This document shows, piece by piece, positions 1 through 64,000 of a DNA stretch of 64,000 nucleotides. The notes below the pieces were generated by a model, which saw only the letters and a list, made by a program, of their open reading frames with translations, did not search any database and had not been told where the DNA came from. Origin of the DNA: a virus (Duplodnaviria > Heunggongvirae > Uroviricota > Caudoviricetes); the IMG/VR virus record IMGVR_UViG_3300005329_000001. The stretch is one strand, 5' to 3'. How positions within the stretch are numbered: position 1 is the stretch's first letter; each line of letters begins with the position of its first letter. The translations under genes and the position numbers were made by a program.

Positions 1-43
1 ACCGCGGGCGCGCCCCAGGTCAGAACCTGACAGGAGCAAGAGA

Positions 44-1597
44 ATGAGCGTTCTGCCACTCCAGGACATGATCGCGGGCGCCATCAAGACGGCGAGCGCC
101 AAGATCGCCTCCGAGGCCCACAAGGAGCCCGAGAAGGTCAAGAAGCTCCTGGCGTACGAGAAGAAGGAGCACGGGCACATCCCCTCCCCGCACGAGGAAG
201 AAGTCGAGTGCGAGTCGAAGGAGAAGATGGCCTACGCTGCTCTCATCTCTGACGACCACGTCGAGAAGCTGGCGTCGGCAGTCGACTTCCTCGCGACCCA
301 CCTCGGCGACATTGCCGCTCCGGGCCCGATCGCTCAGGCGCTGGCCAAGACCGCTATGAAGCCGGGTGCAGGCGGTGGTACCGCCGGCGGCAAGTCGGTG
401 CCGAATCCGGCTTCGGCTGCTGGAGCTCTCGAGACCACGCAAGCGATCGGCGGCTCGCAGAAGTACACCAAGAACAAGGCGAAGGGCGAGCAGGCCGAGG
501 ACGAGCACAACAAGGGGCTCGAGCGGAACGAAGGCAATCCGCACGGCGCCAAGACGCACCTCGAGACCAACTACCATGAGGCGCCAGGCAACAACCACGG
601 TTCGGTTCCGCACCACGAGTACCCCGCCAAGGGTCCTCTGGTGGCCGGTCCGTCGGGCGCTCACAACAAGGGCACCAACGCCGCGTCCCTGAAGACCGCC
701 AGCTTCGCTGGCAAGGCGACGGAGTTCGTCGCTCACCATGCGGCACAGCATCCTCGTGCGACCGCGGCGGCTGGTGGAGCTCTGCTCGGCGCCATCCCTG
801 GTGCAGTCGGCGGCGCCGCGGCCGGTGGCGAAGGTCACCGCGCCTCGGGCGCTCTGAAGGGTGGCCTCGCCGGCGCCGCCATGGGCGGTGCAATGGGCGG
901 TGGTGCCATGCACAAGCACCTGGGCAACATGGCGAAGGCCGCTTCAGCGCAGGAAATCGCGCGTCAGCACATCCTCATGAAGCTCGCCGGCGAGGACGTG
1001 ATGAAGGCAAACATCGATGGCGGCGGCACGACATCGCCTCTGGCTGGCAAGGGCCAGCTCAAGACGATGAAGGCCGGCGAGGAGTCGCCCACGCAGGGCG
1101 GCACGGCGGCCAACAGCCAGGACGGGAACTCGGGCACCAAGCTCGTGGACTCGAACAAGGCGGCCATCGACTACACGAAGCGTGATGCCAAGAAGCTGGT
1201 GGTCAATCCTCTCAAGGAGGTCCTCGACCAGCCGGCATTCTCGGAGAAGCACGACAACAAGCTCCAAGAGAACCTGCGGAATACTGGCAAGGCCGGTGTG
1301 AAGATCGCGGGTGCCGCAGTGCAGTCTCAGCTCCAGAAGATCGCGAGCGGTGGCTGCACCTGCAACTCGAAGGGCGAATGCCAGTTCTGCACCATGAAGG
1401 CGAAGTTGGCCAACATGGGCGGGATGGGCGGCACGGGTGGCGGCATGAACCCGATGGCTGGAGCAGGGGAAGGCCACGACGGCTGCACCTGCGGCCACAC
1501 GGGTGAATGCCGAGTGTGCAAGCTCGGCGCAGCTATTAGCGACGCCAAGGGCAAGCACCCGGGTGAGGTCAAGGAAGGCAACGCAGGCTGCTACTGA
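44..1597 (+). CDS. Gly/Ala/Lys-rich low-complexity protein with two C-terminal CTCx4GECx2C clusters; putative virion internal/structural protein
   Basis: 517-aa ORF; SD caggag 8 nt upstream of ATG; first gene of + strand structural operon; no enzymatic motif. Confidence 0.5.
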   Translation: MSVLPLQDMIAGAIKTASAKIASEAHKEPEKVKKLLAYEKKEHGHIPSPHEEEVECESKEKMAYAALISDDHVEKLASAVDFLATHLGDIAAPGPIAQALAKTAMKPGAGGGTAGGKSVPNPASAAGALETTQAIGGSQKYTKNKAKGEQAEDEHNKGLERNEGNPHGAKTHLETNYHEAPGNNHGSVPHHEYPAKGPLVAGPSGAHNKGTNAASLKTASFAGKATEFVAHHAAQHPRATAAAGGALLGAIPGAVGGAAAGGEGHRASGALKGGLAGAAMGGAMGGGAMHKHLGNMAKAASAQEIARQHILMKLAGEDVMKANIDGGGTTSPLAGKGQLKTMKAGEESPTQGGTAANSQDGNSGTKLVDSNKAAIDYTKRDAKKLVVNPLKEVLDQPAFSEKHDNKLQENLRNTGKAGVKIAGAAVQSQLQKIASGGCTCNSKGECQFCTMKAKLANMGGMGGTGGGMNPMAGAGEGHDGCTCGHTGECRVCKLGAAISDAKGKHPGEVKEGNAGCY

Positions 1598-1619
1598 GAC
1601 GACGGATCAGGAGACGACC

Positions 1620-1994
1620 ATGAGCATGCAGAAGATTTCCAGCGAGCAGGCGGCCCAGATCCTGGGGCAGGTCGGTCCGACCCTCCGCGCTCAGCAGCAG
1701 AAGATCCAGTCCCAAGAGGCGACGATCGGAGAGCAGCAGGAGAAGCTGGCTTTCTATCAGCGCCGCGAAAGGGCGGAGAAGATCGCCATGCGTCTGGAGG
1801 CCAAGGGGCTCGACCCCGAGACCAACTTCCAGCAGAAGGTGGATGGTCTGATGGACCCCGCCCAAGACCTCGACGTCATCGAGAAGGCCGTCGACATGTC
1901 CGCACCGCAGATCAAGCTGGCTTCGCTCTCCGACAACCCGGGGAATCCCTCGGACGCGAAGAGCGCCCTCGAGGCAGCGATCCTCGGCGACTAA
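1620..1994 (+). CDS. putative scaffolding-like protein (Gln/Glu-rich, coiled-coil)
   Basis: internal ATG (MSMQK) of ORF 1503..1994 with SD ggagacgacc; located two genes upstream of capsid gene, as lambda Nu3 is. Confidence 0.4.
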   Translation: MSMQKISSEQAAQILGQVGPTLRAQQQKIQSQEATIGEQQEKLAFYQRRERAEKIAMRLEAKGLDPETNFQQKVDGLMDPAQDLDVIEKAVDMSAPQIKLASLSDNPGNPSDAKSALEAAILGD

Positions 1995-2021
1995 CCCGAT
2001 CGACACGCAAGGAGAACGAAG

Positions 2022-2498
2022 ATGAGCCTGGCTCCAAACCTGACCCTGATCTCCGAGGTTCTTCCGGTCCAGCGCCGCGACTTCACGCTGACGGACCCGA
2101 CGATCCTCAACCCGAACGCCACCAATCCGCTCGTCGATGGCGAGTGGCTCGAGATGGATACCACGACGTACACCGTCAAGCGCGGCACCGGTGAGGCGGC
2201 TTCGGCCTCCTGGCAGGTGTTCTCGCTCCGCGGCCAGTACGACACGCAGGCCATCAGCAAGTCGACCTTGCTGTGGGCCGGTGCCTACGAAGCGGACACG
2301 ACGATCGTCAACACGGCGGGTCTCGCGGTGGGCAACTTCCTGGTGGTCGCCGACTGCACCATCGGCGGTCTGACGAAGCGCGGCGTCATCAAGGCCGCCG
2401 GCACCGGTCAGCACATGGTGGTCGGCATCGTCACGCGCCTGACGGCGACCGGAAAGATCCGGTTCCTCCACCAGGGCTTCTTCCAGATCACCATCTGA
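2022..2498 (+). CDS. putative head decoration / minor capsid protein
   Basis: 158-aa ORF with SD aggagaacgaag; located between scaffold-like and capsid genes (lambda D position). Confidence 0.35.
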   Translation: MSLAPNLTLISEVLPVQRRDFTLTDPTILNPNATNPLVDGEWLEMDTTTYTVKRGTGEAASASWQVFSLRGQYDTQAISKSTLLWAGAYEADTTIVNTAGLAVGNFLVVADCTIGGLTKRGVIKAAGTGQHMVVGIVTRLTATGKIRFLHQGFFQITI

Positions 2499-2543
2499 AC
2501 TGGGACGCGAAAGCGAACCCGTAGAACGGAAGGGAGAGATAGC

Positions 2544-3662
2544 ATGAGCGTTCCAGCGCAGGTTCTGAATGAGATGTTCAGCGGTAAGCTGAACTCGTCG
2601 GAGGGCAAGGAGAAGATCGCCGAAGTCGGGTCGGTCTACATCCGTGACCGTCTCCGTGAAGTGTGCTTCGTGGACAAGATCCAGCCGCCGGAGCCGGTGA
2701 CTCGCACCGACTGCCAGCGCTCGGTCAACCACGACACCCTGGTGAAGATCGTCGACATCGAGCCGCAGTCTCGCGCGCTGTCGATCACCTTCCGCGGCCA
2801 GCCGACCGCGCGCTTCATCCGCGCGCCTCGTGCCGAGGTCCCCTTCTTCACGATCTCCTCGGAGAAGTTCGAGAAGACCGAGCAGGAGCTCCTCGCCTAC
2901 GAGATGCCGATCACCAAGATCATCGAGGACAACTCGGTGAAGGACCTCCAGGAGGTCAAGGATCGGACGTGGCTGCTGTTCGTCGAGGCCGGCATCCAGG
3001 CGATGCAGACCGACGGCAACGGCGGCGTGCAGCCGATGAACGTCACCAGTGTGGTGGCGGGCACGACGAAGCAGATCCGCGTCGTGAAGGGCCAGGGCGC
3101 CATCGCGGCGGGTGCGAACGACTTCATCATCCACCCGATCCTCCGCCCGGACCTGGTGAACCTGTTCAAGCTGATCGACGGCAACCGCCTGCGTGCGGAG
3201 CGGCTCCTGATGACGGAGCCCGACTACGACGACATCCTGTCGTGGACGCTGCAGGACTTCGGCGACAAGATGCAGTCGGAGACCGCGGTCGACGGCTACA
3301 AGTACAACACCCTGCTGGGTCGCAAGCTGATCCGCACGGTGAAGACCGACATCCTCCGCGTCGGTAACGTGTACTGCTTCACGGCGCCGGAGTTCCTCGG
3401 CAAGAACTACGTGCTCAACAACACGAAGTTCTACATCGACAAGATCGCGAACATGATCACCTGGCAGTCCTGGATGGACGTCGCCGTGGCGGTCATCAAC
3501 ATCGCGTCGATGGCCAAGCTCGAGCTGTACGGCGGGTCGGTGACCCCGACCTCCACCGACACGGGCTTCGCGGCCCTGCTGCCGGTCGACGAGGACCAGC
3601 TCGGTGCGGTCAACAACAAGGTGGACTCCGGTCTGAAGTTCCCGAACGTCTCGCAGTTCTAA
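2544..3662 (+). CDS. putative major capsid protein
   Basis: 372-aa ORF, SD gggagag; followed directly by a strong intrinsic terminator; size and context typical of HK97-fold MCP. Confidence 0.5.
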   Translation: MSVPAQVLNEMFSGKLNSSEGKEKIAEVGSVYIRDRLREVCFVDKIQPPEPVTRTDCQRSVNHDTLVKIVDIEPQSRALSITFRGQPTARFIRAPRAEVPFFTISSEKFEKTEQELLAYEMPITKIIEDNSVKDLQEVKDRTWLLFVEAGIQAMQTDGNGGVQPMNVTSVVAGTTKQIRVVKGQGAIAAGANDFIIHPILRPDLVNLFKLIDGNRLRAERLLMTEPDYDDILSWTLQDFGDKMQSETAVDGYKYNTLLGRKLIRTVKTDILRVGNVYCFTAPEFLGKNYVLNNTKFYIDKIANMITWQSWMDVAVAVINIASMAKLELYGGSVTPTSTDTGFAALLPVDEDQLGAVNNKVDSGLKFPNVSQF

Positions 3663-3696
3663 TCGAGACGGCGCGGGGCGCCGCGCAATCGTAGTT

Positions 3697-3746
3697 CAGC
3701 GCCCAGAGGAGGGAGGATCCCTTCAGCCTCTGGGCGCTTTTTTCTG
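3697..3746 (+). terminator. rho-independent terminator after capsid gene
   Basis: stem cagcgcccagagg...cctctgggcgc followed by TTTTTTCT. Confidence 0.7.
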
Positions 3747-3783
3747 CCACCTCCAATCGGAGGTAGGAAGCGAGAGGTTGGAG

Positions 3784-4554
3784 ATGTCGTACAAGCTGAA
3801 GAACACGGCACTCGACCACGACAAGCGCTTCCTTCACCGCAAGGCTTCCAAGATGCAAATGGAGCCAGTCATTGGCGGCCGTCGTCTGCGCATTCGCCAG
3901 TCGATGGTCATCAGTGACGAGCTCTTCGAGCACAACAGGGCCAACCTCGAGCTGTGGAACAAGTGGGGTGTGGTCTCTTGGGAGAAGGTCGGTGGGGAAG
4001 GCGGTCGGAGGGTCCCGACGAAGGAAGAAGTCATGGCGGCTGGCTACTCGGAAGAGGCCGCCGAGTCGATCATCGAGCGGGAGAAGCGGCTTGCCGCCGA
4101 AGAGGCTGCTGCTCCCAAGGAGACTCTGTCCGAAGGCGGGCTCCTCTCGCCGCAGCCGGGCGAGTTCGATGTCTGGGTGGGCGAAGTGGGCACCAACCAG
4201 ATCGGCGTGGTGAAGGCTCTTCGTGAGAGCACTCAGCTCTCAATCAAGGAGGCAAGCGACCTTCTCGGCATGGCTCCTGTGATCGTGCTGGGAGGTGTCG
4301 ACGAAGCTGCGGCCACCAAGCTCGCCCAGTCCTTGGTCGATGCCGGAGCCAAGGCCAGCGTGCAGAAGAGCGGGACAGCGCCGCAGCCCTCGCTGATCCC
4401 CGAGACGCTCGTGCCCGAGAACTACACTCCGACGCCGGAATCGAAGCCGTCCGAGGATGCCTCGAGCCTCTTCTCAGAGCCGTCGCAAGCGGAGACGACT
4501 CGCGTCGAGACCAAGCCGCAGGCGCAGCCCAAGAACCCGAAGAGCAAGAAGTAA
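3784..4554 (+). CDS. ribosomal protein bL12 (L7/L12) C-terminal-domain fusion protein: unknown N-terminal domain, bL12 CTD, Pro/Ser-rich tail
   Basis: residues ~128-196 EFDVWVGEVGTNQIGVVKALRESTQLSIKEASDLLGMAPVIVLGGVDEAAATKLAQSLVDAGAKASVQK align along their length with E. coli L7/L12 CTD (EFDV...KEAKDLVESAP...GAEVEVK); ATG 3784 with SD gagaggttggag (track start 3778 is TTG). Confidence 0.8.
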   Translation: MSYKLKNTALDHDKRFLHRKASKMQMEPVIGGRRLRIRQSMVISDELFEHNRANLELWNKWGVVSWEKVGGEGGRRVPTKEEVMAAGYSEEAAESIIEREKRLAAEEAAAPKETLSEGGLLSPQPGEFDVWVGEVGTNQIGVVKALRESTQLSIKEASDLLGMAPVIVLGGVDEAAATKLAQSLVDAGAKASVQKSGTAPQPSLIPETLVPENYTPTPESKPSEDASSLFSEPSQAETTRVETKPQAQPKNPKSKK

Positions 4555-4566
4555 GGGAGGCTGAAC

Positions 4567-4989
4567 ATGGGCATGGTCGTCAGCATCACGAACATCACCG
4601 ACGCGCCGGAGTCCAAGCAGACTCCGACCCGTCTTGCCATCTACACCGCTCTCCTCGACCCCGGCGAGACCCTCACTCTCCCGGCATCGATGGTGGATGC
4701 GCGTCTTCGCAAGCTCGAGAAGGATGGGCTCGTCGTCATCGGCCAGCTCCCTTCGTGGTACGAGGCCTCGAAGATGCGGAAGGTTGGCCGCTCTCGGCTC
4801 ACGCAGGAAGAGCTCGAGCAGAGGCTCACCACCAAGCCGAAGGCGAAGGAAGAGCCCAAGGCCGAGGCAGCGCCCACCGAGGCTCCCAAGGAGGAGTCCG
4901 CCCCCGTCGACGTGTTCTCGATGGAGGTCACCAAGAAGAAGACCTACAAGCTCGACGAGCTGGACGTTCCGAAGACCGACAAGAAGTGA
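4567..4989 (+). CDS. hypothetical protein with Lys/Pro/Glu-rich C-terminus
   Basis: 140-aa ORF, SD gggagg 6 nt upstream. Confidence 0.5.
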   Translation: MGMVVSITNITDAPESKQTPTRLAIYTALLDPGETLTLPASMVDARLRKLEKDGLVVIGQLPSWYEASKMRKVGRSRLTQEELEQRLTTKPKAKEEPKAEAAPTEAPKEESAPVDVFSMEVTKKKTYKLDELDVPKTDKK

Positions 4990-4997
4990 GGTAGTCC

Positions 4998-5513
4998 ATG
5001 CCGTTCTTCGACGACGTGGACGGGGATATTGTTGGCAACAATGTCCCCAGTATCCCCGTTCCACTCCAACAACTCATCAACACGGTACGCCTGTACCTTC
5101 GGGACTACCCGGAGCTCAACAGGCTCATTCGTGGCCAAGAGCATTCGGACCGGATGATCATGTGGGCCGTCGCCGATGCAATCGACGATTGGAACTCTAC
5201 GCCTCCGCTCATCCCTCGAGTTGATCTGCAAAACTTCCCTTCGAAGAGCCTTCTTCTTCGGGGCATCGTCATTTCTCTTCTCGAGTCGATCGGTCTCCTG
5301 ATGACGAGAAACCACCTCACCTTCTCGGATGGTGGTATTCAGGTGGGGGTGAGCGACAAAACGCCGCTCATCCAATCCTGGCTGCAGCTCATCGGGAACC
5401 GGTACGAGGAGAAGAAGCAGAAGCTCAAGATCGCGATCAACATCGAGCTCGGTTGGGGTCAGGGCATGCACTCGGAATATCTCTGGACCAACGGCTTCTA
5501 CGGGGGCTGGTAG
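4998..5513 (+). CDS. hypothetical protein
   Basis: 171-aa ORF, SD tgaggtag. Confidence 0.5.
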   Translation: MPFFDDVDGDIVGNNVPSIPVPLQQLINTVRLYLRDYPELNRLIRGQEHSDRMIMWAVADAIDDWNSTPPLIPRVDLQNFPSKSLLLRGIVISLLESIGLLMTRNHLTFSDGGIQVGVSDKTPLIQSWLQLIGNRYEEKKQKLKIAINIELGWGQGMHSEYLWTNGFYGGW

Positions 5514-5555
5514 ACTCGGGTTCCCACTTAGTGGGACCGAGAGGAGAATCACAGC

Positions 5556-5693
5556 ATGGCCTTCATCACCGGCGCAAAGTGCCAGATCTTCATCGATCCG
5601 AACGCACTGACCAAGTTCCTGACCACCAATGTCACGACGGTCATTGCGATCGTTGCGACCAACAGTGGTCAGCTCATTCTCTTCTACACCTGA
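5556..5693 (+). CDS. small hypothetical protein (45 aa)
   Basis: ATG with SD gagaggagaa 8 nt upstream in the 5514-5703 gap; below ORF-track size cutoff. Confidence 0.3.
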   Translation: MAFITGAKCQIFIDPNALTKFLTTNVTTVIAIVATNSGQLILFYT

Positions 5694-5703
5694 GAGGTGA
5701 CTC

Positions 5704-6237
5704 GTGGCTTCAGATGACGACTTCCTCGATGGGATGAAGAACAAGGAGGACGAGGCGAAGGAGTGGGCCGATGCGGCTCGCTTCTTCATCGACGTTCGCC
5801 AGCCGAAGGAACATCAGCAGGAGCAGACGAAGGAAGCCATGGACCTTCGAGCTCTGGGCCACAGCGCGCTGGAAGCAGCTCGCCGGTTCGAGCCCACAGG
5901 AACCATCCGAGCCGTCACCGAGTCGAAGCCTGCTGCGATCGCAGGTCTCGCCGGCGCCGCGGCATTCGGGCTGGGAATGGGGCTGAGCTCTCGCGGCAAG
6001 AAGGAGCTGGGCGGGCAGAGCAAGCTCGAGCACTCTCTTCAGACCGCGAAACACGAAAGAGAAAGTCGGCCAGAGCCGAAGGGCTTCGCCGGGAAGATCA
6101 CCAACAATATCGCCGACTTCAATGCCAACCTCGCATCGACCGCGAGGAAGCATCCGGTTAAGGCTGGCCTGCTGGCTGGTGTCGGCGGTATCCATGCTGG
6201 CACCAAGCTGCTGCACACCCTGACGGGGAAGGGCTGA
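5704..6237 (+). CDS. hypothetical protein with Gly/Ala-rich C-terminal segment
   Basis: 177-aa ORF, GTG start just after SD gagaggtga. Confidence 0.5.
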   Translation: MASDDDFLDGMKNKEDEAKEWADAARFFIDVRQPKEHQQEQTKEAMDLRALGHSALEAARRFEPTGTIRAVTESKPAAIAGLAGAAAFGLGMGLSSRGKKELGGQSKLEHSLQTAKHERESRPEPKGFAGKITNNIADFNANLASTARKHPVKAGLLAGVGGIHAGTKLLHTLTGKG

Positions 6238-6238
6238 G

Positions 6239-7483
6239 ATGAACATCGTCACCGCTGCAGCACTGCTCGAGAAGAGCAAGCTCGAGGAGTTCGAGGACGC
6301 GATCGTCAAGACCGCGCAGGCCGAGATCCAGAACCACGCTGGCGAGCTCACCGAGTCGCTCAATAGCCTGTTGGATCAGAAGGACAGCACTCCTCGCCTC
6401 GATCGGCTGGTCCAGCAAACCAAGCTCGCAGCCCGGATGGGTCGCGACATGGCGAAGGAAGCAGGGATCGCCGGCACGATCATGGGCGCCGTGAAGCCTC
6501 TCGCCGGCAAGGCTCTGGGCTATGCGGCGATGCGTCCTCAGCGTGCAATGGCCGCCGGTGGTGCTGCACTCGGAGCTCTAGGTGGCGCAGCCACTGCTCA
6601 GCCTGGCCACCGGATGTCCGGGGCGCTTGGTGGAGCAGCTCTTGGTGGCGCTGCTGGCTACGGCCTCTCTCGCATCCCGAATGGACCGACGCTGCAGAAG
6701 GGCGTGGCCGACTACGCCGCCCGTGGCTACCAGGCTCTGGGCTCGCCGAAGCTCGCATTCGCTCCCATGGGTAAGGCAATGGGAGCCGGAGCTCTTCTTG
6801 GTGCAGTTGGAGGGGCGCTTCATAAGTCGCCCGGAGAGGCGCAGGGTCTCGCCGCAGGCCACCATCTTCGCAATGCTCTCGTTGGTGCAGCCGGTGGTGC
6901 GGCTCTCGGAGCAGGTGCTACGAAGATGCCGACGATGATGGGCAAGGCGGAGGGTGCGATCGCGCACGCTCCCCGCGGGCCGATGCAGTCCTTCCACAAC
7001 CCGCACGCCATGCCGGCTGCCGCTCCCTACTCGGCAACCGAGATGCAGCAGATGAGCCGGGTCAAAGCGATGGCCAATTCGCCCGAGGCAGAAGCAGCGA
7101 GGAAGGCCCGCGCCATGGATGCCATGCGCCAGAATATGCAGGCCAACCCGACGATGTATGGCCGCTCAGTGGCGAAGCCGACAACCCCGCCGGGTGCGAC
7201 GATGGCGGCGAGACGGCCCGCTGCTTCGGTCGATCCGACTGGTGCCACGCTGGCGAAGATGGCGCAGCGTGGGGGACGCGAGTTCCTCAAGCTGGCCTTT
7301 TCGATGAGTGCTCAGGCTGAGCCGGGCGATCCCACCGGAGCTCAAGAGCCGGAAGCGGAGGCGCAGTTCCAGGCGGAACCGCAGCGCCCGCCTTCGAAGC
7401 CTGCTGCCGACCTCTTTCAGGCTCTTCGTCACCTCACGCCCAAGATGATGAGGAACCTCCAGGTCGCCCAGCCAGGCTCGTAA
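6239..7483 (+). CDS. Gly/Ala/Met-rich low-complexity protein (glycine-zipper-like repeats); putative internal virion protein
   Basis: 414-aa ORF tightly coupled to upstream gene; composition paralogous to ORF 44..1597. Confidence 0.5.
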   Translation: MNIVTAAALLEKSKLEEFEDAIVKTAQAEIQNHAGELTESLNSLLDQKDSTPRLDRLVQQTKLAARMGRDMAKEAGIAGTIMGAVKPLAGKALGYAAMRPQRAMAAGGAALGALGGAATAQPGHRMSGALGGAALGGAAGYGLSRIPNGPTLQKGVADYAARGYQALGSPKLAFAPMGKAMGAGALLGAVGGALHKSPGEAQGLAAGHHLRNALVGAAGGAALGAGATKMPTMMGKAEGAIAHAPRGPMQSFHNPHAMPAAAPYSATEMQQMSRVKAMANSPEAEAARKARAMDAMRQNMQANPTMYGRSVAKPTTPPGATMAARRPAASVDPTGATLAKMAQRGGREFLKLAFSMSAQAEPGDPTGAQEPEAEAQFQAEPQRPPSKPAADLFQALRHLTPKMMRNLQVAQPGS

Positions 7484-7492
7484 GGAGGATCC

Positions 7493-8401
7493 GTGAATCT
7501 CCAGATCCTCGAGTTCCGCGCGCAGTCATTCGATCTCGATCACGTCGACCTGTTCTGGAAGACAACAGACTTCTGGACGGGTCAGCCGACAGACGAGAAC
7601 ATCCTCGCGTACACCTTTCAGGTGCTGCGGTCGGAATCGCCTGCGGGTCCATGGGATCCCCTGACGAAGCCTTTTCAAGACCAGTACTACTTCCGAGATG
7701 TCTCTCCAGCCATCCTTCACAAATGGCGAGAGCTCTACTACCTCCTACGCGTCACTGATCAGCGCACTGGGGAAGTGAAGGACTTCGGCCCGACAGGGCA
7801 GATTGCCGAACCTGATCTCATTGCGCTCGAGATCATGCGGCAAGAGGATGTCCTGTTTCGCGAGTACGCCGGCAGGAAGTGCTGGTACTTCCCGATCAAG
7901 ACGTTCGGTCCCAAGTGCATCTGCTACGACCGAGTGAAAGGCAAGAGGACCAAGAGCAACTGCGTCACGTGCTACGACACAGGCTACCTGGGCGGCTACC
8001 TCTCACCGATCGAGTGCTACGTGCAGATCGATCCCAGCTCGAACAACAACCAGGAGACTCCTCTCGGTAAGCAGCAAGCCAACAACACGACTGCCCGGCT
8101 CATCTCCTTCCCACCTATGATGCCCGACTCCATACTGGTCGAGGCTGAGAACAGGCGATGGAAGATAGTGACAGTGGCAATGACAGCACGGCTTCGAGCA
8201 GTCGTGCATCAGGAGCTGACGATCCACGAAGTGCCTCGCGGCGACGTGGAATACAAGCTGCCCGTCAACTTCGCCGATCTGACGAATGTCCAGGCGTCGG
8301 CCGAGAGAAACTTTACCAACCCAACCCACGTGGACGATGACTCCCAGCGACTCGACTTCTTGGCTGTTTACGGGTACAACCCCCGAGGAACCGTCCGCTG
8401 A
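7493..8401 (+). CDS. putative structural protein with Cys4 zinc-ribbon (CICYD..CVTCYD)
   Basis: 302-aa ORF, SD aggaggatccGTG/ATG. Confidence 0.5.
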   Translation: MNLQILEFRAQSFDLDHVDLFWKTTDFWTGQPTDENILAYTFQVLRSESPAGPWDPLTKPFQDQYYFRDVSPAILHKWRELYYLLRVTDQRTGEVKDFGPTGQIAEPDLIALEIMRQEDVLFREYAGRKCWYFPIKTFGPKCICYDRVKGKRTKSNCVTCYDTGYLGGYLSPIECYVQIDPSSNNNQETPLGKQQANNTTARLISFPPMMPDSILVEAENRRWKIVTVAMTARLRAVVHQELTIHEVPRGDVEYKLPVNFADLTNVQASAERNFTNPTHVDDDSQRLDFLAVYGYNPRGTVR

Positions 8402-8864
8402 GAAGCACTGTCGCTACTGCGATCGGACACTTCTTCGCTCGGCATTCAGAGAAATAAGGCCCAAGACGGGCCGAGGCGCAGGTAAGGTCTATCGCTCTTC
8501 CTGCTGCCTGGAGTGCGAACCGAAGCGAACAAAGGCCGAACGGGAAGAGAAGAAGCGCAAAGATCCTGCTGGTCTCTATCGCCGTGAACTTGATCGCAAG
8601 TTGCGTTACATGTACAACATCTCGCTCGCCGATTACGAGCAGTTGTTCGCTGAGCAGCGAGGCCTTTGCATCGGATGTCTAGCCCCTCCAGAGGAAGGAG
8701 TCCGATTCGACGTCGACCATGATCATGCGACGGGAGAAGTCAGAGGACTCCTCTGCAACCGTTGCAACAACGTCTTGAGCAAGGCCAAAGACAATCCAGA
8801 GATACTTCGCCGTCTGGCTTCCTACCTCGATGAGCATCAGGCTAAGCTACGAGTGGTCGCATGA
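8337..8864 (+). CDS. recombination endonuclease VII family (Holliday-junction resolvase) with extra N-terminal zinc ribbon
   Basis: motif DVDHDHATGEVRGLLCNRCN matches Endo VII DHDHxTGxVRGLLCxxCN; upstream CxxC pair; alternative start ATG 8286; overlaps end of 7493..8401. Confidence 0.75.
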   Translation: MTPSDSTSWLFTGTTPEEPSAEKHCRYCDRTLLRSAFREIRPKTGRGAGKVYRSSCCLECEPKRTKAEREEKKRKDPAGLYRRELDRKLRYMYNISLADYEQLFAEQRGLCIGCLAPPEEGVRFDVDHDHATGEVRGLLCNRCNNVLSKAKDNPEILRRLASYLDEHQAKLRVVA

Positions 8865-9175
8865 ACAAGATCACTCAGCAGGCACTGTTCGATGAGCTGA
8901 CCAAGATCGCTGAGGACAAAGAGCGGTCTTGGAAGAAGGACGTCGCAAAGGGCGTTCTCGGCGTGGGCCTCGGAGCGGGTCTCGGAACCGGCGCAGCAAT
9001 GCTTGTTGAGAAAGCTCTTCCTCAAGTCTTCAAACAGCGCCATCCAAACGTGGCTCCAGCGATGAAGATCGTTCTTCCCATATTGGGCGCCTCGACGTCT
9101 TATGTAGAGCAGAGACTGCGGCGCCATATGAGCGAGACGTATAAGAAGGCGCCTGGGTATCACGAAGAAGAATAA
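8861..9175 (+). CDS. small membrane protein with glycine-zipper TM (GVLGVGLGAGLGTGAAM)
   Basis: 104-aa ORF, ATGA coupling to upstream gene. Confidence 0.5.
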   Translation: MNKITQQALFDELTKIAEDKERSWKKDVAKGVLGVGLGAGLGTGAAMLVEKALPQVFKQRHPNVAPAMKIVLPILGASTSYVEQRLRRHMSETYKKAPGYHEEE

Positions 9176-9942
9176 TGGCGACCGACTTCACTACACCATC
9201 AACACCGGACCCCACTGCATACGGGGATGAGCCGCTCGATTTCCACATTCGAGCGTACCTCGTCTTCCTGCAGGGGTTGTTCGCGCAGATGCCGATGGGG
9301 TCGTGGAAGTGGTCCCAGGACGAGAAGCTTACCGAGATCACCATTACCGATCAGGCGCCCTTTCCGCGCGATCGGCTCGAGCAGCGCCCCGCAATCATCA
9401 CCATGCGCGGGCAGGCGCAGTACGCCAATCTCTCGCTCGACAACATGCGGTCTCGAGACTGGAGAACGGGAGACAAAGAGCGCACCGATCTGGTGGCCTG
9501 CACAATGTCTCTCGTTGTAGTCGCCAAGCTCGACGCTGAAGCGCAGAAGATTGCGTGGTACCTCATGCGGCATCTCCGCACCTTCAAAGAGATGCTCCAG
9601 CGGTACGGCCGCTTTCACAAGATCGGTGACGAGATCAGTATCTCGCCAGTGTCTCCTCCTACCGGCGCTGTCATCTCCGGCGAAGGTACTCAGGAGTTCA
9701 CGATGGTGACGGTGCTGAGCCCGTTCTTCTTTCAGTGGACAGAGCGCACCACGCCCACTGACATGCATCTGGCTCGCGAAATCGACGCCTACCTCTCTGC
9801 AGCACTTGCCCCGCCGGACTCCACGGGCGTGAGGCAACAGACGGTCCTGCGTCGACCCACGGTGAGGGGAATGCCGATCGGGCAGACTCAGGTTCCGACA
9901 AACCCGGCAGAGCCACTCGCCATCATCAAGGTCGAAGAGTAA
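9175..9942 (+). CDS. hypothetical protein (tail/neck-associated by position)
   Basis: 255-aa ORF, overlapping start/stop with flanking genes. Confidence 0.5.
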   Translation: MATDFTTPSTPDPTAYGDEPLDFHIRAYLVFLQGLFAQMPMGSWKWSQDEKLTEITITDQAPFPRDRLEQRPAIITMRGQAQYANLSLDNMRSRDWRTGDKERTDLVACTMSLVVVAKLDAEAQKIAWYLMRHLRTFKEMLQRYGRFHKIGDEISISPVSPPTGAVISGEGTQEFTMVTVLSPFFFQWTERTTPTDMHLAREIDAYLSAALAPPDSTGVRQQTVLRRPTVRGMPIGQTQVPTNPAEPLAIIKVEE

Positions 9943-9954
9943 GAGGAGAACGCC

Positions 9955-12900
9955 ATGGCCGCTGAGCTTCCCCGCCCCGGTGTAGAGGTCGTCCAGGAGT
10001 TCCAGAGTGCGGCGCCGACGATTGTCCGCCCGACTCTGGTCCCCTTCGTCACCGGCCCGGCGAAGGAGATCATCGACGTCCTGAACACCGATGGTACGCT
10101 GAACGCGAATGCCAAGCAGGGGCAGTACAACCAGCTCCCGCTCTTGGTCTCGCAGTCTGCGTTCCCGTCGCCGCGTGGCAACATCGCGCAGGTCAACGTC
10201 GAGGAAGATTCGATTCAGGCCTTCTTCAACTTCGGCGGTTCGCTGCTGAAGCTGAAGAGGAACCCTGGCGAGAGCTTCCTGACCGATTGGAACAACGCAT
10301 CCGCTGCGGCCATCCAGACGCTGCCCGATCCAGTGGGCGACTTCGTGGTCGATGGCCTCACGCTCGTTCTCGCGATCGACGTGCCGGCGCGCCTCAATAC
10401 CACCGAGGACGTAGCCATCACCTTCGCTGGTGCGACCGCTGGCGCTCACCTCACTCCTGCCCAGATCGCTGCTCAGATCAACTCGGCAGTGGGTGAGACC
10501 GTGGCGACGGTAACCACCGACAACCGCGTCCAGATCACCTCGACCAAGTTCGGCGCCATCAGCTCAGTGACCGTTCGCGCCGGCGGATCGGCGAACACCG
10601 CCCTCGGCTTCACGGTCACGAACGAGTACCGCGTCGAGGGCTCGGGCTTCCGTGCTCAGGACCAGAGCAACAACACGGTCCTGTCGCCCTGGGTGGAGTG
10701 GAGCCGCGGCGGCTACCTGGTCAACGGAACCGCCACCACGTTCCCGGCGATCACCAGCGTCACTCCAGGGTTCGGCCTGGTGACGGCGGCGGGCACGTTC
10801 GCCAACTCGCAGGCAGCGGCCGTGACCTTCACCGGGAACGGCTCGATCCAGCTCCAGGTGGGCGACATCTTCTACGCCGACGGCACGACTCCGGTTGCCA
10901 GCGCGTTCGTCAAGAAGGTGGAGGCGAGCCGCTTCAAGATGGGCACGCTGAATGCCCGTCTCTCGATATTCGATGCTGACGGCAACGTCGTGACCCCGGT
11001 CTACGACGACGCCAACCTCAACACCATCTTCTCGTCGGTTCCCTTCGCTCCTCAGTTCGCCTGGTTCAAGGCCGAGAACCTCTCGGTCTCGTCAGTTCCC
11101 CAGGCTGCCGCGGTCACGGGCACCATCGAAGGTACGGCCGCGACTCCGGCGGTGGTCGAGGGCACCGGCGCTCCCGCCGGTCCGTTCAACCTCACTGGTC
11201 TCACGCTGATTGTGAGTGTGACCTACAACGGCGTGGTCCAGGACGACTTCACTTTCACGTTCACCGGCGGTCCGTTCGCGGACATGACGGCCGTGGCTGC
11301 GGCAATCGGCTCCAACATCCCGCACGTCGGCGCAGTCAACGACACCGGCAACCTGAAGCTGGCCACCCTGCTGACTGGTGCCAATCAGTCGCTGACTCTC
11401 CGCAAGACGTCGACTGCGGGAGCCACTCTGGGCTTCACCTTCGGTGGAAACGACATCACTGGCAACGGCCAAGATGTCACGTTCGTGGCGGCTGGTCCCG
11501 TGCTGCTCTCGGGCGACAACCCGAGCTTCAGCGCGCTGCCGACGACCAATCTCGTCCTCAAGCTGTCGACCGATGCGGGGGCCACCTTCCCCACCACGAG
11601 GACGCACACCTTCGGTGCTGGCCCCTTCGCCAACATCGCGGCGGTCATCGCAGACATCACGGCTGACGGTACGTTCATGACGAACCTCACCGTCACCTCG
11701 GTCGGAACGAAGCTGAAGATCCAGTGGAACCCTGCCAGCCCGACCGACCAGAACGTGATGAAGGTCGATGCGACTTCGACTGCCCTCGGGTCGAACAAGC
11801 TGCAGTACACGTCAGGTCAGCAGGCGGCAGGTGTCGACAATCTGTCTGGTCTCACGTTCCAGCTCAAGATCAACAACCGTCCGCACGTCTACCAGGTGCT
11901 CTTCACCAGCAACTCTCTGGTGGATGCGGTCACGGCGATCAATACGATCGTGGGTTGGCCGGTGGCGAGCATCGGCGGCACCAATTCTGACGAGCTGACC
12001 ATCACCTCCGACCTCAAGGGCATCGGCTCCAAGGTCGAGGTGCTGAACAACAATACGACCGCACAGGCAAACATCGCCCTCGGCTTCCCGGGTGGTGCGA
12101 CTGGCGTGGGCTCTGGACGTCCGAACCCGGACTTCTACCTCGACATCTCGGGCAACGTGAACATCGGTGCGGACATCCTCCGCAACCAGGTCACCGGCGC
12201 ACCATACGATCCGGGCCAGTCCGATCTCTACATCCAGTACAAGGGCCTGCGCCTCGATGTCTCGCCAAAGTCGACTGGAAAGCCGGCTCTCATCAGCGTC
12301 TCGGACACGGCGACCCTGACCACGGTCCTCGGGCCGCTGACGCCGGACAACCCGCTCGGCCTCGGCATGTTCTTCGCCGTCATCAATGCCCCCGGCATCT
12401 TGGTGACTGGCATGGGCGTCTCGGACGCTCCGGCGGCGGCACCAGATGGCACGCTGGCGGCCTACTCCGAGGTGGCGAACTTCATCGAGGCGCAGGAAGT
12501 CTACGCCATCGCCCCGCTGACCCACGATGAGACGGTGGCCCAGATGTTCAAGGCCCACCTCCAGCTCATGGAGTCGCCGGAGCAGAAGGGCGAGCGCATC
12601 CTCTTCTTCAACCCGCTCGTCCCGAGCCGCGGCAATGACGTCGTGGTGGCATCGGGCTCCAACGGCTCGACGACCCTCACGCAGAACCAGTTCGTCACCG
12701 ACGTGAACCCGACGGCGGCTCTGGTCGCCAATGGCGTCAACCCGGCGAACCCGATTCCGGTCTCTGCGGGCGTCTACCTGCAGCTCACCGTGGACGGCGA
12801 AGTCCGCAACTACAACGTCTCTGGCGTCAACGGTGTCGTGCAGACGCTCAACACGACGTTCGCCACCGGCGAGAACACCGACGGCTTCTTCACCACGACT

Positions 12901-13626
12901 CCGCTCACTACGCAGCTCGTGGCCGAAGCCTACTCGATGGAGATCCGTGGCCAGCCGCTGGTGCTGCCCGGCTCGTCCCTGCCGGACAAGGATGCGATCG
13001 CCTCGACTGTGGCGGCGAAGGCAGCGGCCTACAGGTACCGCCGCATGTTCTACGTCTTCCCCGACAAGGTGACGGCGAGCGTGAACGGCGTTCAGAGCCT
13101 GCTCGAGGCCTACCACGCCTGCGCCGGCATCGCCGGCATGTGCGCGAGCTTCCCGCCACAGCAGGGCTTCACCAACATGCCCATGGTCGGCTACAACGGC
13201 GTCCAGGGCTCGCAGGACACTTTCTCGCAGCGGCAGCAGAACGTCATCGCCGCGGGTGGCGTCTACATCCTCGTTCAGGATGTGGCTGGAGCGCCAGTCA
13301 TCTCCCGCATGCAGTGCTCGACGGACACCACGTCGGTCGAGAAGCGGGAGCTGTCGATCACGAAGATCGTGGACTTCACCGCCAAGTTCCTCCGGGCGGG
13401 TCTCCGCAACTTCATCGGCACGTTCAACATCACGCAACCATTCCTGGATACCGTCTCGACGGTCATCCACGGCATGCTCAAGTTCCTCGAGGAGAACGGG
13501 GTCCTCATCTCGGGCGATCTGAACAACATCATTCAGTCGACCGACCAGCCGGATACCGTGCTGGTGGACATCACCCTCGATGTCCCCTTCCCCTGCAACT
13601 ACATTCGCTTGACGCTGGTCATCTGA
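9955..13626 (+). CDS. putative contractile tail sheath protein with 4-5 internal ~80-aa repeat domains
   Basis: N-terminus PGVEVVQEFQSAAPTIV...PFVTGPA resembles sheath N-motif (HGV.V.E...I.G); C-terminal block FIGTFNITQPFLDTVSTVIHGMLKFLEENGVLISG resembles sheath C-domain; SD aggagaacgcc. Confidence 0.5.
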   Translation: MAAELPRPGVEVVQEFQSAAPTIVRPTLVPFVTGPAKEIIDVLNTDGTLNANAKQGQYNQLPLLVSQSAFPSPRGNIAQVNVEEDSIQAFFNFGGSLLKLKRNPGESFLTDWNNASAAAIQTLPDPVGDFVVDGLTLVLAIDVPARLNTTEDVAITFAGATAGAHLTPAQIAAQINSAVGETVATVTTDNRVQITSTKFGAISSVTVRAGGSANTALGFTVTNEYRVEGSGFRAQDQSNNTVLSPWVEWSRGGYLVNGTATTFPAITSVTPGFGLVTAAGTFANSQAAAVTFTGNGSIQLQVGDIFYADGTTPVASAFVKKVEASRFKMGTLNARLSIFDADGNVVTPVYDDANLNTIFSSVPFAPQFAWFKAENLSVSSVPQAAAVTGTIEGTAATPAVVEGTGAPAGPFNLTGLTLIVSVTYNGVVQDDFTFTFTGGPFADMTAVAAAIGSNIPHVGAVNDTGNLKLATLLTGANQSLTLRKTSTAGATLGFTFGGNDITGNGQDVTFVAAGPVLLSGDNPSFSALPTTNLVLKLSTDAGATFPTTRTHTFGAGPFANIAAVIADITADGTFMTNLTVTSVGTKLKIQWNPASPTDQNVMKVDATSTALGSNKLQYTSGQQAAGVDNLSGLTFQLKINNRPHVYQVLFTSNSLVDAVTAINTIVGWPVASIGGTNSDELTITSDLKGIGSKVEVLNNNTTAQANIALGFPGGATGVGSGRPNPDFYLDISGNVNIGADILRNQVTGAPYDPGQSDLYIQYKGLRLDVSPKSTGKPALISVSDTATLTTVLGPLTPDNPLGLGMFFAVINAPGILVTGMGVSDAPAAAPDGTLAAYSEVANFIEAQEVYAIAPLTHDETVAQMFKAHLQLMESPEQKGERILFFNPLVPSRGNDVVVASGSNGSTTLTQNQFVTDVNPTAALVANGVNPANPIPVSAGVYLQLTVDGEVRNYNVSGVNGVVQTLNTTFATGENTDGFFTTTPLTTQLVAEAYSMEIRGQPLVLPGSSLPDKDAIASTVAAKAAAYRYRRMFYVFPDKVTASVNGVQSLLEAYHACAGIAGMCASFPPQQGFTNMPMVGYNGVQGSQDTFSQRQQNVIAAGGVYILVQDVAGAPVISRMQCSTDTTSVEKRELSITKIVDFTAKFLRAGLRNFIGTFNITQPFLDTVSTVIHGMLKFLEENGVLISGDLNNIIQSTDQPDTVLVDITLDVPFPCNYIRLTLVI

Positions 13627-13676
13627 CCCGAGTCGAGGGACAATAGGCCTGACGAGGACCCAAAGGGAGACGCAAG

Positions 13677-14393
13677 ATGGCGCAGCTCACCGAGTGGCAA
13701 CCATATCAGCGGTACGTTCAGGGTGGCCTGGTCGATGGCCAGTTCCTGAGCGCCGCCTTCACGCTCCTCGCCGCTGGTCCTCCGCGTCTGGCGAACGTCG
13801 GCGGAGCGGCTGGTGTTGCCGCCACTCTCGGCACCACCGGAGCGAACAACTTCGCCATGCCGATCGGCGTGGTGCAGAACATGAGCCTCGGCCACAACCG
13901 GAACTTCAACCGGTTCTGGGAGCTCGGGTCGGAGCGGTCCTACTTCATCTCGGGACGCACCGTCGGACAGCTCGCGCTGAGCCGCATCATGTACCACGGG
14001 CCTTCGCTCTTGCGAATGCTCTACGCCTACTACCAGGACCTGCTGCCTCCGACGATCGTGCCCTTCGTTTTCAACAACGTGGGCCCGGCGACAGTGGCCA
14101 ATCCGCACAACGTCAAGATCCCGCCGGGCTACGAGAACATCTTCTTGAACCTGGCGTCAGATCTCTTCTCGCAGCCGGTGGGCCTCCTGGCCTACTTCCG
14201 CGATTCGAACGAGGACACTGTCGGCGCGATCTACCTCGAGAGCGCCTACGTTCCCTCGCATCAGATCGCGACCGACGCGGGCGGCGTGGTGATCCAGGAG
14301 CAGGCTTCCATGCAGTTCGAGCGCGCGGTGCCCGTTGCCGTCGCCTCGCTGGCGCTCATCACCGGCGCCTTCAATCCGGCCACGGGCTTCTGA
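13677..14393 (+). CDS. putative tail tube protein
   Basis: 238-aa ORF immediately downstream of sheath-like gene; SD aagggagacgca. Confidence 0.35.
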   Translation: MAQLTEWQPYQRYVQGGLVDGQFLSAAFTLLAAGPPRLANVGGAAGVAATLGTTGANNFAMPIGVVQNMSLGHNRNFNRFWELGSERSYFISGRTVGQLALSRIMYHGPSLLRMLYAYYQDLLPPTIVPFVFNNVGPATVANPHNVKIPPGYENIFLNLASDLFSQPVGLLAYFRDSNEDTVGAIYLESAYVPSHQIATDAGGVVIQEQASMQFERAVPVAVASLALITGAFNPATGF

Positions 14394-14411
14394 TCGTCGG
14401 AGGGCTGACCG

Positions 14412-15476
14412 ATGGATCGCGAACTCGCTGAGGCTGTCTTCTCGCGCTGGGAGCAAGGACTCCCAGTGTATGAAGGCACGCTCTACAAGGCGGCTGCAGC
14501 GCTGGGGGCGGATCCGTCCGCAGTCCTCACCGAGGCCCGCTTCTACCACCACCTCGATCGCGCTCTCGAGCGTGGTACGGGCTTCACGGCACCAGAGAGA
14601 GACTACTTCTCGGTGGCGTGTGGCTACGACCCAACCGAGATGGAGAAGACCGCAGAGGCCTACGGACTCGACTCGTCCGACGGTATGATCATGCGGGCTC
14701 TCACGCGTCGTCACTTCCAACCGGATCTGGAGAAGCTCGCCTTCCTCGGCATGCAGGGCGGCCCGACCGATGGCGGTCCTGCTGCGGCTACAGAGCCGAT
14801 GCCGATGGAGGGTGGCGAGGAGATGGGACAGCCAGCAGCTCCTGTCCCTGGCGCCCAGCTCCAACAGAACCCTGGTGTTCGTCCGAGCCCGACCTCGCCC
14901 ACGCAGGTTCCTGCCAGTGAAGGAGGAAACCTCGCAGATCTTCTGGGTGCGGCTGGAGAGACGCCAGGAGCCGAGCAGAACGGCGGGTTGCCTCCTGCTG
15001 GTGCTGGCGCCGATGGAGCACCGCCGCAGCCTCCGACCGCTGCAGAGCGTCTTCAACAGGCGATGCCGGGCATTCCGCCGGACGCCGTCGAGCGCTATGG
15101 GCCGAAGCTGGAGGAGTTCGAACAGCAGATCGGCATGACGGTGAACGATCCGAAGCAGGTGGAGAAGTTCATCAAGGAAATGCAGAAGTCCGAGAAGAAG
15201 CTCGTCGACGAGGCCATGAAGCAGTACGCAGAGCAGCAGGCCGAAGCGATGGGCGTTGGAACCGGACCCGCGTGGGACGAAACTGCACCCATCCCGAACG
15301 GGTCTGGAGGCTCGCCTCAGAACATGATGGCGGCCGCAAAGTCAGGGCGTGGGGGTGGAGGCTCCGCCCCGCCACCGAAAGCAGGTGCCGGCGGTCCGCA
15401 GCCACCAGCCGGCCCAGACGCTATGGCCAAGGCGGCTGCAGCGGGGGCGGCTCTTGCGCGGCGTCTTCGCAGGTAG
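14412..15476 (+). CDS. Pro/Gly/Ala-rich hypothetical protein
   Basis: 354-aa ORF, SD gtcggagggc. Confidence 0.5.
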   Translation: MDRELAEAVFSRWEQGLPVYEGTLYKAAAALGADPSAVLTEARFYHHLDRALERGTGFTAPERDYFSVACGYDPTEMEKTAEAYGLDSSDGMIMRALTRRHFQPDLEKLAFLGMQGGPTDGGPAAATEPMPMEGGEEMGQPAAPVPGAQLQQNPGVRPSPTSPTQVPASEGGNLADLLGAAGETPGAEQNGGLPPAGAGADGAPPQPPTAAERLQQAMPGIPPDAVERYGPKLEEFEQQIGMTVNDPKQVEKFIKEMQKSEKKLVDEAMKQYAEQQAEAMGVGTGPAWDETAPIPNGSGGSPQNMMAAAKSGRGGGGSAPPPKAGAGGPQPPAGPDAMAKAAAAGAALARRLRR

Positions 15477-15585
15477 TCTCTCCGCGGCGGTAGGCCTCCA
15501 GCCCGGAGAGATGGCGCCTCGTCCGGCCAGCCCGTCGGACGAGGCCCCTCTTTTGCAGAGGGAAGCAGGTAAGGAAGGTGCAGGG

Positions 15586-15765
15586 ATGCCTACCCAGCAG
15601 AGCAGTGTGAAGGACGAGGAGGCGGTGTCGGAGCTGGTGTCCTACGTGGAAAGCGTTCACCGGCGCGTCAAGGAACGCAGGCAGAAGGTGAAGGATGGCC
15701 CCGACGAGCAACGAGCAGTTCATGGAGCTGGTCTACGCGAGCAAGCTACTCGCAAAGACCATTGA
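15586..15765 (+). CDS. small hypothetical protein (59 aa)
   Basis: internal ATG of ORF 15349..15765 with SD aaggaaggtgcaggg; overlaps next gene by 70 nt. Confidence 0.25.
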   Translation: MPTQQSSVKDEEAVSELVSYVESVHRRVKERRQKVKDGPDEQRAVHGAGLREQATRKDH

Positions 15766-16246
15766 TGAGGTAGACGAGAAGCTCGCCAACGCCATCGACA
15801 AGATCGAAGGTCATCAAGAGCAGCTCGCAATCCTCAAAGACCTCGTCTCCACTGTCGACAAGAAGCTCGAGCTCCTTCCACTAGTCCTCGCTGGGAAGCT
15901 GGAAGACCTGGTCGATAAACGCGCTCGCCAGGCGTTCGAAGACATCCGCACTACTCTCGACGAGCTCCGCAACAAGCTCTACGCCATCAGGAAGGAGCAG
16001 AAGCAGATCCGCGAGCAAACGGGTCAGCACCTGCTTCCTCCTAAGCCTGCGGTTGAGAAACCGGATGATGAAGTGCTGTCTGTGCGGAAGGGCAAGTTCC
16101 GGTTCGATCTTCCTTGGGATGAGAAGACGAACAAGGTAATCAGAACCATCATCTACGCTCTGCTGAGCGTGGCGGGTGTTGGAACGGCGACAGGGGGTAT
16201 CTGGGCGCTGGTCGATCGCCTGAAGCATCTCTTCCATGGGGGATAG
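15695..16246 (+). CDS. coiled-coil protein with C-terminal transmembrane helix
   Basis: 183-aa ORF; heptad-rich N-terminal 140 aa then IIYALLSVAGVGTATGGIWALV. Confidence 0.5.
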   Translation: MAPTSNEQFMELVYASKLLAKTIDEVDEKLANAIDKIEGHQEQLAILKDLVSTVDKKLELLPLVLAGKLEDLVDKRARQAFEDIRTTLDELRNKLYAIRKEQKQIREQTGQHLLPPKPAVEKPDDEVLSVRKGKFRFDLPWDEKTNKVIRTIIYALLSVAGVGTATGGIWALVDRLKHLFHGG

Positions 16247-16248
16247 AT

Positions 16249-16551
16249 GTGGATCCAGTGCTCCTCATCGGCCTCCTCCTCGCTGGATGCGTCATTGCCG
16301 CACTTGTCGTGACCTGGAAGCTCGATAGTACAGTCCGAGAAGTCTCCGCCCATGTGACTTTCCTGCTGGCGAAGGTCGAGGGGCAGGACCAACATGTCGG
16401 CTGCAACGCCGACAACTTCCGCAAGCTCCTCAGCCCGATTCATCAGCTCGCAGAAGACGTCGCCGAGCTTGATGAAGATCTCCTTCGCCTGCAGAAGCTC
16501 TTCGAAGAGCTAAAAAAGCGGATAGACCAGTTAGGCCCATCCGCTCCGTAG
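16249..16551 (+). CDS. N-terminal TM plus coiled-coil protein (type II membrane topology)
   Basis: 100-aa ORF; LLIGLLLAGCVIAALVV TM; last gene of + operon. Confidence 0.5.
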   Translation: MDPVLLIGLLLAGCVIAALVVTWKLDSTVREVSAHVTFLLAKVEGQDQHVGCNADNFRKLLSPIHQLAEDVAELDEDLLRLQKLFEELKKRIDQLGPSAP

Positions 16552-18147
16552 TTACTCGGTTGCGGGGTAGATGCACATCACGAAGTCGCCGGGATGGCTG
16601 TCGATCTTGACCGTCTGTATGTTGCCATCGTTGAACTGCAGGAGGTCCTGGTAGCGGCCTTCGGGGTCGTTGGTCGGCTGCTGCTCTCCATTCACATTCT
16701 GCACTTTGATGAGGACGGCGTAGAAGGTGATTCCGTCGAGATAGACGACACCGTGGAAGTTGTCCTCGCCCTCCATCGGATGCAGCTCTCCGAAGCGGAA
16801 GCCGCCCGCGGTCGGGAGATGCCGGCGATGGAAGTTGGCCTGCCGGTCGTGCCCGACGCTGGTGCTGTTCAGGTACTGCAGGTAGCCAGGCGACTCGGAC
16901 CGCTTGAGCTCGTCGAGCTGCTCGAGCAGGCCGCGTTGGCGAGACTTCAGCCGCAGCGCCTCCTCCTTAGGATGGTCTTGGAAGTTCATCTCATTGAGCT
17001 GTCCGATGAGGGCCATTGCAGCTCGGGCGAGCCCAGTGATTGCGGCTTCTTGTAGTCGATGCTTGCCGAGATCGAGCTCCGACAACTCCTTGGAGATGGG
17101 GCACATCAACTTGCCTCGAGGAAAGCCGTTCTCGTCGGTGACGACACTGTCGAGAACCTTGTCGGGTTCGAAATTGGAGCGCTTCATCTCCTCTTCGCTG
17201 AAGAGACAGGGAACAGCCGTGATCTTCTTTCTGGTGCTCGTCTCGTTCTGAGAGTACTGACGCTTGAGTGGGCGAAGGTCTTCGGCGAAGCCCGGCGTCT
17301 TGGCCGCCTTGCGGAACCCGTTGCGGTCTGGGTCGTGGTCTGGGTGAGGGCAGGTCATGGTGTCTCCGTTCTTCTCTGCAGCGCTCATGTAGTACCTCGC
17401 TTGTGGGAATGCGTCGTCGAATTGCTTGAGGAGACGAGTCGCCTGCTCGATCGGTCTACGCTTCCTCTCCTCTTCCATCGCCGCATAGGTGTTGTCGAGC
17501 ACCTGGATGAAGAGCGCGGCTTTGCCCTCTTCGATGTAGACCTCGAAGTCTTCTTGATCCGGCTCGTCTGAGACGTGGAAGCCAGCGCCGTGCATGGCGC
17601 GCCACACCTCGTTGTTGGCCCCGCGATAGCCGATCCAAGTATAGGCGTCGTCATTCTTGGGCAGGCCGTGCCCGCAGCCGCACTCTCGTCGGTGAGCGAG
17701 CTCGGCGTCGATCGACCCTTGGAATCGATAGTGGCCGCAGTCTGAGCACATGTCGATGTGCATGCCGCAGGGAATGCCGAGGACAGCCTCGTTGTGCGGG
17801 TTATCCCCGCCTTCGTGGCGATTGTCCATGTGGAGCCAGCCGACACTGCCGCATTCGCAGAGCTCGAAGGATTGGGAAAGCTCATCCTTCCTGCAACGCC
17901 AGAAGAACTTCGGCCTGCCACCGAGGTGTCGAGTGACTCTTTGAAGAGCCATGCTGTCACCACAGACGTTGCAACTGGGGCGAGGAACAGCGACGGTGGC
18001 ATTGCACTCATCACACTTGAGCGCGGTGACCTGGCAGTAACCACCACCCATCAAAACCGTATACGATGAGTAGTGCTTCATGGGTCCGTGTCGACGGCAC
18101 ACGGGTCCATCCTTGGCGGGCATGAAAGCCCGCTGCTCCTCAACCAT
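16552..18147 (-). CDS. large Cys-rich protein with multiple zinc-ribbon-like CxxC pairs
   Basis: 531-aa ORF, SD aggaggaca upstream; N-terminal half has at least 5 CxxC/CxC clusters. Confidence 0.55.
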   Translation of the reverse strand: MVEEQRAFMPAKDGPVCRRHGPMKHYSSYTVLMGGGYCQVTALKCDECNATVAVPRPSCNVCGDSMALQRVTRHLGGRPKFFWRCRKDELSQSFELCECGSVGWLHMDNRHEGGDNPHNEAVLGIPCGMHIDMCSDCGHYRFQGSIDAELAHRRECGCGHGLPKNDDAYTWIGYRGANNEVWRAMHGAGFHVSDEPDQEDFEVYIEEGKAALFIQVLDNTYAAMEEERKRRPIEQATRLLKQFDDAFPQARYYMSAAEKNGDTMTCPHPDHDPDRNGFRKAAKTPGFAEDLRPLKRQYSQNETSTRKKITAVPCLFSEEEMKRSNFEPDKVLDSVVTDENGFPRGKLMCPISKELSELDLGKHRLQEAAITGLARAAMALIGQLNEMNFQDHPKEEALRLKSRQRGLLEQLDELKRSESPGYLQYLNSTSVGHDRQANFHRRHLPTAGGFRFGELHPMEGEDNFHGVVYLDGITFYAVLIKVQNVNGEQQPTNDPEGRYQDLLQFNDGNIQTVKIDSHPGDFVMCIYPATE

Positions 18148-18161
18148 GTTGTCCTCCTGAT

Positions 18162-18524
18162 TTAGGCGGCGGGTGCTACGCAGTACTTCTCGACGAAGGG
18201 CATGACCTGAGATACGAACGGCTTCTGCACATAGCCGTCTGCGCTCTTGTTGCTGACGAGATCGACTGAGCCGGTGAAGACGATTACGGGGATGGCTTTG
18301 AGGCGGGGATCGATGTCGCGGAAGATCAGGAACTCTTCTCCGTTCATCACCGGCATCGAGTAGTCGAGAAGGATGAGCTCTGGTCTCTCGTTCTCGTCAT
18401 CGGTGAGATAGGCCAGGGCGTCTCTTCCATTCTGTTCGCCCCATGCCTCGTAGCCAGAACTGCGGAGCATGTCGATCAGGACCTGGCGGACGGAGTCGTC
18501 ATCATCAACGACCAGGATCATCAC
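18162..18524 (-). CDS. stand-alone response-regulator receiver domain (CheY-like)
   Basis: LVVDDDDSVR acid pocket, LILLDYSMP phospho-Asp, IVFTG Thr, VQKPF Lys-Pro all present; 120 aa, no output domain. Confidence 0.8.
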   Translation of the reverse strand: MMILVVDDDDSVRQVLIDMLRSSGYEAWGEQNGRDALAYLTDDENERPELILLDYSMPVMNGEEFLIFRDIDPRLKAIPVIVFTGSVDLVSNKSADGYVQKPFVSQVMPFVEKYCVAPAA

Positions 18525-18589
18525 GTACCCCCAGTAGGGATGTTGCGCTAGTCAAAGACTGTATCACGTCGGTTTTCGCGTGTCGACGA

Positions 18590-19024
18590 TTACCCTATTT
18601 TCGCCTCCGGCAGCCAAGTGTTCCGTGACCACAGGTAGTTGCGGTACTCGGTCAAACTCTGCACTGGTCGCTGAACGCTTGGTGACACTGGGATCATTGG
18701 TGGCCGGAGATGGCGCTTCCACCGCTTGAAGTCCCGGACTCGCTTCCTGATGTAGCCTCGCAGCGTCTTGGACCAGCAGACGTCGCACCAGCCGCGGTCC
18801 GGCGTGTAGCCGCGTCCCATGTCCTCGTACTCGGCTTCGCCGATGAGGTGCTTCATCTCGTCGCAGTCATCGCAGCCCCTGCACCAGGGAGTGCGGCGAG
18901 ATCCTCGATGATGGGAGCTGATGCAGATGAAAGTGAGGCAGGGTACTTCGTGTCTGCAGCCGCGTGCGCGGATGCGGTTCTCAGTTAGCTCAACGCCGTA
19001 CACGTCCCTTCCTGGTAGCAACAC
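18590..19024 (-). CDS. Cys-rich hypothetical protein
   Basis: 144-aa ORF, GTG start with SD aagggggtg; overlaps 3' end of 18990..19253 by 35 nt. Confidence 0.45.
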   Translation of the reverse strand: MLLPGRDVYGVELTENRIRARGCRHEVPCLTFICISSHHRGSRRTPWCRGCDDCDEMKHLIGEAEYEDMGRGYTPDRGWCDVCWSKTLRGYIRKRVRDFKRWKRHLRPPMIPVSPSVQRPVQSLTEYRNYLWSRNTWLPEAKIG

Positions 19025-19253
19025 GTTTCACCCCCTTGGCTGCGACACGCTTGCGAATGAGGATGTAGCGGCACGTCGGTCCGCGGCTCGGCTCCGTCGT
19101 GATGACGTAGCCGTCTTTCCGCAGGTCGTAGATCCTCGCCGGGGATCGCCTCCCGCACTTCTTGATCAACGCCTGCACAGGCACTCCTTTTGCTCCGCCC
19201 TTCTCGAGCAGAGACAAAACAGAGGCCTTCTTGGACAACGTATCTTTGCTCAT
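18990..19253 (-). CDS. small basic winged-helix-like DNA-binding protein
   Basis: 87-aa ORF, motif GAGATAAGAGggagtggagg directly upstream of ATG; basic C-terminus. Confidence 0.5.
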   Translation of the reverse strand: MSKDTLSKKASVLSLLEKGGAKGVPVQALIKKCGRRSPARIYDLRKDGYVITTEPSRGPTCRYILIRKRVAAKGVKRVATRKGRVRR

Positions 19254-19263
19254 CCTCCACTCC

Positions 19264-19273
19264 CTCTTATCTC
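19264..19273 (-). promoter_or_regulatory. GAGATAAGAG motif (putative phage-specific promoter -10-like element) upstream of 18990..19253
   Basis: motif abuts SD ggagtggagg of downstream ATG. Confidence 0.4.
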
Positions 19274-19286
19274 ACGATGATGGTCA

Positions 19287-21476
19287 CTATCCTCTCGACC
19301 GCAAATACTTCTCAAAATTCTGAATCACCAGATTCTGAAGTACGCGGTCGACAGAATTCTCGTCATCTCGAGAAGAGGCATTACGCCAGAAGCGAGGAGG
19401 TCCGAACATCTTCCTGCATTCCTGATCGTCGATGCCGCCGTCGATAACCAAGGTGTACACGTTCACACCTCTCTGCCGCGCCCATTGGATCTCCTTCATT
19501 ACATACTGCTGAAGGACCCAGGTGGGGAGGCCTTGTCCACTGCTCTTCGCGCTGCACGGCGATCCATCTGTCAGCAGGAAGAGGTATTTCGCCATTCCAG
19601 GGGACATCTGAGTCAGCAGGTATCGAGAAGCGACGCGGATCGCCGAGTGCATTGGGGTCAGGCCACCACACTCGACTGGGATTGAGTAATTCTTGCCGGC
19701 CGGCTTTGCAGAGCCCAAGTAGCCCTCGCATTCGCGGTCCCAGCGGTAGATCCAGACCTGACCACTTCTGTCGTATTTTCCACCCTCTCCGCCTCTGAAT
19801 CCCCAGCGCCGGCCATCAACGAAGGGGAAGCGAAGAGAGCGTCGGAGCATCTCTCCCGCATGCATTACTTGGTAAAGCCGCTCACCGTCCATCGAGCCGG
19901 ACATATCGCAAAGGGTGAGATATCCGAACCCTTGGTTGTTCATATCCTGCTCGAAGATCGAACTGTCATTCGGCTCGATAGCGAACTGAATCGCTGAGTC
20001 GACGTCGATGCTGACCCCGCTCTCGTTGCGCTGCATCTTCTGCCTACCGAGAGTCCTGAAGAAGACGCTGCGCATTCTCTCGACCGCTTCGAGCTCTTTC
20101 TCCTTCAGTGCGACCTTCGAGCGGATGTTCTCCGGCTTCACGTCGATGAAGAGAATCTTCGCCTTGGCGTCGGCCATGAGCTGGCTATCGGGAGAGACTT
20201 GCGTCATCCCATCGCGGAAGCTGTCGATTGCCTGTTGCATGTCCCCATCGATTTGACCGATGTCCTCATCGGTCGGGATAGCGCCGTCGACGTCCTGGAA
20301 GACCTGGGCGATTGCCGACCGCACGGCGTCGGGCACCGTGGTCATGTCGACTTTGTCGGGAAGGGGATGGTTCTCTTGCTCGTCGAACTGAGTCGAGTGG
20401 CGGATCAGAGAGCTGAGAGCATTGCTCACCTGTGACGCGTCGGGGACGGGTACATCGCCTGTCCCCTGGTCGTGTGGCTCGGAAGCACTGGCTGATTGCG
20501 ACGCTCCATCGGGAACGCTGCCTCCAGCTTGTCCCTGATCACTTGCTCCTCCGGCATCTCCTGGGGTGCCAGACGAAGCTCCGGCTCCGGCACTGCCCGC
20601 TTGGGCCTGCTGCGCATCTTGTCCTCCTTGTTGTGGCTGTTGTGGTGCCTGCGAAGGAGGGGGAGGATGCATCTCTTCGAGCAGTTTGTCTAGACACTGA
20701 TTCAGGGCAAGGCGGGCGACGACGAGGGATCGCTGGTATCCCTTGTACCGGATGTGGTGCATGCCCCATTCGATGCAAGGCCGAAGAGGCTCAAAAGGTC
20801 CATCTGATACGGTAGGAGTTCCAAGCGCAACGGCGAAGAGAAAGGCGATGAAGTTCTCGCTGTTGGCTTCTGCTCCTCGACTATTAGAAATACGCGTCCA
20901 TCGTCTCCAAATTCGATCCGCAGAGCCGGGGTAGAGAAGCTCCCAAAGAGAATTGCAGCGAATATCATCGAAGGCGTTGAGGACGTAGAAAAGGAATCTT
21001 TCGAGTTGCGCAGGATCAACATGTGGCGCCTTCTGCTTGAGTTCGTGGACCCAAGGCGCGAGGAAGAGCTTCGCAGTCTTGGGGTCCGTCTTGAAGAGAA
21101 TGTGCTGCCATTCGTGCTCGAACCCAAGGTAACCCTGCTCAGCTCCGCAAGTCATGCACGAGAGTGTATCGCCGGGCAGTACGTCGAGCTTGCCCTCCCA
21201 CTCGTGTCCGCAGGCGAGTCGGTAGGTATGCCGTCCTCGTGATTCGCCGAGCAGCTCCACCACCTCTTGGTCGATCGGATCGGCGAACTTCACCCAGATG
21301 GTGGAGGTGCAGTCCGTCTGATTCTGATGACCCTCCTGCACCCTGATGTCCTTCTTGTAGGCCCGCTTGAATGTATCGTTGGTGCGATAGATCGGGTTCT
21401 TGTCGATCGGAGCCTCATAGTGTCGATTTGGTGGAGGAGACTTGCCACCAGAAACATAGTAAGAGCTGTTCGCCAC
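19287..21476 (-). CDS. VWA-domain protein (CobT-like), partner of AAA+ ATPase
   Basis: C-terminal MIDAS LTLCDMSGSMDG ... FLLTDGSPC; central Gln/Gly/Ser-rich linker; 729 aa. Confidence 0.7.
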   Translation of the reverse strand: MANSSYYVSGGKSPPPNRHYEAPIDKNPIYRTNDTFKRAYKKDIRVQEGHQNQTDCTSTIWVKFADPIDQEVVELLGESRGRHTYRLACGHEWEGKLDVLPGDTLSCMTCGAEQGYLGFEHEWQHILFKTDPKTAKLFLAPWVHELKQKAPHVDPAQLERFLFYVLNAFDDIRCNSLWELLYPGSADRIWRRWTRISNSRGAEANSENFIAFLFAVALGTPTVSDGPFEPLRPCIEWGMHHIRYKGYQRSLVVARLALNQCLDKLLEEMHPPPPSQAPQQPQQGGQDAQQAQAGSAGAGASSGTPGDAGGASDQGQAGGSVPDGASQSASASEPHDQGTGDVPVPDASQVSNALSSLIRHSTQFDEQENHPLPDKVDMTTVPDAVRSAIAQVFQDVDGAIPTDEDIGQIDGDMQQAIDSFRDGMTQVSPDSQLMADAKAKILFIDVKPENIRSKVALKEKELEAVERMRSVFFRTLGRQKMQRNESGVSIDVDSAIQFAIEPNDSSIFEQDMNNQGFGYLTLCDMSGSMDGERLYQVMHAGEMLRRSLRFPFVDGRRWGFRGGEGGKYDRSGQVWIYRWDRECEGYLGSAKPAGKNYSIPVECGGLTPMHSAIRVASRYLLTQMSPGMAKYLFLLTDGSPCSAKSSGQGLPTWVLQQYVMKEIQWARQRGVNVYTLVIDGGIDDQECRKMFGPPRFWRNASSRDDENSVDRVLQNLVIQNFEKYLRSRG

Positions 21477-21485
21477 GGGATACTC

Positions 21486-21911
21486 CTACTTGACGACTGG
21501 ACCATAAACATGAAACGCCACCGCTCCCATTTCCAGTAGGAAGCTGCCGAGATATGGGAGAGCGTAGGAGAACTTCTTTCCAACAACGTTCGTGTCCTCC
21601 TCTTCCGGCACCGTGCCTCCCGTCGGGATGACGTGATAGGTGTATGGCACGAGATTTCTATCGTTGGCGTCCACTTCTGCCCAGATCGAGACGTGCTCCT
21701 TCGGCACGGCGTAATTGCCCATGATCTTCGTCTGTGGATGAATGCCGCGGACGACGACGGTCTTGATGCGCCCGCTAATTCTGCGCACCACCGCGCCTCT
21801 CGGCATCTTGACGATGGCGGTGTAGGCCTTGAGCTCTCCAGTGAGCTCGCGGCGCTGCATCTCTTCTTCAGAACCGCCGAGCGGGAAATCGAACTCCTCG
21901 ATCGTTTTCAT
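21486..21911 (-). CDS. hypothetical protein
   Basis: internal ATG (MKTIEEF) of ORF 21486..21986; between AAA+ and VWA genes. Confidence 0.45.
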   Translation of the reverse strand: MKTIEEFDFPLGGSEEEMQRRELTGELKAYTAIVKMPRGAVVRRISGRIKTVVVRGIHPQTKIMGNYAVPKEHVSIWAEVDANDRNLVPYTYHVIPTGGTVPEEEDTNVVGKKFSYALPYLGSFLLEMGAVAFHVYGPVVK

Positions 21912-22141
21912 TCTTCCTCTCCCTTTCTGAAGTCCGAATACGTGCCGTCGCAGTAGCGCCAGCCGCTGATCTTGCATCGAACGCACTTCACGAAGGCAGC
22001 GGCATCATCAGGGCCAGCACCGCCGCGGAGTATCTTCTCTCTGAAGCTGTGCCAGCCGTTGTCGCAGAACCACAGACCAATGCGCTGCCATCTCGTGAGA
22101 CGCGTCTGAGCAGAGGCGGCGCTCTCACGATAGGGGTTCAC
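21908..22141 (-). CDS. small Cys-containing hypothetical protein
   Basis: 77-aa ORF with 4-nt overlaps to both neighbours. Confidence 0.4.
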   Translation of the reverse strand: MNPYRESAASAQTRLTRWQRIGLWFCDNGWHSFREKILRGGAGPDDAAAFVKCVRCKISGWRYCDGTYSDFRKGEEE

Positions 22142-23118
22142 TTGCCGTCCCAGAACTCAGTGACCGTGGCGCCCTTGAAGATGGAGCCCACCCGGGCCAG
22201 GGCGGTCTTCCTCTCCTCGCCCTCGTATTTGCACACCAGCATTTGAAGCGCAGGCTTCAGTCCGTTGGTGCGAACCGTCTGCAGCGTACGGACGATGTCT
22301 CGAGTGGAGAGGGCGTAGCCGATCGCCTTCTGCCTCGACTCCTTGGCGAATCGAAGCATCAGATCGGTGATGTCTTCCATCGCCGCATCCATCTGACCGA
22401 GATTGGCGCGGATGATCTGCTTCTCGTATTCGGTGGGCGGGTAGTCCGTCTCGATCTCGCTCATGCGAGACTTCAGATCCTCGTTGAGATCGTAGGTGCC
22501 TCCGTACACCGACGGATTCATCGTCCCGGTGAACCACACCGTGCAGCCCTGGTTGAGTCGGAAGGTCTGCCCAAGAGAGTCCACTTCCACCGCGCGCTCT
22601 TGCAGGACGCCGTTGAGCATCTTCTGCGACTGCGGAGTGAGGGCATTGAACTCCTCGAAGAGCAGGATGCACCTGCCGACTTCATTGGCGATGCGGATTG
22701 CCTTCGGCAGACCAGAGAGCACGAACTTCGTCTCTCGCCCCACCAGGACATATCGCCCGATGAGCTGCAAGTCCTTGGTGTTCTCTGAGCACTCCACCAC
22801 GACGAGTGGGATGCGCCAGGCGAAGGCTGCGGCTCGAATCGAGAGAGACTTCCCGTTGCCCTTCGGTCCCTTCAGCAAGAGATTGCCGTGGTCCTGAAAA
22901 GCGAGAGCTTGATACTGCGGCATCAACCCGAAGACGTCGACGAAGGGGACGGTCTGGTTGACCAAGAGCTCTGATGCAGGTGTGCAGATGATGGGGATGT
23001 GTTTCTCGTCGGCATGAGCCGACCGTTGGATCTCTCCTCGTGAGTAAAGGGATTCGATCAGCGCAGTCTTCTGATCAGCCGGCAGTCCATCGAGCCATTG
23101 GTTCCACGGATTCGACAT
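22138..23118 (-). CDS. MoxR/CobS-like AAA+ ATPase
   Basis: Walker A LLLKGPKGNGKS, Walker B CILLFEEFN, sensor TGTMNP; 326 aa. Confidence 0.8.
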   Translation of the reverse strand: MSNPWNQWLDGLPADQKTALIESLYSRGEIQRSAHADEKHIPIICTPASELLVNQTVPFVDVFGLMPQYQALAFQDHGNLLLKGPKGNGKSLSIRAAAFAWRIPLVVVECSENTKDLQLIGRYVLVGRETKFVLSGLPKAIRIANEVGRCILLFEEFNALTPQSQKMLNGVLQERAVEVDSLGQTFRLNQGCTVWFTGTMNPSVYGGTYDLNEDLKSRMSEIETDYPPTEYEKQIIRANLGQMDAAMEDITDLMLRFAKESRQKAIGYALSTRDIVRTLQTVRTNGLKPALQMLVCKYEGEERKTALARVGSIFKGATVTEFWDGK

Positions 23119-23244
23119 TCATCGCTCCTTGATAAGAAACGGATCTGGGATCACCGCGCTTATCCCGGAGGAGTTGTAGCGTTTTCCGTCGGTGCTGTCA
23201 GCTAAGAAAATGCCGGAGAAGATCCGGCGAGGAGTACTGGGGAA

Positions 23245-24105
23245 CTACTGGAGAGAGACGGTCCAGGGCATTGAAGCCGACACGTCGAAGGAGAACGAGG
23301 TCTGCGTCAGCGAGTAGGAGGAGAGACCCGTCGCCGCAACACTCATGCACCCCATCTGGTTCGGTCCCCCGGAATAGGACTGGTAGTTGATGAACGTCTG
23401 GGGCCAGTTCTGCCAGTAGAGCTTGGTGCCTTGGAAGGCCTGCCAGAAGAGCTGGTTCGAGAAGGTGAAGATGCCTTCATCCGACGAGACGTACGGAGTG
23501 CCAGTGCAGTTGTTCGTGGGGTAGTAGAACTTCGTCGGCTTCTGCGTGATGATGTAGTTGTACGGATAGTTGGCCACCGGGTTCGAGGTGTTGTTGGTCA
23601 TAGCGTAGAGGCCGACGCCGCCGTTGCCGAGAGGCGCGAGCATGCCGATGTACTGCGTCGTGCCGGCGAGCACACCAGTGACCTGCAGAGCTCTGCCGTC
23701 CTTGCCGGCCGCTCCAGCAACGCCCTGCGGTCCTTGAGCTCCCTGCGCACCGGTGTCGCCCTTCGGCCCCTGGATGCCCTGCGGGCCCTGAGCGCCCGTG
23801 TCGCCCTTGGGTCCCTGCATGCCCATCGGACCCTGGACACCTTGCACGCCTTGCGGACCCTGCACGCCCTGATCGCCCTTCGGGCCTTGGAGACCCTGGG
23901 CGCCGGTCATTCCAACATCACCCTTGTCGCCCTTCGCACCAGCAAGCCCTTGCGGGCCAGCGGGGCCAGGGACGCCCGAGCACACGCCGCCGTCAGCGGA
24001 CATGCACATCGGGATTTCGGCGGGCTTCTGCGCCCCGGCCGCGGAACCCGAATCGCAGCCAGCACTACCGATTGCCAGGAGAGACACCGCGAGGATGTAG
24101 CGCAT
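23245..24105 (-). CDS. collagen-like triple-helix repeat lipoprotein
   Basis: signal peptide MRYILAVSLLAIGSAGC (lipobox), ~35 GXY repeats (GPAGPQGLAGAKGDKGDVG...), C-terminal Tyr/Asn/Thr-rich globular domain. Confidence 0.7.
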   Translation of the reverse strand: MRYILAVSLLAIGSAGCDSGSAAGAQKPAEIPMCMSADGGVCSGVPGPAGPQGLAGAKGDKGDVGMTGAQGLQGPKGDQGVQGPQGVQGVQGPMGMQGPKGDTGAQGPQGIQGPKGDTGAQGAQGPQGVAGAAGKDGRALQVTGVLAGTTQYIGMLAPLGNGGVGLYAMTNNTSNPVANYPYNYIITQKPTKFYYPTNNCTGTPYVSSDEGIFTFSNQLFWQAFQGTKLYWQNWPQTFINYQSYSGGPNQMGCMSVAATGLSSYSLTQTSFSFDVSASMPWTVSLQ

Positions 24106-24557
24106 CAGTTGCCCCCTTTCTCAGCCAGATGGAACCGGCTATTGATGTGAATGACATCGTTCGTTTCCGAGCATTGAGCTTCACCATGAAGCACTGCTGG
24201 AGCGAACACTTCCTTGAACTTTGCCTTCAGGTCTTCCCACTTCTTGTCATCGATTCCAGGCCACACGAATCCCATCGATACCGCACAGGTCTTCTCGTGG
24301 CGATCGACCACTTTCTTGCTCAGATGAACCCTGATTCCGTACTCCTCGAAATCGATGCCGGCGACTCCCTGAACCTTGTGAAGGTCCACCCCGAACATCG
24401 ACTGCAGCACCTTGCATCGAGTCATGAGGAAGTCCCTGCGGAATGCCTCACTCAGCGAGTGGTCCAGATGCCAGACCATGAGAGTGCAGAGCTCGGAGCC
24501 CTCTCGCACCAGAGCGCCTCGAACCACACACTCGCCTGCTTCTTCCTCTCGCTGCAT
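24105..24557 (-). CDS. hypothetical protein
   Basis: 150-aa ORF, SD ggaggagaagca; stop overlaps start of collagen-like gene. Confidence 0.5.
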   Translation of the reverse strand: MQREEEAGECVVRGALVREGSELCTLMVWHLDHSLSEAFRRDFLMTRCKVLQSMFGVDLHKVQGVAGIDFEEYGIRVHLSKKVVDRHEKTCAVSMGFVWPGIDDKKWEDLKAKFKEVFAPAVLHGEAQCSETNDVIHINSRFHLAEKGGN

Positions 24558-24623
24558 TGCTTCTCCTCCCCCACAGAGGTCAATAGAAGGGTGTGCCCTG
24601 GATCTACTGCTTTCCAGGCTAAG

Positions 24624-24633
24624 AGCTTATCTC
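24624..24633 (-). promoter_or_regulatory. GAGATAAGCT motif upstream of 24105..24557
   Basis: ~75 nt upstream of ATG. Confidence 0.3.
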
Positions 24634-24651
24634 AGATCTGAGAGGGTGGTT

Positions 24652-25299
24652 TTACTTTGAGAGGGCTTCGGAGCTGGCTGGGGCGGTCATGGCACCCCTA
24701 GTCCAGTCTGGAGAGTCTTCTTCAGGCCCCTCATACACCTTCCCGATCTTGTAGACCTTTCCACTATTCACATCGATGAGAGCCGACTTGAGGTCCATCG
24801 GCATTTCGACTCGTGTGGCGGCCGCCTGCTGCACAGCCTGTGTGTGCATCGCTGGTGGAAGGTGAAGCTTCGATGGCGCCCGAGAGTGTTCTTCGCGTGC
24901 GTGAATGGTCAGGAAGCTTTCAACAGCGCGGACGTGTCCCGACAGCTCAGCGATCGCCTTGCTGTATTCCTTGTCGTTCTTCTGCAGCTCTTCGACTGCG
25001 ACCTTCGTTGCCGCGTAGCCGGCCTCCGCTTCCGCCTTGGTCTCATTGGCCTTCATCTGGGCCTCTACCTTGGCCGCCCGATACGAGAAGTAGCTAGTGA
25101 TGAGAGGTGGGATGGCCACCACCAGCAAGACCAGCCACCAGGGGCTCTTGCGGTACTTCTTGAGTATGCCTTCGGGTGAGGTGTGGGACTCGTCCTCGTG
25201 CTGCTCTGCTGCGTTGTGCATGAGCGAAGTTTGGATCGGAACCTCGTCGCTGGGAAGGACAGCTAAGAAGAAGCGAGAGTACATCCTCGCTTCTTCCAA
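24652..25299 (-). CDS. single-pass membrane protein with periplasmic coiled-coil (spanin/holin-like topology)
   Basis: TM WWLVLLVVAIPPLITSYF then coiled coil; start ambiguous (TTG 25299 or ATG 25284). Confidence 0.45.
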   Translation of the reverse strand: MEEARMYSRFFLAVLPSDEVPIQTSLMHNAAEQHEDESHTSPEGILKKYRKSPWWLVLLVVAIPPLITSYFSYRAAKVEAQMKANETKAEAEAGYAATKVAVEELQKNDKEYSKAIAELSGHVRAVESFLTIHAREEHSRAPSKLHLPPAMHTQAVQQAAATRVEMPMDLKSALIDVNSGKVYKIGKVYEGPEEDSPDWTRGAMTAPASSEALSK

Positions 25300-25301
25300 G
25301 G

Positions 25302-25454
25302 CTAGCGGCCGGGCGCCACGACCTCGACCTTCTTCTTCCCGGCGTTGTAGGCGATCGGAGCCGCGATCGCGGTCCCGGCCACCACACCACCGACGATGGC
25401 GAGAGTGAGAGTAGCGGTGGAGCTGAGGCCGAGAGCGACGAGAGACTTGAACAT
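25302..25454 (-). CDS. small single-TM protein, paralog family member 1 (50 aa)
   Basis: MFKSLVALGLSSTATLTLAIVGGVVAGTAIAAPIAYNAGKKKVEVVAPGR; SD caggaggag; not on ORF track (<60 aa); paralogous to 35520..35750, 36429..36674, 36671..36908. Confidence 0.5.
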   Translation of the reverse strand: MFKSLVALGLSSTATLTLAIVGGVVAGTAIAAPIAYNAGKKKVEVVAPGR

Positions 25455-25544
25455 GTGGATCTCCTCCTGAAAAGGTTTGCTAGATCATCTGTCTAGCTTC
25501 ATAGGCCTTATAACCGGCTGTACGGGGGATTTGCAGAACTGAGG

Positions 25545-25991
25545 CTAGGCGGGGGTCTTATTGAGCGTTTCGAAGGGTATCAGAGCCTCTCGGAAGAGGT
25601 CTTCCACCATGCCACTGTTCTGGCTCTGGTAGTACTCGCGCACAACGACTCGGACGATGCCTGCGTTGATGATTCTCTTGGCGCATTCGTAGCACGGCGA
25701 CACGGTGCAGTAGAGCGTGCAGCCCTCCGCCATGATCCCAGCTTGATCGATGGCATTCGACTCGGCATGGAGGGTGCGGATGCAGCTCTGTCGGCCGTCG
25801 ATCTCCTTCATGAGATGCCCCACGTCGTCGCAGTGAGGCATCCCACGGGGAGATCCATTGTAGCCTGTGGAGACAATCGTCTTGGTCGCGTTGTTCACGA
25901 GAACCGCCCCCACATGCTTGCGATCGCACGTGGCTCTGGTTGCAGCATGATCTGCGATCCCCAGGAAGTACTCATCGACTGTCGGTCTCAT
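25545..25991 (-). CDS. dCMP deaminase (cytidine/deoxycytidylate deaminase family)
   Basis: zinc motifs HAESNAI and SPCYECAKRI (H-x-E ... PC-x2-C). Confidence 0.85.
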   Translation of the reverse strand: MRPTVDEYFLGIADHAATRATCDRKHVGAVLVNNATKTIVSTGYNGSPRGMPHCDDVGHLMKEIDGRQSCIRTLHAESNAIDQAGIMAEGCTLYCTVSPCYECAKRIINAGIVRVVVREYYQSQNSGMVEDLFREALIPFETLNKTPA

Positions 25992-26001
25992 TGTCTCTCC
26001 A

Positions 26002-26328
26002 TCAGGTGGTCGGTGGCGGGAGCATACCTGAGATCATTTGGTATGTCTGGTAGAGCTCGTACTGGGCCCAGCGAAGCATACCTTCGGCAGCCTGATTGAT
26101 GTCGGGCCAGGCATGGTGATCCCGCTTCGTGTAGCACTTGCCCTGGAGCGTCCCAACGAAGGGAAGCGGCTCCCGGGGCCGATACTCGATGATGAGGAAG
26201 AAGGGGAAGAGATGCATGGACCACGCGGTGTTAGTCTTGTTGGGAATCCACGCGTTCTCGTATGCCATCACCCCTGCCCCAGCCGCCGCATCAGCTTCTC
26301 TTTGCACTGGTGCCTGTATCTGTGGCAT
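26002..26328 (-). CDS. hypothetical protein
   Basis: 108-aa ORF; start uncertain (alt ATG 26268). Confidence 0.4.
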   Translation of the reverse strand: MPQIQAPVQREADAAAGAGVMAYENAWIPNKTNTAWSMHLFPFFLIIEYRPREPLPFVGTLQGKCYTKRDHHAWPDINQAAEGMLRWAQYELYQTYQMISGMLPPPTT

Positions 26329-26337
26329 GGCCCTACT

Positions 26338-26814
26338 TTACTTGGTGGGTGTGTTCTTGGGATCGATCCTACTGGGAGGGCGACCTTTCCCTGAACTTCT
26401 CTTCTTCGAGGCCTCCTTGTTTTGCCTCGCCTCCTCCTTCCGCCTCTTCCGCTCCTCGGCCTTGTCCTTCTGGCGCTGGAGGTAGCGGGCCTTGTCTTTC
26501 GCGGACTCTTCTCGCAGATCCCTGTTGATGTCTCCCTCGAGAGCGGTCAGCGCCTCGATGATGAAGCGGATCGGGTTGAAGTCTGCGATGTCGTGCTGGA
26601 AGTTCGGCATGATGCGCCCGTGCCGCGTGATATAGCCGCCGCGGGAGTGCTCGAAGCCGATGCTTGGGCTGTAGGTGCTGCCACTCTTGTCGAAGGAGAT
26701 ATGAACTCCGCTCTCCTTGTGGTGGTAGTCCTTGAAGCGCTTCCAGTGAGTCTCGCTATCCTCGGTTCTTTCCGGGCGGGAGCTGTTTTGGCCCTCGCCC
26801 TTCCCGTCGGTCAT
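26338..26814 (-). CDS. hypothetical protein with Lys/Arg/Glu-rich C-terminus
   Basis: 158-aa ORF. Confidence 0.45.
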   Translation of the reverse strand: MTDGKGEGQNSSRPERTEDSETHWKRFKDYHHKESGVHISFDKSGSTYSPSIGFEHSRGGYITRHGRIMPNFQHDIADFNPIRFIIEALTALEGDINRDLREESAKDKARYLQRQKDKAEERKRRKEEARQNKEASKKRSSGKGRPPSRIDPKNTPTK

Positions 26815-27466
26815 TTGAACCCTCCTTGGAGCCCAGCGCCGGTACTTCCAATCGTACGTGCTTTCCGAACTTGGGATCTTTCTGAACGCCCTGTGCGATG
26901 CGGGCGTTTTGCCACTCGCGGCCCTCGCTGTCGATCGCCGTCAGCCGCACGTAGAACTTGTAGATGGGATCCTTCTCGATGATCGACTTTGGGATGCCCG
27001 GATGGAGATACTCCAGCGCGGCGATGACGGTCTCGCGCATGGACTTGTCGGTATTGGGCGTCCCGAACTTCTTCTCCAGCAGGCCCCGCAGGCGGTGCTT
27101 CACCTGCTCGACTTGGTTGGGGTCCTGCTGAATGTAGCCGTAGCCCTGCTCCAGCTCTTGAGTCCTGGGAAGCAGGAAGGACTCAATCTCGGCTATTTCA
27201 TCCAACAGCTTGTTGTGGTTCTTGGCTTGCGCCAGGCTTCCCCACTCGGTGCGGTCTCTCGCGATGAAGTTCTGTGTGATCTCGATGCCGCGCTTCTTGG
27301 CTTCCTCCACCTCGTAGTCGCGAGGGTAAGACGCGATGATCCGCACCAGCAGCTTATCACCGCACTTGCACTCATACCACTCCGTGTCCGGGGGTTTGAG
27401 TCCCTCCACCTTTATACGCCGAAGACTTTGGTGATTGTCGCCGGTACAAGACATCTTATTTGACAC
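26756..27466 (-). CDS. hypothetical protein with N-terminal CxC...CxC
   Basis: 236-aa ORF; GGAGATAAG motif ~40 nt upstream; 3' end overlaps next gene by 59 nt. Confidence 0.5.
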   Translation of the reverse strand: MSNKMSCTGDNHQSLRRIKVEGLKPPDTEWYECKCGDKLLVRIIASYPRDYEVEEAKKRGIEITQNFIARDRTEWGSLAQAKNHNKLLDEIAEIESFLLPRTQELEQGYGYIQQDPNQVEQVKHRLRGLLEKKFGTPNTDKSMRETVIAALEYLHPGIPKSIIEKDPIYKFYVRLTAIDSEGREWQNARIAQGVQKDPKFGKHVRLEVPALGSKEGSNDRREGRGPKQLPPGKNRG

Positions 27467-27495
27467 CTCAATTTGAAAGGGTTTGGGGTACCCTT

Positions 27496-27507
27496 TCTTA
27501 TCTCCCA
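27496..27507 (-). promoter_or_regulatory. GGGAGATAAGAA motif upstream of 26756..27466
   Basis: ~40 nt upstream of ATG, downstream of hairpin 27529..27548. Confidence 0.35.
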
Positions 27508-27528
27508 GGGGGAGTTGAGGTTGCTAAA

Positions 27529-27548
27529 AGAGAGGAAGAATCCTCTCT
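27529..27548 (-). terminator. hairpin terminator with TTTAGC tail
   Basis: agagagga-ttctt-cctctct, just 3' of gene ending 27555. Confidence 0.4.
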
Positions 27549-27554
27549 AGAAGC

Positions 27555-28115
27555 TCACGCAGCGGCGTGAACTGGGGTGGCGGGGAAGATCTTGGAGTTG
27601 AATTGGAACTGCGTGGCGGTCTCTTCATCGAGGAAGAGCTCAGGATGGCGTCGTACTTCTCTCTCGATCTTCTCGAACTCGTAGGCTACAGCCTTCGTCA
27701 GGAGCCCCACGTCGTGATAGAGCGGGCCGCCCTGTACCATGAAGACGTGCTCCTTCGCCTCGTTCCAGTAGACGAGCCCAGCGTAGGCGCTCACGATGCG
27801 ATTGAACCGCTGCATGGCGTCACGGAAGCGGGCGTGTGACTCCGCTGTTTCGTCGACCGACGGGGTGTAGAAGTCGACGGCTTCTCGCATCAGCGAGTGC
27901 GAGGCCCGTCGGGCCAGGACGAAGGTGAGATGCATCAGAGCTCGCCTGAGGAGCTCTCCGCGCCGCTGCTCGAGCCCTTCCGACTTCGGGGCCCGCACGA
28001 TGTTGCCGATCGCCTCGAGCACTAGGTACACGACGCCACTGCTTTGGTGCTTCTGCACGAGCTCCAGCGCCAGCTCGAGGGTTTCCTCGATGCTCCCCTT
28101 GTTCACCAATTCCAT
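27555..28115 (-). CDS. hypothetical protein
   Basis: internal ATG (MELVNKG) preceded by strong SD aaggaggtcagg; track ORF extends to 28190. Confidence 0.5.
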   Translation of the reverse strand: MELVNKGSIEETLELALELVQKHQSSGVVYLVLEAIGNIVRAPKSEGLEQRRGELLRRALMHLTFVLARRASHSLMREAVDFYTPSVDETAESHARFRDAMQRFNRIVSAYAGLVYWNEAKEHVFMVQGGPLYHDVGLLTKAVAYEFEKIEREVRRHPELFLDEETATQFQFNSKIFPATPVHAAA

Positions 28116-28191
28116 CCTGACCTCCTTTCCTTCCCCATACTTTGCCCGCGCCGCCACCGGAGGGTAGTTGCTCTGCAGTAGCGTCCGCATC

Positions 28192-28515
28192 CTACGACCC
28201 CGTCAGCTTGTCACGAGCTGCCTGCGCCTTGGTATGTAGAGCGACCATCGTCGCTGCCAAGACCCCGCCATCTGCTTCGATGAGCTCCATGGCCTTCGTC
28301 ATGACTTGCATTTGGCCCGAGACCAGGTTGTCGTTGAACATGGACGGAACGACGATCTCGTCCGTCTTCACTTCGTAGATGCTCAGAGTCCACGATTTGT
28401 CCTGCGGCAGCTTCGACACTTCCAACCGAACCAGCTTGAGGTTGAGCGTGTACTTCTCTTCGTGCAACACTGATGACTTCTTGCTCCGAACCCAGTGGTC
28501 CATCTGATCCTCCAA
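28192..28515 (-). CDS. hypothetical protein
   Basis: 107-aa ORF, SD ttggaggatcag; motif GGGGATAAGTAC 40 nt upstream. Confidence 0.5.
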   Translation of the reverse strand: MEDQMDHWVRSKKSSVLHEEKYTLNLKLVRLEVSKLPQDKSWTLSIYEVKTDEIVVPSMFNDNLVSGQMQVMTKAMELIEADGGVLAATMVALHTKAQAARDKLTGS

Positions 28516-28545
28516 AAGAGCGTGCCTTACGCTCTACTCTGTACT

Positions 28546-28555
28546 TATCCCCGAG
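28546..28555 (-). promoter_or_regulatory. GGGGATAAGT motif upstream of 28192..28515
   Basis: unit homologous to 36075..36131 (hairpin-CTTTAGCCATC...CCTCGG-motif). Confidence 0.35.
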
Positions 28556-28582
28556 GAGGACCGTGGGTTGATGGCTAAAGAG

Positions 28583-28603
28583 AGGGGGCAAGCCACACCC
28601 CCT
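28583..28603 (-). terminator. hairpin terminator with CTTTAGCC tail
   Basis: agggggca-agccacac-cccct; 3' of gene ending 28612. Confidence 0.4.
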
Positions 28604-28611
28604 CTGCCTCT

Positions 28612-28959
28612 CTAGCCTGACGAGGCCTTCTTGTGAGAACTAGAAGGCGTATCGTTGATCATGGCTGGAATGGCCTCAGAAGATTCCTGAGCTGTCTGAT
28701 TTCCCTGATGGTCTCCCATGACGGCGCTGATCTTGACGTGAATGGGTGGCTTGATATACCCAAGCCCACCCAAGACCAGCGTCACTTGCTGACCGAGAAT
28801 TGCCGGCGGCCAACCGTGCTCGGCTGTAGATGGCGTGCGAAGCAGCGTCGCTTCCTTAAGGTCGTTGTCGTACTCTTCGGTGGTCTCTGCCTCCACTACG
28901 ATCAGTACTTTGCCCATCGTCGTTTCTCCGCTCCTACGGGGTGTACTCCCAAACGTCAT
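28612..28959 (-). CDS. hypothetical protein
   Basis: 115-aa ORF; start ambiguous (28959 or ATG 28917 MGKVLIVV). Confidence 0.45.
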   Translation of the reverse strand: MTFGSTPRRSGETTMGKVLIVVEAETTEEYDNDLKEATLLRTPSTAEHGWPPAILGQQVTLVLGGLGYIKPPIHVKISAVMGDHQGNQTAQESSEAIPAMINDTPSSSHKKASSG

Positions 28960-29025
28960 TCCGACATCACTCGCCCCCTCCTCCCTTTAGAAGCAAGCGA
29001 AACTTCCGCTTGCTTCTACATACTC

Positions 29026-29448
29026 TTATCTCTCCTCTTCACTCGTCGGTTGCTGGCGGGCTTTGATGCAGCCAGGACAGTCGACCACTCGGGGGGAATG
29101 AATCCGAAGCTTCGACGATGGTGCCCCATGGAATCGGATGCTGCACTGGAGAACACCGGACTGCCTCCTGGTCGTGTAGTCATACTCGTGCTCCTTGACC
29201 TCGTGGTGGTGACCCCGAAGCCGAATCACTATGACTCGGTTTGGGGGAAGGTTCTTCAGTATCGCCCTCTCTAGGTCCCCTCCAACGGCTCTCCAATCTC
29301 TCGCGATGGCTTGAGCGTCTTGCCTCCAAGCTTCTTCATCGGAGAGTGGTGAATTAGACCGTCGATGGAGCACCTTCCGGTACGTTGACCGAGACGGAGC
29401 GAAACAGTCACCCAACCACGCCAGGAATTGCCCGATTCTCCTCAGCAT
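29026..29448 (-). CDS. hypothetical protein
   Basis: 140-aa ORF. Confidence 0.45.
   Translation of the reverse strand: MLRRIGQFLAWLGDCFAPSRSTYRKVLHRRSNSPLSDEEAWRQDAQAIARDWRAVGGDLERAILKNLPPNRVIVIRLRGHHHEVKEHEYDYTTRRQSGVLQCSIRFHGAPSSKLRIHSPRVVDCPGCIKARQQPTSEEER
29034..29045 (-). promoter_or_regulatory. GAGAGATAAGAG motif upstream of 28612..28959
   Basis: followed by 10-bp stem hairpin gaagcaagcg/cgcttgcttc. Confidence 0.35.
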
Positions 29449-29456
29449 CTAAACTC

Positions 29457-29855
29457 CTATGCCTTGATGATGGTAGCGGCCCTTTCAGCCCGACGTTTCT
29501 TTTCCTTCACAGCGAAGTGCGTGTACTCGGTGAGTTCCTTCATGCTGGGCTTGCCGTTGTAGAACTCGACTAGCTTCGGCCTACCCGATTGACGGGTTCT
29601 CTCCTTCCCACTGAATTCGAAGACCATCGTATAGACCGCACTTCTGACGTAAGCGAACATCGCATGGTACTCAAGCCCGTGAATGCAGAAACTCCCTCGG
29701 TAGCGGGTGTGACGCTCTTTCCAAGTCTTCAGAAGCTCCTTCTTCATTTGAGTCTTGGAAGGTCGTCGCAGGGGCTCGTGCGTTATTTCAATCGTGGGGC
29801 CGTAAAACTCCAGTTTGACGCCTTCCACGAGTCCCTGGAGAAACGCATTCAACAT
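29457..29855 (-). CDS. hypothetical protein
   Basis: 132-aa ORF, SD gggagggagag upstream. Confidence 0.5.
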   Translation of the reverse strand: MLNAFLQGLVEGVKLEFYGPTIEITHEPLRRPSKTQMKKELLKTWKERHTRYRGSFCIHGLEYHAMFAYVRSAVYTMVFEFSGKERTRQSGRPKLVEFYNGKPSMKELTEYTHFAVKEKKRRAERAATIIKA

Positions 29856-29946
29856 GTTCTCTCCCTCCCCTTCCTAAATAGTTCCTCACGATGGTGTGCT
29901 CTGCTGCCTCGTCGCCTTGGCCGCCTCAATCGCTTAGAGCTATATT

Positions 29947-29957
29947 TCTTATCTCCG
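29947..29957 (-). promoter_or_regulatory. GGAGATAAGAA motif upstream of 29457..29855
   Basis: 6 nt after terminator tail CTTAGCT. Confidence 0.35.
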
Positions 29958-29965
29958 AAATAGCT

Positions 29966-29988
29966 AAGAAGAGGCCGAGCCTCTTCTT
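29966..29988 (-). terminator. hairpin terminator with CTTAGCT tail
   Basis: aagaagaggc-cga-gcctcttctt; 3' of gene ending 29995. Confidence 0.45.
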
Positions 29989-29994
29989 GGTGCT

Positions 29995-30189
29995 TTAGAT
30001 CTTCGAAAGCTCCTCGACGAAGTCCTCGACCGCCTTGATGTAGCCTTGGCGATCGGGGTCTTCCGGCAGCGTGTTGCTTGCACGACGGAGCATACTGCCG
30101 GCGAGGAGCTGCATGGTCTGGCCGAGAGTCGGGTTGAGCTGGCGGAGCTTCTCACGAACTTCCTCGAGGCGCTGACTGTCCGTCTTCAT
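29995..30189 (-). CDS. small hypothetical protein
   Basis: 64-aa ORF, SD aaggagaatcag; motif TGAGATAAGAAAG upstream; terminator hairpin directly downstream. Confidence 0.5.
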   Translation of the reverse strand: MKTDSQRLEEVREKLRQLNPTLGQTMQLLAGSMLRRASNTLPEDPDRQGYIKAVEDFVEELSKI

Positions 30190-30227
30190 CTGATTCTCCT
30201 TATAAAGACGATGTGTTTCCGTCTTAC

Positions 30228-30239
30228 TTTCTTATCTCA
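30228..30239 (-). promoter_or_regulatory. TGAGATAAGAAA motif upstream of 29995..30189
   Basis: 30 nt upstream of SD. Confidence 0.35.
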
Positions 30240-30651
30240 GGATGGCGAGCCGAGTTACCGTCCCATTGGGCCATATGACGAACGGCTCCTTCGTCTTCTG
30301 GGCGTACTTGATCGTGTACCAAGTGCCCCCGATCTCGAGAGGGCGGTCAGCGACGGAAGCACCCGTCAAGTACCAGGTCTCTTCGACGATGTCCCTGTTA
30401 CGAGCGAAGTAGTTCTTGGGGATGCGAAGCTCATCGTAGCCTTTGCACCACGCTCGCTTGTCGGGTTTGATCGGGGGATGAATGACGATGCGCAGCTTCA
30501 TGTCCAGAGCGATCTCGTGCGCTTCGGCGTCGGCCCCGATGCAGTCGCCGTGATGGAACTCAGCGGCATTGAGATCGTAGAGAAGTTGGCGGAGGGATAT
30601 CTTCTGCTGCACCGTCATTCCCTCACTCGTGCCGGTGAATCCGATCTTCAT
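30232..30651 (-). CDS. SLOG/DprA-like Rossmann-fold protein (DUF2493-like)
   Basis: internal ATG MKIGFTGTSEGMTVQQ...HHGDCIGADAEAH resembles Gly-rich nucleotide-binding loop of SLOG-superfamily proteins; track ORF extends upstream in low-complexity sequence. Confidence 0.4.
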   Translation of the reverse strand: MKIGFTGTSEGMTVQQKISLRQLLYDLNAAEFHHGDCIGADAEAHEIALDMKLRIVIHPPIKPDKRAWCKGYDELRIPKNYFARNRDIVEETWYLTGASVADRPLEIGGTWYTIKYAQKTKEPFVIWPNGTVTRLAILR

Positions 30652-30995
30652 CACCCACTCCCAGCCAGGCGATGCGGCTTGTCCGGGCCTCGCCCTTGAG
30701 TGATGAGCAGGTTTGCGATGGCGCCGAGCGTTTCGCTGTCGTGCTCTTTCTCGGCATTCATTCGGAGACCAATGTCTGGATGATGGTCGAGCCACAAGAT
30801 CTCCCGGATGTTCTCCAGCAGCATCTCGTCGCTCATCGTCCCATCGGCACGTGGGTGAAACTGCCCAAGGATCGAGCGGAACATCGTCTGTTCTCGAACC
30901 GCCTCTCCTCTCATCATCAGCTCCGTCATCTCGTGGAGCTTGGCTTCTACCTCTTCCAATCGCTGCGTCAGAAGACTGCAGTTGCTGCAAGACAT
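30651..30995 (-). CDS. hypothetical protein (N-terminal CSNC, coiled-coil)
   Basis: internal ATG MSCSNCSLL with SD agggggag. Confidence 0.45.
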   Translation of the reverse strand: MSCSNCSLLTQRLEEVEAKLHEMTELMMRGEAVREQTMFRSILGQFHPRADGTMSDEMLLENIREILWLDHHPDIGLRMNAEKEHDSETLGAIANLLITQGRGPDKPHRLAGSG

Positions 30996-31003
30996 GACTC
31001 CCC

Positions 31004-31270
31004 CTAGGGTTTGCTCTTCACGAACACCTTCCACTCTCGCAGTGGCTCGAGCCTCGCTGTGTCCAACGAGAAGAGCCGATCGCACCGACCCTCTCGATGG
31101 ACACTGAGAGACCTCGTCGCCGGCAGATGCTTGAGGTGCTCATAGGTGATGGCAGAACAATAGCCGTACATCGACGTCGAGGATGCGAAGGTGCTGTGGG
31201 CGCAGAGACCGCAGTTGCCGAGAATCGAGTATCCGATTTGCTTCAACGCCGCCAGCTTGTTCTGGTCCAT
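31004..31270 (-). CDS. Cys-rich hypothetical protein
   Basis: internal ATG MDQNKLAAL with SD aggagctgac. Confidence 0.4.
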   Translation of the reverse strand: MDQNKLAALKQIGYSILGNCGLCAHSTFASSTSMYGYCSAITYEHLKHLPATRSLSVHREGRCDRLFSLDTARLEPLREWKVFVKSKP

Positions 31271-31278
31271 GTCAGCTC

Positions 31279-31590
31279 CTATTTGAGATAGGTGAACCAC
31301 TCGTACTGGTAGCCAGACTCGAGCCAGTGCCCGAAGAGAATGATGCTGCCGTCGGGGCATGTGTAGAGACGGGCCTGGCAGGTACCCTTCGTACCATTGC
31401 TCGCGTCCCAGGTGCCGGCCACCCAACCATCGGACTTGGCATTCTTCACGATGGCCTGATAGGTGAGGCCATTGACGTTGGCGTTGACTTCAACCGTCAC
31501 GTCGGTGGCGTTGGGTTTCACGACCTCACCGTCGACTGCAGTAGATTCAAAGCTGTGTGCCGGGGTACTCCAATAAGCCTTTCCGCGCAT
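31279..31590 (-). CDS. hypothetical protein
   Basis: 103-aa ORF, SD gaggaaaacttc; motif GGAGATAAGAG directly upstream. Confidence 0.55.
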   Translation of the reverse strand: MRGKAYWSTPAHSFESTAVDGEVVKPNATDVTVEVNANVNGLTYQAIVKNAKSDGWVAGTWDASNGTKGTCQARLYTCPDGSIILFGHWLESGYQYEWFTYLK

Positions 31591-31609
31591 GAAGTTTTCC
31601 TCCTGTATT

Positions 31610-31620
31610 CTCTTATCTCC
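31610..31620 (-). promoter_or_regulatory. GGAGATAAGAG motif upstream of 31279..31590
   Basis: TTAGCTgttcGGAGATAAGAGaatacAGGAGG..ATG. Confidence 0.4.
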
Positions 31621-31630
31621 GAACAGCTAA

Positions 31631-31651
31631 GAAGAGGCGCAAGGCCTCTCC
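31631..31651 (-). terminator. hairpin terminator with CTTAGCT tail
   Basis: gaagaggc-gcaa-ggcctctcc; 3' of gene ending 31656. Confidence 0.45.
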
Positions 31652-31655
31652 TGTC

Positions 31656-31850
31656 CTACCTGAAGAAGGGTCGGGTTTCGAGTAGCCAGATCTGGTAGTT
31701 CTGGTATTCCAAGGCGCCATCGGTGTTGAACGTGATCGTGGGAATCAGTGGAGGCAGTATGAAACCTATGGCGTCGACGGTGACTTCGACTTCGAACGGC
31801 GCAGGTTCGCTACCCCACTTGGCTGTGATCTCGTGATTGATCTCGACCAT
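31656..31850 (-). CDS. small hypothetical protein (64 aa)
   Basis: ATG MVEINHE with SD gaggggggcggg; overlaps 3' end of upstream gene in another frame. Confidence 0.4.
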   Translation of the reverse strand: MVEINHEITAKWGSEPAPFEVEVTVDAIGFILPPLIPTITFNTDGALEYQNYQIWLLETRPFFR

Positions 31851-32269
31851 GACCCGCCCCCCTCTGACTTTTCCTGGAGCTTCTTGAGCTCCTCTTCTTT
31901 CACCAGGTATGCGAGGTGCTCTTCGAAGAGCTCCAACCCGATGAGCTCGATGCCGGCTGAGCGAGCGTAGTTCACCAGCATCAATGGCTCGAAGTCGTTC
32001 TCCAGCCCAGGCCCGCGGCGGATGCGAACACGCCGCGAACCGAGCACCCGCCACCGCTTCCCACTCGTCTTCTCCAAAATCTCGGTATCGCCACGGACGA
32101 AGATGATGTTGTCCTTCATCACCGACATGAAGGCGATGCACTCGTTCGATTTGAGGCTATCGACGAGCTCACGGAGGCCTGGCTCATGGAAGTAGGCGTC
32201 GTCGAAGTTGGTGAGCTCAGATCTCGTGAACGAACGGGTGAGGATATTCTTGAGGCGTAGCTTTTCCAC
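31766..32269 (-). CDS. hypothetical protein
   Basis: GTG start adjacent to stop of 32271..32624; C-terminal 35 aa Ser/Arg-rich, possibly out of true frame. Confidence 0.35.
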   Translation of the reverse strand: MEKLRLKNILTRSFTRSELTNFDDAYFHEPGLRELVDSLKSNECIAFMSVMKDNIIFVRGDTEILEKTSGKRWRVLGSRRVRIRRGPGLENDFEPLMLVNYARSAGIELIGLELFEEHLAYLVKEEELKKLQEKSEGGGSWSRSITRSQPSGVANLRRSKSKSPSTP

Positions 32270-32270
32270 G

Positions 32271-32624
32271 TCACACCGTGAACCGGAGCTTGCGCTCGAC
32301 GATGGCTTCGCACTCTCTCGTTTCCACATCGATGGCGATCTTCTTGACCCGATAGGGCTGATCGCTCTTGTCCTGCTCGCTGGCCAGGAGATCGAGGAGA
32401 TTGCCGACGCCCACTGTCAGTGCACTCCCGTTGGCCTTCTCGAGCGCCTGGTTCGTGAGGGTGATGGCCACCGTCTTCTCCTTCAACGCCAGGATGGAGT
32501 CGATGGTGGCCCAAGTGCGGTTGAACTTCTTGCACAGCCCGGTCTTGTTCATGCCCTGGGCCGCAGCTTCGAGAACCTTCTTGCGCTCCGTATCCGTCAC
32601 TGCTCGACGCGTTCGACCGGCCAT
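32271..32624 (-). CDS. helix-turn-helix DNA-binding protein
   Basis: MAGRTRRAVTDTERKKVLEAAAQGMNKTGLCKKFNRTWATIDSIL resembles resolvase/IS-type HTH; SD aggaggacatca. Confidence 0.5.
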   Translation of the reverse strand: MAGRTRRAVTDTERKKVLEAAAQGMNKTGLCKKFNRTWATIDSILALKEKTVAITLTNQALEKANGSALTVGVGNLLDLLASEQDKSDQPYRVKKIAIDVETRECEAIVERKLRFTV

Positions 32625-32693
32625 TGATGTCCTCCTGATTTTCCTAAAGACGAGGTCATTCCCAGAATGGGAATGTGCCTTATGCACGTCTAG

Positions 32694-32705
32694 TTCTTAT
32701 CCCCG
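32694..32705 (-). promoter_or_regulatory. GGGGATAAGAAC motif upstream of 32271..32624
   Basis: 70 nt upstream of ATG. Confidence 0.35.
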
Positions 32706-32872
32706 AGGAGAAGAAGCGGTTGCGACGGACAGCTAAGAGAAGGCCGAGGCCTTCCCAGAGTCCTACTCGAAGCGGTTCTTGAGTCGGCAGATCAGCTCTC
32801 CGACAAAGGCATGCAAATAGGGGAGGAGGATGATTGTGGAGATGAAAGCGAGCACCAATCTCCAAGTAGGCG

Positions 32873-33229
32873 TCATGCGTGTCCAACCTTGTCGACTTGC
32901 ACTTTCCGAGGCGAAGGCTCTGAGATGCGTTCGATGCCGATCGGCCCCATAGAGTTGAAGCGAGAGCCGCAGCCGAGGCCGATGCAGATGTAGTTGACCG
33001 ACATGCCTCCGTGAGGGCCTTCGACAATCTCAGCCCCACAGTCCGGGCACTTGTGCATGAGGAAGATGACCGTCTCTGGCGGCGCCAGGAAGTCTCCTTC
33101 TTCCATCGATCGCTGCCGAGTGTCCTGCTCTCGAGATTTTGCGTTCATCTTGCCGGTGCGACGAGCGATTGCGACCAGCATCCCGCCAATCACCAAGAGC
33201 CCAACGAAGCCCATCCCAACCGTGCCCAT
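32873..33229 (-). CDS. membrane protein with C-terminal zinc ribbon (CPDC...CIGLGC)
   Basis: 118-aa ORF, N-terminal TM, SD ggaagggagc. Confidence 0.5.
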   Translation of the reverse strand: MGTVGMGFVGLLVIGGMLVAIARRTGKMNAKSREQDTRQRSMEEGDFLAPPETVIFLMHKCPDCGAEIVEGPHGGMSVNYICIGLGCGSRFNSMGPIGIERISEPSPRKVQVDKVGHA

Positions 33230-33300
33230 GTCTAGCCTCCTGTGAGATACGAGTGAAATCGTCCTCGGACGAGGAAGAAAATCATGCTCCCTTCCACACC

Positions 33301-33310
33301 CTCTTATCTC
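33301..33310 (-). promoter_or_regulatory. GAGATAAGAG motif upstream of 32873..33229
   Basis: followed by SD ggaagggagc. Confidence 0.4.
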
Positions 33311-33323
33311 ACTGAAAACTAAA

Positions 33324-33342
33324 AAGAGGCACGAGGCCTCTT
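33324..33342 (-). terminator. hairpin terminator with TTTTTAGTTTT tail
   Basis: aagaggc-acga-ggcctctt; 3' of gene ending 33349. Confidence 0.5.
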
Positions 33343-33348
33343 GTGTAC

Positions 33349-33594
33349 TCAGGAAGCTATGTGGAGACGGTATGCTTTCAATGTCTCCTCGAGATTGAGG
33401 AGAGCGAAGAGCTTGGACTCGGTGCTGTCGTATTCCTCGAGGCGCTCGACCATCAGATGAAGCGCGTTCTTGAATGCTTCATTCAGATTGGGAGCAAGGC
33501 TGATCTCTTCGACGGCGTGGCGTGCATCTTCGATGCGGATCGACAGCTCGTCGTGAGTAGGAACCCGCGGCACCCTCTGGATCATGTAGGCCAT
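33349..33594 (-). CDS. small hypothetical protein
   Basis: 81-aa ORF, SD ggggagggagag. Confidence 0.5.
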   Translation of the reverse strand: MAYMIQRVPRVPTHDELSIRIEDARHAVEEISLAPNLNEAFKNALHLMVERLEEYDSTESKLFALLNLEETLKAYRLHIAS

Positions 33595-33636
33595 CTCTCC
33601 CTCCCCTCTTCTGATCTTTCCGTTGTTGGTTGTTGG

Positions 33637-34007
33637 TCAGAGCACGAGCTTCAGCTTCACCTTCTCCACCAGCGTCGTCTTGGCCTCCGAGCAGAACTCC
33701 TCTACCGCCTTGCCAGTGATACTACCCCTCGGATCGATGTGGACGGAAGATCCGCAAGTACCGCAGCTTCCCTCTACCGTGCTTGTGTCACCGATGAGGT
33801 CGAAGTTGTGCAGCTCGTGCCCAAGCCCTGTCGCCTGCGCAGCGGCCTCCGCACGTTCGTCGAACAGCTCTGCGGACGGTTTGTTACCGATCATCGGCTG
33901 CATCATGATCCGACGAAAGACGAGCTCTCGCAGCCAGCACGCTACCTGAAGATCCTCATCCTTCCCCGAACTGCTGATCCTCTCCATTGCGTCAATAATA
34001 TCCATGC
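33637..34007 (-). CDS. hypothetical protein
   Basis: internal ATG MDIIDAMER with SD gaaggaggacgc. Confidence 0.5.
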
Positions 34008-34022
34008 GTCCTCCTTCACCGC

Positions 34023-34033
34023 TCTTATCTCCG
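34023..34033 (-). promoter_or_regulatory. GGAGATAAGAG motif upstream of 33637..34007
   Basis: followed by SD gaaggagg. Confidence 0.4.
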
Positions 34034-34248
34034 ATATCTAAGAAATGTGGCCTTTGCAGGCCAGAGCCCCAGTGCAACGACCGACCCCATTGCGAGGTCG
34101 AGCTGCTGGTTCCGTCGTCGCTGCTTCATAAGAACACCTCTTCCATTGACTGCGGACAGCGGGCGGATCATCTCTCCGTTCAGGGGGTTGGGGGGAGATG
34201 AAGAAATGATCCGCCTCGCTGTCACAGTTCTTATACCGCGCGGGGCCT

Positions 34249-34521
34249 TCATGTTGCGGCCTCTTTATCCGATCCGAGGAAGGCTAGAATCGCGCATATG
34301 TGGCATGCGCAGTTTGCTGTGTGCCCGCTCTCGAGGATCCCAGATGAGTTGACCGTGAGAGCAACAGTGGGAGGACTACCAGTGCAGATGCGGTCGGGGT
34401 TGTTGACGTACCACTTTGTGCCGCACTTGCATCTGACGTGTCCTCCTGTCACCGCCGAGAGCTGCATTGGGCGTCCATCACGCCGCTTGCAGACGCAGTT
34501 GAAGTAGTGGACGAACTTCAT
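34249..34521 (-). CDS. Cys-rich zinc-ribbon protein
   Basis: 90-aa ORF with CxC...CxC...CxC. Confidence 0.4.
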   Translation of the reverse strand: MKFVHYFNCVCKRRDGRPMQLSAVTGGHVRCKCGTKWYVNNPDRICTGSPPTVALTVNSSGILESGHTANCACHICAILAFLGSDKEAAT

Positions 34522-34970
34522 CAGTACACCAGGTCAGGAGCACCCCAATCGCTGGCCTTGTCCTTCACGATGCTGATCCAGCGAGGGTCCTCGTGGTTCG
34601 GGTCGCCGGCGATGCGGGACTGCAGCCACGAAGGCGTGGTGTCGATGATGTAGGCGTGGAAGAGCTCGTGGGCGAAGGAGCTGGTCTTCCAGTCGCCGGT
34701 CCAGAGGATGTGGATCTCGTGCTGTCCGTTCCAGCCCTGGAGGCAGCGGCCCGTGGACGGCGTCTTGATGCCAGGCGTGCCGTAGTCGTCGGTGCAGTCG
34801 GGCTGGTCGAAGTTGACGATCGGGCGGGGGAACTGCTTGGCGGTGTAGATGTTGTCCCACACCGCAGTGAAGGCGGTCTCCTGCTCGTCAGCCGAGGGCG
34901 GCTCCTTCGGGAACTGGAAGCCCGAGCAGCCAGAGACAAGAGCGAGGACGACGAAGAAGAATTTGTACAT
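34521..34970 (-). CDS. lipoprotein with HExxH zinc-metallopeptidase motif
   Basis: MYKFFFVVLALVSGC lipobox; FAHELFHAYI; SD caggagaagccacc. Confidence 0.6.
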   Translation of the reverse strand: MYKFFFVVLALVSGCSGFQFPKEPPSADEQETAFTAVWDNIYTAKQFPRPIVNFDQPDCTDDYGTPGIKTPSTGRCLQGWNGQHEIHILWTGDWKTSSFAHELFHAYIIDTTPSWLQSRIAGDPNHEDPRWISIVKDKASDWGAPDLVY

Positions 34971-35004
34971 GGTGGCTTCTCCTGTGTTTAGTTTCAGCAC
35001 AGGA

Positions 35005-35015
35005 GCTTATCTCCG
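35005..35015 (-). promoter_or_regulatory. GGAGATAAGCT motif upstream of lipoprotein gene 34521..34970
   Basis: ~40 nt upstream of ATG. Confidence 0.35.
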
Positions 35016-35345
35016 CTAGAGAGCTATTCTCTCACTTTCCACGCTATCCTTGGGGTTCTGTCCCTCCTTTACCCGACCGAGCAGCTCTGCCGCCTGGCAG
35101 TTCCTGCATGGTGGCAGCTTGTGCTCGGCACAATTTGCGGTGCAGGGTGGGAAGCTCTCGAGGAAGGAAGTCAGGTCCGACGTCACGTCCTCACCCACCT
35201 TCACCTCCGAGTAGCCATGGCACTTCCTGCATTGGCCACAGCGTCTCGCGCCGGTACTCATGTGGCCATTGGGCCAGTGGATGCAGTACTTGCAGCGCAC
35301 CAGCTTCATGGCCATCGCCTCTTCGTACGAGATGATGATCACCAT
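35016..35345 (-). CDS. Cys-rich zinc-finger protein
   Basis: 109-aa ORF; CKYC, CGQCRKCHG, CTANC, CRNC. Confidence 0.45.
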   Translation of the reverse strand: MVIIISYEEAMAMKLVRCKYCIHWPNGHMSTGARRCGQCRKCHGYSEVKVGEDVTSDLTSFLESFPPCTANCAEHKLPPCRNCQAAELLGRVKEGQNPKDSVESERIAL

Positions 35346-35519
35346 CGTCCACTCCCTTCACCTGCTCGATAAGGTCGTTCGGTATCGAACCCGGAGCCAG
35401 GCCACCCAGAAGGTCAGGAGAGCCCTCTGGATGGCCCGGCTCTCGCCAGACAGGTCTAGCACGTCCATACTGCGTTGATCGTTTCGGAGCTGGGAACCCG
35501 GAAGGCCCTCAGTTCAGGA

Positions 35520-35750
35520 TCAGGTTGCGGGACCACCCAACGCCTTGTCGAACGAGGCGACTTCTCGCCGCAGCTCGACAATGTGGCCGGTCAACTCGGT
35601 CAGCTCGATCCCCATGTTCTTGATGTCCTGCCTTCTCCGCCGTTCGGAAACCGCGAAGGTGATTCCGGCGCCGGCGACGACACCAGTAACAACAGCCAGC
35701 GTCATCGAAGCTGCAGCGGACATCCCCAAAAGCGTCGCCTTCTTCCACAT
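35520..35750 (-). CDS. small single-TM protein, paralog family member 2
   Basis: MWKKATLLGMSAAASMTLAVVTGVVAGAGITFAV...; 76 aa. Confidence 0.55.
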   Translation of the reverse strand: MWKKATLLGMSAAASMTLAVVTGVVAGAGITFAVSERRRRQDIKNMGIELTELTGHIVELRREVASFDKALGGPAT

Positions 35751-35799
35751 AGCCGGTTCTCCTTTCTCCTCCCCATTCCGGGCAGTGAGAGACGTGCAG

Positions 35800-35988
35800 T
35801 CAGATGTTGTGAGAGTGTGTCTTGGTGTCCTTAGCCACCAAGAGGCGCAGCGTGCAGAGACAGCCGTTGATCAGACTGATGGCGATTGCGAACATCCAGT
35901 ACATCCGATCTGCTGCGAAAGGTCGGATGCACAACAGAAGAACCAGCATGACCAACCAGGTGACGGCCGAGACAGCGTAGTGCAGCAT
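35800..35988 (-). CDS. small two-TM membrane protein
   Basis: 62-aa ORF; preceded by 24-aa leader ORF (36062..35988) with motif GGAGATAAGAAC. Confidence 0.4.
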   Translation of the reverse strand: MLHYAVSAVTWLVMLVLLLCIRPFAADRMYWMFAIAISLINGCLCTLRLLVAKDTKTHSHNI

Positions 35989-36074
35989 CAGAACATCGGC
36001 GCATGGCCGTCGAGAAGCTTGCCGATCACCTTCACGAGAATCCGTTCAAAGAAATGCCTCATATTCACCTCCAT

Positions 36075-36086
36075 GTTCTTATCTCC
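36075..36086 (-). promoter_or_regulatory. GGAGATAAGAAC motif upstream of 35800..35988 and its leader ORF
   Basis: followed by atggaggtgaatATG. Confidence 0.4.
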
Positions 36087-36148
36087 GAGGAGGTGGCCCA
36101 GATGGCTAAAGAGAGGCCTCCAGCGCCTCTCCCAGCCCCGTATGGGAG

Positions 36149-36418
36149 CTACTTGAATAGGACGGTAGCCGAAGAGTAGTTTTGGGGACCGTCCAAGACC
36201 TTGTTGCAGAGGACGCCAGCCCTCTTCAACGCCTCCTTGGCTTTGCGCCCCTCATTGACGTCGATGGTGAAGTAGAGGAAGAATCCGCCCTCACGCACCT
36301 CGGCAGCCTCCTTCTTCTCCCACGTGCCCTCGGTCCACGAGATCGTATGCTGAGCGCTGAACATCACCATCAGGAAGTGCGTGAAGAGCTTCACCCAAGT
36401 GGCAACCTCGGCAACCAT
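36149..36418 (-). CDS. hypothetical protein
   Basis: 89-aa ORF. Confidence 0.45.
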   Translation of the reverse strand: MVAEVATWVKLFTHFLMVMFSAQHTISWTEGTWEKKEAAEVREGGFFLYFTIDVNEGRKAKEALKRAGVLCNKVLDGPQNYSSATVLFK

Positions 36419-36428
36419 GACCCGCCTC

Positions 36429-36674
36429 CTATATTCTTCTCATTTCCATTCTCAGTGCCGCGACCTCGCGCTCAAGCAAATCCAGCCGGTGAGCACTTCG
36501 GAGACCGTGATCGAGTGCTTGGGCGATCAGGTTGTTTGCCAAGTCACTGTCAGTCTCCTTCTTCCTCTTTACGAAGATAGCGTCCGCGAAGCTGGCGCCG
36601 ACGATGATACCACCGACGATTGAGAGAGTGATGCTGGCACCGGCGGACATCCCAAGCACCATCAATTTCATCAA
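36429..36674 (-). CDS. small single-TM protein, paralog family member 3
   Basis: MMKLMVLGMSAGASITLSIVGGIIVGASFADA...; 81 aa. Confidence 0.55.
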   Translation of the reverse strand: MMKLMVLGMSAGASITLSIVGGIIVGASFADAIFVKRKKETDSDLANNLIAQALDHGLRSAHRLDLLEREVAALRMEMRRI

Positions 36675-36908
36675 TTCCTCCCCTGTTTAATCGGCATCCT
36701 GACGCTGATGAAGTCCGGCATCGGGCCACCCGCCAACTGCGCCTCAATCTCTTTCGCGATCTTTTCCGCCAAGCTGTCATAGAACGTCTTCTTGGGCTTG
36801 GGGCGAGAGACGGTTTCCCAGATGCCCGCGCCGATCAAAACGCCTGCCACAAGAGCCATTGTGGCGGTCGCGCATGCCGAGAGTCCGAGAGCAGAGATCT
36901 TGAGCATA
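36671..36908 (-). CDS. small single-TM protein, paralog family member 4
   Basis: MLKISALGLSACATATMALVAGVLIGAGIWE...; ATG with SD cagggagaac (alt start 36949). Confidence 0.5.
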
Positions 36909-36952
36909 TGAGTTCTCCCTGTGAGTGATGAGGCAACTTCAAGCCTCATACT

Positions 36953-36963
36953 CTCTTATCCCC
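36953..36963 (-). promoter_or_regulatory. GGGGATAAGAG motif upstream of 36671..36908
   Basis: 17 nt after CTTAGCT terminator tail. Confidence 0.35.
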
Positions 36964-36985
36964 GATCTCTCTCGCTGACAGCTAA

Positions 36986-37036
36986 GAAGAGGGGAGGGCA
37001 CATCTGGCAGATGCGACCAGTGCCTCCCTCCCCTTT
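36986..37036. terminator. long bidirectional hairpin terminator
   Basis: aagaggggagggcac...gtgcctccctcccctttt; T-tract on + side, CTTAGCT on - side. Confidence 0.5.
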
Positions 37037-37075
37037 TCTTCTACCCAGCCCCGAATGGTGGGGCGTTATTGGCTT

Positions 37076-37273
37076 TCACAAGATCAGCAGCGCTAGCTCT
37101 TTGGCGTGGGCTCTGAGGTCTCGCACGTTGCGGTTCAGAATGGCATTGTCGGCGATCCGAACTACCACATCCTTGAACTCCTCGAACTCGGCGTCCGCGA
37201 ACTGCTCCTGAACGTCTTCCTTGCTTAGCTCGTACCGCATGGTCGGAACGTCCTGGAATGCGAGCATCATCAC
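37076..37273 (-). CDS. small acidic hypothetical protein
   Basis: 65-aa ORF, SD ggtagggtg. Confidence 0.45.
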   Translation of the reverse strand: MMMLAFQDVPTMRYELSKEDVQEQFADAEFEEFKDVVVRIADNAILNRNVRDLRAHAKELALLIL

Positions 37274-37362
37274 CCTACCCCCAGAATTTGCATTGTGACC
37301 GCCAGTGAGGCGCGGCTGATCGCAGAACCAGCGAAATTATGTCTTACGCTGTTTCTACATAG

Positions 37363-37373
37363 TTCTTATACCC
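37363..37373 (-). promoter_or_regulatory. GGGTATAAGAA variant motif upstream of 37076..37273
   Basis: variant with T for G; similar variant GTATAAGAAGG at 9139..9149 upstream of + gene 9175. Confidence 0.3.
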
Positions 37374-37377
37374 GTTC

Positions 37378-37671
37378 TCACCCTCGGCTTGCGGCTCGGT
37401 CGTCGTCCACTCGCTTCTTGCAGATACCGCAGTCGCTGAGGTGGTCGAGGACGTCCTCTTTCTGCTCTCTGTCCCTCCAGTCCTGGAAGACAGCAGCCCG
37501 CAGCTCGACGGGGCTGAGATGATCGTCCCCGAGTGGTTGATCGAGACGCGCTCGAGAGGCTGCATAGGCCTCCCTATCCTTGCTGAGCTCGTTGTGCGCA
37601 GCCTGGTATGAGAGGCCCTTCTCGGCGGCGTACGCTCGAACGACTTTCTTGAACTTCTTGTCCTTGGTCAT
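37378..37671 (-). CDS. hypothetical protein
   Basis: 97-aa ORF. Confidence 0.45.
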   Translation of the reverse strand: MTKDKKFKKVVRAYAAEKGLSYQAAHNELSKDREAYAASRARLDQPLGDDHLSPVELRAAVFQDWRDREQKEDVLDHLSDCGICKKRVDDDRAASRG

Positions 37672-37979
37672 CAGTCCTCTCGAACGCTCAATGGCAAGAG
37701 CTCATCAGGCTCGCCCGCCCGAATGCCCACTCTCGCGACCCGCTGGGCCATCTCCGCCATGCAGAGATAGGTGACGTCCAGGACCTTCATGGGGAGGGGA
37801 TGACCGTCGAGCAAGATCCATTCCCCAATGGACGGGATGTCGGGAAGATAGGCGATGATGCGCCCATCCCTGGTGTGAGAGTGACTCGTGAGACCACAGT
37901 CCTCGGTTGCCTTGTACGCCTTGCCCTTTGCCACAACGGGCACCAGCTCGATCTCCACGCGACCGTCTCGAAAGCTCAT
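37671..37979 (-). CDS. hypothetical protein
   Basis: 102-aa ORF, ATGA coupling. Confidence 0.45.
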   Translation of the reverse strand: MSFRDGRVEIELVPVVAKGKAYKATEDCGLTSHSHTRDGRIIAYLPDIPSIGEWILLDGHPLPMKVLDVTYLCMAEMAQRVARVGIRAGEPDELLPLSVRED

Positions 37980-38221
37980 CAGTTCCTCCTGGCCTCTTCG
38001 GCCTTGGACATTTCCTCTGCTTTCAGAAGCGCGGCCTCGAACTCGGGACCGCGACCGCTGGCAATGACATCGGCGATGAATCTGTCGCTTGCCTCTGCGC
38101 AGTCTTTGCAGCGCGGGATGGGCTTCTCGACGCCATCCGGGTCATCGAGTTGGTACAGCGGATCAGCGTCGCGGTTGCAGGGCCCAAAAAGGCCTACGCA
38201 CTTGGTCATGGTCACCTCCAT
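37979..38221 (-). CDS. small Cys-containing hypothetical protein
   Basis: 80-aa ORF; motif AGATAAGAGAGG then ggaggtgacc ATG (alt start 38209). Confidence 0.5.
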   Translation of the reverse strand: MEVTMTKCVGLFGPCNRDADPLYQLDDPDGVEKPIPRCKDCAEASDRFIADVIASGRGPEFEAALLKAEEMSKAEEARRN

Positions 38222-38224
38222 CCT

Positions 38225-38238
38225 CTCTTATCTCTGAG
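38225..38238 (-). promoter_or_regulatory. CAGAGATAAGAGAG motif upstream of 37979..38221
   Basis: abuts ggaggtgacc ATG. Confidence 0.4.
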
Positions 38239-38734
38239 AATGAGAACTCGTGAAGATCAGCCGGCGGGCAACCCATTCTTGCCAATGCGTAGGCACCTCG
38301 CTCTCCTCGTAGCGAACCCAGCCCCGATTGACCTTCTCGGCGATGAGAGGAACGACCTGACTGAGGAAGTAGTCCACCACCCCGTCGTGGTTCTTCACCT
38401 GCGCTGTGAAGGTCCAGTTCCGATTGGCGGCGCAGAGGCGGCCAGGGTGAGGAGACCAGCCAATGTCGTCCTCGAGCTCCGCATCCTCGCTCAGAGGAAC
38501 GCCCCACATGGGCCAGAACTCGAGAGTGGTCTCGCAGAGGGGCAAGAAGTCGCATCGATCGAACTCTCCCCATCCCTTGAGCTCGGGATAGAGCTCGGCG
38601 ACCACAGCCCATGTCTCTGCCTGGTAGCGCTGAAGAGCCGTGAGGCCGATGCGAGCGTAGTAGAACGCTGATACAGCCTCAAAGCCCCTCTGCGTAAGCG
38701 TCAGGTCCAGCCAGACAGCCGTGTACATGCCCAT
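38228..38734 (-). CDS. hypothetical protein
   Basis: 168-aa ORF. Confidence 0.5.
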   Translation of the reverse strand: MGMYTAVWLDLTLTQRGFEAVSAFYYARIGLTALQRYQAETWAVVAELYPELKGWGEFDRCDFLPLCETTLEFWPMWGVPLSEDAELEDDIGWSPHPGRLCAANRNWTFTAQVKNHDGVVDYFLSQVVPLIAEKVNRGWVRYEESEVPTHWQEWVARRLIFTSSHSQR

Positions 38735-38904
38735 CTCACAGCTCCCGGTCTTCTTCGATTCGCAGCGTAGGGGGCGTGATGAGGACGCCGCCGGAATAGG
38801 CCAAGAAGTTGTTCATCAGCATCTCCAGAGCGCTCTTGAAACGTTCGGCCTCAGCCTTGGTGTCGAACTCGGCCACGACCTTGAACTTGGGGAAGTTGGG
38901 CATC

Positions 38905-39180
38905 TCAATCCTCCTGAATGAGTAGGAGCCCGAGGCCCGTGACAGCGCTCGCTCCCAGCATGCAGCCAGCGAAAAGCTCGCTGTGGTGCCAGACCTGCAC
39001 TGACAGGCCGTAGATGCCGATGTAGACCAAAACGAGCCCCAACCAGATCCACCAACGCATGAAGTGCTTCTGGGTGGCGCGATAGAGCACCTGAACGGCT
39101 ACTCCAGCTAGCAGTGACCAGAACACAGCATGAGCGAGCAGTATCAGGTCCATCAGAGCCTCCACGATTGCTGCGGCCAA
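38905..39180 (-). CDS. small 3-TM membrane protein
   Basis: 91-aa ORF (alt start 39150). Confidence 0.45.
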   Translation of the reverse strand: MAAAIVEALMDLILLAHAVFWSLLAGVAVQVLYRATQKHFMRWWIWLGLVLVYIGIYGLSVQVWHHSELFAGCMLGASAVTGLGLLLIQED

Positions 39181-39500
39181 AGCCGCTTCAGAAGGTCGAC
39201 CCAGTAGGGAGGCCGCAACAGGGACGCGACCGGAATGCGGCGAGGGCCCTGGTAGTCCTCATCCTCGTAGACCTCCTCAGGCTCAAAGACAAAGACATCC
39301 CCGATGCGCTCGAACCTGTACACGTTGGACGGGTAGCCGTAGGTCCTGTAGAGCGACTCCGAGAACGCCCCAGATGCGGTCCTGTAGAAGCGGCTGATGC
39401 CGCAGGGGCAGTCATGCAGCTTCCTGGTCTCAGCCTTCCCAGGGGCGCCACAGGGGCAAATGAAGTAGTGAACCAGCACAGCCAAGCTGCACCTCCTCAC
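39153..39500 (-). CDS. Cys-rich hypothetical protein; first gene of leftward early block
   Basis: motif GGGATAAGAG then SD gaggaggtg; true start probably TTG/GTG ~39485. Confidence 0.45.
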   Translation of the reverse strand: MRRCSLAVLVHYFICPCGAPGKAETRKLHDCPCGISRFYRTASGAFSESLYRTYGYPSNVYRFERIGDVFVFEPEEVYEDEDYQGPRRIPVASLLRPPYWVDLLKRLWPQQSWRL

Positions 39501-39869
39501 AGCTCTTATCCCAGAGGCCCCAGGGCTTCTCCCAACCGGGCGCGCAGAAGGTCAGCAGTGGAGAGATAGGACAGACTCACCCCATTACACTGAGTAGATC
39601 GACCGCAACCAACAATCCTAACAGCCCTCGTCTCCGGCTAGCTCCCCAGGCGATAGCCTGGAGCTATCCCGCTGTAAGCCGATAAGCCCTACTCTGCAAA
39701 GTATGCGAAATTCCTTGCATTCTCCACCCCCGAAGTTACCAGGCAGGTGATGGTCTGTGACAATCCCAGCCTCTGTTGTCTCCCTACGGCCCTATAAGCC
39801 GGCTATGAGCTATCCAGCTACTAGACGAGGACTTGTGTTAGCCTCGATTGCGCCCCCTAAGGAGACCCA
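39501..39869. promoter_or_regulatory. 369-bp divergent non-coding control region between leftward and rightward early blocks (candidate divergent promoters/operators/origin)
   Basis: no ORF; palindromes CCAGGCgataGCCTGG, AGCCGGCT; direct repeats TAAGCCGATAAGCCC, AGCTATCC x2. Confidence 0.5.
39504..39513 (-). promoter_or_regulatory. GGGATAAGAG motif: first leftward promoter-like element at edge of divergent control region
   Basis: followed by SD gaggaggtg. Confidence 0.4.
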
Positions 39870-40229
39870 ATGGCCGATCAGGAACAGGAACCAGAGAAGG
39901 CGAATATCGGCGCTCTGACCAATGCCGCAGTAGCAGCTATCGGCTTGGTAGCCGCTAAGGCGCTACAAGCGCATGGTGTCGTTACGCTGCAGGTAGGCGA
40001 TAGCGGCTACATCGAGCTAGTTCCAGTAGGAGAGCTGGAGCTGGATAGGCTTTCAGAGCAGGAAGCGCTGCAGGAGCTGATCTCCAGGAACTACGCAGAC
40101 AGCCAGTTGGCCGATTATCTGCGCCAGAGAGCGCACAGAGCAGCATGGAAGCAGTACAGGCACCAAATGGAGCTGCAAAAGGAGCTCATGGAGGGGGCGC
40201 AATCCTCGTCCAAGGACGAACATCGCTAA
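39870..40229 (+). CDS. hypothetical protein; first gene of rightward early block
   Basis: 119-aa ORF, SD aaggagaccca. Confidence 0.55.
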   Translation: MADQEQEPEKANIGALTNAAVAAIGLVAAKALQAHGVVTLQVGDSGYIELVPVGELELDRLSEQEALQELISRNYADSQLADYLRQRAHRAAWKQYRHQMELQKELMEGAQSSSKDEHR

Positions 40230-40254
40230 TCGCTAGACCTAAAACAAAGGGGAG

Positions 40255-40400
40255 CCAGACGGAAAACAGGGGGGACAGTGTGAACCTAGACCAGTGTCCC
40301 CAGTTTTTTTCTACCCCGTAGAGAGCGCGAAAGAGTGAACCTAGTCCAGTGGGTGGGGATTTTTTCAGGGGGCTGATAGCGCGAGAAGGGCGTCAATTTT
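40255..40400 (+). repeat. two 17-bp direct repeats GTGAACCTAG(A/T)CCAGTG each followed by a T-tract; tandem terminator-like elements
   Basis: ggggacagtgtgaacctagaccagtgtcccc+T7; gagtgaacctagtccagtgggtgggg+T6; third T7 tract at 40385. Confidence 0.45.
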
Positions 40401-40418
40401 TTTCCTGGAGGACTAGCG

Positions 40419-40877
40419 ATGAGTGCAGTGCAGGAGTTTGGTGAGCTCTACAAGCGGTGGTACAGCACTGCTTCTGACTCAGAAGACAAAGACGAGCTGG
40501 GAGATCAGGTGGAGAGGGCCTGGGCGCTGCTGAGCTGGGAAGATCGGTTCAGGGCTGATCAGTACCGAGGGCTCTGCACCTGGAGTCCTCCTAGGCGTGA
40601 TACTGACAGCATCCTGCTTCCTGTCGCGCCGCGGGTCAGGTACGAGGATAAGCGGTGGTTGCGGCTCAACTGGAGCGCAGAGACTGGTGTCTTCAAGGCG
40701 TTGTGGAAGAACGAGCCGATTCAGGGCGTGGTTGGTGCTGGGGTCTTCTTCGGGCTTGTTGGCGGGGAGTGCGTTCTGAAGTTCGATCGTCTTCCTGATA
40801 TGGCGACCGCTGATGAGCTGCTTCGCGCTGGATTCGGCATCAGCGTACCGAAGGGCCTCATCAAGCAGGTGGCCTGA
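40419..40877 (+). CDS. hypothetical protein
   Basis: 152-aa ORF, SD ggaggactagcg. Confidence 0.5.
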   Translation: MSAVQEFGELYKRWYSTASDSEDKDELGDQVERAWALLSWEDRFRADQYRGLCTWSPPRRDTDSILLPVAPRVRYEDKRWLRLNWSAETGVFKALWKNEPIQGVVGAGVFFGLVGGECVLKFDRLPDMATADELLRAGFGISVPKGLIKQVA

Positions 40878-40903
40878 ATTTTTTTTTCTGGAGGAGAAGA
40901 CGC

Positions 40904-41344
40904 ATGAAAGCCTGCGGTAACAAAGAGTGTAAGGGTCTGGCTCTGAAACCTGGCGACTTCTGCGGGGGCAGCTATTGCAAGCTGTTGGGTGCACGAATGA
41001 GCGAAGAACGAGCAGGTAAGTTCCCCGCTGTCATGTTCCTGGGCAACTGGTTCTTGACCGACGACTTCCGCGTCTTCGCCCGCATGCGCTTGGTCTTCGA
41101 GGCGACGCGGGTGCGGGAGGACGGGACGAGGAGCGTGTCGGACGTGGACAGGATGCTGGCTGAGCAACTGCCCGGTCTCCGAGAGGCCATGCACGAGGCG
41201 GTCAGCACGGTGTCGCTGGAGGACCACGGGGACAGGCCGATGGTCGTCCACCAGGGAGGCATTCTCCGCGCCTACGCGCCGGCGAAGGACTGGATGGGGA
41301 AGGGCTGGGCTGTCGGCGACGCTGTTCCGTGGACTCTGGAGTAG
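40904..41344 (+). CDS. hypothetical protein (N-terminal CxxxxC...CxxxxC)
   Basis: 146-aa ORF, SD ggaggagaagacgc preceded by T9 tract. Confidence 0.5.
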   Translation: MKACGNKECKGLALKPGDFCGGSYCKLLGARMSEERAGKFPAVMFLGNWFLTDDFRVFARMRLVFEATRVREDGTRSVSDVDRMLAEQLPGLREAMHEAVSTVSLEDHGDRPMVVHQGGILRAYAPAKDWMGKGWAVGDAVPWTLE

Positions 41345-41348
41345 TGCG

Positions 41349-41684
41349 ATGAGCCAGGAGATCGTCAGTCGACCAGATGGGCAGAAGATTGGAGTCGCAG
41401 TTCTATACAGCTCGAACGCGAGCGCTGATGAGCCGAGGTATTGCGGGCGTATGATGCTGTATCAGCCAGCTCTCGGCTACTGCGTATCTCGGGACGAGCT
41501 CCCAGACTACTTGTTCGAGGAGACCTACTGTGTGTTCGGGAGACAGTGGGCCTTGCAGAGAGTCGCTATCGTCTACAGCGCGAAGAACCCCTCCGACTCA
41601 GTCATTCTGGAGAATGCAGTTCTAGTTCTGGATCCGAGACCCGCCCGCGATCTCCACGTGCCTGCTGCGTGGATGGCGCTCTAA
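41349..41684 (+). CDS. hypothetical protein
   Basis: 111-aa ORF. Confidence 0.45.
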   Translation: MSQEIVSRPDGQKIGVAVLYSSNASADEPRYCGRMMLYQPALGYCVSRDELPDYLFEETYCVFGRQWALQRVAIVYSAKNPSDSVILENAVLVLDPRPARDLHVPAAWMAL

Positions 41685-41687
41685 CTC

Positions 41688-41700
41688 GGGGATAAGAGCC
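41688..41700 (+). promoter_or_regulatory. GGGGATAAGAGCC motif upstream of 41706..41960
   Basis: followed by ggaggtgacg ATG. Confidence 0.4.
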
Positions 41701-41705
41701 TGGAG

Positions 41706-41960
41706 GTGACGATGTTGCGCTTCATCTACAGGGCGAGCCCGTCCAAGTCTGCAGGTGGCTTACTAGACGTGAAGCTCTTCCTGGCGAGGGATACTGGGGA
41801 GGAGACGTTCCAGGGTTCTGTGTCTCTGAGCGAGATCGAGTGGAAAGCGCTCAAGAAGCTGATGAATGTTGGTGACCTTCCGGTCACCAGCAAGCGAACC
41901 GTCCTGAAGATAGATGGCGAGGACACCCACGCTCTTTTGATGGTGTCCGATCGCTACTAG
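41706..41960 (+). CDS. hypothetical protein
   Basis: 84-aa ORF; motif GGGGATAAGAGCC then SD ggaggtgacg; followed by bidirectional terminator. Confidence 0.55.
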   Translation: MTMLRFIYRASPSKSAGGLLDVKLFLARDTGEETFQGSVSLSEIEWKALKKLMNVGDLPVTSKRTVLKIDGEDTHALLMVSDRY

Positions 41961-41965
41961 CCTGA

Positions 41966-41996
41966 TAGCTAAGAAGAGGGACGTCCCTCTTCTTTT
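41966..41996. terminator. bidirectional terminator between convergent genes
   Basis: agaagagggacgtccctcttct; TTTTATT on + side, CTTAGCT on - side. Confidence 0.6.
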
Positions 41997-41998
41997 TA

Positions 41999-42637
41999 TT
42001 ACTCCTCTGCGGTGAGCGGGGTGCTCACGATCGGCTCTGGGTCGAACTCCCTTGTTGGCAGATCGCGCATCAGGAGATCGAGCGTGATCACCTTCCTGCC
42101 TTCTGTCTTGATGATCACCTCCATGATTCGGCGCAGTCGATGGCTGCGCTCGCTGGACCCCCACTTCTTCCGCAGCTCGGCGAATCTGGAGCTCTGGTAG
42201 TCGCGCATGCACTCGAAGAACCACTCGATCTGATCGAGTTCGTCGGCGCTGAAGAGGTCGAGCCCTTCGATATACCTGATCATCGTCTTCCGCTCGCCGT
42301 ACTCGTATTCGCCCGTTGCGAACTCTGAGCACGTGATCTTGTTGAGCCGCTCCACAGCCGCCACGAACAGCGAGCCGATGCCGCAGACGCGGCACGAGGG
42401 CATCGCCTTCAGGCGGTCGCGGATCTGGCAATCGGACTGCCAGAAATTTTCGGCGAGCGGGTGGAAGTAGGTGCTCTCGGCGAGCATGCGCCGGTTGACG
42501 AGCTGTAGCAGCACGTCCTTCGCCAGCATGACACGCCTGGTGGACTTGTCCGCGGCTTCGAACCTGGCGTTCGTTTCCTCAATGCGGCGGCTGATGGCGT
42601 CGAGAACCTTCTTCTCGTCTTCCTCGGAGAGATACAT
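41999..42637 (-). CDS. hypothetical protein, paralog A of a duplicated leftward gene
   Basis: internal ATG MYLSEEDEK with SD caggaggaaattcc and motif GGAGATAAGAG; ~30% identical to 44863..45492 (RVMLAxDVLLQL, CxVCxIGSLFxAAVERLxKI, EVIIxTEG). Confidence 0.55.
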   Translation of the reverse strand: MYLSEEDEKKVLDAISRRIEETNARFEAADKSTRRVMLAKDVLLQLVNRRMLAESTYFHPLAENFWQSDCQIRDRLKAMPSCRVCGIGSLFVAAVERLNKITCSEFATGEYEYGERKTMIRYIEGLDLFSADELDQIEWFFECMRDYQSSRFAELRKKWGSSERSHRLRRIMEVIIKTEGRKVITLDLLMRDLPTREFDPEPIVSTPLTAEE

Positions 42638-42656
42638 GGAATTTCCTCCTGTTCGT

Positions 42657-42698
42657 CTCTTATCTCCTGGCCTGAAATTTTTTCTTGGGATTTTCTGG
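42657..42698. promoter_or_regulatory. divergent control region: GGAGATAAGAG (for 41999..42637) plus shared T-rich element AAATTTTTTCTTGGGATTTTCTGG
   Basis: same architecture repeated at 45511..45558. Confidence 0.4.
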
Positions 42699-42720
42699 TA
42701 CAAGAAGCTGGAGGTGATTC

Positions 42721-43152
42721 TTGGCCAACAAGGCGCGAGATCTGATTCTCGCTGTCATCGATGGAACACCCTACGAGAACGGGAAGCTGAAGCCCGCCGT
42801 CCGGGAGCTGGACGAGTACATCGAGGGATTGGAGGAGGAGCTGGTCAAAGCTCGAGCGGAGAACGAGAAAGAGGTCTCTCTACACAAGGGGGCTCGATCG
42901 CAGTTGGTCGCGATGGAGGAGAAGTGGAGAGAGGCGTTCGCCATGTGCGGGATGATGCGTCAGGCGCTCAACTTTGCACTCTCAGATCGAGGGCTGCTGC
43001 CGGTTACACGCGACAAGATCACTGACGCCCTCGCTTTCAGGTACAAGAGCTCCGACCTCTGCAAGATCTGCCAGCACAGTAAGCACGGCGGTGTCGAGTG
43101 CGGCGTGTCCACGGAGCCGATTGGTGATCGTTGCCCATGTGAGGGGCCATGA
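42721..43152 (+). CDS. hypothetical protein with C-terminal Cys cluster
   Basis: TTG start after SD ggaggtgattc. Confidence 0.45.
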   Translation: MANKARDLILAVIDGTPYENGKLKPAVRELDEYIEGLEEELVKARAENEKEVSLHKGARSQLVAMEEKWREAFAMCGMMRQALNFALSDRGLLPVTRDKITDALAFRYKSSDLCKICQHSKHGGVECGVSTEPIGDRCPCEGP

Positions 43153-43358
43153 AAGATCGAAGCAGCACCGTCAAGTTCGCAGTCTTCATCGTCGTCATGC
43201 TCCTGATCGCCCTACTAGCCCTGCTTCAAAGGCTGCCAGACTGCACTCCCGAGCTCGAGGGGCACGTGAAGCTGAAGGCCGCGAACAGGTGGTCTCGCGA
43301 TATCATGGTGTGCCGGCGTGGCTCGTGGCAGCCGCTGGTCCTGAAGGAGGCACCGTGA
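43149..43358 (+). CDS. small TM protein
   Basis: 69-aa ORF, ATGA coupling. Confidence 0.45.
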   Translation: MKDRSSTVKFAVFIVVMLLIALLALLQRLPDCTPELEGHVKLKAANRWSRDIMVCRRGSWQPLVLKEAP

Positions 43359-43726
43359 GCATCAAGGCCAAGTTCGCAGCCATGCGCGAGGCGCTTCTCG
43401 AGTGGAAGGTCTTCGCGCACTTCATCGACGTCGAGGACGCGGTCGGATTCGCCAAGGTACTCAACGCTGGAGAGGACGCGCTCAGAGACACGGAGGAGAT
43501 CGTCGCCCGAGTAGAGAAGATGGAGCTGGTCATCGCCGCCCTGGCGACATCAGATCCGCTCTACGAGAGGCAGATCTGGGTGGACGGCAAGCAGACGACC
43601 GTCGTTGTCTGCGCTCTGTGCGACGGCGAGATACCGGACGGGCACGGGGCCGACTGCCCGTGGTGGATGAGTCGCCAGCTCATACGAGAGGTCGAAGCCT
43701 TATCGGCTAATAAGAGCCAAAAATAA
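43355..43726 (+). CDS. hypothetical protein (C-terminal CALCDG...C)
   Basis: GTG start with SD ggaggcacc; part of track ORF 42974..43726. Confidence 0.45.
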   Translation: MSIKAKFAAMREALLEWKVFAHFIDVEDAVGFAKVLNAGEDALRDTEEIVARVEKMELVIAALATSDPLYERQIWVDGKQTTVVVCALCDGEIPDGHGADCPWWMSRQLIREVEALSANKSQK

Positions 43727-43740
43727 GCGTTGGACAGAAA

Positions 43741-43753
43741 GGAGATAAGAAGG
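43741..43753 (+). promoter_or_regulatory. GGAGATAAGAAGG motif upstream of 43766..44098
   Basis: followed by ggaggtgacac ATG. Confidence 0.4.
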
Positions 43754-43765
43754 CGGAGGTGACAC

Positions 43766-44098
43766 ATGAGTTTGCTCGACGAGCAGACGAAGCAGAAGCT
43801 CATCGAAGACTTCAAGACCAGCCTCAATCAGACGTACACCCGCTACACCGTCACGATTCTCGACCGAGTTCTGGTGATCGTCGACGCGATCTGCGCGGCG
43901 CCCGTGAAGCGAGGAACGCAAGCACCCAAGGAGGTCCAGATCCGCCAGGCTCTCGCCGAGCTGCTGAATCAGTACGTCCAGGAGGCGATGGGCAACGACA
44001 TCCAGTTCAAGGGAAACAAGATGCTCGTCGTCGGCACCGACGGTACGGTGCTGGTCGAGTACGAGCTCAAGTCGATGGAGGTGCCCCGTGGCTACTGA
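43766..44098 (+). CDS. hypothetical protein
   Basis: 110-aa ORF; GGAGATAAGAAGG then SD ggaggtgacac. Confidence 0.55.
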   Translation: MSLLDEQTKQKLIEDFKTSLNQTYTRYTVTILDRVLVIVDAICAAPVKRGTQAPKEVQIRQALAELLNQYVQEAMGNDIQFKGNKMLVVGTDGTVLVEYELKSMEVPRGY

Positions 44099-44399
44099 CG
44101 GACCAGATCCCGCCCCCTGCCAGCAGGACATCTTCGACGACGGCGAGCCCGTCTTCCTCACCTGGTCGATCCCCTCCAATGCGATGGAGCAGTGGGTCAA
44201 GAAGGTGGCGGAGAAGAGCGGGCAGCCGGTCGACTGGCACTTCTTCGGTGGGCGCGCCGTGGTGAAGGCGCTCGGCGACCTGAAGGCGGTGCGGGCGGCG
44301 ATCGAGGAGCTACTGCCGGAACACGACGAGCTCTTCTACAAGGCGATCGATGGTCTCAGCATCAAGGGCGTCAAGCCCTCGAGGGAGTTCTTCGAATGA
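44088..44399 (+). CDS. hypothetical protein
   Basis: 103-aa ORF overlapping neighbours. Confidence 0.45.
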   Translation: MATDGPDPAPCQQDIFDDGEPVFLTWSIPSNAMEQWVKKVAEKSGQPVDWHFFGGRAVVKALGDLKAVRAAIEELLPEHDELFYKAIDGLSIKGVKPSREFFE

Positions 44400-44719
44400 G
44401 CGAGCGACCGGACTACAAGAGGCGAGAAGAGCTGGAAGAGAAGCTCAAGGCGATGTTTGAGGCGGCGAATGGAGAGTACTTGAAGTTCGAGCGCGTCACC
44501 GAGCGGCTGAGCAACCGGCCGGACATGCACGCCCTCATGACGCTCGAGAAGCTCTTCCACGACAACAAGGACCTCATCGCCGGTGCCATCCACGACGAGT
44601 ACTACCTCTCGGTGCAGCCGTGGGAGCTGGCCACGTTGGCAACCCAGGAGCTCATCAACGATCTGCATCGCTGCGGTCTCAGATACAGCGAGGAAGCGGG
44701 GCTGTGCTTCTTTGCCTAG
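44396..44719 (+). CDS. hypothetical protein
   Basis: ATG overlapping TGA of upstream gene (ATGA). Confidence 0.45.
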   Translation: MSERPDYKRREELEEKLKAMFEAANGEYLKFERVTERLSNRPDMHALMTLEKLFHDNKDLIAGAIHDEYYLSVQPWELATLATQELINDLHRCGLRYSEEAGLCFFA

Positions 44720-44805
44720 TCGACTTCGCCATCTTCCTCTGGAGCTGCCTGCTCTGGGCGAACCCGCTGTACATCGTCTATAGACTCCTACGTGACAAAT
44801 GAACT

Positions 44806-44852
44806 GGAGAGCCTTCGGGCTCTTCTTAGCTAAAAAGAGGGGAGTGGGCCCC
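44806..44852. terminator. two tandem hairpins (bidirectional terminator) between convergent genes
   Basis: gagagcc-ttcg-ggctcttc then TTAGCT then aagaggggagtgggcccctctt. Confidence 0.5.
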
Positions 44853-44862
44853 TCTTGTGCTT

Positions 44863-45492
44863 CTAGTCGCGCGAGTCGTACAGATCCTGGCCCTCTTCCG
44901 GCAGCGGAAGCTCTTTGGCGAGGAGCTCGAGCGTCATCTTCACCTTGCCCTCGGTTGCGATGATCACCTCGGCCGACCGCTTCATGCGATTGTACTTGGT
45001 GACGTCCTCCCACCCCATCGCGTCGTAGAGTGGGTGGTCGAGGAACGGGCTATTGAGCTCGAAGAAATCCTCGAGGATCTCCAATTCCTCCTCCGAGAAG
45101 AGCTCGAGTCGGGCGAGGTATTCGACCATCTTCCCTCTGACCCTGGAAGAGGAGAGGACGGTGTCCACGGCGATTTTGTCGAGCCTCTCGACGGCGGAGA
45201 TGAACAGCGAACCGATGTTGCACACGTGGCAGGCGGGAGCCACGCGCAGCGCGTCTCGGAGATCTTTGCCGATGTGGTTCTCGATGAAGTTGAACGGGCT
45301 GCAGTAGGCGAGTCCATCGATGATGGGGCTGTAGTAGTTGCTCGCCGGGTGGAACTTCTCGAGCTTGAGTTGCAGCAGAACGTCCTGCGCGAGCATGACT
45401 CGCTTGGTGGGCGGATCGGCCGACAAGAATTTTTCGTTGGTTTCCTCGAGGCGTTTGTAGTACTCGGCGAATTTCTGTTCATTGGAAAGCAT
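44863..45492 (-). CDS. hypothetical protein, paralog B of duplicated leftward gene
   Basis: internal ATG MLSNEQKF with SD cggaggttcaca and motif GCGGAGATAAGG. Confidence 0.55.
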   Translation of the reverse strand: MLSNEQKFAEYYKRLEETNEKFLSADPPTKRVMLAQDVLLQLKLEKFHPASNYYSPIIDGLAYCSPFNFIENHIGKDLRDALRVAPACHVCNIGSLFISAVERLDKIAVDTVLSSSRVRGKMVEYLARLELFSEEELEILEDFFELNSPFLDHPLYDAMGWEDVTKYNRMKRSAEVIIATEGKVKMTLELLAKELPLPEEGQDLYDSRD

Positions 45493-45510
45493 TGTGAACC
45501 TCCGTGCTTT

Positions 45511-45558
45511 CCTTATCTCCGCGAAGAGATTTTTCTTGGGATCTTGTGATAAGAGTAT
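45511..45558. promoter_or_regulatory. divergent control region: GGAGATAAGG (for 44863..45492), T-rich ATTTTTCTTGGGATCTT, GTGATAAGAGTAT (for 45587..46036)
   Basis: paralogous to 42657..42698 region. Confidence 0.4.
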
Positions 45559-45586
45559 CGAGACGCTTTTCTTACTTGAGGAGATG

Positions 45587-46036
45587 ACCATGGACAAGAC
45601 GATCGTGACGGAATTGGTGTTCGACGTTCCCGGGACCGAGATGATCGAGGCACTGTCGAAGAAGGCCGAGGAGTGCCGCAGTAAGGCCGACGCATTCGGA
45701 CAGATTTTGGAAGAGGCGCTGGTCGCAGGAGTGACAGCGGAGTCGGTGCAGAAGGCCTGCAAGCTCTCCGGCGAAGAATTCCGCAAGGAGTATCTGCCCG
45801 AGGCTCCGCAGTTCGTCGCGAACCTGCAGCGACATCGGGAGTACTACTCCAAACAGGCGGTGTCCTGGGGCTGGTCGGCGTCCCACGTCGTCACGAACTC
45901 GATCTATCGCATCAGCATCGCCGACGCGGACAAGATGTCGCTCATCGATCTCCCCTCTCGTCTCTACGGAGAATTCTGCGACTACTCGAGAGCGCTGATG
46001 AAAGAGGCGGTGTCGGAGGGCTCTGCCGAGCGATGA
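45587..46036 (+). CDS. hypothetical protein
   Basis: 149-aa ORF, SD gaggagatgacc. Confidence 0.5.
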   Translation, partial: TMDKTIVTELVFDVPGTEMIEALSKKAEECRSKADAFGQILEEALVAGVTAESVQKACKLSGEEFRKEYLPEAPQFVANLQRHREYYSKQAVSWGWSASHVVTNSIYRISIADADKMSLIDLPSRLYGEFCDYSRALMKEAVSEGSAER

Positions 46037-46296
46037 TCCTCAGTGACGAGGAGAAGGCAAAAGTCCTAGCCCGTCTGCCGGAGCACAAAGACCATGAGCT
46101 CATCTCGTTCGAACTCGAAGACTTCCTCTTCGTCGTCAAGTGCTCGTGCGGCGCGAAGATCAAGTACACCTGGCAGCCGATCCACGTCGCGGCCCACATC
46201 AAGAAGCAGTTCTGGGACGCAAAGAAAAGACGCTGGGTCGAAATTCACCATGACCAGCAGTGCCGCTTCCAGCAGTTCTGCACGTGCGACAACTGA
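46033..46296 (+). CDS. small Cys/His-rich protein
   Basis: 87-aa ORF, ATGA coupling. Confidence 0.45.
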   Translation: MILSDEEKAKVLARLPEHKDHELISFELEDFLFVVKCSCGAKIKYTWQPIHVAAHIKKQFWDAKKRRWVEIHHDQQCRFQQFCTCDN

Positions 46297-46340
46297 CTTC
46301 TTCTTGGGCAAGGTGCCGAGGAAGTTCAACGGCAAGCCAA

Positions 46341-46576
46341 TGAGCTACTGGCAGAAGGTGGCAAACCGGCTCGTCATCGAGTGCCTCATCATGGCGGCTC
46401 AGATCGATGTTCGCTCGCTGCCCGGGTCAATCGCGAGTCGGAGGCTGCTCGAGCTTGCAAGCAACGAGGGCCCGGAGGTCTTCAAAGAGGTCATGGAGCA
46501 GCGCGCCCTCTTCATGCGCAACCTGCTCCTGTTTCGCGAAACCTTTGCGCTGAGCAAGAGGAGGGCTGCAAAATGA
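46341..46576 (+). CDS. hypothetical protein
   Basis: part of track ORF 46094..46576; start uncertain. Confidence 0.3.
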
Positions 46577-46950
46577 GCGAGTCGTTGGGGCCGGTGGACT
46601 ACGCCGGCGAGCCTCCGCGGTCATACTGCTGCGCCAAGTGCAGGGCTTTCGGTGTGAAGCTCTGGCGCCAGTACCAGACGATGGCCGACTACATCGAGCT
46701 GCTCTGCGCAGACTGCGCTTGTAAGTCTCGAGAATCGACGAAGAACCTCGTCGTGGACGATGACGGCAAGCACGAGAGCCCGACAACCGGGCTTCGAAGC
46801 GACCAGATCGGGTGGTTGGTACCGGCTGTGCCTACGGAAGACGGTGAGACCTTCTGGGGCTATTCATCCGTGCCTCAAGAGGGCGTAGACTGGTGGAAAA
46901 GAATGCCCACCAGGAAGAAGGCGGAAGATGGCGCAGTGCAGGGACTGTGA
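46573..46950 (+). CDS. Cys-rich zinc-ribbon protein
   Basis: ATGA coupling; CCAKCRAFG...CADCAC. Confidence 0.45.
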   Translation: MSESLGPVDYAGEPPRSYCCAKCRAFGVKLWRQYQTMADYIELLCADCACKSRESTKNLVVDDDGKHESPTTGLRSDQIGWLVPAVPTEDGETFWGYSSVPQEGVDWWKRMPTRKKAEDGAVQGL

Positions 46951-47155
46951 ATTCGACATCGTCTGGGCCGACCGGGACGGCAAAGCGGTTCCGTTCGACG
47001 AGCGCCCCCTGCGTCGCTCAGCAGACGTCCTGGCCCAGAACAAGGCCTACGTCTTGATCAACGGCAAGGCGAAGAGGGCGACGCAAGACGATCTTCGACT
47101 TCATCGAGACCTTCACACCTGCCACTTCGACACCTGCACCTCCAAATCACGATGA
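46928..47155 (+). CDS. small hypothetical protein
   Basis: 75-aa ORF. Confidence 0.4.
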   Translation: MAQCRDCEFDIVWADRDGKAVPFDERPLRRSADVLAQNKAYVLINGKAKRATQDDLRLHRDLHTCHFDTCTSKSR

Positions 47156-47273
47156 GCCAGAAAGTCAACCACAGACGGGGAAGTAAACGGCACCAGGACA
47201 ACGGCCCGACGTACGAGAGCCACACTCCGAACGCTGGCTGCAACTCAACACACGTGGCGAGAGGAAGGAAGAA

Positions 47274-47489
47274 TTGGAAAAGGATAAACGCTCGAGCGGA
47301 GCGCCGAAGTGCGAGAGATGCGATGACACCGGCGTCATTGACACTGGAAACAACGACTTCCCCTGCGACTGCCCGGCAGCGGAGACCGTGATCTTCAACG
47401 TCATGGGGCGCGGCCAGGTCACCGGGAAGCAGCTCTTGGACGAGTTCCATGCTCGCCACAAGATGCCGCTGCCGGACTACCTCAAATGA
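47274..47489 (+). CDS. small zinc-ribbon protein (CERCDD...CDC)
   Basis: 71-aa ORF. Confidence 0.4.
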   Translation: MEKDKRSSGAPKCERCDDTGVIDTGNNDFPCDCPAAETVIFNVMGRGQVTGKQLLDEFHARHKMPLPDYLK

Positions 47490-47683
47490 GCTCGTCGGTC
47501 ATGATGTGGATCTTTCGAGGGTCCATCATCACCCTGGCGAGCATGCTAGGGACGTATGCCATCCGAGCCTGCCTGGGGCCCACTCACGTCTCCGTCGGCG
47601 TGGTCGTTGGCCTGCCCTTCATCCTCGTCATCCTCATGTGGATTGGGGTCTGGATCGGGACCCTAACTCCTCGCGATCAGTAA
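47486..47683 (+). CDS. small two-TM membrane protein
   Basis: 65-aa ORF, ATGA coupling; terminator follows. Confidence 0.45.
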   Translation: MSSSVMMWIFRGSIITLASMLGTYAIRACLGPTHVSVGVVVGLPFILVILMWIGVWIGTLTPRDQ

Positions 47684-47741
47684 AAATCCTACCTGGAGAG
47701 CTCTCGCTCTCCTTAGCTTTTGGAGTAGACTGAGATCCGAC

Positions 47742-48053
47742 ATGAGCGAAGACGACAAGAACAAGCCCACCGACCTCAACGAGTTCAAACAGCGCAAGAC
47801 CGAAGAGGCCCAGAAGCGCGACTGGGAGAATGGAGAAGGCTTTCGCTGGATGAACCAGCCATTCGTCGACGCAGATTTCGGAATCATCTCTGACAAAGAG
47901 ATGCCGATCGTCATGCTCATCCCCGGCTTCGGAGAAGCGACTGGGATTCGGATGTCGATAGATGATGCCGAGAAGATCGGCATGTCCCTCATCCAGGCCG
48001 CCGGCGTCGAGCGCGCCAGCCGAGAGCAGGGTGATGACGAGGAGGCTGGCTGA
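47742..48053 (+). CDS. hypothetical acidic protein
   Basis: 103-aa ORF. Confidence 0.5.
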   Translation: MSEDDKNKPTDLNEFKQRKTEEAQKRDWENGEGFRWMNQPFVDADFGIISDKEMPIVMLIPGFGEATGIRMSIDDAEKIGMSLIQAAGVERASREQGDDEEAG

Positions 48054-48307
48054 TGGCCCTCATCTGCGATCGCAGCCCCTGTGACCGCCTTCTGCAGGCT
48101 TTGGGTCGTTTCTCCTTCGGCGCGATCGTAGACGCGAAGGACGTCGTCACCCTCGAGGTCCTGACCACCTCCGGCCACGAGACTATCGTCATCGAGTACT
48201 GCCCCTTCTGCGGGACGCGGCTCGATGAGATCGGTCCCGGCCTGCTCGAGCGGTTCCTGATGAAGCGGCCACGCGAGGTTCTCAGAGAAAGAGGCGGCGG
48301 TGGCTGA
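48053..48307 (+). CDS. small Cys-containing protein
   Basis: 84-aa ORF, ATGA coupling. Confidence 0.45.
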   Translation: MALICDRSPCDRLLQALGRFSFGAIVDAKDVVTLEVLTTSGHETIVIEYCPFCGTRLDEIGPGLLERFLMKRPREVLRERGGGG

Positions 48308-48495
48308 TGACTCCAAGCGAGAGGGCGGAGGCTAGAAAACTGCTCGAGCAACTCGAAGCACACATCGCCCGTGTCAAAGAGAAGAATCTCGACGTCCTCA
48401 ACTCCACCGAAATCGAGAAGGTCAAGAAATACCTAGACAAGCTGACAACTGTTAGGGATCGCATCTACAGGAGGTTGGCGAAATGTTCATCGTGA
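48307..48495 (+). CDS. small coiled-coil protein
   Basis: 62-aa ORF, ATGA coupling. Confidence 0.45.
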   Translation: MTPSERAEARKLLEQLEAHIARVKEKNLDVLNSTEIEKVKKYLDKLTTVRDRIYRRLAKCSS

Positions 48496-49034
48496 GAGTT
48501 CGTGCAACCAGCGACATGGAGGACGAGATCTTCGGACCGTTCTCCAGTCCGCAGTGGGCGAAGCGATTCATGGAGAGGATGGAGGGACGCGGCCTGCTAA
48601 TGGATCTGGACTACCTCCATACACCTCGTCTGGTGGGACTGTCTGAGGACGGTGGGCTGAATGTCGTGTTCGACCCGGAGAAAGGAATGGACGGTATGGG
48701 AGAGATCGTCGGCCTCGTCTACACTGATATGAACAAGATGTTCCTTCAGAAGATTGAGAAGGACGTCGGCCGTGTCAGGGAGATCTGCGAAATCTACATC
48801 TCCGACCGAGTCAAGTCGCACGCCCACAGGCGCAAAATGAAGCTCACGTCCTCGGACGTCGGCATCACGCTCACCGACGCCAAGGTGGTCATCAACTTCA
48901 CCCTCACCAAAGAGAACGGAGACAAGGCCCCATTCGTCTTCGCCTGGGAGAGGGCAGCCATCGAGTCATCGGAGGATCCCATCACAGCCATGATCGAAGA
49001 TCGAGTCAAAGGAGCCATTGACGCGCTAGGATAG
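48483..49034 (+). CDS. hypothetical protein
   Basis: 183-aa ORF. Confidence 0.5.
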   Translation: MFIVRVRATSDMEDEIFGPFSSPQWAKRFMERMEGRGLLMDLDYLHTPRLVGLSEDGGLNVVFDPEKGMDGMGEIVGLVYTDMNKMFLQKIEKDVGRVREICEIYISDRVKSHAHRRKMKLTSSDVGITLTDAKVVINFTLTKENGDKAPFVFAWERAAIESSEDPITAMIEDRVKGAIDALG

Positions 49035-49049
49035 GGGAGGAGGCGTCAC

Positions 49050-49793
49050 ATGAAGAAGCTGATCACAGTCGGGGAGCCCTTGAAGCCAGAAGAGCGCAGG
49101 AAGCTCGAGATGGTGATCAAGGTCAGTCTCATCACGGCCGTCAAAGAACAGATCGAGAAGCTCATCCTCCCTCCCATGGTGGAGGGCAGCACCTATCAGT
49201 TCCGGCCGGTAATCCACTACACCGCCGAAGACATCATGGCCGCCGCCAAGGATGCCGGCGTCACCCTGCAGAGGACGGAAGAGATCGAAGAAGACGTGCC
49301 CCCTGTCGATCGAACCGCGGTCACGACGCTCCGCGGCAGCACCATCGAGGAGGTCCGCAAGCAGCAGGAGAAGCAGAAGGTCGGCATGCACGCTGACTAC
49401 ATCGTTCTGAGCTCGGAGGAGCGCCAGAAGGGCTTCAAGAGGCCCGTGCGGCGCAGCTATAGGCACGTCGGAAAGCCGCCTCCGAAGCACCCGCTGCGCG
49501 ACCTGACGCCGGAGGAGAAGGAGCGGTACAAGAGCTTCAACTATTACAGGTTCGAGGCCTATCCTCCTAGCGCGAGCTCTGTCACTGGGAGGTTCTGGAC
49601 CAAGAAAGATCTCGAGAGCGTCGAGACGGGCTGCGGAGTGGTGACGACCATGAGCGTAGCCCTCGCAGAGACGTACGCACGCGACCCCGGCTTCTACGGC
49701 TCGACCTTCTGCTGTGGCTGCAACACGCACCTGCCGGTGGGAGAGGCTGGTGAGTTCGTCTGGGATGGGACAACCGAGAGAGTCGGAACATGA
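49050..49793 (+). CDS. hypothetical protein with C-terminal CCGC cluster
   Basis: 247-aa ORF, SD ggggaggaggcgtcac. Confidence 0.5.
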   Translation: MKKLITVGEPLKPEERRKLEMVIKVSLITAVKEQIEKLILPPMVEGSTYQFRPVIHYTAEDIMAAAKDAGVTLQRTEEIEEDVPPVDRTAVTTLRGSTIEEVRKQQEKQKVGMHADYIVLSSEERQKGFKRPVRRSYRHVGKPPPKHPLRDLTPEEKERYKSFNYYRFEAYPPSASSVTGRFWTKKDLESVETGCGVVTTMSVALAETYARDPGFYGSTFCCGCNTHLPVGEAGEFVWDGTTERVGT

Positions 49794-50224
49794 TCAAGAA
49801 GGAAGATTGTCCGTGCGAGTGCCACAAGCCTGGGCTGCATTTTGCTCACGGTGGTCCTTGTTGCGGTGTCGAAGAGCTCGGCATCGACCGCTTCGTCATC
49901 ACCGCGCCAATCATGCAGGGCCCGTTCACGGGGCTACTACTCGAGACGGATGAGGCTCGGCCCTACGCAGCCGCCGGTCCTTTCGCGCTGACGTACGACT
50001 CTAGGGAACTCGAGATCCGCCGCGTGCATGTGGACCTGCACCCGTACCTAGAGAAGATCCAGGTGGCCTACAACAAGGTCGCAGCCATGAACCTGCGACC
50101 AGAGCGGATCACAATCCTCAAGGGCGAGGTAGCCGTACATCCCCAGTTCGAAGAGCACTATATGTGCCCGTTCTGCTATCCAGAAATGCAGCGCGCCGTC
50201 AGGTCCCCGAAGTACGAGGTCTGA
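49790..50224 (+). CDS. Cys-rich hypothetical protein (CPCECH...PCCG...CPFC)
   Basis: 144-aa ORF; bidirectional terminator follows. Confidence 0.5.
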   Translation: MIKKEDCPCECHKPGLHFAHGGPCCGVEELGIDRFVITAPIMQGPFTGLLLETDEARPYAAAGPFALTYDSRELEIRRVHVDLHPYLEKIQVAYNKVAAMNLRPERITILKGEVAVHPQFEEHYMCPFCYPEMQRAVRSPKYEV

Positions 50225-50228
50225 TGGC

Positions 50229-50253
50229 TAAAAAGAGGGCGCTGTCGCCCTCT
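50229..50253. terminator. bidirectional terminator between convergent genes
   Basis: aaagagggcg-ctgt-cgccctctt flanked by gctaaaa / agctatt. Confidence 0.55.
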
Positions 50254-50259
50254 TAGCTA

Positions 50260-50811
50260 TTACTTCTTCCTGCGCTTCTCGTCGAACGCCGGCGGCAGAG
50301 CCAGAGCCTTCTGCACATCATTCAGGCGCTTCAGGTTCGGAGAGACCGTCGTTTCGAACCAGGCCTTGAGTGGCTTGTTCTCGGCGGTGTTGGGAATCTC
50401 AGATGTGTTGACCAGAGCGGCTGTCTGCTGCAAGCCGGCGGCAGCGCGATCGAAGGTCTTCTTCCGCTCGATGAGTCGACCCTTGAGAACGTCGAGGCTG
50501 CCGGTGGTTGCCCGCACTCCGATGCCGGAGAGGTTCTCAAGCTCGCGCCCGTACGATTCGATGAGGTACTTGCGAGCTCGTGAGGCTGTCTTGCGGATGA
50601 GCTGGGTGCTCTGGCTGTTCTCCCTCGGAGTCGAAGCTAGGCCCATCACAACGCGGGTGACGAAGCCCCAGGAGTAGTACTTCTGTGGCTGGTGCTTCGC
50701 GGCCCAGTCGAGGAAATGGGCGACGCTCTTGTAGTGGGCCGTCCGCTCGTCGTCGGGGAGAGGAGAGTAGCCCTTGATGTTGTCGTGCGACTTCGCAGCA
50801 GCCATGTTCAT
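50260..50811 (-). CDS. hypothetical protein
   Basis: 183-aa ORF, SD ggaggaccta. Confidence 0.5.
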   Translation of the reverse strand: MNMAAAKSHDNIKGYSPLPDDERTAHYKSVAHFLDWAAKHQPQKYYSWGFVTRVVMGLASTPRENSQSTQLIRKTASRARKYLIESYGRELENLSGIGVRATTGSLDVLKGRLIERKKTFDRAAAGLQQTAALVNTSEIPNTAENKPLKAWFETTVSPNLKRLNDVQKALALPPAFDEKRRKK

Positions 50812-51710
50812 AGGTCCTCCAGAATTTGATAGGCCTCCACCACGCTTTCGTACATCTCTCTCGTGTCGTCGGTGCCTGACGAATCAGGATGATACTTTGC
50901 CGCGAGAGTTTTGTACTGCTTCTTCGCCTTCTTCTTGAAGTCTTCTGAGATCCTACCTCCGAGCGGTGGATCAAGATGAAGAACGTGACAGGCCTGAATG
51001 ATCTTCCCGCGATTCATGCCACGTCGCTGGCTCTCCGATGTCCGTCGCATACGGTCGAGCTTGTGCTGGTAGTGCTCGAGAATCACCCGGAGCTCGCCTT
51101 CGAACTCCCGGTACGTCTTCTCGATCACGCCGGGATCCACACCCTCGAGCCGAGCATGGAAGTAGCCGGAGATCATGCCCCTAAGGTTTGCCCAGAAGAG
51201 CTTCGGATCGTCGTCTTTGCCCGTCTCCTGAACCTCTTCCACCACGGGCGCCGGTGGAGGGGGTACGACAATCCGAGGAGGGGCACTCGGGTTGCGCTTG
51301 TGAATCACCGAGCCGTCAGGCAGAAGAGCAGCCGGGAAGGAGTCGTATTCTTCCAACGTCTTGGTGAGCGCAGCGGCTACCTCTACACCCAGCATCGAGG
51401 CCTTCTGCTTCGCCTCCCTCATCAGCTTGGTAGCCGTCCGCAGCGGCAATTTTTCATCACGGATGCGCAGCCACAGCACATCAGCGACGTCGCCGTAGCC
51501 GAGCAAGGTCGAGCGTCCTTCGATCGCGTAGGGAGTCTCCTCGAGCTCCTTGGACAGCCACTCTCGCTTGGAGAGCAGAGATCCATCGGTGCGATTGATG
51601 GTTGGAAGAGCGGCCTGCCAAATCTGACGCTCGAGAACGGCCAGCTCCTTCTCGCTCTTGCCGTCCTTGTGGTTCTTGTACAGCGCAATCAGCTTCTGGT
51701 AGTCCTCCAT
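50808..51710 (-). CDS. J-domain (DnaJ-like) co-chaperone protein
   Basis: C-terminal KKQYKTLAAKYHPDSSGTDDTREMYESVVEAYQILEDL with HPD tripeptide; SD ggagaggttgagca. Confidence 0.7.
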   Translation of the reverse strand: MEDYQKLIALYKNHKDGKSEKELAVLERQIWQAALPTINRTDGSLLSKREWLSKELEETPYAIEGRSTLLGYGDVADVLWLRIRDEKLPLRTATKLMREAKQKASMLGVEVAAALTKTLEEYDSFPAALLPDGSVIHKRNPSAPPRIVVPPPPAPVVEEVQETGKDDDPKLFWANLRGMISGYFHARLEGVDPGVIEKTYREFEGELRVILEHYQHKLDRMRRTSESQRRGMNRGKIIQACHVLHLDPPLGGRISEDFKKKAKKQYKTLAAKYHPDSSGTDDTREMYESVVEAYQILEDL

Positions 51711-51713
51711 TGC

Positions 51714-52307
51714 TCAACCTCTCCTGAGGATCTTGTCTACTTCGGAGTCGATTCTTAGGACTTCGTCGACCTTCGCTTCGATGGTCTCGAGACGTTGGCG
51801 AAGATATACTATGTTCTCGGCGACCATGATCAACGTCTTGAGGATCTCGTCGCCAACGTTGCCCTGCGGTGCCTGTTCTTGCTCCGGTTCCGGCTCTGGA
51901 GGAGGCGCTTCAAAGGTGACCTGCTGCACAGGAGTAGGCAATCGACGGGCGGCTGGTGTAGCCGGAAGCGTGAGATCCGGTGGGGGCGCGACCGGCTCTG
52001 GCTCAGATTCCGCGACTGTTGGAATCACGCCGCGCTTGAAGTACCACTCGGCGAGGCCGACTGGGTTCTCAGCAAGTCTCGAGAACCATCCTTCATCGAC
52101 TGCCTGGTAGCAGGTCTCGGCGGGGTTCACTGCCGGATGCTTGATGATGAGCTCTTCTTTCATGAGCCTCGCCATGAAGGCCGCATGCCATGATTCCTGA
52201 GCCCCGTCGAAGATCTCCTTGCGCTTCAGCATTCTTCCAGAAGCCAGGACGATGAACGCCTCTCCGACGTCCTGGAGTCGCTGACGCTGGTTCTGATGCG
52301 CTGACAT
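51714..52307 (-). CDS. hypothetical protein with Pro/Glu-rich linker
   Basis: internal ATG MSAHQNQ; variant motif GGCGATAAGTCTC upstream. Confidence 0.45.
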   Translation of the reverse strand: MSAHQNQRQRLQDVGEAFIVLASGRMLKRKEIFDGAQESWHAAFMARLMKEELIIKHPAVNPAETCYQAVDEGWFSRLAENPVGLAEWYFKRGVIPTVAESEPEPVAPPPDLTLPATPAARRLPTPVQQVTFEAPPPEPEPEQEQAPQGNVGDEILKTLIMVAENIVYLRQRLETIEAKVDEVLRIDSEVDKILRRG

Positions 52308-52385
52308 TGGCGCCCCCGAATAAAGAGAAAGGTTGATCACAGAGACTTATCGCCGTCGACGCGGGGAATTTGAGCGAGAGCTAAA

Positions 52386-52406
52386 GAGAAGGCAAGAAGC
52401 CTTCTC
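52386..52406 (-). terminator. hairpin terminator with CTTTAGCT tail
   Basis: gagaaggc-aaga-agccttctc; 3' of gene ending 52415. Confidence 0.45.
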
Positions 52407-52414
52407 GGTGGGAC

Positions 52415-53629
52415 TTAGATGGCTGCGCGAATTCGTGCGACCTGCTGCACCATGTACCGCTCGAGGTCGTTGTAGTTGACGTTGACCAGAACGTTCGCGC
52501 CGCCGTTGATATACGTGGCTTGTTGCTGCTCTTTCGGCGGGGAAATGCCGAGTAGATGAATCTCTTCGAGAGCGGCGTCGTAGTTCTTAGCCCATGTGAT
52601 GTTGGAGCGCGTCCAGACGTCAGCCTCGCTTGCCTCGACCATGAGCAGCTTGCCGATGACGTGATCGGTCGGCGGAGTCTTGGAGCCGTAGTCGAGGTGG
52701 ATGCAGAGATCGGAGATTGGCTCGCCCATCTTCCAGACCTTGATCCTCTTGTGGATGTGGACCTGGTAGATGAGGCCTGTGGTGCCGCCCGCAACGGCGA
52801 TGAACCCGTGTCGAAGATACCGGCGGAACTGCTCCTGCGACACCATCTTGCGGAGGAGTTGAAGAGCCTTGATCTCCGACGGTGAGGCCTGGTCGAAGAG
52901 TCGACTGCTATCGAAGGAGCGCAGCGGGTTGCCGATGTGGTTGTCTGGCTGCTTGACGCGAAGCTGTTCTTTGAAGCGCTGCTTCTGCTGCCTCTTGGCT
53001 TGCTCCTTGGCCCAGTTCGCCGCCAACTTCTCGTAGGCTTCGGCCGACATCGCGGTAACTTCGTTCTGGACCTTGCGCCACATGTACTCTGGCGGCATGT
53101 TGAAGTCCGTAGTCGCGTCGTTCCACGTGATTCGCTTGGAGTGGTACCAAGTCGGCCTGACTTCCCATGTCCCGTTGCTGGACCAATCGAGCGCGTCCCG
53201 CATCGCTTGATACTTCGATGCGCGCTGAGCGGCGGCCCACTCAATGCGGACGAATTCTTCGTCGTGCCATCCGGTGTTGGTTGCTTCATGGCGACAACGA
53301 ATCCAGTCGGCGGCTTGATGAAGCCTGTCCTGCAGAGCTCTGCCGTAGGCCTCTTCGTACTCTGGGTCGGTTCCAGTGATGCTGGAGGCTGTTCCGACCC
53401 TCACGATCCCAGCCGGCGCTCCGACGATGCTGTTGTTCACCGTCAGGGTGATGGGGCTCGTGACAGCCGCGGTCGATGCGCTGATGACGAAGGCTGTAGT
53501 GTTGCCGGAGGTGCTGTAGATTGGGACGACTTCAACCGGGGATGGTGTTAGGGACGAGGATGATTTCTTCGAGACTGGGGTCGAAGGTGTCGATTCGGTG
53601 GCTTCGCTTGCCGGCAGAGTTTGTGGCAT
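52415..53629 (-). CDS. hypothetical protein with Ser/Thr-rich N-terminus
   Basis: 404-aa ORF; terminator hairpin downstream. Confidence 0.5.
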   Translation of the reverse strand: MPQTLPASEATESTPSTPVSKKSSSSLTPSPVEVVPIYSTSGNTTAFVISASTAAVTSPITLTVNNSIVGAPAGIVRVGTASSITGTDPEYEEAYGRALQDRLHQAADWIRCRHEATNTGWHDEEFVRIEWAAAQRASKYQAMRDALDWSSNGTWEVRPTWYHSKRITWNDATTDFNMPPEYMWRKVQNEVTAMSAEAYEKLAANWAKEQAKRQQKQRFKEQLRVKQPDNHIGNPLRSFDSSRLFDQASPSEIKALQLLRKMVSQEQFRRYLRHGFIAVAGGTTGLIYQVHIHKRIKVWKMGEPISDLCIHLDYGSKTPPTDHVIGKLLMVEASEADVWTRSNITWAKNYDAALEEIHLLGISPPKEQQQATYINGGANVLVNVNYNDLERYMVQQVARIRAAI

Positions 53630-53942
53630 ATGCTCTGTACCCCTTCTTGATCAGCTCGTTGTACTTGGCGTAGGCCTCGCGAACCTGCGTTGGATCTCGC
53701 CGGTCCCAAGTGACCAGATCGTCGCCACTCTCCGAGAGGATGCGGAAGAGGCCCCTGTTCGGGTCGCGCGCCGGCGGGTCGAGGACGATCTCGCCGTGTG
53801 GGGTCTGCGTGCGCTCCACAAAGCCCTGCTTCTTGAGTTCCTCGGCCTTGATCCGCGCCTCGCAGCACTGCTCGAGAATGTTCGGATCGTAGTTGATGAC
53901 GTGTCCTCGACTATGCGAGGCGTCACCCAGTTGAAGTGGCAT
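53532..53942 (-). CDS. hypothetical protein
   Basis: internal ATG MPLQLGDAS; 3' end overlaps 52415..53629 by 98 nt. Confidence 0.4.
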   Translation of the reverse strand: MPLQLGDASHSRGHVINYDPNILEQCCEARIKAEELKKQGFVERTQTPHGEIVLDPPARDPNRGLFRILSESGDDLVTWDRRDPTQVREAYAKYNELIKKGYRAYATNSAGKRSHRIDTFDPSLEEIILVPNTIPG

Positions 53943-54138
53943 TCTGTTTCTCCTTCTTTTTCTCGAGCTTCTTTGTCTCGGCATGATGGTGGCTGCACGC
54001 CCCGAGGGCACTGTACTCATGGCCATACCAGCCAATGAGTTGCTCACCAGGCGGGCCAGGGGCATTCGCTAGAAATCCGCCTCCAGACCACGGTGCCATT
54101 GAGTAGCCCGCATCTCGAAGTAGTTCGAATATGTCCAT
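53923..54138 (-). CDS. small hypothetical protein
   Basis: 71-aa ORF. Confidence 0.35.
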   Translation of the reverse strand: MDIFELLRDAGYSMAPWSGGGFLANAPGPPGEQLIGWYGHEYSALGACSHHHAETKKLEKKKEKQNATSTG

Positions 54139-54506
54139 TAGTACCGCTTCTCAGGCGCCAACTTCTGCCGCAGGCCGGCGACAGCAAAGTCGGTGATCTC
54201 CTTCGCCACTTTGTCCGGGAGCTGCGCGACTGCCTTATCGAGGCCTTCTTGAATCGCCTTCTGAATGCGTGCTTGGAAGACGGGGTCGTTGACGGCCTTC
54301 AGGAAGAGAGGCTTCACCGACTCGTCAAACTGGCCGCCAAGTCGCCACGACCCAAAGATGTCGGTGAAGGACTTCTTGAGGATGTCATCGGCGAAAGTTG
54401 TCAGCCTCTCCGGTGTCATCTCCTTGATGAGGTACTCGAGCGTGCCCTTGAGAATAGTGGCGCGAACCGCTTCGGCCGTGAGGGCCTCTTCCTTCTCTGA
54501 AGTCAT
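54138..54506 (-). CDS. hypothetical protein
   Basis: 122-aa ORF, ATGA coupling. Confidence 0.5.
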   Translation of the reverse strand: MTSEKEEALTAEAVRATILKGTLEYLIKEMTPERLTTFADDILKKSFTDIFGSWRLGGQFDESVKPLFLKAVNDPVFQARIQKAIQEGLDKAVAQLPDKVAKEITDFAVAGLRQKLAPEKRY

Positions 54507-54754
54507 CAGTAGTCCTCCAGGATCGTCTTCGCCGAGCGGAGGAGGCTGTTGGCGGCGCGAAGCTTGCCAGCCTTCATGGTGTTCTCAGCCACCCGATCGG
54601 GGCCCTCATCGAGGGTGTCCTTGTCCTTCTTCTCGATGAGGTCGCCGACTTCCTCGACCATGGACTTGAGGCGGTCGACGAGATTGATGCTGGCCGACGG
54701 CGTATCGTGAGCCCTCGAGGGCTTCCCTTTCACTGCGTCCTTCACGTCACCCAT
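54506..54754 (-). CDS. small hypothetical protein
   Basis: 82-aa ORF. Confidence 0.45.
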   Translation of the reverse strand: MGDVKDAVKGKPSRAHDTPSASINLVDRLKSMVEEVGDLIEKKDKDTLDEGPDRVAENTMKAGKLRAANSLLRSAKTILEDY

Positions 54755-54762
54755 GAATCACC

Positions 54763-55021
54763 TCAAGCTGCGTGATCGTGGCGTTTGCTGAATCGGATGG
54801 AAACATCGTAGATCCCCTCTTCGACCCACTTCTTCTCGAGCCGTTCGATCTCGGCGAACTCCTTCGAATCTGGCTGGAAATCTTCTTTGTCGACGGCGCC
54901 GTGGTCCTCGACGAGGAACTCGAACTTCTTCTTGCCCAGGACCCAGCGAAGGACCACGATGCTGGGAATCATCTTCAGTAATGGTTCGAGATCCTGAAGC
55001 CTCTTGTCGCCGTCGGTGCTC
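54763..55021 (-). CDS. hypothetical protein
   Basis: GTG overlapping TGA of upstream gene (GTGA); part of track ORF 54763..55263. Confidence 0.3.
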
Positions 55022-55358
55022 ACGACATTCTCCCAGCAGCTTCCATCTGCCGAATCATGGCGATGGAGCCGAGCTGACGCTTCGTGGGCGAGGTCTGGCT
55101 CTTCAGGACATGGAGGATCTGCGCCGTTCCGTGCTTCTCGTTGTGGCGGTCCTCCGTGACCACGCCATTGACGATAGTGCGGTAATGCTCGTGCTTGCAG
55201 TTGCCGCAGATGATGGTGTAGTTGCCGGTCATGGACTCGTCGAGCCACGGGTAGTTGTACCAACCGCAGTTGTCACTGCCGGTGGCCTTGCCTTCCGCCT
55301 TCGGCTTCAGGTTCTTGTCACCGCCGTTGCACTGAAACTCATGAGCATGTCGAGCCAT
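55020..55358 (-). CDS. Cys-rich hypothetical protein
   Basis: 112-aa ORF, SD caggaggatcttac. Confidence 0.55.
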   Translation of the reverse strand: MARHAHEFQCNGGDKNLKPKAEGKATGSDNCGWYNYPWLDESMTGNYTIICGNCKHEHYRTIVNGVVTEDRHNEKHGTAQILHVLKSQTSPTKRQLGSIAMIRQMEAAGRMS

Positions 55359-55444
55359 GTAAGATCCTCCTGTACTTTCTTATCGCCGAAAGATCTCGAA
55401 GTCTGATGAGACAAGAACTTGGAGAATTTTCTTAGGAGGCAGCG

Positions 55445-55987
55445 ATGTGGACGTCGATCGAGAGGCCCGGGTACTTCGGACGCAAGAAGGACGAGAAGAT
55501 CGCAGCACTCGACATGCTACACGGCAAGGGGCAGTGGCGCCTGGCGTGGTCGATCGGAGGGCCCACCTTCGACTTCTTCAACGCGTGCCGCTATTTCTAC
55601 GAAGAGGCCTACTTCCAGTGGCTCGCGGTTCGACCGCAGGAAGTGGATCTCATCTGCCAGTACGGAGAGTGCTACGACAACGAACCGGATAACGTCCACA
55701 GCGGCCTCGACTATATGATTCAGCGGGCCTACTCGACGCACATCCAGGACATCGCTGTTCGGAACGTTCTGCGGCGGCTCGGGCGCTGGTTCCAGAACGC
55801 GAACGGCAAGCTGCTGCAGATCCGCTCGAGGGACTCAGAAGGCTTCCGCTTTGGCCCTGGCAACATCGCATTCCACGTGCCGCAGTCCATCATCCAGCCG
55901 TCGCTCTGCCCAAAGTGGGCCGAGATTGGATCGGTGGAAGACTTCTGGCAGTCCAACAAGATGCTTCAGGTGTGGAAGCCGCAATGA
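55445..55987 (+). CDS. hypothetical protein
   Basis: 180-aa ORF, SD taggaggcagcg. Confidence 0.55.
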   Translation: MWTSIERPGYFGRKKDEKIAALDMLHGKGQWRLAWSIGGPTFDFFNACRYFYEEAYFQWLAVRPQEVDLICQYGECYDNEPDNVHSGLDYMIQRAYSTHIQDIAVRNVLRRLGRWFQNANGKLLQIRSRDSEGFRFGPGNIAFHVPQSIIQPSLCPKWAEIGSVEDFWQSNKMLQVWKPQ

Positions 55988-56079
55988 AGTTCCGAGCGAA
56001 AGACGACTACTGGCTCTGCTGGAAATGCAAGGGGTACCATCTCTTCACGACGAAGCGGTGCCCGGTGTATCCGTCATGA
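55984..56079 (+). CDS. tiny zinc-ribbon ORF (31 aa, CWKC...C)
   Basis: ATGA overlaps at both ends linking 55445..55987 to 56076..56528. Confidence 0.25.
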   Translation: MKFRAKDDYWLCWKCKGYHLFTTKRCPVYPS

Positions 56080-56528
56080 AGCCGCTGCTCGTGGGAGAAG
56101 ACAACCCCTATGGGACAGACCCTCGGTACGCTCTCTACCCCATGCCGCTGTACAGCGCTGGTGGAAGGCTCTGCCACGAAATTCTCCAACTCTCGACGAA
56201 GGAGTACATCAAAACGTTCGACAGGGTGAACCTTTGCTCGGAGAAGTGGTCTTTGAAGGAGGCGAGGGGCAAGGCCTTCGATCTGCTCGTCACCAGAGGA
56301 ATCGGACAGCACGACCACTTCGTGCTCTTCGGGTCAAAGGTCTGCAAAGCCTTCAATCAGGAGTTCAAGCCGTTCGAGTCGGTGATCTTCCCGACTGGCC
56401 CAGCAAGAGAAGTCTTGTTGACGATATTGCCGCACCCGAGCGGTAGAAATAGGATCTGGAACGAGCCGGGGTCGATCGAGAAGGCAAGAGAGATGCTCCA
56501 CCGACTCATGGCAGCAACAGGAGGATGA
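56076..56528 (+). CDS. uracil-DNA glycosylase superfamily protein (family 4/5-like)
   Basis: N-terminal LLVGEDNPYG (cf. GEGPG) and C-terminal LPHPSGRN (cf. HPS motif); internal ATG of track ORF 55851..56528. Confidence 0.5.
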   Translation: MKPLLVGEDNPYGTDPRYALYPMPLYSAGGRLCHEILQLSTKEYIKTFDRVNLCSEKWSLKEARGKAFDLLVTRGIGQHDHFVLFGSKVCKAFNQEFKPFESVIFPTGPAREVLLTILPHPSGRNRIWNEPGSIEKAREMLHRLMAATGG

Positions 56529-56529
56529 G

Positions 56530-56868
56530 ATGGGGTTCAATACGACGGTAGTGGTTCTGAACGACGCGCTCCACGACATCAAGGAAGACAAGGAGTTCGG
56601 CAAGAAGTTGGCGGATGCGATCAGCCACCGTTCGGTGACGAAAGACGGCGTGGACGTCTCAGCCGGCAGTCACATGAACGCGGCGAGGGTGATCGAGACG
56701 CACCATGCCGATAGTCTCGAGGCTGTTCTCGTTGGCGGAAACTGCGGAGAAGATTTGGGATACATCGGATCGTGGCAACTCGATCCTGGGACGCCCGAAG
56801 GAAGAAAAGAAGTGCTACGATCGTTGGCGAGACTGTTCGGGATGAAAATCTCGATTCGAGACAAGTAG
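56530..56868 (+). CDS. hypothetical protein
   Basis: 112-aa ORF. Confidence 0.5.
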   Translation: MGFNTTVVVLNDALHDIKEDKEFGKKLADAISHRSVTKDGVDVSAGSHMNAARVIETHHADSLEAVLVGGNCGEDLGYIGSWQLDPGTPEGRKEVLRSLARLFGMKISIRDK

Positions 56869-56876
56869 GAGGGACC

Positions 56877-57527
56877 ATGTTCGCAATCCTCGCAGCCGCG
56901 CTCTTCTTAGCTCCGGCAAACACGATCACCGTCACTGGGACAGTGCGACACTCCATCATTGCGCCCGACGGTAAGCCGGGAAAGCCAGGAAAGAGCATCA
57001 CGAGTAGGAGCCTCACGCTGACTACTGCGGCTACGTCAGCGGACAGTCTGCTCTACAGCAATAACTGGGTCTCGAGTGGGGGCATCAGCAACTGGGGCTC
57101 ACCCGGTAGCGGAGGAGCTCTCACTCTGCAGGGAGGCTCAGCAGGCGGTTCGTGGACGTACGCAGCCGACGGCGACAAAAGGATTGGTCAAGTCACTTTC
57201 GGCAGTGCCCGTGGAGGTGATGTCACTATTGGAGGCGGTGCTGGTAACCCTCCTGGGGGTATACATCTCAAGACAGACCACATTGATCGCGTGTGGCTCG
57301 ATTCGGATGGAGTGCTTCACTACAATGGTTCGGAAGTGGCGACGATCGAGAACATCGATGTCCGCTTCCGTCGAGCATTGTGGCTCATCTTCTTCTCCGG
57401 CCTCAATGGCATCATTGTTGGTGGATGCATCTTGTGGTTGTGGAAGAACCAGCTCTACGGGCGATGGCTCGCCAAGCAGGTGAGCGCAGACGAGGGGCCG
57501 TACCGATCTAGTGGCAACCCAAAGTGA
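56877..57527 (+). CDS. secreted/membrane Gly-rich protein (N-terminal signal, C-terminal TM)
   Basis: ATG MFAILAAALFLAPA with SD ggagggacc; GGxGG repeats; C-terminal LWLIFFSGLNGIIVGGCILWLW. Confidence 0.5.
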   Translation: MFAILAAALFLAPANTITVTGTVRHSIIAPDGKPGKPGKSITSRSLTLTTAATSADSLLYSNNWVSSGGISNWGSPGSGGALTLQGGSAGGSWTYAADGDKRIGQVTFGSARGGDVTIGGGAGNPPGGIHLKTDHIDRVWLDSDGVLHYNGSEVATIENIDVRFRRALWLIFFSGLNGIIVGGCILWLWKNQLYGRWLAKQVSADEGPYRSSGNPK

Positions 57528-57769
57528 GCTGGGCAATACGCTACGAGGGGACCAACGAGTTCCTGAAGGCCTGGACATCGAGGACAAGAATCGGCGACCG
57601 ACATCCTGCCTTCGTGTACGCAACTAAGAAAGAGGCACAGGCGAAGATCGATAGCATGTATCACCACGCCAAGGCCGGCTTCTCATTTCTCCCTGTCGAG
57701 GTCGACCTTCCAGTTCGGGACAAATTCGAGTTCCACAACTTCAAAAGGGGGAAGAGAGGGGCGCGCTGA
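57524..57769 (+). CDS. small hypothetical protein
   Basis: 81-aa ORF. Confidence 0.45.
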   Translation: MSWAIRYEGTNEFLKAWTSRTRIGDRHPAFVYATKKEAQAKIDSMYHHAKAGFSFLPVEVDLPVRDKFEFHNFKRGKRGAR

Positions 57770-57888
57770 TGCTACCAAAGTGGTTACAATCAGGGATCCC
57801 GTTCTCTGGTCGGGTATCCGACTTCATCAAGTTCATCGTCGTCGTTCCTATCGCAGGACTAGCGAGGCTGTTTCGGCCGAGGTGAGTC

Positions 57889-58557
57889 GTGAAGGTCATC
57901 TTTCTGGACATCGACGGCGTTCTCAACACGAACAAGAACTACGAAGAGTACGCCAGGGCGCAGCGCGAGGACCCGGAGCAGAACCCGGAGGTGCAGGGAC
58001 GGATTGACATCATCCACCGCCACGTCCACCTGCTCTTCGACGAGATCTGCATCACCAACCTGAACTCCATCATCCGCTCGACGGGAGCGAAGATCGTCAT
58101 CAGCTCGTCGTGGAGGCACTTCTACGACGACGCCAAGGGCAGGCCAAAGTTCGGCGACCTGGTCGAGCTACTGAAGCGTGTCGGCATGATAGGGGAGGTC
58201 ATCGGCAAGACACCAACCAACCTGCCGAGGAGGATGTCGGAGTCGGTGCCCCGAGGAAAGGAGATCAAGCGCTGGCTCGATGAGAATCCGGGCGTCGAGG
58301 CCTTCGTCATCCTCGACGACACGGCTGATATGGCCTCGCTGCGCCACAAGCTGGTGCGGACCAGCGCACGAATCGGGCTCTCGCTCAGGGACATCGACAA
58401 GGCGCTGCGCCATCTCGGTATCGCTCGTCTCTCGGCAAGGAAGATGCACCTCCAAGAGGCAGAGGTGCGACATGCCGAAGCAGTCCGAAGACAAGCTCTA
58501 CGAAGAGGCAAAGCGTCAGGAAGCAATGGCGAAGAAACTGGACCCGACGCCGCGTGA
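57889..58557 (+). CDS. HAD-superfamily phosphatase (polynucleotide 3'-phosphatase-like)
   Basis: N-terminal MKVIFLDIDGVLNT (DxDGT/V motif I), later ISSSWR and VILDDT motifs; GTG start. Confidence 0.6.
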   Translation: MKVIFLDIDGVLNTNKNYEEYARAQREDPEQNPEVQGRIDIIHRHVHLLFDEICITNLNSIIRSTGAKIVISSSWRHFYDDAKGRPKFGDLVELLKRVGMIGEVIGKTPTNLPRRMSESVPRGKEIKRWLDENPGVEAFVILDDTADMASLRHKLVRTSARIGLSLRDIDKALRHLGIARLSARKMHLQEAEVRHAEAVRRQALRRGKASGSNGEETGPDAA

Positions 58558-58618
58558 GGAAGCGAAGAAGCCTGAAGCGATGGCCTTCCTCGAGTACGCC
58601 ATCAAGCCCCAGCAGTAA
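58473..58618 (+). CDS. small Lys/Glu-rich ORF
   Basis: ATG MPKQSEDK inside track ORF 58280..58618; overlaps HAD gene 3' end. Confidence 0.2.
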
Positions 58619-58628
58619 GCTAAGAAAA

Positions 58629-58646
58629 GGGGCAGCTCTCTGCCCC
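58629..58646 (-). terminator. hairpin terminator with TTTTCTTAGCT tail
   Basis: ggggcag-ctct-ctgcccc; 3' of gene ending 58653. Confidence 0.5.
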
Positions 58647-58652
58647 GATTCT

Positions 58653-58958
58653 CTACTGCACCTTGAGCGCTCCTGTGGCGAATTCCATCGGGTTCGAGGG
58701 AGCGACCCAGGTGTACGCGATGCCGCTGCGAGCCCAGTTGGACTCGGCAGCGAAGGTTCGTAGGCCAAGCTCTAGCTGTAGTGTGCGGTCGAGAAGCTTC
58801 TTGTTCTCCATGCGGAGATCGTCCAACTGACTGCGGGATACTGCCAGCCCGTTCGTGGCCGTAGCCAGTTGCTGCTTGAGGCTTTCGATCTCACTGGTCG
58901 CGCCGACGTCGTCGGTCAGCGACAACTTTCCTCTCCCCTTCTCGTCTTCGTTTGCCAT
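58653..58958 (-). CDS. coiled-coil hypothetical protein
   Basis: 101-aa ORF; terminator with TTTTCTTAGCT tail directly downstream. Confidence 0.5.
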   Translation of the reverse strand: MANEDEKGRGKLSLTDDVGATSEIESLKQQLATATNGLAVSRSQLDDLRMENKKLLDRTLQLELGLRTFAAESNWARSGIAYTWVAPSNPMEFATGALKVQ

Positions 58959-59208
58959 CTCCGAGAACCCTCCTCAACAGCGAGTTGAGACCGACATTCT
59001 GTAGCTCCATCATCAGCCGATTGGTGCAGTATGCTTGCTGGCGCATCACGAGTGCTTCTGATGAGTGCGCCTGAGAGCCACCGATTACGTACGTACCGGG
59101 CATGGACTCGAAGCAGATTTCACACAGGTATTTGTCCCCGCGGAGCTCCACGTTCCAGTGCCCGGTGCAGTTCAAGCAGACCGATCCGTCGTCTCTCTTT
59201 GCTGGCAT
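58891..59208 (-). CDS. Cys-rich zinc-ribbon protein
   Basis: ATG MPAKRDD; CLNC...CEIC; overlaps 58653..58958 by 68 nt. Confidence 0.4.
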   Translation of the reverse strand: MPAKRDDGSVCLNCTGHWNVELRGDKYLCEICFESMPGTYVIGGSQAHSSEALVMRQQAYCTNRLMMELQNVGLNSLLRRVLGDGKRRREGERKVVADRRRRRDQ

Positions 59209-59335
59209 CATTCCCCCTGTCAAAGAAAGTAGTTTCCCCACAGATTCTTATCTCTTCTGCGGAAGAAATTCTCCAGGCAGGGATAAGAGCTGGAAGAAGT
59301 TACTTTCAACCCCTGTTCAGTTCGAGAGGCCAACC

Positions 59336-59953
59336 ATGATCATCCTTCTGCTGTTTCTGAACTTCGCGATTTCTTGGTTCAACTCGTGGTCGGTAGGGAA
59401 ATCCTGGGCGGAGACGAAGCACATCGGAGGACTCCCGCGCTTCATGACGTGGATGGGAGCCATCATGGCGAGTGCGGGGTTCTCGTGGTGCTACCTCATC
59501 GTCCTCGCCTTCATCGCCGGGCCGGATGGCTTGAATAAGCTACCGCCGAAGTACGTGCAGGCGATGTGCAACCTAGGCTACCTGGCGCTCATCATTCCAG
59601 TGATCGGGTCTGGGACCGCGATCACCATCCAATCGCTCGTGCGGGCGTGGAAGGAGCGGTCTCTGGCAAGCGGAGGCATCGCGGCGTGGAACACCTTCGC
59701 CGACGTCTACAACATCAGCCAGGCAGTCGAGCACGTTCCTGGGGCGTTCGAAGATGTCGCGGATGTGCTGTTCTCGAAGGACGACAAAGACGAGGACGAC
59801 AGTGCCGCAGCGCGTCTAGCGATCCTGCTAGTCTGCCTGGCGATCGCCGGCGGCATCATCACGGCGGCCCTCATCATCCGGTCTGTCTCGAAGAGCGCCG
59901 TGCGGGCCGCCAGGCTCGATCTCCAGGTCAGGAGGATTGCTCGGGCTTCCTAG
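59336..59953 (+). CDS. multi-pass membrane protein
   Basis: ATG MIILLLFLN with SD gagaggccaacc; at least 5 hydrophobic segments. Confidence 0.5.
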   Translation: MIILLLFLNFAISWFNSWSVGKSWAETKHIGGLPRFMTWMGAIMASAGFSWCYLIVLAFIAGPDGLNKLPPKYVQAMCNLGYLALIIPVIGSGTAITIQSLVRAWKERSLASGGIAAWNTFADVYNISQAVEHVPGAFEDVADVLFSKDDKDEDDSAAARLAILLVCLAIAGGIITAALIIRSVSKSAVRAARLDLQVRRIARAS

Positions 59954-60148
59954 CCGCCCGCCCTGGATGCGGTATCCCCTGCTCCTTCCGCCTCTTGTGG
60001 TGCCAGTGAAGGCCACACAACTGGTCATCAGCGTAGGATGCTCTTGGACGTAGGCAGCGAGAGCCAGTGTTCGCACACATCGCGGTGCAGCGCGTTTGAT
60101 CTGAAGGGGTGCGGATCCGCGGCATAGTCACATGGTAGCTAAGAAAAA

Positions 60149-60179
60149 GGCCCCAGCACATCGGGGCCGTTTTCTTTTT
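60149..60179. terminator. strong bidirectional rho-independent terminator
   Basis: ggcccc-agcacatc-ggggcc; GTTTTCTTTTT on + side, TTTTTCTTAGCT on - side. Confidence 0.7.
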
Positions 60180-60184
60180 ACCTA

Positions 60185-60535
60185 TCAGAATGAACTGGCG
60201 TCCTCCTCCACCTGGTCTCTCCCCGCGGCCGTCGGGTACTTGCTTGACTCGGTGGAATCTTTGGATCGTCTCAGTTCGTTTTCCTTATCCCGGAGTCTGA
60301 TGCGTTCTTGCTCCGCGGCCTCTTTGAGCTCTCTGGAGGTCTGCCAGCAGCTATGGCAAGGAACGTCGAGATTTGAGAATGGGTGGAAGAAGCGAAGGAC
60401 TTTCGTCTGATGCCCGCAGGCAGCTTCGATGATGTGAAGGGGGTCAATCGTCGTCGAAGTCAAGCTCTCCGTCGGGCGTGTCGTCTTCATCCTCGTCGTC
60501 ATCCTCATCATCGTCGTCGCGTAGGTCCTCCTCAT
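60185..60535 (-). CDS. hypothetical protein
   Basis: ends at bidirectional terminator; start uncertain, overlaps 60444..60713. Confidence 0.3.
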   Translation of the reverse strand: MRRTYATTMMRMTTRMKTTRPTESLTSTTIDPLHIIEAACGHQTKVLRFFHPFSNLDVPCHSCWQTSRELKEAAEQERIRLRDKENELRRSKDSTESSKYPTAAGRDQVEEDASSF

Positions 60536-60713
60536 CTTGGAGATCTACGCTTTCGAATTCCAGCTCTAACTTGCGGGTGACCGCGTCTGTCTTCTGTTGC
60601 AAGTCTGCGACCGACTCAGCCTCGATCGTCTTTTGTATCTGCCAGGTGACGGTCGCCTGAATCTCAGGCTCGATCCTAGGCCTACTCCTCTTCGAGGTTT
60701 CTCGTGACCCCAT
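60444..60713 (-). CDS. hypothetical protein with poly-acidic (Asp/Glu) C-terminus
   Basis: 89-aa ORF. Confidence 0.4.
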   Translation of the reverse strand: MGSRETSKRSRPRIEPEIQATVTWQIQKTIEAESVADLQQKTDAVTRKLELEFESVDLQDEEDLRDDDDEDDDEDEDDTPDGELDFDDD

Positions 60714-60909
60714 TTGCCATGTCCTCCCTGATCAGCTCGCGAATGGCGCGGTCTAGTTTCTCAAAGAAGTCACAGTAGCAGAAGCTCCGTTGGAACCAGG
60801 CATTTACTTGGTTCAGGTTGAAGTCTTCGTTGTACTGACGGCACGACGGTGAGTGCTTGAGGCCGAGTTCCAAAGCCAGGACGAGCTCGGCCGGTCTCGG
60901 CTTGTACAT
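60682..60909 (-). CDS. small Cys-containing protein
   Basis: 75-aa ORF. Confidence 0.4.
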   Translation of the reverse strand: MYKPRPAELVLALELGLKHSPSCRQYNEDFNLNQVNAWFQRSFCYCDFFEKLDRAIRELIREDMANGVTRNLEEE

Positions 60910-61091
60910 CAGTTCTTCCTGAGGTCAGTCCCCATCACATCCTCCAGGGCAGCGAGGACGCGTTCGTTGGCTGGGAGCTCTGTGGAGCAGGAGGGACGGC
61001 ACTCCCAGATGCCGTCCTGCCCCTTCTCGTTGACCCGCTTCAGGTAGCCCTTGCACTCCTGGGGTCCACGATTGCAGATGCGGCAGGTCAT
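60909..61091 (-). CDS. small zinc-ribbon protein (CRIC...C)
   Basis: internal ATG MTCRICNRG of track ORF 60909..61355. Confidence 0.35.
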   Translation of the reverse strand: MTCRICNRGPQECKGYLKRVNEKGQDGIWECRPSCSTELPANERVLAALEDVMGTDLRKN

Positions 61092-61423
61092 CGACGACTC
61101 GGGTCGAGGTTCGTCTCCTCGCCAGCAGGCTTGTTGTGGTTGGCGAGCTCCTCGACGCTGTATGTGCCATTGAACCAGAAGGCGCCCTGGATGAAGCCAA
61201 GCCAGCGAAAGGCTTTCTCCATGCGGCCTGCGGCCACGAAGATGCGACACTGGCCGATGGCCCACCAGACGTGACTCATCTTCGCCCAGCCCTCCTCCGA
61301 GCTGGTGAAGTACTTCTTCGTCGGGTCGGCTCGTTCCGGCTTGATTGCCGAACAATTTCTACTGTATTGCTCGAGCTTCTTGTCGTAGACGTCCAGCACA
61401 CCTAGAACCTTCTCGGCATCCAT
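61088..61423 (-). CDS. hypothetical protein
   Basis: 111-aa ORF. Confidence 0.5.
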   Translation of the reverse strand: MDAEKVLGVLDVYDKKLEQYSRNCSAIKPERADPTKKYFTSSEEGWAKMSHVWWAIGQCRIFVAAGRMEKAFRWLGFIQGAFWFNGTYSVEELANHNKPAGEETNLDPSRR

Positions 61424-61499
61424 GCGCTCTCCTGAAAAAAGAGGTTGCTCGTGAGTTCTTATATCGCGAGCAGGGTGGTACTTTCGTGTCGGAGGAACT

Positions 61500-61851
61500 C
61501 ATGCTCTCGGCCGAAGACGTCCGCAAAGCCCTCAGCCTCACACCGTTCGAGGGGTTCGCCAGAAAGCGTGTGAATGAGCGCGAGCAGCTCGCCGCAGCAG
61601 AAGGCATCAGCCTCAACTGGGGAGATCGTCAGACAGGGCGATCGACGAGGATGATCTGCTCTCTTCTCGCCGCCATCTCAACCGGGCGCACGGCGTCGAT
61701 ATACGCCAAGCCGCAGCCGCTCGAGACCTCTCTCAAGGAGATCGCTCAGGAGTGGGCCCAGAAGCTCGGGCTCAACCCGAAGCTCGTCCACGGGCACCTG
61801 GCGACGTCTGACTTGGAGTTCTTCGATCACACGTGGTACGGAGCCAAGTAG
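61500..61851 (+). CDS. hypothetical protein
   Basis: ATG MLSAEDVRK with SD ggaggaactc. Confidence 0.45.
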
Positions 61852-62339
61852 CTAAGAAGCGGTCCCCAGCTCTACTCGGAGCGCTATCACTGGTCGGGGA
61901 GATGCGCAGGGGGGGTTCGCATCTTTCCAATGACAACGCTCCGAGCAGAACCGAGGACCGAAGTGCTCTCCGACTGATCTTACCTCAGAAAGTCGGGAAT
62001 TGGTGGCAACGTCACGAAGTAGATCTCTTCACATTCCAGGCAGCGCCGCTTGCAGATGCGGCCAGCTACCTCTTCGGTCTTCCAGAGTCCGTGGTGCCAG
62101 AACTTGCACCAGACTCGTCGCAACCAGGTTCGCATGATGCACTCCCCACGCTGTCGCTGACGATCGCAGCATACAGGTCCAACTGGTTTTCGCGAAGATC
62201 GATGATGACTTCGTCTTGTAATCTGTGGACTTCGATGCCGGCGAACCTGAGCTTCTTGATGAAGAGCTCGATCTCCGCTTCCGTCTTTCGGAAGATTTCC
62301 TTCGCCGCTTCAGCCTGCGTAGCCCAGTTGGAGATCACG

Positions 62340-62492
62340 GCCGATTGTCCGCAACCTGCTGGCGGAACTTCCCAGTCGGCTTCTTGGTTTGCGGATCGAC
62401 GCACTTGTTGCAGGGCTGCTTCTTCCCCTTGCCGAGGTAGCCCTCGCCCTTGCACTTCTTGCACTCGACTTCGATCTCCTTGGCCATGATCA
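62340..62492 (-). CDS. small zinc-ribbon protein (50 aa; CKKCKG...CNKC)
   Basis: ATG overlapping TGA of upstream small ORF; not on track (<60 aa). Confidence 0.35.
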
Positions 62493-62641
62493 CCCCTCCT
62501 TGACCCATGCGACGAGTTTCTCGAACTCCTCTTTCGTTGCGATCGACTGCTCATGCTCCGTGAGTGAGTCGTAGTTGTAGTCGATGTCGTTGAAGGAGTA
62601 GTGAAGGAACTTCTTGATGATTGGCTTGAGCTCGTCGGGCA
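62486..62641 (-). CDS. small acidic protein (51 aa)
   Basis: ATG 2 nt after NUDIX stop; clean composition vs Ser/Arg-rich alternative frame. Confidence 0.35.
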
Positions 62642-62642
62642 T

Positions 62643-63275
62643 TTACTTCTCCTGGAGGACGTATGGTTTGAGGACGATGTGCGGGTAGAGCTCGACGAAG
62701 CGCGCGAGAGGAGGGAACAGGTGAATCTTGTGGTCGACGAGGTCTTGTCCCTTGACCCAGAGCCACTCCTCACACTTACCAGGCTCCATGACCTTGGGTA
62801 TACCGAACGCGTCCTCATGAGCCGCCTGAGTGAAGAGCGTAACCCAGTGTTGCAAGCCTCGATCCTTGTCGTCCCAGATGTTGTCTACCCACTCGAGGGT
62901 ATGGAAGCGAGCGACAGGCATGTCGATGCCAGTCTCTTCGAGTAGTTCCGTCCTGACTTGGGCGAGAGCTGACTTCTTCGACTCGAGCTTGCCGCCAGGC
63001 AGGCCCCACGTGCCGGCGCCCTGCGAGCCCTTACGCTTTCCGACGAGAATTTCGCCGGCCTTGTTGAACAGCACGACGACGATGCCGACACCGTAGCCCG
63101 TCATACCTCCGTTGTAGCGACGACGAGAGGCGTCGAGGTGGTTGATTGCGACCTCCAAGAGCTCGAGCTGGAGGTGCGTCGGGTACATCGCTTTCCAGTC
63201 TCTGCGGGCGGCGTGAAGAGTGGAAACAGCGTCTTTCTGCTCCTCGTCCGACAGGTCACCCCACTTGCGCGCCAT
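62643..63275 (-). CDS. NUDIX hydrolase (MutT-like)
   Basis: Nudix box GLPGGKLESKKSALAQVRTELLEETGI (Gx5Ex7REUxEExGU). Confidence 0.8.
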   Translation of the reverse strand: MARKWGDLSDEEQKDAVSTLHAARRDWKAMYPTHLQLELLEVAINHLDASRRRYNGGMTGYGVGIVVVLFNKAGEILVGKRKGSQGAGTWGLPGGKLESKKSALAQVRTELLEETGIDMPVARFHTLEWVDNIWDDKDRGLQHWVTLFTQAAHEDAFGIPKVMEPGKCEEWLWVKGQDLVDHKIHLFPPLARFVELYPHIVLKPYVLQEK

Positions 63276-63468
63276 TGTCCCTCCGCTTTATCAGCTCCTC
63301 AGTGAGCTCTTTGAACCGGTCCAGCAATTGCTGCTCGTGCTCGGTGAGGTTACGTATCGAGCCATAGCGCAGGATGAACGTCCATTCTTTCAAGAACTGA
63401 CGCTCGCGCCGAAGCTCGTCGAGAGTCAGTTCTGCCGTCGTCTTTTTTGCGGCCAGTAGCTTCATCAA
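63256..63468 (-). CDS. small coiled-coil protein
   Basis: 70-aa ORF. Confidence 0.4.
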   Translation of the reverse strand: MMKLLAAKKTTAELTLDELRRERQFLKEWTFILRYGSIRNLTEHEQQLLDRFKELTEELIKRRDNGAQVG

Positions 63469-63884
63469 TGAACCTCCCCGACGATGTTGAAGACGCCGCG
63501 ATGGGCGAGCTCTTCTTTCATCTCCTCGATGATACGGCGAAGCTCGGCGCGATCCTCGACCAGCTTCAATCCCATCTCCTCCTCGTTTTCCGACTCCTCG
63601 ATCCTGTTGTGCAGGTGGACGATGCAGTTCTTGAGATGGTCATCGCTCATCTCTCGGTGCGTGAGGTATCTGCCGCCACTTCTCCAGACGCGAGCGTCAC
63701 GGTCGTCGAGGCTGATGTCGATGATGTGCTTCTGCGGCTCCTTTGCGGCGATGCCGCCGATGCGGAGGTATTCACGCCCACCGTCGACCCATGACCTTCT
63801 GCAAGAGCAGTAGCGGAAATCGTATTGACCGCGCGACCAAACCACGTCGTCGCAGCTCGGGCACTTGATCCCCTTGACGATCAT
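63465..63884 (-). CDS. zinc-ribbon protein (CPSCDD...C)
   Basis: 139-aa ORF. Confidence 0.5.
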   Translation of the reverse strand: MIVKGIKCPSCDDVVWSRGQYDFRYCSCRRSWVDGGREYLRIGGIAAKEPQKHIIDISLDDRDARVWRSGGRYLTHREMSDDHLKNCIVHLHNRIEESENEEEMGLKLVEDRAELRRIIEEMKEELAHRGVFNIVGEVH

Positions 63885-64000
63885 CAGTCCACCTCCAAGA
63901 AAGAGAAACGGCTGCCTTCAGTTCTCTCTTCCATCCTGCACTTTGAGCAGATCTTCGTCGTCGGGTTGAACTCGTGCTTGCACTCAGCGTAGATCTCGTC
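63885..64000 (-). CDS. 5'-truncated CDS (window edge), Cys-containing
   Basis: open frame ...DEIYAECKHEFNPTTKICSKCRMEERTEGSRFSFLEVD* running off window end. Confidence 0.3.

Follow-up and report, generated by a model that had tools for sequence, protein, structure and literature searches.

Four minus-strand genes, p1-p4, in an uncultivated soil phage encode a new, phage-lineage-specific family of small predicted membrane proteins, and two of them, p4 and p3, swap as a single cassette between otherwise near-identical phages. The four ORFs lie in the leftward non-structural arm of the window, by which we mean the whole 64,000-nucleotide stretch that was analysed. They are true paralogs whose similarity goes beyond the composition of a generic membrane helix, and real coding genes under purifying selection. 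It is very probable that the products are genuine small membrane proteins whose helix is sequence-specific.

Four paralogous genes in one phage

25302..25454, minus strand: p1, 50 aa (MFKSLVALGLSSTATLTLAIVGGVVAGTAIAAPIAYNAGKKKVEVVAPGR); ORF with SD GGAGGAG
35520..35750, minus strand: p2, 76 aa; ORF with SD; predicted membrane helix followed by RRRR and a helical tail (containing ELTGHIVELRREVASFDKAL)
36429..36671, minus strand: p3, 80 aa; ATG start; predicted membrane helix followed by KRKK and a helical tail that ends in LLEREVAALRMEMRRI
36671..36907, minus strand: p4, 78 aa; predicted membrane helix followed by RPKPKK and the tail KKTFYDSLAEKIAKEIEAQLAGGPMPDFISVRMPIKQGRN; SD GGGAG 7 nt upstream

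All four ORFs named in a preliminary description of this DNA are present, but the end it gave for p4, 36908, is out of frame and is corrected here to 36907. Its p3 gene stands, while the proposed TTG start at 36674 (81 aa) gives way to the ATG at 36671 (80 aa) as the most likely start, because the ortholog P0007 and the 80-aa gene calls in all contigs begin MKL. With this start the p4 stop and the p3 start overlap in TGATG, in keeping with the earlier statement that two copies are adjacent and overlapping. A longer p4 frame from 36949 is interrupted by a 1-nt indel in sister strain B. An SD lies 5-8 nt 5' of the start in each of the four genes, so that every copy does have its own, as had been described.

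The four proteins have in common a 30-residue N-terminal module, M-x-K..LG[LMI]S..G...G. Over the N-terminal 41-42 residues each p1-p4 pair has 14-17 identities, and pairwise phmmer searches against the window's 1412 six-frame segments gave E values of 1e-4 to 2.5e-7. When HMMs were built with one member left out and run against the six-frame segments of the window, the omitted protein was recovered every time (E 2.7e-10 for p1, 7.3e-13 for p2, 3.2e-11 and 8e-10 for the others), and the next-best segment outside the family had E>0.3. M1, L8, G9, S11, G23 and G27 are invariant in nine family sequences. Mutual profile recovery and these six invariant residues bear out the proposal of four paralogs with conserved positions. 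The search for further copies that had been suggested found none beyond p1-p4 in the window or in the 10 kb past either end.

Whole-database scans of 5.8 billion and 1.84 billion proteins returned about a dozen family sequences, spread over three or four related lineages of soil phage, and otherwise no family. The preliminary description had allowed that the similarity might be compositional only; the exhaustive HMMER scan, which covered 1.84 billion representative proteins, instead returned the family itself and one spurious match to the tail region. Searches of Pfam, PHROGs, NCBIfam and PADLOC found no match for the family proteins and no homology to characterised exclusion proteins or other characterised families. 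A protein identical to p1 (P0005) has entries in 49 blocks of the metagenome collection, and p1-type copies occupy the same position, after the dCMP deaminase gene, in lineages L018 and L037.

Across the compared family genes dN/dS was 0.09-0.22, with synonymous sites near saturation. When p2 is compared with its 84%-identical ortholog P0004, 27 codon changes are synonymous and 12 non-synonymous (dN/dS 0.09), and the ratio falls to 0.026 for residues 1-30. Against allele B the values were 0.14 for p3 and 0.22 for p4. Taken with the SDs, these low ratios indicate that the ORFs are real genes.

A conserved helix with copy-specific tails

The predicted membrane helix of about 30 residues is weakly hydrophobic, consists of 48-61% Gly/Ala/Ser/Thr and carries the invariant LG-S and G23xxxG27. 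Next come a stop-transfer cluster of 3-5 Lys/Arg and a helical tail, 14-50 residues long and particular to each copy, which is shortest in p1. The uncharged stretch is 27-33 residues long. The proteins have the features expected of single-pass membrane proteins whose tails are charged, as in the earlier picture. The AF2 model of p2 is one continuous helix from residue 2 to 70 (pLDDT 72). Near the helix there are 4-5 Lys/Arg on the C flank compared to 1-2 on the N flank, and by the positive-inside rule the proteins are predicted to lie N-out/C-in, with some 3-4 residues outside and the tail in the cytoplasm. Both membrane insertion and this topology are predictions from the amino acid sequence.

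Conservation is highest in the helix. Its identity across copies (34-58%) overlaps that between alleles of the same copy (56-58%), so orthology is visible in the tails only. The tails of p4A and p4B have KKTF.D.LAEKIAK and RMP.K.GRN in common, and those of p3A and p3B have QAL.H..RS..RLD..ER.VAAL. No clustering of the conserved positions on one face of an alpha helix was found (periodicity test at 100 degrees, p 0.69), and a single packing interface is therefore not demonstrated. In L018, a distant phage, helix identity between the two copies reaches 64%, but it is only 39-48% when they are compared with the copies at the corresponding positions in the window phage. This suggests that the helices may evolve together within one genome, but recent duplication could also account for it.

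Transcription units and the neighbourhood of p1

25261..25296, minus strand: 11-bp perfect hairpin (GAAGAAGCGAG/CTCGCTTCTTC) and TTAGCT, terminator-like, directly after the p1 stop; read directly
35394..35442, minus strand: strong near-perfect hairpin of about 22 bp, just 3' of p2
36076..36086, minus strand: motif GGAGATAAGAA, preceded by a hairpin and TCTTTAGCC, at the head of the p2 transcription unit
36953..36963, minus strand: GGGGATAAGAG, a promoter-like copy of the GGAGATAAGAG motif, directly upstream of p4
36984..37040, minus strand: GC-rich hairpin and TCTTAGC, terminator-like, upstream of the p4-p3 unit; read directly

The GGAGATAAGAG motif is enriched, with 13 matches at no more than one mismatch where 1.3 are expected. 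That each copy usually has its own such element, as first supposed, is only partly true: it holds for p4, where it is directly upstream, and for p2, where it heads the unit (orf28, then orf62 with two membrane helices, then p2), but not for p1 or p3, upstream of which there is none. The spacer 3' of p2 folds strongly as RNA (35346-35519, -78.5 kcal/mol, z -3.0) and is 90% conserved in a strain 87% identical overall. On the 3' side of the motif at 36953-36963 comes a 7-bp stem-loop (36928-36949) and then the p4 SD; the RNA fold of 36905-37050 has a z of -3.1. The composite of hairpin and TCTTAGC at 36984..37040 recurs at about 10 other intergenic sites.

The p1 gene is the last of its unit, immediately 3' of the dCMP deaminase gene. 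It had been described as lying beside spanin-like and collagen-lipoprotein genes, and it does: one neighbour is a TM and coiled-coil protein with a weak Rz-like PHROG match (E 0.004), the other a collagen-repeat protein with a lipobox (SAGC). The synteny of this module is conserved in three lineages. A terminator-like hairpin stands between p1 and the Rz-like gene, and the p1-type gene of L018 has the same hairpin arrangement 3' of it.

The p4-p3 cassette exists in two forms

36425..36904, minus strand: two-form p4-p3 cassette, from sliding identity and alignment of haplotypes A and B

Between haplotype A, that of the window, and haplotype B the cassette is 56-74% identical in nucleotide sequence, whereas nearly all of the other 11 kb reaches at least 97%. 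Identity in the flanks stays at 95% or more right to the p4 start codon on one side and the SD of the next gene on the other, and the cassette edges coincide with gene boundaries. Only two alleles are known, and p4 and p3 alleles are linked in every contig that has both. Each of A and B occurs on at least two flanking SNP backgrounds, and both are found on mixed backgrounds in samples of the same studies. The upstream p4 and the downstream p3 are translationally coupled. Hairpin/terminator-like elements and promoter-like motifs bracket the unit, and its packaging is moron-like.

Possible functions of the family

We tentatively favour a membrane role that is accessory or serves in inter-phage conflict, similar to superinfection exclusion. 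HK97 gp15 comes as a moron, with promoter and terminator of its own, and T4 Imm and Sp are, like gp15, small inner-membrane proteins acting at the envelope. The present family resembles these and P22 SieA as small, accessory and variable phage proteins of the (here predicted) inner membrane, but those are products of single genes, whereas here four members share a helix, and there is no homology. Membrane proteins for superinfection exclusion are small, phage-encoded and located in the inner membrane; they work at the envelope, are accessory and vary among related phages (PMC11436027, PMC10883804). Insertion with the N-terminus outside would require one or two N-terminal Lys to be moved across the membrane, which counts against this reading. 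Dimorphic cassettes are found in lysis and anti-defence genes too, and the cassette signature is thus not specific to exclusion.

A doubtful alternative is that the proteins time lysis, as holin/antiholin-like or releasin-like factors, with p4-p3 as a holin-antiholin pair and p1 as the holin of a cassette comprising the Rz-like protein, orf150 and the collagen-like lipoprotein. The family shows classic holin traits in its small size, its single predicted membrane helix and its hydrophilic, charged C-terminus, and lysis cassettes are known to be mosaic. The GxxxG helix and the SAR-like weak hydrophobicity at 48-61% G/A/S/T also fit (criteria from PMC9239132). Holins, pinholins and SAR domains (lambda S, S21 of phage 21, P1 LydA/B/C/D) likewise combine a weakly hydrophobic G/A/S/T-rich helix and a glycine-zipper-type motif with basic residues at the N-terminus and genes in neighbouring pairs, as in the overlapping p4 and p3, and phage P1 has several holin-like genes (PMC9025707). 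However, SAR domains lie N-in/C-out, whereas C-in is predicted here from the Lys/Arg cluster that follows the helix. Another parallel is the Mu gp25 releasin (Pfam DUF2730), in which an N-terminal membrane helix, predicted N-out/C-in, leaves some 4 residues outside and the C-terminal domain in the cytoplasm (PMC9239132). The family is similarly small and phage-encoded with the same predicted arrangement, but its tails have 14-50 aa instead of 73 and are not predominantly anionic, the family has four copies per genome, and DUF2730 gave no match even at E up to 10.

Proximity to the weak Rz-like match and the lipoprotein, in a module kept in three lineages, would place p1 in a lysis cassette, but the terminator-like hairpin parts it from the Rz-like gene, and neither the sequence nor the modelled fold of orf150 gave a lysin-like match (the model is of low confidence). 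No copy has an endolysin within five genes, and Pfam matches on called genes and scans revealed no recognisable endolysin in the window, which weakens the holin reading. The scattered p2-p4 lie 10 kb from p1 amid non-structural genes. Neither PHROGs nor Pfam places the family among the holins, and there is no conserved dual-start motif, p3 Met4 being missing in allele B.

Also unlikely is that each copy binds a protein of the host inner membrane and inhibits or redirects it (divisome, transporter, sensor kinase or membrane protease) during takeover. AcrZ, MgrB, SidA and MgtS are small single-pass proteins that make helix-helix contact with a larger membrane protein, and the 79-aa single-pass gp56 of phage SPO1 blocks division via FtsL/DivIC. 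The present proteins match these in size (about 30-80 aa) and predicted single pass, their helix is sequence-specific and strongly constrained while the tails differ, and small envelope-directed genes are nearby (the two-helix orf62, an HExxH lipoprotein, a TM and zinc-ribbon protein). But none of the known modulators is homologous or occurs as a multi-copy family that has a two-form cassette, and gp56 has a central membrane helix (residues 37-59), N-in/C-out. An essential conserved host target also explains poorly two deeply diverged, co-inherited p4-p3 alleles in one population.

It is very improbable that the N-terminal module is a cleavable signal peptide releasing the tails outside the cytoplasm. 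The N-terminal Lys, the hydrophobic core and AxA-like small residues near 29-33 in p1, p2 and p3 would allow this, but the hydrophobic module is the most conserved part (dN/dS 0.026), opposite to typical signal peptides, p4 has no AxA site, and a lipobox-like LSAC in p4 allele A is not kept in allele B. Moreover, a Lys/Arg cluster right after the cleavage site blocks Sec export, and 3-5 such residues immediately follow the putative site.

The least credible account, that these short, hydrophobic, Ala/Gly-rich sequences with weak chance NCBIfam matches to Rossmann-type GxGxxG N-termini are an artefact of composition, non-gene ORFs or type I toxins, is contradicted by whole-database scans that returned only the family, by strong purifying selection with many synonymous changes, and by SDs, translational coupling and synteny conserved across three lineages; type I toxins in particular are unlikely because the genes stand in operons with strong SDs and p4-p3 coupling and no antisense unit is evident.

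In the favoured role in conflict between phages, the shared helix would bring all copies to one membrane partner, either each other or a single host membrane protein, and the copy-specific tails would supply different activities or contacts. The p1 and p2 proteins would be conserved core members, and p4 and p3 a translationally coupled cognate pair, of which the phage population has two old alleles, inherited together and exchanged as a single cassette. Such a pattern is expected of a specificity determinant in a conflict. Judged from sequence, the family might act at the membrane during infection, in an exclusion or immunity-type manner, against competing phages. The two-form cassette and the conserved copy-specific tails, both absent from the preliminary description, are the strongest clues to function.

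The four genes and their starts

All four open reading frames claimed in the preliminary description were found, on the minus strand, at the following positions.

25302-25454, minus strand: p1, 50 aa, MFKSLVALGLSSTATLTLAIVGGVVAGTAIAAPIAYNAGKKKVEVVAPGR
35520-35750, minus strand: p2, 76 aa
36429-36671, minus strand: p3, 80 aa
36671-36907, minus strand: p4, 78 aa

Two boundaries differ from those first given. The end proposed for p4, 36908, is one base out of frame and 36907 is correct. In a sister strain a 1-nt indel disrupts the longer reading frame that opens at 36949, and the ATG at 36907 was therefore taken as the start; GGGAG is present 7 nt upstream of this ATG. A TTG at 36674 had been proposed as the start of p3. 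The ATG at 36671 is most likely the true start: it has GGAGG 5 nt upstream, and the 80-aa product beginning MKL is found in the diverged ortholog P0007 and in every metagenome gene call for p3. With p3 starting at this ATG, the p4 stop and the p3 start share TGATG, an overlap which indicates that the two genes are translationally coupled.

Codon changes between p2 and its 84%-identical ortholog P0004 (loci L009 and L010) were 27 synonymous and 12 non-synonymous, with dN/dS of 0.09 overall and 0.026 over residues 1-30. Between the two alleles of the p4-p3 pair, A (the window) and B, dN/dS was 0.22 for p4 and 0.14 for p3, with synonymous sites near saturation. These values mark the ORFs as real coding genes under purifying selection.

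Sequence similarity within the family

Pairwise phmmer comparisons of the four proteins, made against 1412 six-frame segments of the window, gave E values from 1e-4 to 2.5e-7. Hidden Markov models built from three members each recovered the omitted one (E = 2.7e-10, 7.3e-13, 3.2e-11 and 8e-10), while the best unrelated segment in these scans had E>0.3. Six positions (M1, L8, G9, S11, G23 and G27) are invariant in nine family sequences. When 1.84 billion representative proteins were scanned exhaustively with HMMER, the matches were family members only, apart from a single spurious one, a repeat protein aligned to the tail. The claim that the genes are paralogs therefore stands, and the reading of their similarity as an artefact of composition was rejected. 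Two word-indexed searches, covering 5.8 billion proteins, yielded 5 and 11 clusters, and every cluster belonged to the family. Further copies, which the preliminary description proposed to look for, were not found: an HMM scan of the window in six frames, extended by about 10 kb past each end, revealed no fifth gene. Nor did p1-p4 match any known family in Pfam (E up to 10), PHROGs, NCBIfam or PADLOC; weak NCBIfam matches to Rossmann N-termini were dismissed as compositional.

Architecture and predicted topology

Each protein begins M-x-K(K), with Lys at position 3 or 4, followed by an uncharged stretch of 27-33 residues that is 48-61% Gly/Ala/Ser/Thr and contains G23xxxG27. The best 19-residue Kyte-Doolittle mean of the helix is about 2.0. 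A cluster of 3-5 Lys/Arg (GKKK, RRRR, KRKK or RPKPKK) comes directly after it, and C-terminal to the cluster are tails of 14-50 residues. An AlphaFold2 model of p2 consists of a single helix, residues 2-70 (pLDDT 72). The uncharged stretch, basic cluster and tail fit the single-pass, charged-tail proteins first described. The C flank of the helix carries 4-5 Lys/Arg and the N flank 1-2; the positive-inside rule predicts a tail in the cytoplasm and only 3-4 residues outside (N-out/C-in). That the four are single-pass inner-membrane proteins is, in our judgment, very likely.

The helix is the most constrained part of the protein. Its identity between different copies (34-58%) overlaps that between alleles of the same copy (56-58%). 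Only the tails reveal orthology, and they keep copy-specific patches.

p4 tail: KKTF.D.LAEKIAK ... RMP.K.GRN
p3 tail: QAL.H..RS..RLD..ER.VAAL
tail of p2 and of its metagenome relative P0008: L.G....L..EV

Conservation was not concentrated on one helical face (periodicity at 100 degrees was not significant, p 0.69; best angle 115 degrees), and we therefore do not claim a single packing face. A cleavable signal peptide was rejected on the grounds that a Lys/Arg cluster follows the helix and that the helix is the most conserved part. Also rejected was p4 as a lipoprotein: allele B does not keep the LSAC motif, and too short a leader precedes it.

Two forms of the p4-p3 cassette

Strain B (L012, contig ERZ27252311 k141_4288701) can be aligned to window positions 26676-37991. 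Compared in 100-bp windows, the two are at least 97% identical nearly throughout, five other windows being 93-95% identical. The exception is 36402-36893, where identity falls to 56-74%. The divergence starts directly after the p4 start codon and stops at the SD of the next gene. Allele calls were obtained for 12 contigs, and in all ten that had both genes the p4 and p3 types were concordant (both A or both B); p2 was identical across all contigs having it. By flanking SNPs, each cassette type occurs on at least two backgrounds, and both types are present among the samples of one study series. The linkage of p4 and p3 types together with the mixed SNP backgrounds shows that the cassette is an old dimorphism, transferred as one unit by recombination within a mixing population.

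A second sharply bounded two-form segment lies at 37672-37907, a minus-strand gene upstream of 37378-37671, and segregates independently of the p4-p3 cassette. Its alternative allele (L031 and L034) has two shorter ORFs in place of the 102-aa gene. Two further regions, 37991-38251 and 40412-42835, are replaced or only 89-90% identical in strain B, compared to 97-99% elsewhere. The JGI contig L011 (827-931) agrees with the window (99.6%) as far as 36690, a position within the 3' end of p4. Unrelated sequence follows and gives p4 another C-terminus (P0002). This divergent 3' end has no match anywhere in the phage and is probably a chimeric contig end.

Putative regulatory elements

The promoter-like intergenic 11-mer GGAGATAAGAG is enriched tenfold (13 matches with at most one mismatch, 1.3 expected). 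Its core, GATAAGA[GA], occurs 21 times, and the structural block at 1-16 kb contains none of these copies. The 11-mer usually belongs to a composite intergenic element laid out as a GC-rich hairpin, TCTTAGC(T), 7-25 nt, GGAGATAAGAG, 5-12 nt and an SD, which resembles a terminator with a phage-specific promoter behind it, the promoter having a -10-like element only. Examples from about 21 sites are listed here.

31610-31620, minus strand: composite element
34022-34032, minus strand: composite element
36076-36086, minus strand: composite element
36953-36963, minus strand: composite element
42657-42667, minus strand: composite element
41688-41698, plus strand: composite element
43741-43751, plus strand: composite element

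A distant relative, L018, keeps the element (9025-9100) upstream of P0008. The suggestion that each copy usually has its own GGAGATAAGAG element held in part: one is found directly before p4 and another heads the unit orf28-orf62-p2, and there is none for p1 or p3. Strong hairpins follow p1 and p2. The unit made up of p4, p3 and the neighbouring orf89 is bracketed by two composite elements; p4-p3, which exists in two forms among strains, has flanking hairpins and a promoter-like motif, a putative promoter.

The hairpin after p2 is near-perfect, about 22 bp (35394-35442, minus strand), and lies in a 175-nt spacer (spacer z -3.0) that is 90% conserved, like coding sequence, in a strain 87% identical overall. 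Rfam gave no matches anywhere in the window, this hairpin included.

Distribution and relatives

Judged from its genes the window is from a tailed phage, with a major-head PHROG match and a 1223-aa ORF of tape-measure size. No tRNA genes were found in it. No relatives were detected in INPHARED by megablast or tblastn, or in IMG/VR by pattern scan, and neither p2 nor the AAA_5 ATPase of the window had a match among 185,579 species genomes of GTDB. Many metagenomes from rhizosphere and soil contain near-identical contigs, the rhizosphere samples including JGI 3300025924 and the ERZ272520xx-ERZ272524xx series. When metagenome DNA was scanned with the conserved upstream flank of p4, a single contig came back, and it was not a new one.

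L018 is 30-67% identical (aa) over window positions 23-32.7 kb and has a p2-like gene (P0008) and a p1-type gene positioned as p1. The helices of its two copies share 64% identity with each other and 39-48% with their window counterparts, which could reflect concerted evolution or recent duplication. In a third lineage, L037, a p1-type gene lies directly behind dCMP deaminase.

Contigs with genes of this phage, among them those that encode P0005, the protein identical to p1, exceed 200 kb (others are ERZ27252098 k141_4562223, 124.6 kb, and ERZ27252489 k141_2581326, 139 kb), and the phage may therefore be very large or a portion of a larger element. Genes for a MoxR-like AAA_5 ATPase, a VWA-domain protein and a DnaJ-domain protein (19287-23118 and 50808-51710, minus strand; loci L001/L002), with a DUF7352 protein and a response-regulator receiver-domain protein among the metagenome gene calls, make up an unusual accessory set.

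The arm around p2 abounds in small envelope-directed proteins.

32873-33229: TM plus zinc-ribbon protein
34521-35000, minus strand: predicted lipoprotein (MYKFFFVVLALVSGC...) with an HELFH (HExxH) zinc-peptidase-like motif and no family match
35800-36074, minus strand: 28-aa ORF and 62-aa protein with two membrane helices, overlapping at TGATG, directly upstream of p2 as one unit

Comparison with known systems and possible functions

On the searches described, the sequence family is new, while its general kind, small phage membrane proteins, is known. What is unusual is that four copies reuse one helix and that a cognate pair exists in two forms. We favor, tentatively, a conflict or exclusion-type accessory role, because the two-form cassette is co-inherited and its packaging looks moron-like. 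The shared helix would target one common membrane partner, with the tails differing. No homology to the superinfection exclusion proteins Imm, Sp, SieA or gp15 was found by PHROG, Pfam or PADLOC. Moron-like genes of this group are accessory, vary among strains and come with a promoter and terminator of their own.

A role as holin/antiholin or releasin-like proteins we regard as possible, though unlikely. Like holins of any class, p1-p4 are small (50-80 aa), with one predicted membrane helix and a charged hydrophilic C-terminus, and the GxxxG motif also agrees with this role; no PHROG, Pfam or NCBIfam holin family matches them. Their nearest architectural analogue is the releasin gp25 of Mu, which is predicted to be N-out/C-in with about 4 external residues and belongs to Pfam DUF2730 (PMC9239132). 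The N-terminal helix and C-in tail of the family agree with it by the positive-inside rule only, and DUF2730 did not match p1-p4 in a Pfam scan at E up to 10. A SAR domain is recognized by basic residues at the N-terminus and, after them, a helix of weak hydrophobicity with much Gly, Ala, Ser and Thr (PMC9239132). With their N-terminal Lys and weakly hydrophobic 48-61% G/A/S/T helix p1-p4 are similar in composition; however, SAR domains are N-in/C-out with a released periplasmic domain, whereas p1-p4 are predicted to be C-in and have no catalytic domain.

The neighborhood of p1 also agrees with a lysis role. The spanin-like and collagen-lipoprotein neighbors noted for one copy are indeed next to p1, as a TM/coiled-coil protein with a weak Rz-like match and a collagen-repeat protein with the lipobox SAGC. 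In L018 the gene order is dCMP deaminase, p1-type gene, hairpin, TM/coiled-coil protein, a 143-150-aa protein and collagen-like lipoprotein. These genes may make up an atypical module for lysis or for spanning the envelope, located as follows.

Window 23245-25299 and 25545-25991: dCMP deaminase, p1, hairpin, TM/coiled-coil protein, ~150-aa protein, collagen lipoprotein
L018 16881-19369: the same module
L037: the module in part

Against a lysis role, an endolysin was not recognizable in the window, beyond which the genome extends, or near any family copy, and there was none among the larger ORFs at 13.6-16.2 kb and 47.6-53.6 kb. Neither does orf150, an ORF near p1, have a lysin-like sequence or fold: it has no homologs but itself and no PDB sequence match, and its single-sequence AF2 model, which is weak (pLDDT 65), gave no significant fold match in PDB or BFVD.

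More doubtful is that the proteins modulate host membrane proteins. SPO1 gp56 is an N-in/C-out single-pass protein whose helix is central and which binds FtsL/DivIC through its extracytoplasmic C-terminal domain; p1-p4 are unlike it, with the helix at the extreme N-terminus and the tail predicted to be cytoplasmic. Type I toxins of the Hok/TisB kind, in which an overlapping antisense RNA controls a stand-alone small hydrophobic ORF, were rejected on the basis of co-directional operons, strong SDs, translational coupling of p4 and p3 and the lack of an Rfam match in the window.

A more novel reading, which we offer as a long shot, is a modular membrane specificity system in which the common GxxxG helix would join the copies in one hetero-oligomer in the host inner membrane. 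The co-inherited p4-p3 pair would then be a self/non-self or type-specific determinant, such as an exclusion/immunity pair, with the two types held by frequency-dependent selection among co-circulating phages. As in lambda S107, the Lys at both ends of the weakly hydrophobic helix could also render the topology sensitive to membrane potential.

Small phage membrane proteins include holins, exclusion proteins and host-takeover factors, and they are badly under-annotated. The family described here provides a testable case in which a conserved, sequence-specific helix is reused with four different tails, and the two natural versions of p4-p3 in otherwise near-identical genomes are a ready-made allele swap for specificity. 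Collections of isolates and viral contigs lack this soil phage lineage, so that a function established here would bring annotation to wholly uncharacterised genes. If that function is ordinary lysis timing, the value would be mainly improved annotation; a modular specificity system, if true, would represent a novel type of membrane conflict module in phages, one for which no relative has been described.

Follow-up and report, generated by a model that had tools for sequence, protein, structure and literature searches.

The window analysed here, a 64,000-nt stretch of DNA, originates from a ~139-kb tRNA-rich soil phage that is uncultured. Its non-structural genes are divided among many short predicted transcription units, separated by a compact unit formed by a hairpin with a TTAGC end and then a promoter-like GCAA-N15-GGR-GATAAG. 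A hairpin followed by a promoter is an ordinary layout among phages, and it is the fixed TTAGC tail that is unusual. The phage also carries genes of RNA metabolism (NUDIX and HAD_SAK_2).

Gene-end hairpins carry a TTAGC tail

We found ~21 gene-end hairpins, of about -11 to -23 kcal/mol, that have a run of pyrimidines and then TTAGC(T) behind them. They are given below, together with one odd case, with the supporting evidence in brackets; those at 16509-16547, 23201-23228, 25262-25297 and 61851-61888 lie beyond the range covered by the initial annotation.

16509..16547, minus: predicted terminator, 14-bp hairpin + TTTTTTAGCT, end of the leftward block (-23.4 kcal/mol, z -5.9)
23201..23228, minus: predicted terminator, GCCGGATCTTCTCCGGC + ATTTTCTTAGCT (matching cassette in 8 relatives)
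24618..24631, minus: odd case in reversed order, GATAAG-CTC-TTAGC and then the hairpin (kept in relatives)
25262..25297, minus: predicted terminator, 13-bp hairpin + TTAGCT (-20.4 kcal/mol; in orthologues the stems differ and the tail is the same)
27523..27548, minus: predicted terminator + TTTTAGCAA, whose GCAA doubles as the -35 of the next promoter (fold, alignment)
28574..28609, minus: predicted terminator + CTTTAGCC (fold, pairwise alignment)
29963..29988, minus: predicted terminator, AAGAAGAGGC..GCCTCTTCTT + AGCT (fold)
31626..31652, minus: predicted terminator + CTTAGCT (fold)
32732..32756, minus: predicted terminator + CTTAGCT (fold)
33318..33342, minus: predicted terminator, variant tail TTAGT, TTTTTAGTT
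34037..34063, minus: predicted terminator, variant tail TTAGA, CATTTCTTAGAT
36105..36133, minus: predicted terminator + CTTTAGCC (fold, pairwise alignment)
36981..37030, minus: long, imperfect hairpin + CTTCTTAGCT (weak, z -1.0)
41968..41994, minus: predicted bidirectional terminator between convergent genes, tails TTAGCT (minus) and TTTTTAT (plus) (fold)
44806..44830, plus: predicted terminator + CTTAGCT, back to back with 44829..44856, AGCT common to both (fold)
44829..44856, minus: predicted terminator + TTTTTAGCT (fold)
47695..47717, plus: predicted terminator + TTAGCTTTT (fold)
50227..50257, unstranded: single hairpin between convergent genes with TTAGC tails both ways, TTAGCT (plus) and TTTTTAGCC (minus)
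52380..52406, minus: predicted terminator + TTTAGCT (fold)
58619..58646, minus: predicted terminator + TTTTCTTAGCT (fold)
60138..60176, minus: predicted terminator + TTTTTCTTAGCT, T-rich tail on the opposite strand (fold)
61851..61888, minus: weak hairpin + CTTAGCT, doubtful member (-9.8 kcal/mol)

The fold of 19 elements ranged from -10.9 to -23.4 kcal/mol, with z-scores mostly between -2 and -6. The hairpins lie 2-16 nt past stop codons, match the direction of the gene and have pyrimidine-rich tails. The tail had been described as confined to the leftward strand; in fact both strands are used, and the hairpin-TTAGC order always follows the direction of transcription. The initial annotation was right that single hairpins serve convergent genes: bidirectional or back-to-back cases occur at 41961-41998, 44803-44862 and 50225-50259.

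CTTAGCT is enriched over shuffled sequence, with 15 copies compared to 3.7±1.9 expected (15 reached in 0 of 100 shuffles), 13 of them directly behind a hairpin. TTAGC is the sharper unit for this association. Its total in the window is 34 versus 47±7 in dinucleotide shuffles, and 20 of the 34 come immediately after a hairpin defined by strict limits (a stem of 6 bp or more with no fewer than 3 G:C pairs, and a loop of 3-8), while the shuffles gave 3.6±1.9 with a maximum of 8, and control 5-mers of the same composition in the real sequence reached 10%. Across nine relatives, 34 of 87 TTAGC copies follow a hairpin, compared to 9.9% for control words (p=5e-13). The stem ends between -2 and +1 nt from TTAGC in 57 of 76 cases, so that the motif abuts the hairpin base and AGC is in most cases the first unpaired stretch; the A of TTAGC lies 3-10 nt (mode 6) from the GC-rich upper part of the stem.

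Regarding the build of the hairpins, only about one element in three has the exact AAGAGG/CCTCTT stem proposed earlier; what holds in general is that the 5' arm consists of purines only and the 3' arm of pyrimidines only (CCTCTTCTT type). Likewise, of the TTTT-CTTAGCT tail, TTAGC after the hairpin stands while TTTT precedes CTTAGCT in three elements only. Conservation of the tail spans just 5-6 positions. TTAGC was absent from every 5'-UTR hairpin inspected, and about a third of the terminators across the phage family have plain T-runs instead.

A promoter-like element follows the hairpin

GGAGATAAGAG is predicted to be the extended -10 region of a sigma-70-family promoter. Allowing at most one mismatch, we counted 13 copies versus 1.3±1.2 expected. 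The -10 hexamer is GATAAG, with variants TATAAG and GACAAT. Intergenic DNA, which makes up 12% of the window, holds 36 of the 41 copies of [G/T]ATAAG, and 27 copies fall within 90 nt upstream of a start on the same strand. In 73 promoter sites, G occupies -2 in 71 and -1 is A or G, while G[C/A]AA is found at -22 to -19 (A in 48 and 53 of the 73). The gap between this -35-like element and the -10 hexamer is fixed at 18 nt. The predicted promoters are the following:

19266..19271, minus: -10 GATAAG, preceded by TGA
23159..23164, minus: -10 GATAAG, GGAAA at the -35 position
25507..25512, minus: -10 variant TATAAG, CTGCAA at -35 (comparison with relatives)
27497..27502, minus: -10 GATAAG
28544..28549, minus: -10 GATAAG
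29025..29030, minus: -10 GATAAG
29948..29953, minus: -10 GATAAG, 9 nt past TTAGC
30231..30236, minus: -10 GATAAG
31612..31617, minus: -10 GATAAG, 8 nt past TTAGC
32696..32701, minus: -10 GATAAG, TCGCAA at -35
33303..33308, minus: -10 GATAAG
34024..34029, minus: -10 GATAAG
34230..34235, minus: -10 variant TATAAG, CCGCAA at -35
35006..35011, minus: -10 GATAAG
36078..36083, minus: -10 GATAAG
36955..36960, minus: -10 GATAAG
37365..37370, minus: -10 variant TATAAG, CCGCAA at -35
38227..38232, minus: -10 GATAAG
39505..39510, minus: -10 GATAAG, first unit of the leftward block
41691..41696, plus: -10 GATAAG
42659..42664, minus: -10 GATAAG
43744..43749, plus: -10 GATAAG
45512..45517, minus: -10 GATAAG, divergent with the next
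45548..45553, plus: -10 GATAAG, divergent with the previous
52346..52351, minus: -10 GATAAG, GCTCAA at -35
55379..55384, minus: -10 GATAAG
59247..59252, minus: -10 GATAAG, divergent with the next
59282..59287, plus: -10 GATAAG, divergent with the previous

The hairpin is upstream of the promoter in the cassettes examined. Among the units of the leftward block, 11 with hairpin and TTAG have GATAAG 7-36 nt further on. The initial annotation's label of terminator-promoter cassette is fair, given that the hairpin and pyrimidine tract abut a -35-like element, extended -10 and -10 in fixed register. TTAGC itself is part of the predicted terminator and not of the promoter, because it is present at convergent gene ends that have no downstream promoter, as well as on each strand of bidirectional terminators, and because its distance to GATAAG varies from 7 to 49 nt.

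Both motifs are conserved while their surroundings diverge

We compared the window with ten related metagenomic phage contigs (L130, L132-L139 and L151; marker protein 36-76% identical, GC 56-65%). In matching cassettes, TTAGC and GCAA-N15-RGG-GATAAG are kept, even in the distant L151 (36% marker identity, 65% GC), whereas the stems co-vary through compensating substitutions and the flanking proteins are 25-75% identical. Cassette positions match and gene order is collinear. Orthologues of 16509..16547 in L132, L133, L134 and L137 retain TTTTTAGCTC. Between strains, intergenic DNA differs by 0.48% versus 2.1% for coding DNA, with 0 changes in any hairpin, TTAGC or GATAAG. Since both motifs are kept at matching positions while stems and proteins diverge, they appear to be selected signals and not copies of a mobile cassette.

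Interpretation and alternatives

The explanation that we favour, with somewhat better than even confidence, is that TTAGC-tailed terminators and sigma-70-family promoters split the genes into short units. Each unit would end in a purine-5'/pyrimidine-3' hairpin directly before AGC(T); hairpin and tract would form an intrinsic, or NusA/NusG-assisted, terminator in which a weak pyrimidine RNA:DNA hybrid replaces the plain U-tract, and TTAGC would mark the 3' end of the tract as the point of RNA polymerase pausing and release. Our best guess for TTAGC is thus a pause or release signal at the end of the U-tract. The promoter of the next unit would lie directly downstream, with (T)GCAA as -35-like element, the 18-nt gap, the near-invariant G at -2 and GATAAG. 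Transcription would start ~7 nt past the -10, and the transcript would often open with a 5' hairpin before a GGAGG ribosome-binding site and the ATG. What the sequences show directly is that the hairpins exist and how they are placed and oriented at gene ends, that the motifs are enriched, that the promoter parts keep a fixed register, and that both motifs are conserved deep in the family as stems and proteins change; from this we infer both termination and initiation at these sites.

The weakest step is that TTAGC acts in termination itself, as opposed to later RNA processing. A stem-to-A distance of 3-10 nt is loose for action at a fixed point of the RNA:DNA hybrid, and if the hairpin forms in full, it is followed by 8 nt (AGCUNUYN) that are not rich in U. 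A terminator role does not account for the 24618..24631 locus, with TTAGC 3 nt past GATAAG and before the hairpin. Further points against are the plain T-runs of other family terminators and the -10 hexamer, which ends in G and not in the near-universal T.

The main rival to the terminator-signal reading, which we regard as rather unlikely, is RNA cleavage. An endonuclease specific for single strands, either similar to RNase E or RNase Y or encoded by the phage, would cut read-through RNA at UUAG|CU beside the hairpin. The hairpin would then protect the 3' end of the upstream mRNA, and the downstream piece would carry a 5' monophosphate, whether or not the hairpins also terminate transcription. 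The unpaired AGC adjoining the hairpin base agrees with this, and the loose spacing to the GC-rich stem is easier to reconcile with a nuclease than with a signal tied to a position in the hybrid. The conserved reversed case, with TTAGC just 5' of the hairpin, would give a 5'-protected product, and the RNA-metabolism genes are also compatible. The RNase E of mycobacteria cuts single-stranded RNA at RN|CNU, chiefly in UTRs and intergenic regions (PMC10641625), and AG|CU is compatible with its RN|CN; but the U at +3 that the motif requires is not conserved here, and the natural variants TTAGT and TTAGA are devoid of the C. Besides, the coding sense strand holds 4 TTAGC versus 7.5 expected, similar to TTAGA/G/T, which speaks against any specific avoidance.

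We consider it improbable that the units are PeSL-like mobile cassettes, that is, recombination linkers that shuffle small genes and spread by duplication, as in RB49/phi1. The layout is alike, with stem-loop, promoter and ribosome-binding site beside small genes of unknown function (PMC2839356). The paralogous genes 41999-42637 and 44863-45492 have similar promoter regions, and in L139 an extra 158-aa gene is inserted exactly between the TTAGC and GATAAG of one cassette. Two units had been called homologous, and 28504-28611 and 35989-36148 do align, with a score of 30, where the null averages 9 and does not exceed 15; the two have 30-35 nt in common, as does the pair 29856/31591. However, the latter pair scores 31, and the bases in common are those of the functional motifs. 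Identity among copies is confined to short motifs, and their spacers, stems and loops vary; in PeSLs, conservation extends over about 100 bp. Together with the matching positions and collinear gene order in relatives, and with TTAGC at promoterless convergent ends, this goes against duplication or mobility as the cause of the similarity; the motifs outlast the divergence of all surrounding sequence, as functional selection and not recent copying would predict. Contrary to the initial annotation, they look like independent sites under a common constraint.

We give little credence to TTAGC(T) as a DNA site where a small phage protein blocks or modulates RNA polymerase at gene ends, comparable to the stoperators of Cluster A mycobacteriophages; one candidate would be the HTH_38-like protein at 32271-32624, which is conserved. 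The orientation with transcription at unit boundaries and the conservation of a small helix-turn-helix protein in the family agree with it, but 5-6 conserved positions fall short of the 13-14 bp of a typical operator, the motif is non-palindromic with no second half-site, and its tight spacing is to the hairpin base and not to the promoter. Finally, an antitermination role, also raised initially, is very improbable: hairpin and CUCUUUAGC would form a nut-like site (boxB hairpin + boxA) loading an antitermination complex, and CUCUUUAGC and CCCUCUUAGC do resemble boxA of E. coli rrn (GCUCUUUAAC) and lambda (CGCUCUUA), but the element sits right past stop codons, also at convergent ends, and upstream of promoters, hence outside their transcripts, the boxA-like part is base-paired inside the stem, and >20 copies per 45 kb are unlike nut site usage.

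Comparison with known systems

Sigma-28 (FliA/SigD) promoters, TAAA-N15-GCCGATAA, resemble the predicted promoters in having a 4-mer ending in AA at -22 to -19, 15 nt, a G-rich triplet and GATAA; here the CGA core of the -10 is lost (A/G replaces C) and the -35 is GCAA, not TAAA. We identified no sigma factor gene in the roughly 84 kb seen. The class II termination signal of T7 RNA polymerase (ATCTGTT + U-run) also places a short fixed sequence within a termination signal, but it is hairpin-independent and belongs to a single-subunit polymerase, and no phage RNA polymerase was seen here. To our knowledge, on a limited search, no described terminator class has a fixed pentamer at the tract end.

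The SAS/ESAS of Cluster K mycobacteriophages contains the asymmetric repeat GGGATAGGAGCCC (Pope et al. 2011, PMC3203893), which matches GGGATAAGAG here at 9 of 10 positions. Its 11-19 copies are restricted to the non-structural half, are gene-oriented and often have inverted repeats before them. However, SAS lies 3-7 bp from the start codon with the Shine-Dalgarno core inside, and the motif here is 12-90 nt upstream, is followed by a separate GGAGG and has a -35-like element at a fixed distance, for which reasons we read it as a putative promoter and not as SAS.

NusG-dependent terminators of B. subtilis have weak A-U/G-U basal pairs, a TTNTTT non-template motif and distal interruptions of the U-tract (Mandell et al. 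2021, PMC8060035). The likeness extends to the GC-rich hairpin past stop codons with a weak-pair stem base, and to a T-rich non-template tract of TTNTT type with non-U distal interruptions, which resembles CTTCTT-AGC.

The closest known analogue appears to be the PeSL cassette of the T4-type phages RB49 and phi1, a terminator-like stem-loop with a promoter (Arbiol et al. 2010, PMC2839356). In both systems, dozens of intergenic units of stem-loop, promoter and ribosome-binding site would insulate short transcription units; they are found among small genes whose function is unknown, within the non-structural portion of a large genome of lytic type. The promoters of PeSLs are sigma-70 early promoters of the classical kind, AT-rich upstream, and the stem-loop takes variable positions within them, whereas here the hairpin precedes a GCAA-N15-GGR-GATAAG promoter, has the fixed TTAGC tail, and shares only short motifs from one unit to another.

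A hairpin and TTAGC mark the ends of genes

The word CTTAGCT is found 15 times in the window, compared with 3.7 expected, and 13 of these copies are directly preceded by a hairpin with a run of pyrimidines as its 3' arm. The core of this tail is TTAGC. With 34 copies, TTAGC is itself below the level of dinucleotide shuffles (47 ± 7), and 20 of the 34 are preceded by a strict hairpin (at least 6 bp, at least three G:C pairs and a loop of 3–8 nt), versus 3.6 ± 1.9 in the shuffles and 10% for words of the same composition in the real sequence. Regarding nine related metagenomic phage contigs, 34 of 87 TTAGC lie behind a hairpin, against 9.9% in the control (p = 5e-13). These values confirm the hairpins with a conserved tail reported in the initial annotation, and the shuffles and same-composition words exclude chance or composition as their source.

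That annotation had ascribed to the elements an AAGAGG/CCTCTT stem, a range of 27529–60179 and a (T)nCTTAGCT tail on the leftward strand. The exact stem is present in only about one third of them; in general, the 5' arm consists of purines only and the 3' arm of pyrimidines only. Elements do occur in that range, but also at 16509, 23201, 25262 and 61851, and the leftward tail has its equivalent on the other strand, according to gene direction. On either strand, elements always take the orientation of the preceding gene and lie 2–16 nt past its stop codon. Predicted folding energies of 19 elements go from -11 to -23 kcal/mol. The tail profile, drawn from 51 instances, reads pyrimidine run, TTAGC, T, N, T/A, Y, with flanks of low information. 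Between convergent genes we found one hairpin with a TTAGC tail on each strand (50227–50257), one with a TTAGC tail on one side and a T-run on the other (41968–41994), and two back-to-back hairpins with a common palindrome, AGCT (44806–44856).

Intrinsic (Rho-independent) terminators have a 7–9 nt U-rich tract immediately 3' of the hairpin. Here, a stable GC-containing hairpin is placed as in such a terminator, just 3' of the stop codon and gene-oriented; the tract that follows is pyrimidine-rich (CTCTTCTT) and closes with AGC, but part of it pairs with the 5' arm and the number of T is often only 4–6.

At 40230–40903, three rightward genes have another repeated signal, TTTTTTTC(C)TGGAGGA, fused to their ribosome-binding sites and accompanied by the direct repeat GTGAACCTAG(A/T)CCAGTG. 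The hairpins inspected there end in plain T-runs, without TTAGC.

A predicted GATAAG promoter follows many of the hairpins

Allowing at most one mismatch, GGAGATAAGAG is present in 13 copies in the window, compared with 1.3 expected. We aligned 73 GATAAG sites preceding a ribosome-binding site and an ORF, taken from the window and ten related loci. Numbering from the hexamer, G is found at -2 in 71 of the 73 and A or G at -1 in 64 (C in only 5), and a second block, G[C/A]AA, occupies -22 to -19 (A in 48 and 53 of 73), typically as TGCAA, CGCAA or AGCAA. The G[C/A]AA at a fixed 18-nt gap resembles a -35 box and the G at -2 an extended -10, as in sigma-70-family promoters. The hexamer has the A expected at position 2 of a sigma-70-family -10, but position 6 is an atypical G in the main class, and only the variants GACAAT and GATAAT end in T. 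We conclude that the GGAGATAAGAG element is a predicted promoter of sigma-70-family build, in which an 18-nt gap with the extended -10 G separates the -35-like block from the -10 hexamer.

Of the 41 [G/T]ATAAG copies, 36 fall in the intergenic 12% of the window, and 27 lie at most 90 nt upstream of a same-strand start. In the 73 aligned sites the distance from GATAAG to the start is 14–79 nt, and a separate GGAGG comes after the hexamer. On inspection, a hairpin beginning near the expected transcription start was seen after several promoters (five), and TATAAG appears as a hexamer variant in matching cassettes of relatives, a cassette being a gene-end element plus its downstream promoter. Two pairs of sites are divergent:

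45512/45548, GATAAG pair in opposite orientation
59247/59282, GATAAG pair in opposite orientation

Two TATAAG promoters on the minus strand, at 34230–34235 and 37365–37370, have a perfect CCGCAA at -35, with the next called gene 224 and 94 nt away, respectively; small ORFs that were not called, or non-coding RNAs, may be transcribed from them. In four relatives (L132 8011–8096, L133 7993–8073, L137 7896–7979 and L139 7477–7559), GACAAT or GATAAT stands 6–8 nt before an ATG without a ribosome-binding site, at a gene that follows a 50–55 aa ORF and has its window counterpart near 25285. Such a position just before the ATG suggests a leaderless mRNA.

TTAGC belongs to the hairpin and not to the promoter

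TTAGC is part of the hairpin unit, not of the promoter. At least nine gene ends have TTAGC without a downstream GATAAG, and in 57 of 76 cases the predicted stem end lies between -2 and +1 nt from TTAGC. The word is absent from all 5'-UTR hairpins inspected. TTAGC and GATAAG are 7–49 nt apart, and distances of 20–25 form a cluster in which the presumed terminator abuts the -35 element. This spacing, together with its presence at convergent gene ends, rules out a role of TTAGC as the next promoter's -35; the true -35-like element is the GCAA, whose distance to the hexamer is fixed and which overlaps TTAGC, by the GC, only where the sequence reads TTAGCAA.

Other uses of the word were also rejected. 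TAG as an in-frame back-up stop codon is ruled out by its frames (7/6/2), and GCTAAG, the reverse complement and one mismatch from GATAAG, is ruled out as an antisense promoter because the obligatory G at -2 is absent. AGCT is not unusual as a restriction- or methylation-related word (396 observed versus 340 expected). Sites of the integron attC or REP/HUH-nuclease kind are ruled out by reasoning, given that stems are not conserved and that there is neither a G before TT nor a complementary inverse core. Avoidance of TTAGC or GATAAG in coding DNA is uninformative on autonomous activity, because all NNTAA words are depleted. Scanning IMG/VR for CTTAGCT-N-GGRGATAAGA gave no lead: the contexts inspected were low-GC phages with abundant CTTAGCT in apparent coding sequence, which is consistent with TAG recoding.

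The motifs are kept at matching positions

The relatives share with the window a marker protein that is 66–76% identical in L130, L132–L134 and L137–L139, 43–49% in L135 and L136, and 36% in L151 (65% GC). All of them have a common order: stop, hairpin, Y-run, TTAGC, GCAA-N15-GGR-GATAAG, (hairpin), GGAGG, ATG. The initial annotation was right about the terminator-promoter cassette layout. TTAGC and GATAAG are kept at matching positions in most relatives, with occasional variants or losses, while the stems differ, their pairing maintained via changes on both sides, and the flanking proteins are only 25–75% identical. Comparing window positions 17555–37991 with L123, from another strain (98% identity), intergenic differences amount to 0.48% and coding differences to 2.1%, a roughly 4-fold difference, and none touches a hairpin, TTAGC or GATAAG. 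Since the motifs are kept while stems and flanking proteins diverge, and strain differences spare them, they are under selection; recent copying does not explain them. A mobile cassette, also put forward initially, is probably not the reason for their similarity, because copies match over at most ~30 nt, in the motifs only, and their positions are conserved. Comparing matching intergenic regions across relatives in this way makes regulatory signals readable from metagenomic phage contigs.

At 24618–24631, GATAAG-N3-TTAGC precedes a hairpin, an order reversed with respect to the usual cassette and conserved in L130, L132, L133, L134 and L139. In L139, a single case, a gene is inserted inside one cassette, between TTAGC and GATAAG.

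The phage and its relatives

The window (58–60% GC) is part of a large phage genome. Its gene content was surveyed with our own gene model, PHROGs and Pfam. A rightward structural block (~44–16551) is followed by a leftward block of ~45 small genes (16552–39479) and, further right, by genes of mixed orientation. PHROGs matches include tail and tail-fibre families, and the ORF at 9955–13626 (1223 aa) has the size of a tape measure. Other features are:

3784–4554, ribosomal L7/L12 C-terminal domain protein, unusual cargo
18162–18521, receiver-only response-regulator protein, unusual cargo
50808–51710, DnaJ-domain protein, unusual cargo
57889–58557, HAD_SAK_2 RNA-repair-type domain, unusual cargo
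62643–63275, NUDIX hydrolase, unusual cargo
32271–32624, minus strand, small helix-turn-helix protein related to HTH_38/HTH_23-annotated proteins of relatives
41999–42637 and 44863–45492, paralogous genes
25302–25454, 35520–35750, 36429–36671 and 36671–36907, further paralogous genes

The helix-turn-helix protein, with relatives at L132 620–961, L133 37–369 and L137 2900–3232, is a candidate family-wide transcription regulator. The paralogues at 41999–42637 and 44863–45492 are 39% identical and have in common a ATCCCAAGAAAAA motif upstream of the GATAAG promoter, a sign of gene and promoter having been duplicated locally together.

INPHARED gave no match to the window at the DNA or protein level, and soil and rhizosphere metagenomes hold near-identical contigs, the longest seen being of 139 kb. 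A MoxR-type AAA_5 ATPase (22138–23118) has more than 120 homologues, many on 100–212 kb contigs, and we therefore place the phage in a broad uncultured family. In the search for a host, 185,579 reference genomes contained no relatives of this ATPase, and the terminator pattern gave only 9 scattered matches. Rfam and tRNA scans of the window found nothing, and no gene for a phage RNA polymerase or sigma factor was seen in the ~84 kb examined. A route to the matching sigma factor, and thence to the host, is offered by the promoter consensus, whose geometry is sigma-28-like and whose -10 ends in G. A 36-tRNA array lies ~2.7–9.9 kb past window position 64000 (1–7151 of L140, on the 139-kb contig), covers all 20 amino-acid specificities except Cys and Trp, and has HNH endonuclease genes interspersed. 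Across the whole window, CAGCTG (0 observed, 22–25 expected) and TCCGGA (0, 11–14 expected) are absent and GTGCAC is rare (2 versus 14.7); this looks like restriction-site avoidance, which could also help identify the host.

What TTAGC may do

TTAGC is a real and conserved part of the gene-end signal. With moderate confidence, we propose that it acts in transcription termination. The hybrid between the template and the pyrimidine-only RNA tract (CUCUUCUU) would be weak, and TTAGC would lie at the expected release point, the distance from the GC-rich upper stem to the A having its mode at 6 nt. Against this reading, the distance varies from 3 to 10 nt, a fully formed stem would be followed by 8 nt that are not rich in U, and at the conserved 24618–24631 locus TTAGC comes ahead of the hairpin.

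The main rival is nuclease cleavage at UUAG|CU beside a protective hairpin, which would fit the usual cassette and the reversed locus alike. Mycobacterial RNase E prefers unpaired RNA of the form RN|CNU, where -2 is a purine, +1 is C and +3 is U (PMC10641625), and the match is partial: AG|CU fits -2 and +1, but +3 is U in only 9 of 51 tails, with U at +4 instead. Against cleavage, coding sense strands show no specific TTAGC avoidance, and variants without the C exist.

A broader possibility, which we hold only tentatively and consider rather unlikely, is that TTAGC serves specifically as punctuation, is recognised by a dedicated factor (such as a sigma or elongation factor, phage-encoded or lineage-specific, or a nuclease) and has been kept together with GCAA-N15-GGR-GATAAG across a deep, uncultured, tRNA-rich soil phage family. 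A multisubunit RNA polymerase would then have a sequence-specific signal for the end of transcripts. Such a signal is not known among bacterial intrinsic terminators, and a literature search yielded no described terminator class with a fixed pentamer tail. Should TTAGC turn out to function in termination or in the formation of 3' ends, these would be among the few bacterial or phage transcript ends defined by a fixed sequence and not only by structure and U-richness, and compact, well-insulated terminator-promoter parts would become available.

Comparison with known systems

Stoperators of Cluster A mycobacteriophages are asymmetric repressor sites of 13–14 bp, whereas here only TTAGC(T) carries information; such an operator is ruled out on sequence and location grounds. 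A nut site (boxA and boxB) lies in the transcript, downstream of the promoter that it serves, and is ruled out since our element precedes promoters and occurs at convergent gene ends. The sigma-28 promoter, TAAA-N15-GCCGATAA with a conserved CGA core, has the same geometry as GCAA-N15-GGR-GATAAG, but the core is not kept here, -1 being mostly A or G (64 of 73, with C in only 5).

The start-associated sequence SAS of Cluster K mycobacteriophages (GGGATAGGAGCCC) matches the promoter core at 9 of 10 positions (PMC3203893). SAS is, however, a 13-bp repeat that lies 3–7 bp upstream of the start codon and includes the Shine-Dalgarno core (PMC3203893), while GATAAG keeps its 14–79 nt distance and a separate GGAGG. 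NusG-dependent terminators of B. subtilis resemble the element in their weak basal pairs, TTNTT-like non-template tract and non-U distal part (PMC8060035). Closest in organisation are the PeSLs of T4-type phages, which place a stem-loop terminator and an early promoter between small genes (PMC2839356); likewise, each of our cassettes is an intergenic unit with both a stem-loop and a promoter, and small genes of unknown function lie downstream. PeSL copies are conserved over ~100 bp and are regarded as recombination linkers (PMC2839356), whereas the best cassette pairs of this phage share 30–31 matched nt, in the motifs only. The kinds already known here are the intrinsic terminator, the sigma-70-family promoter and the PeSL-like organisation, and the present system is a variant of them.
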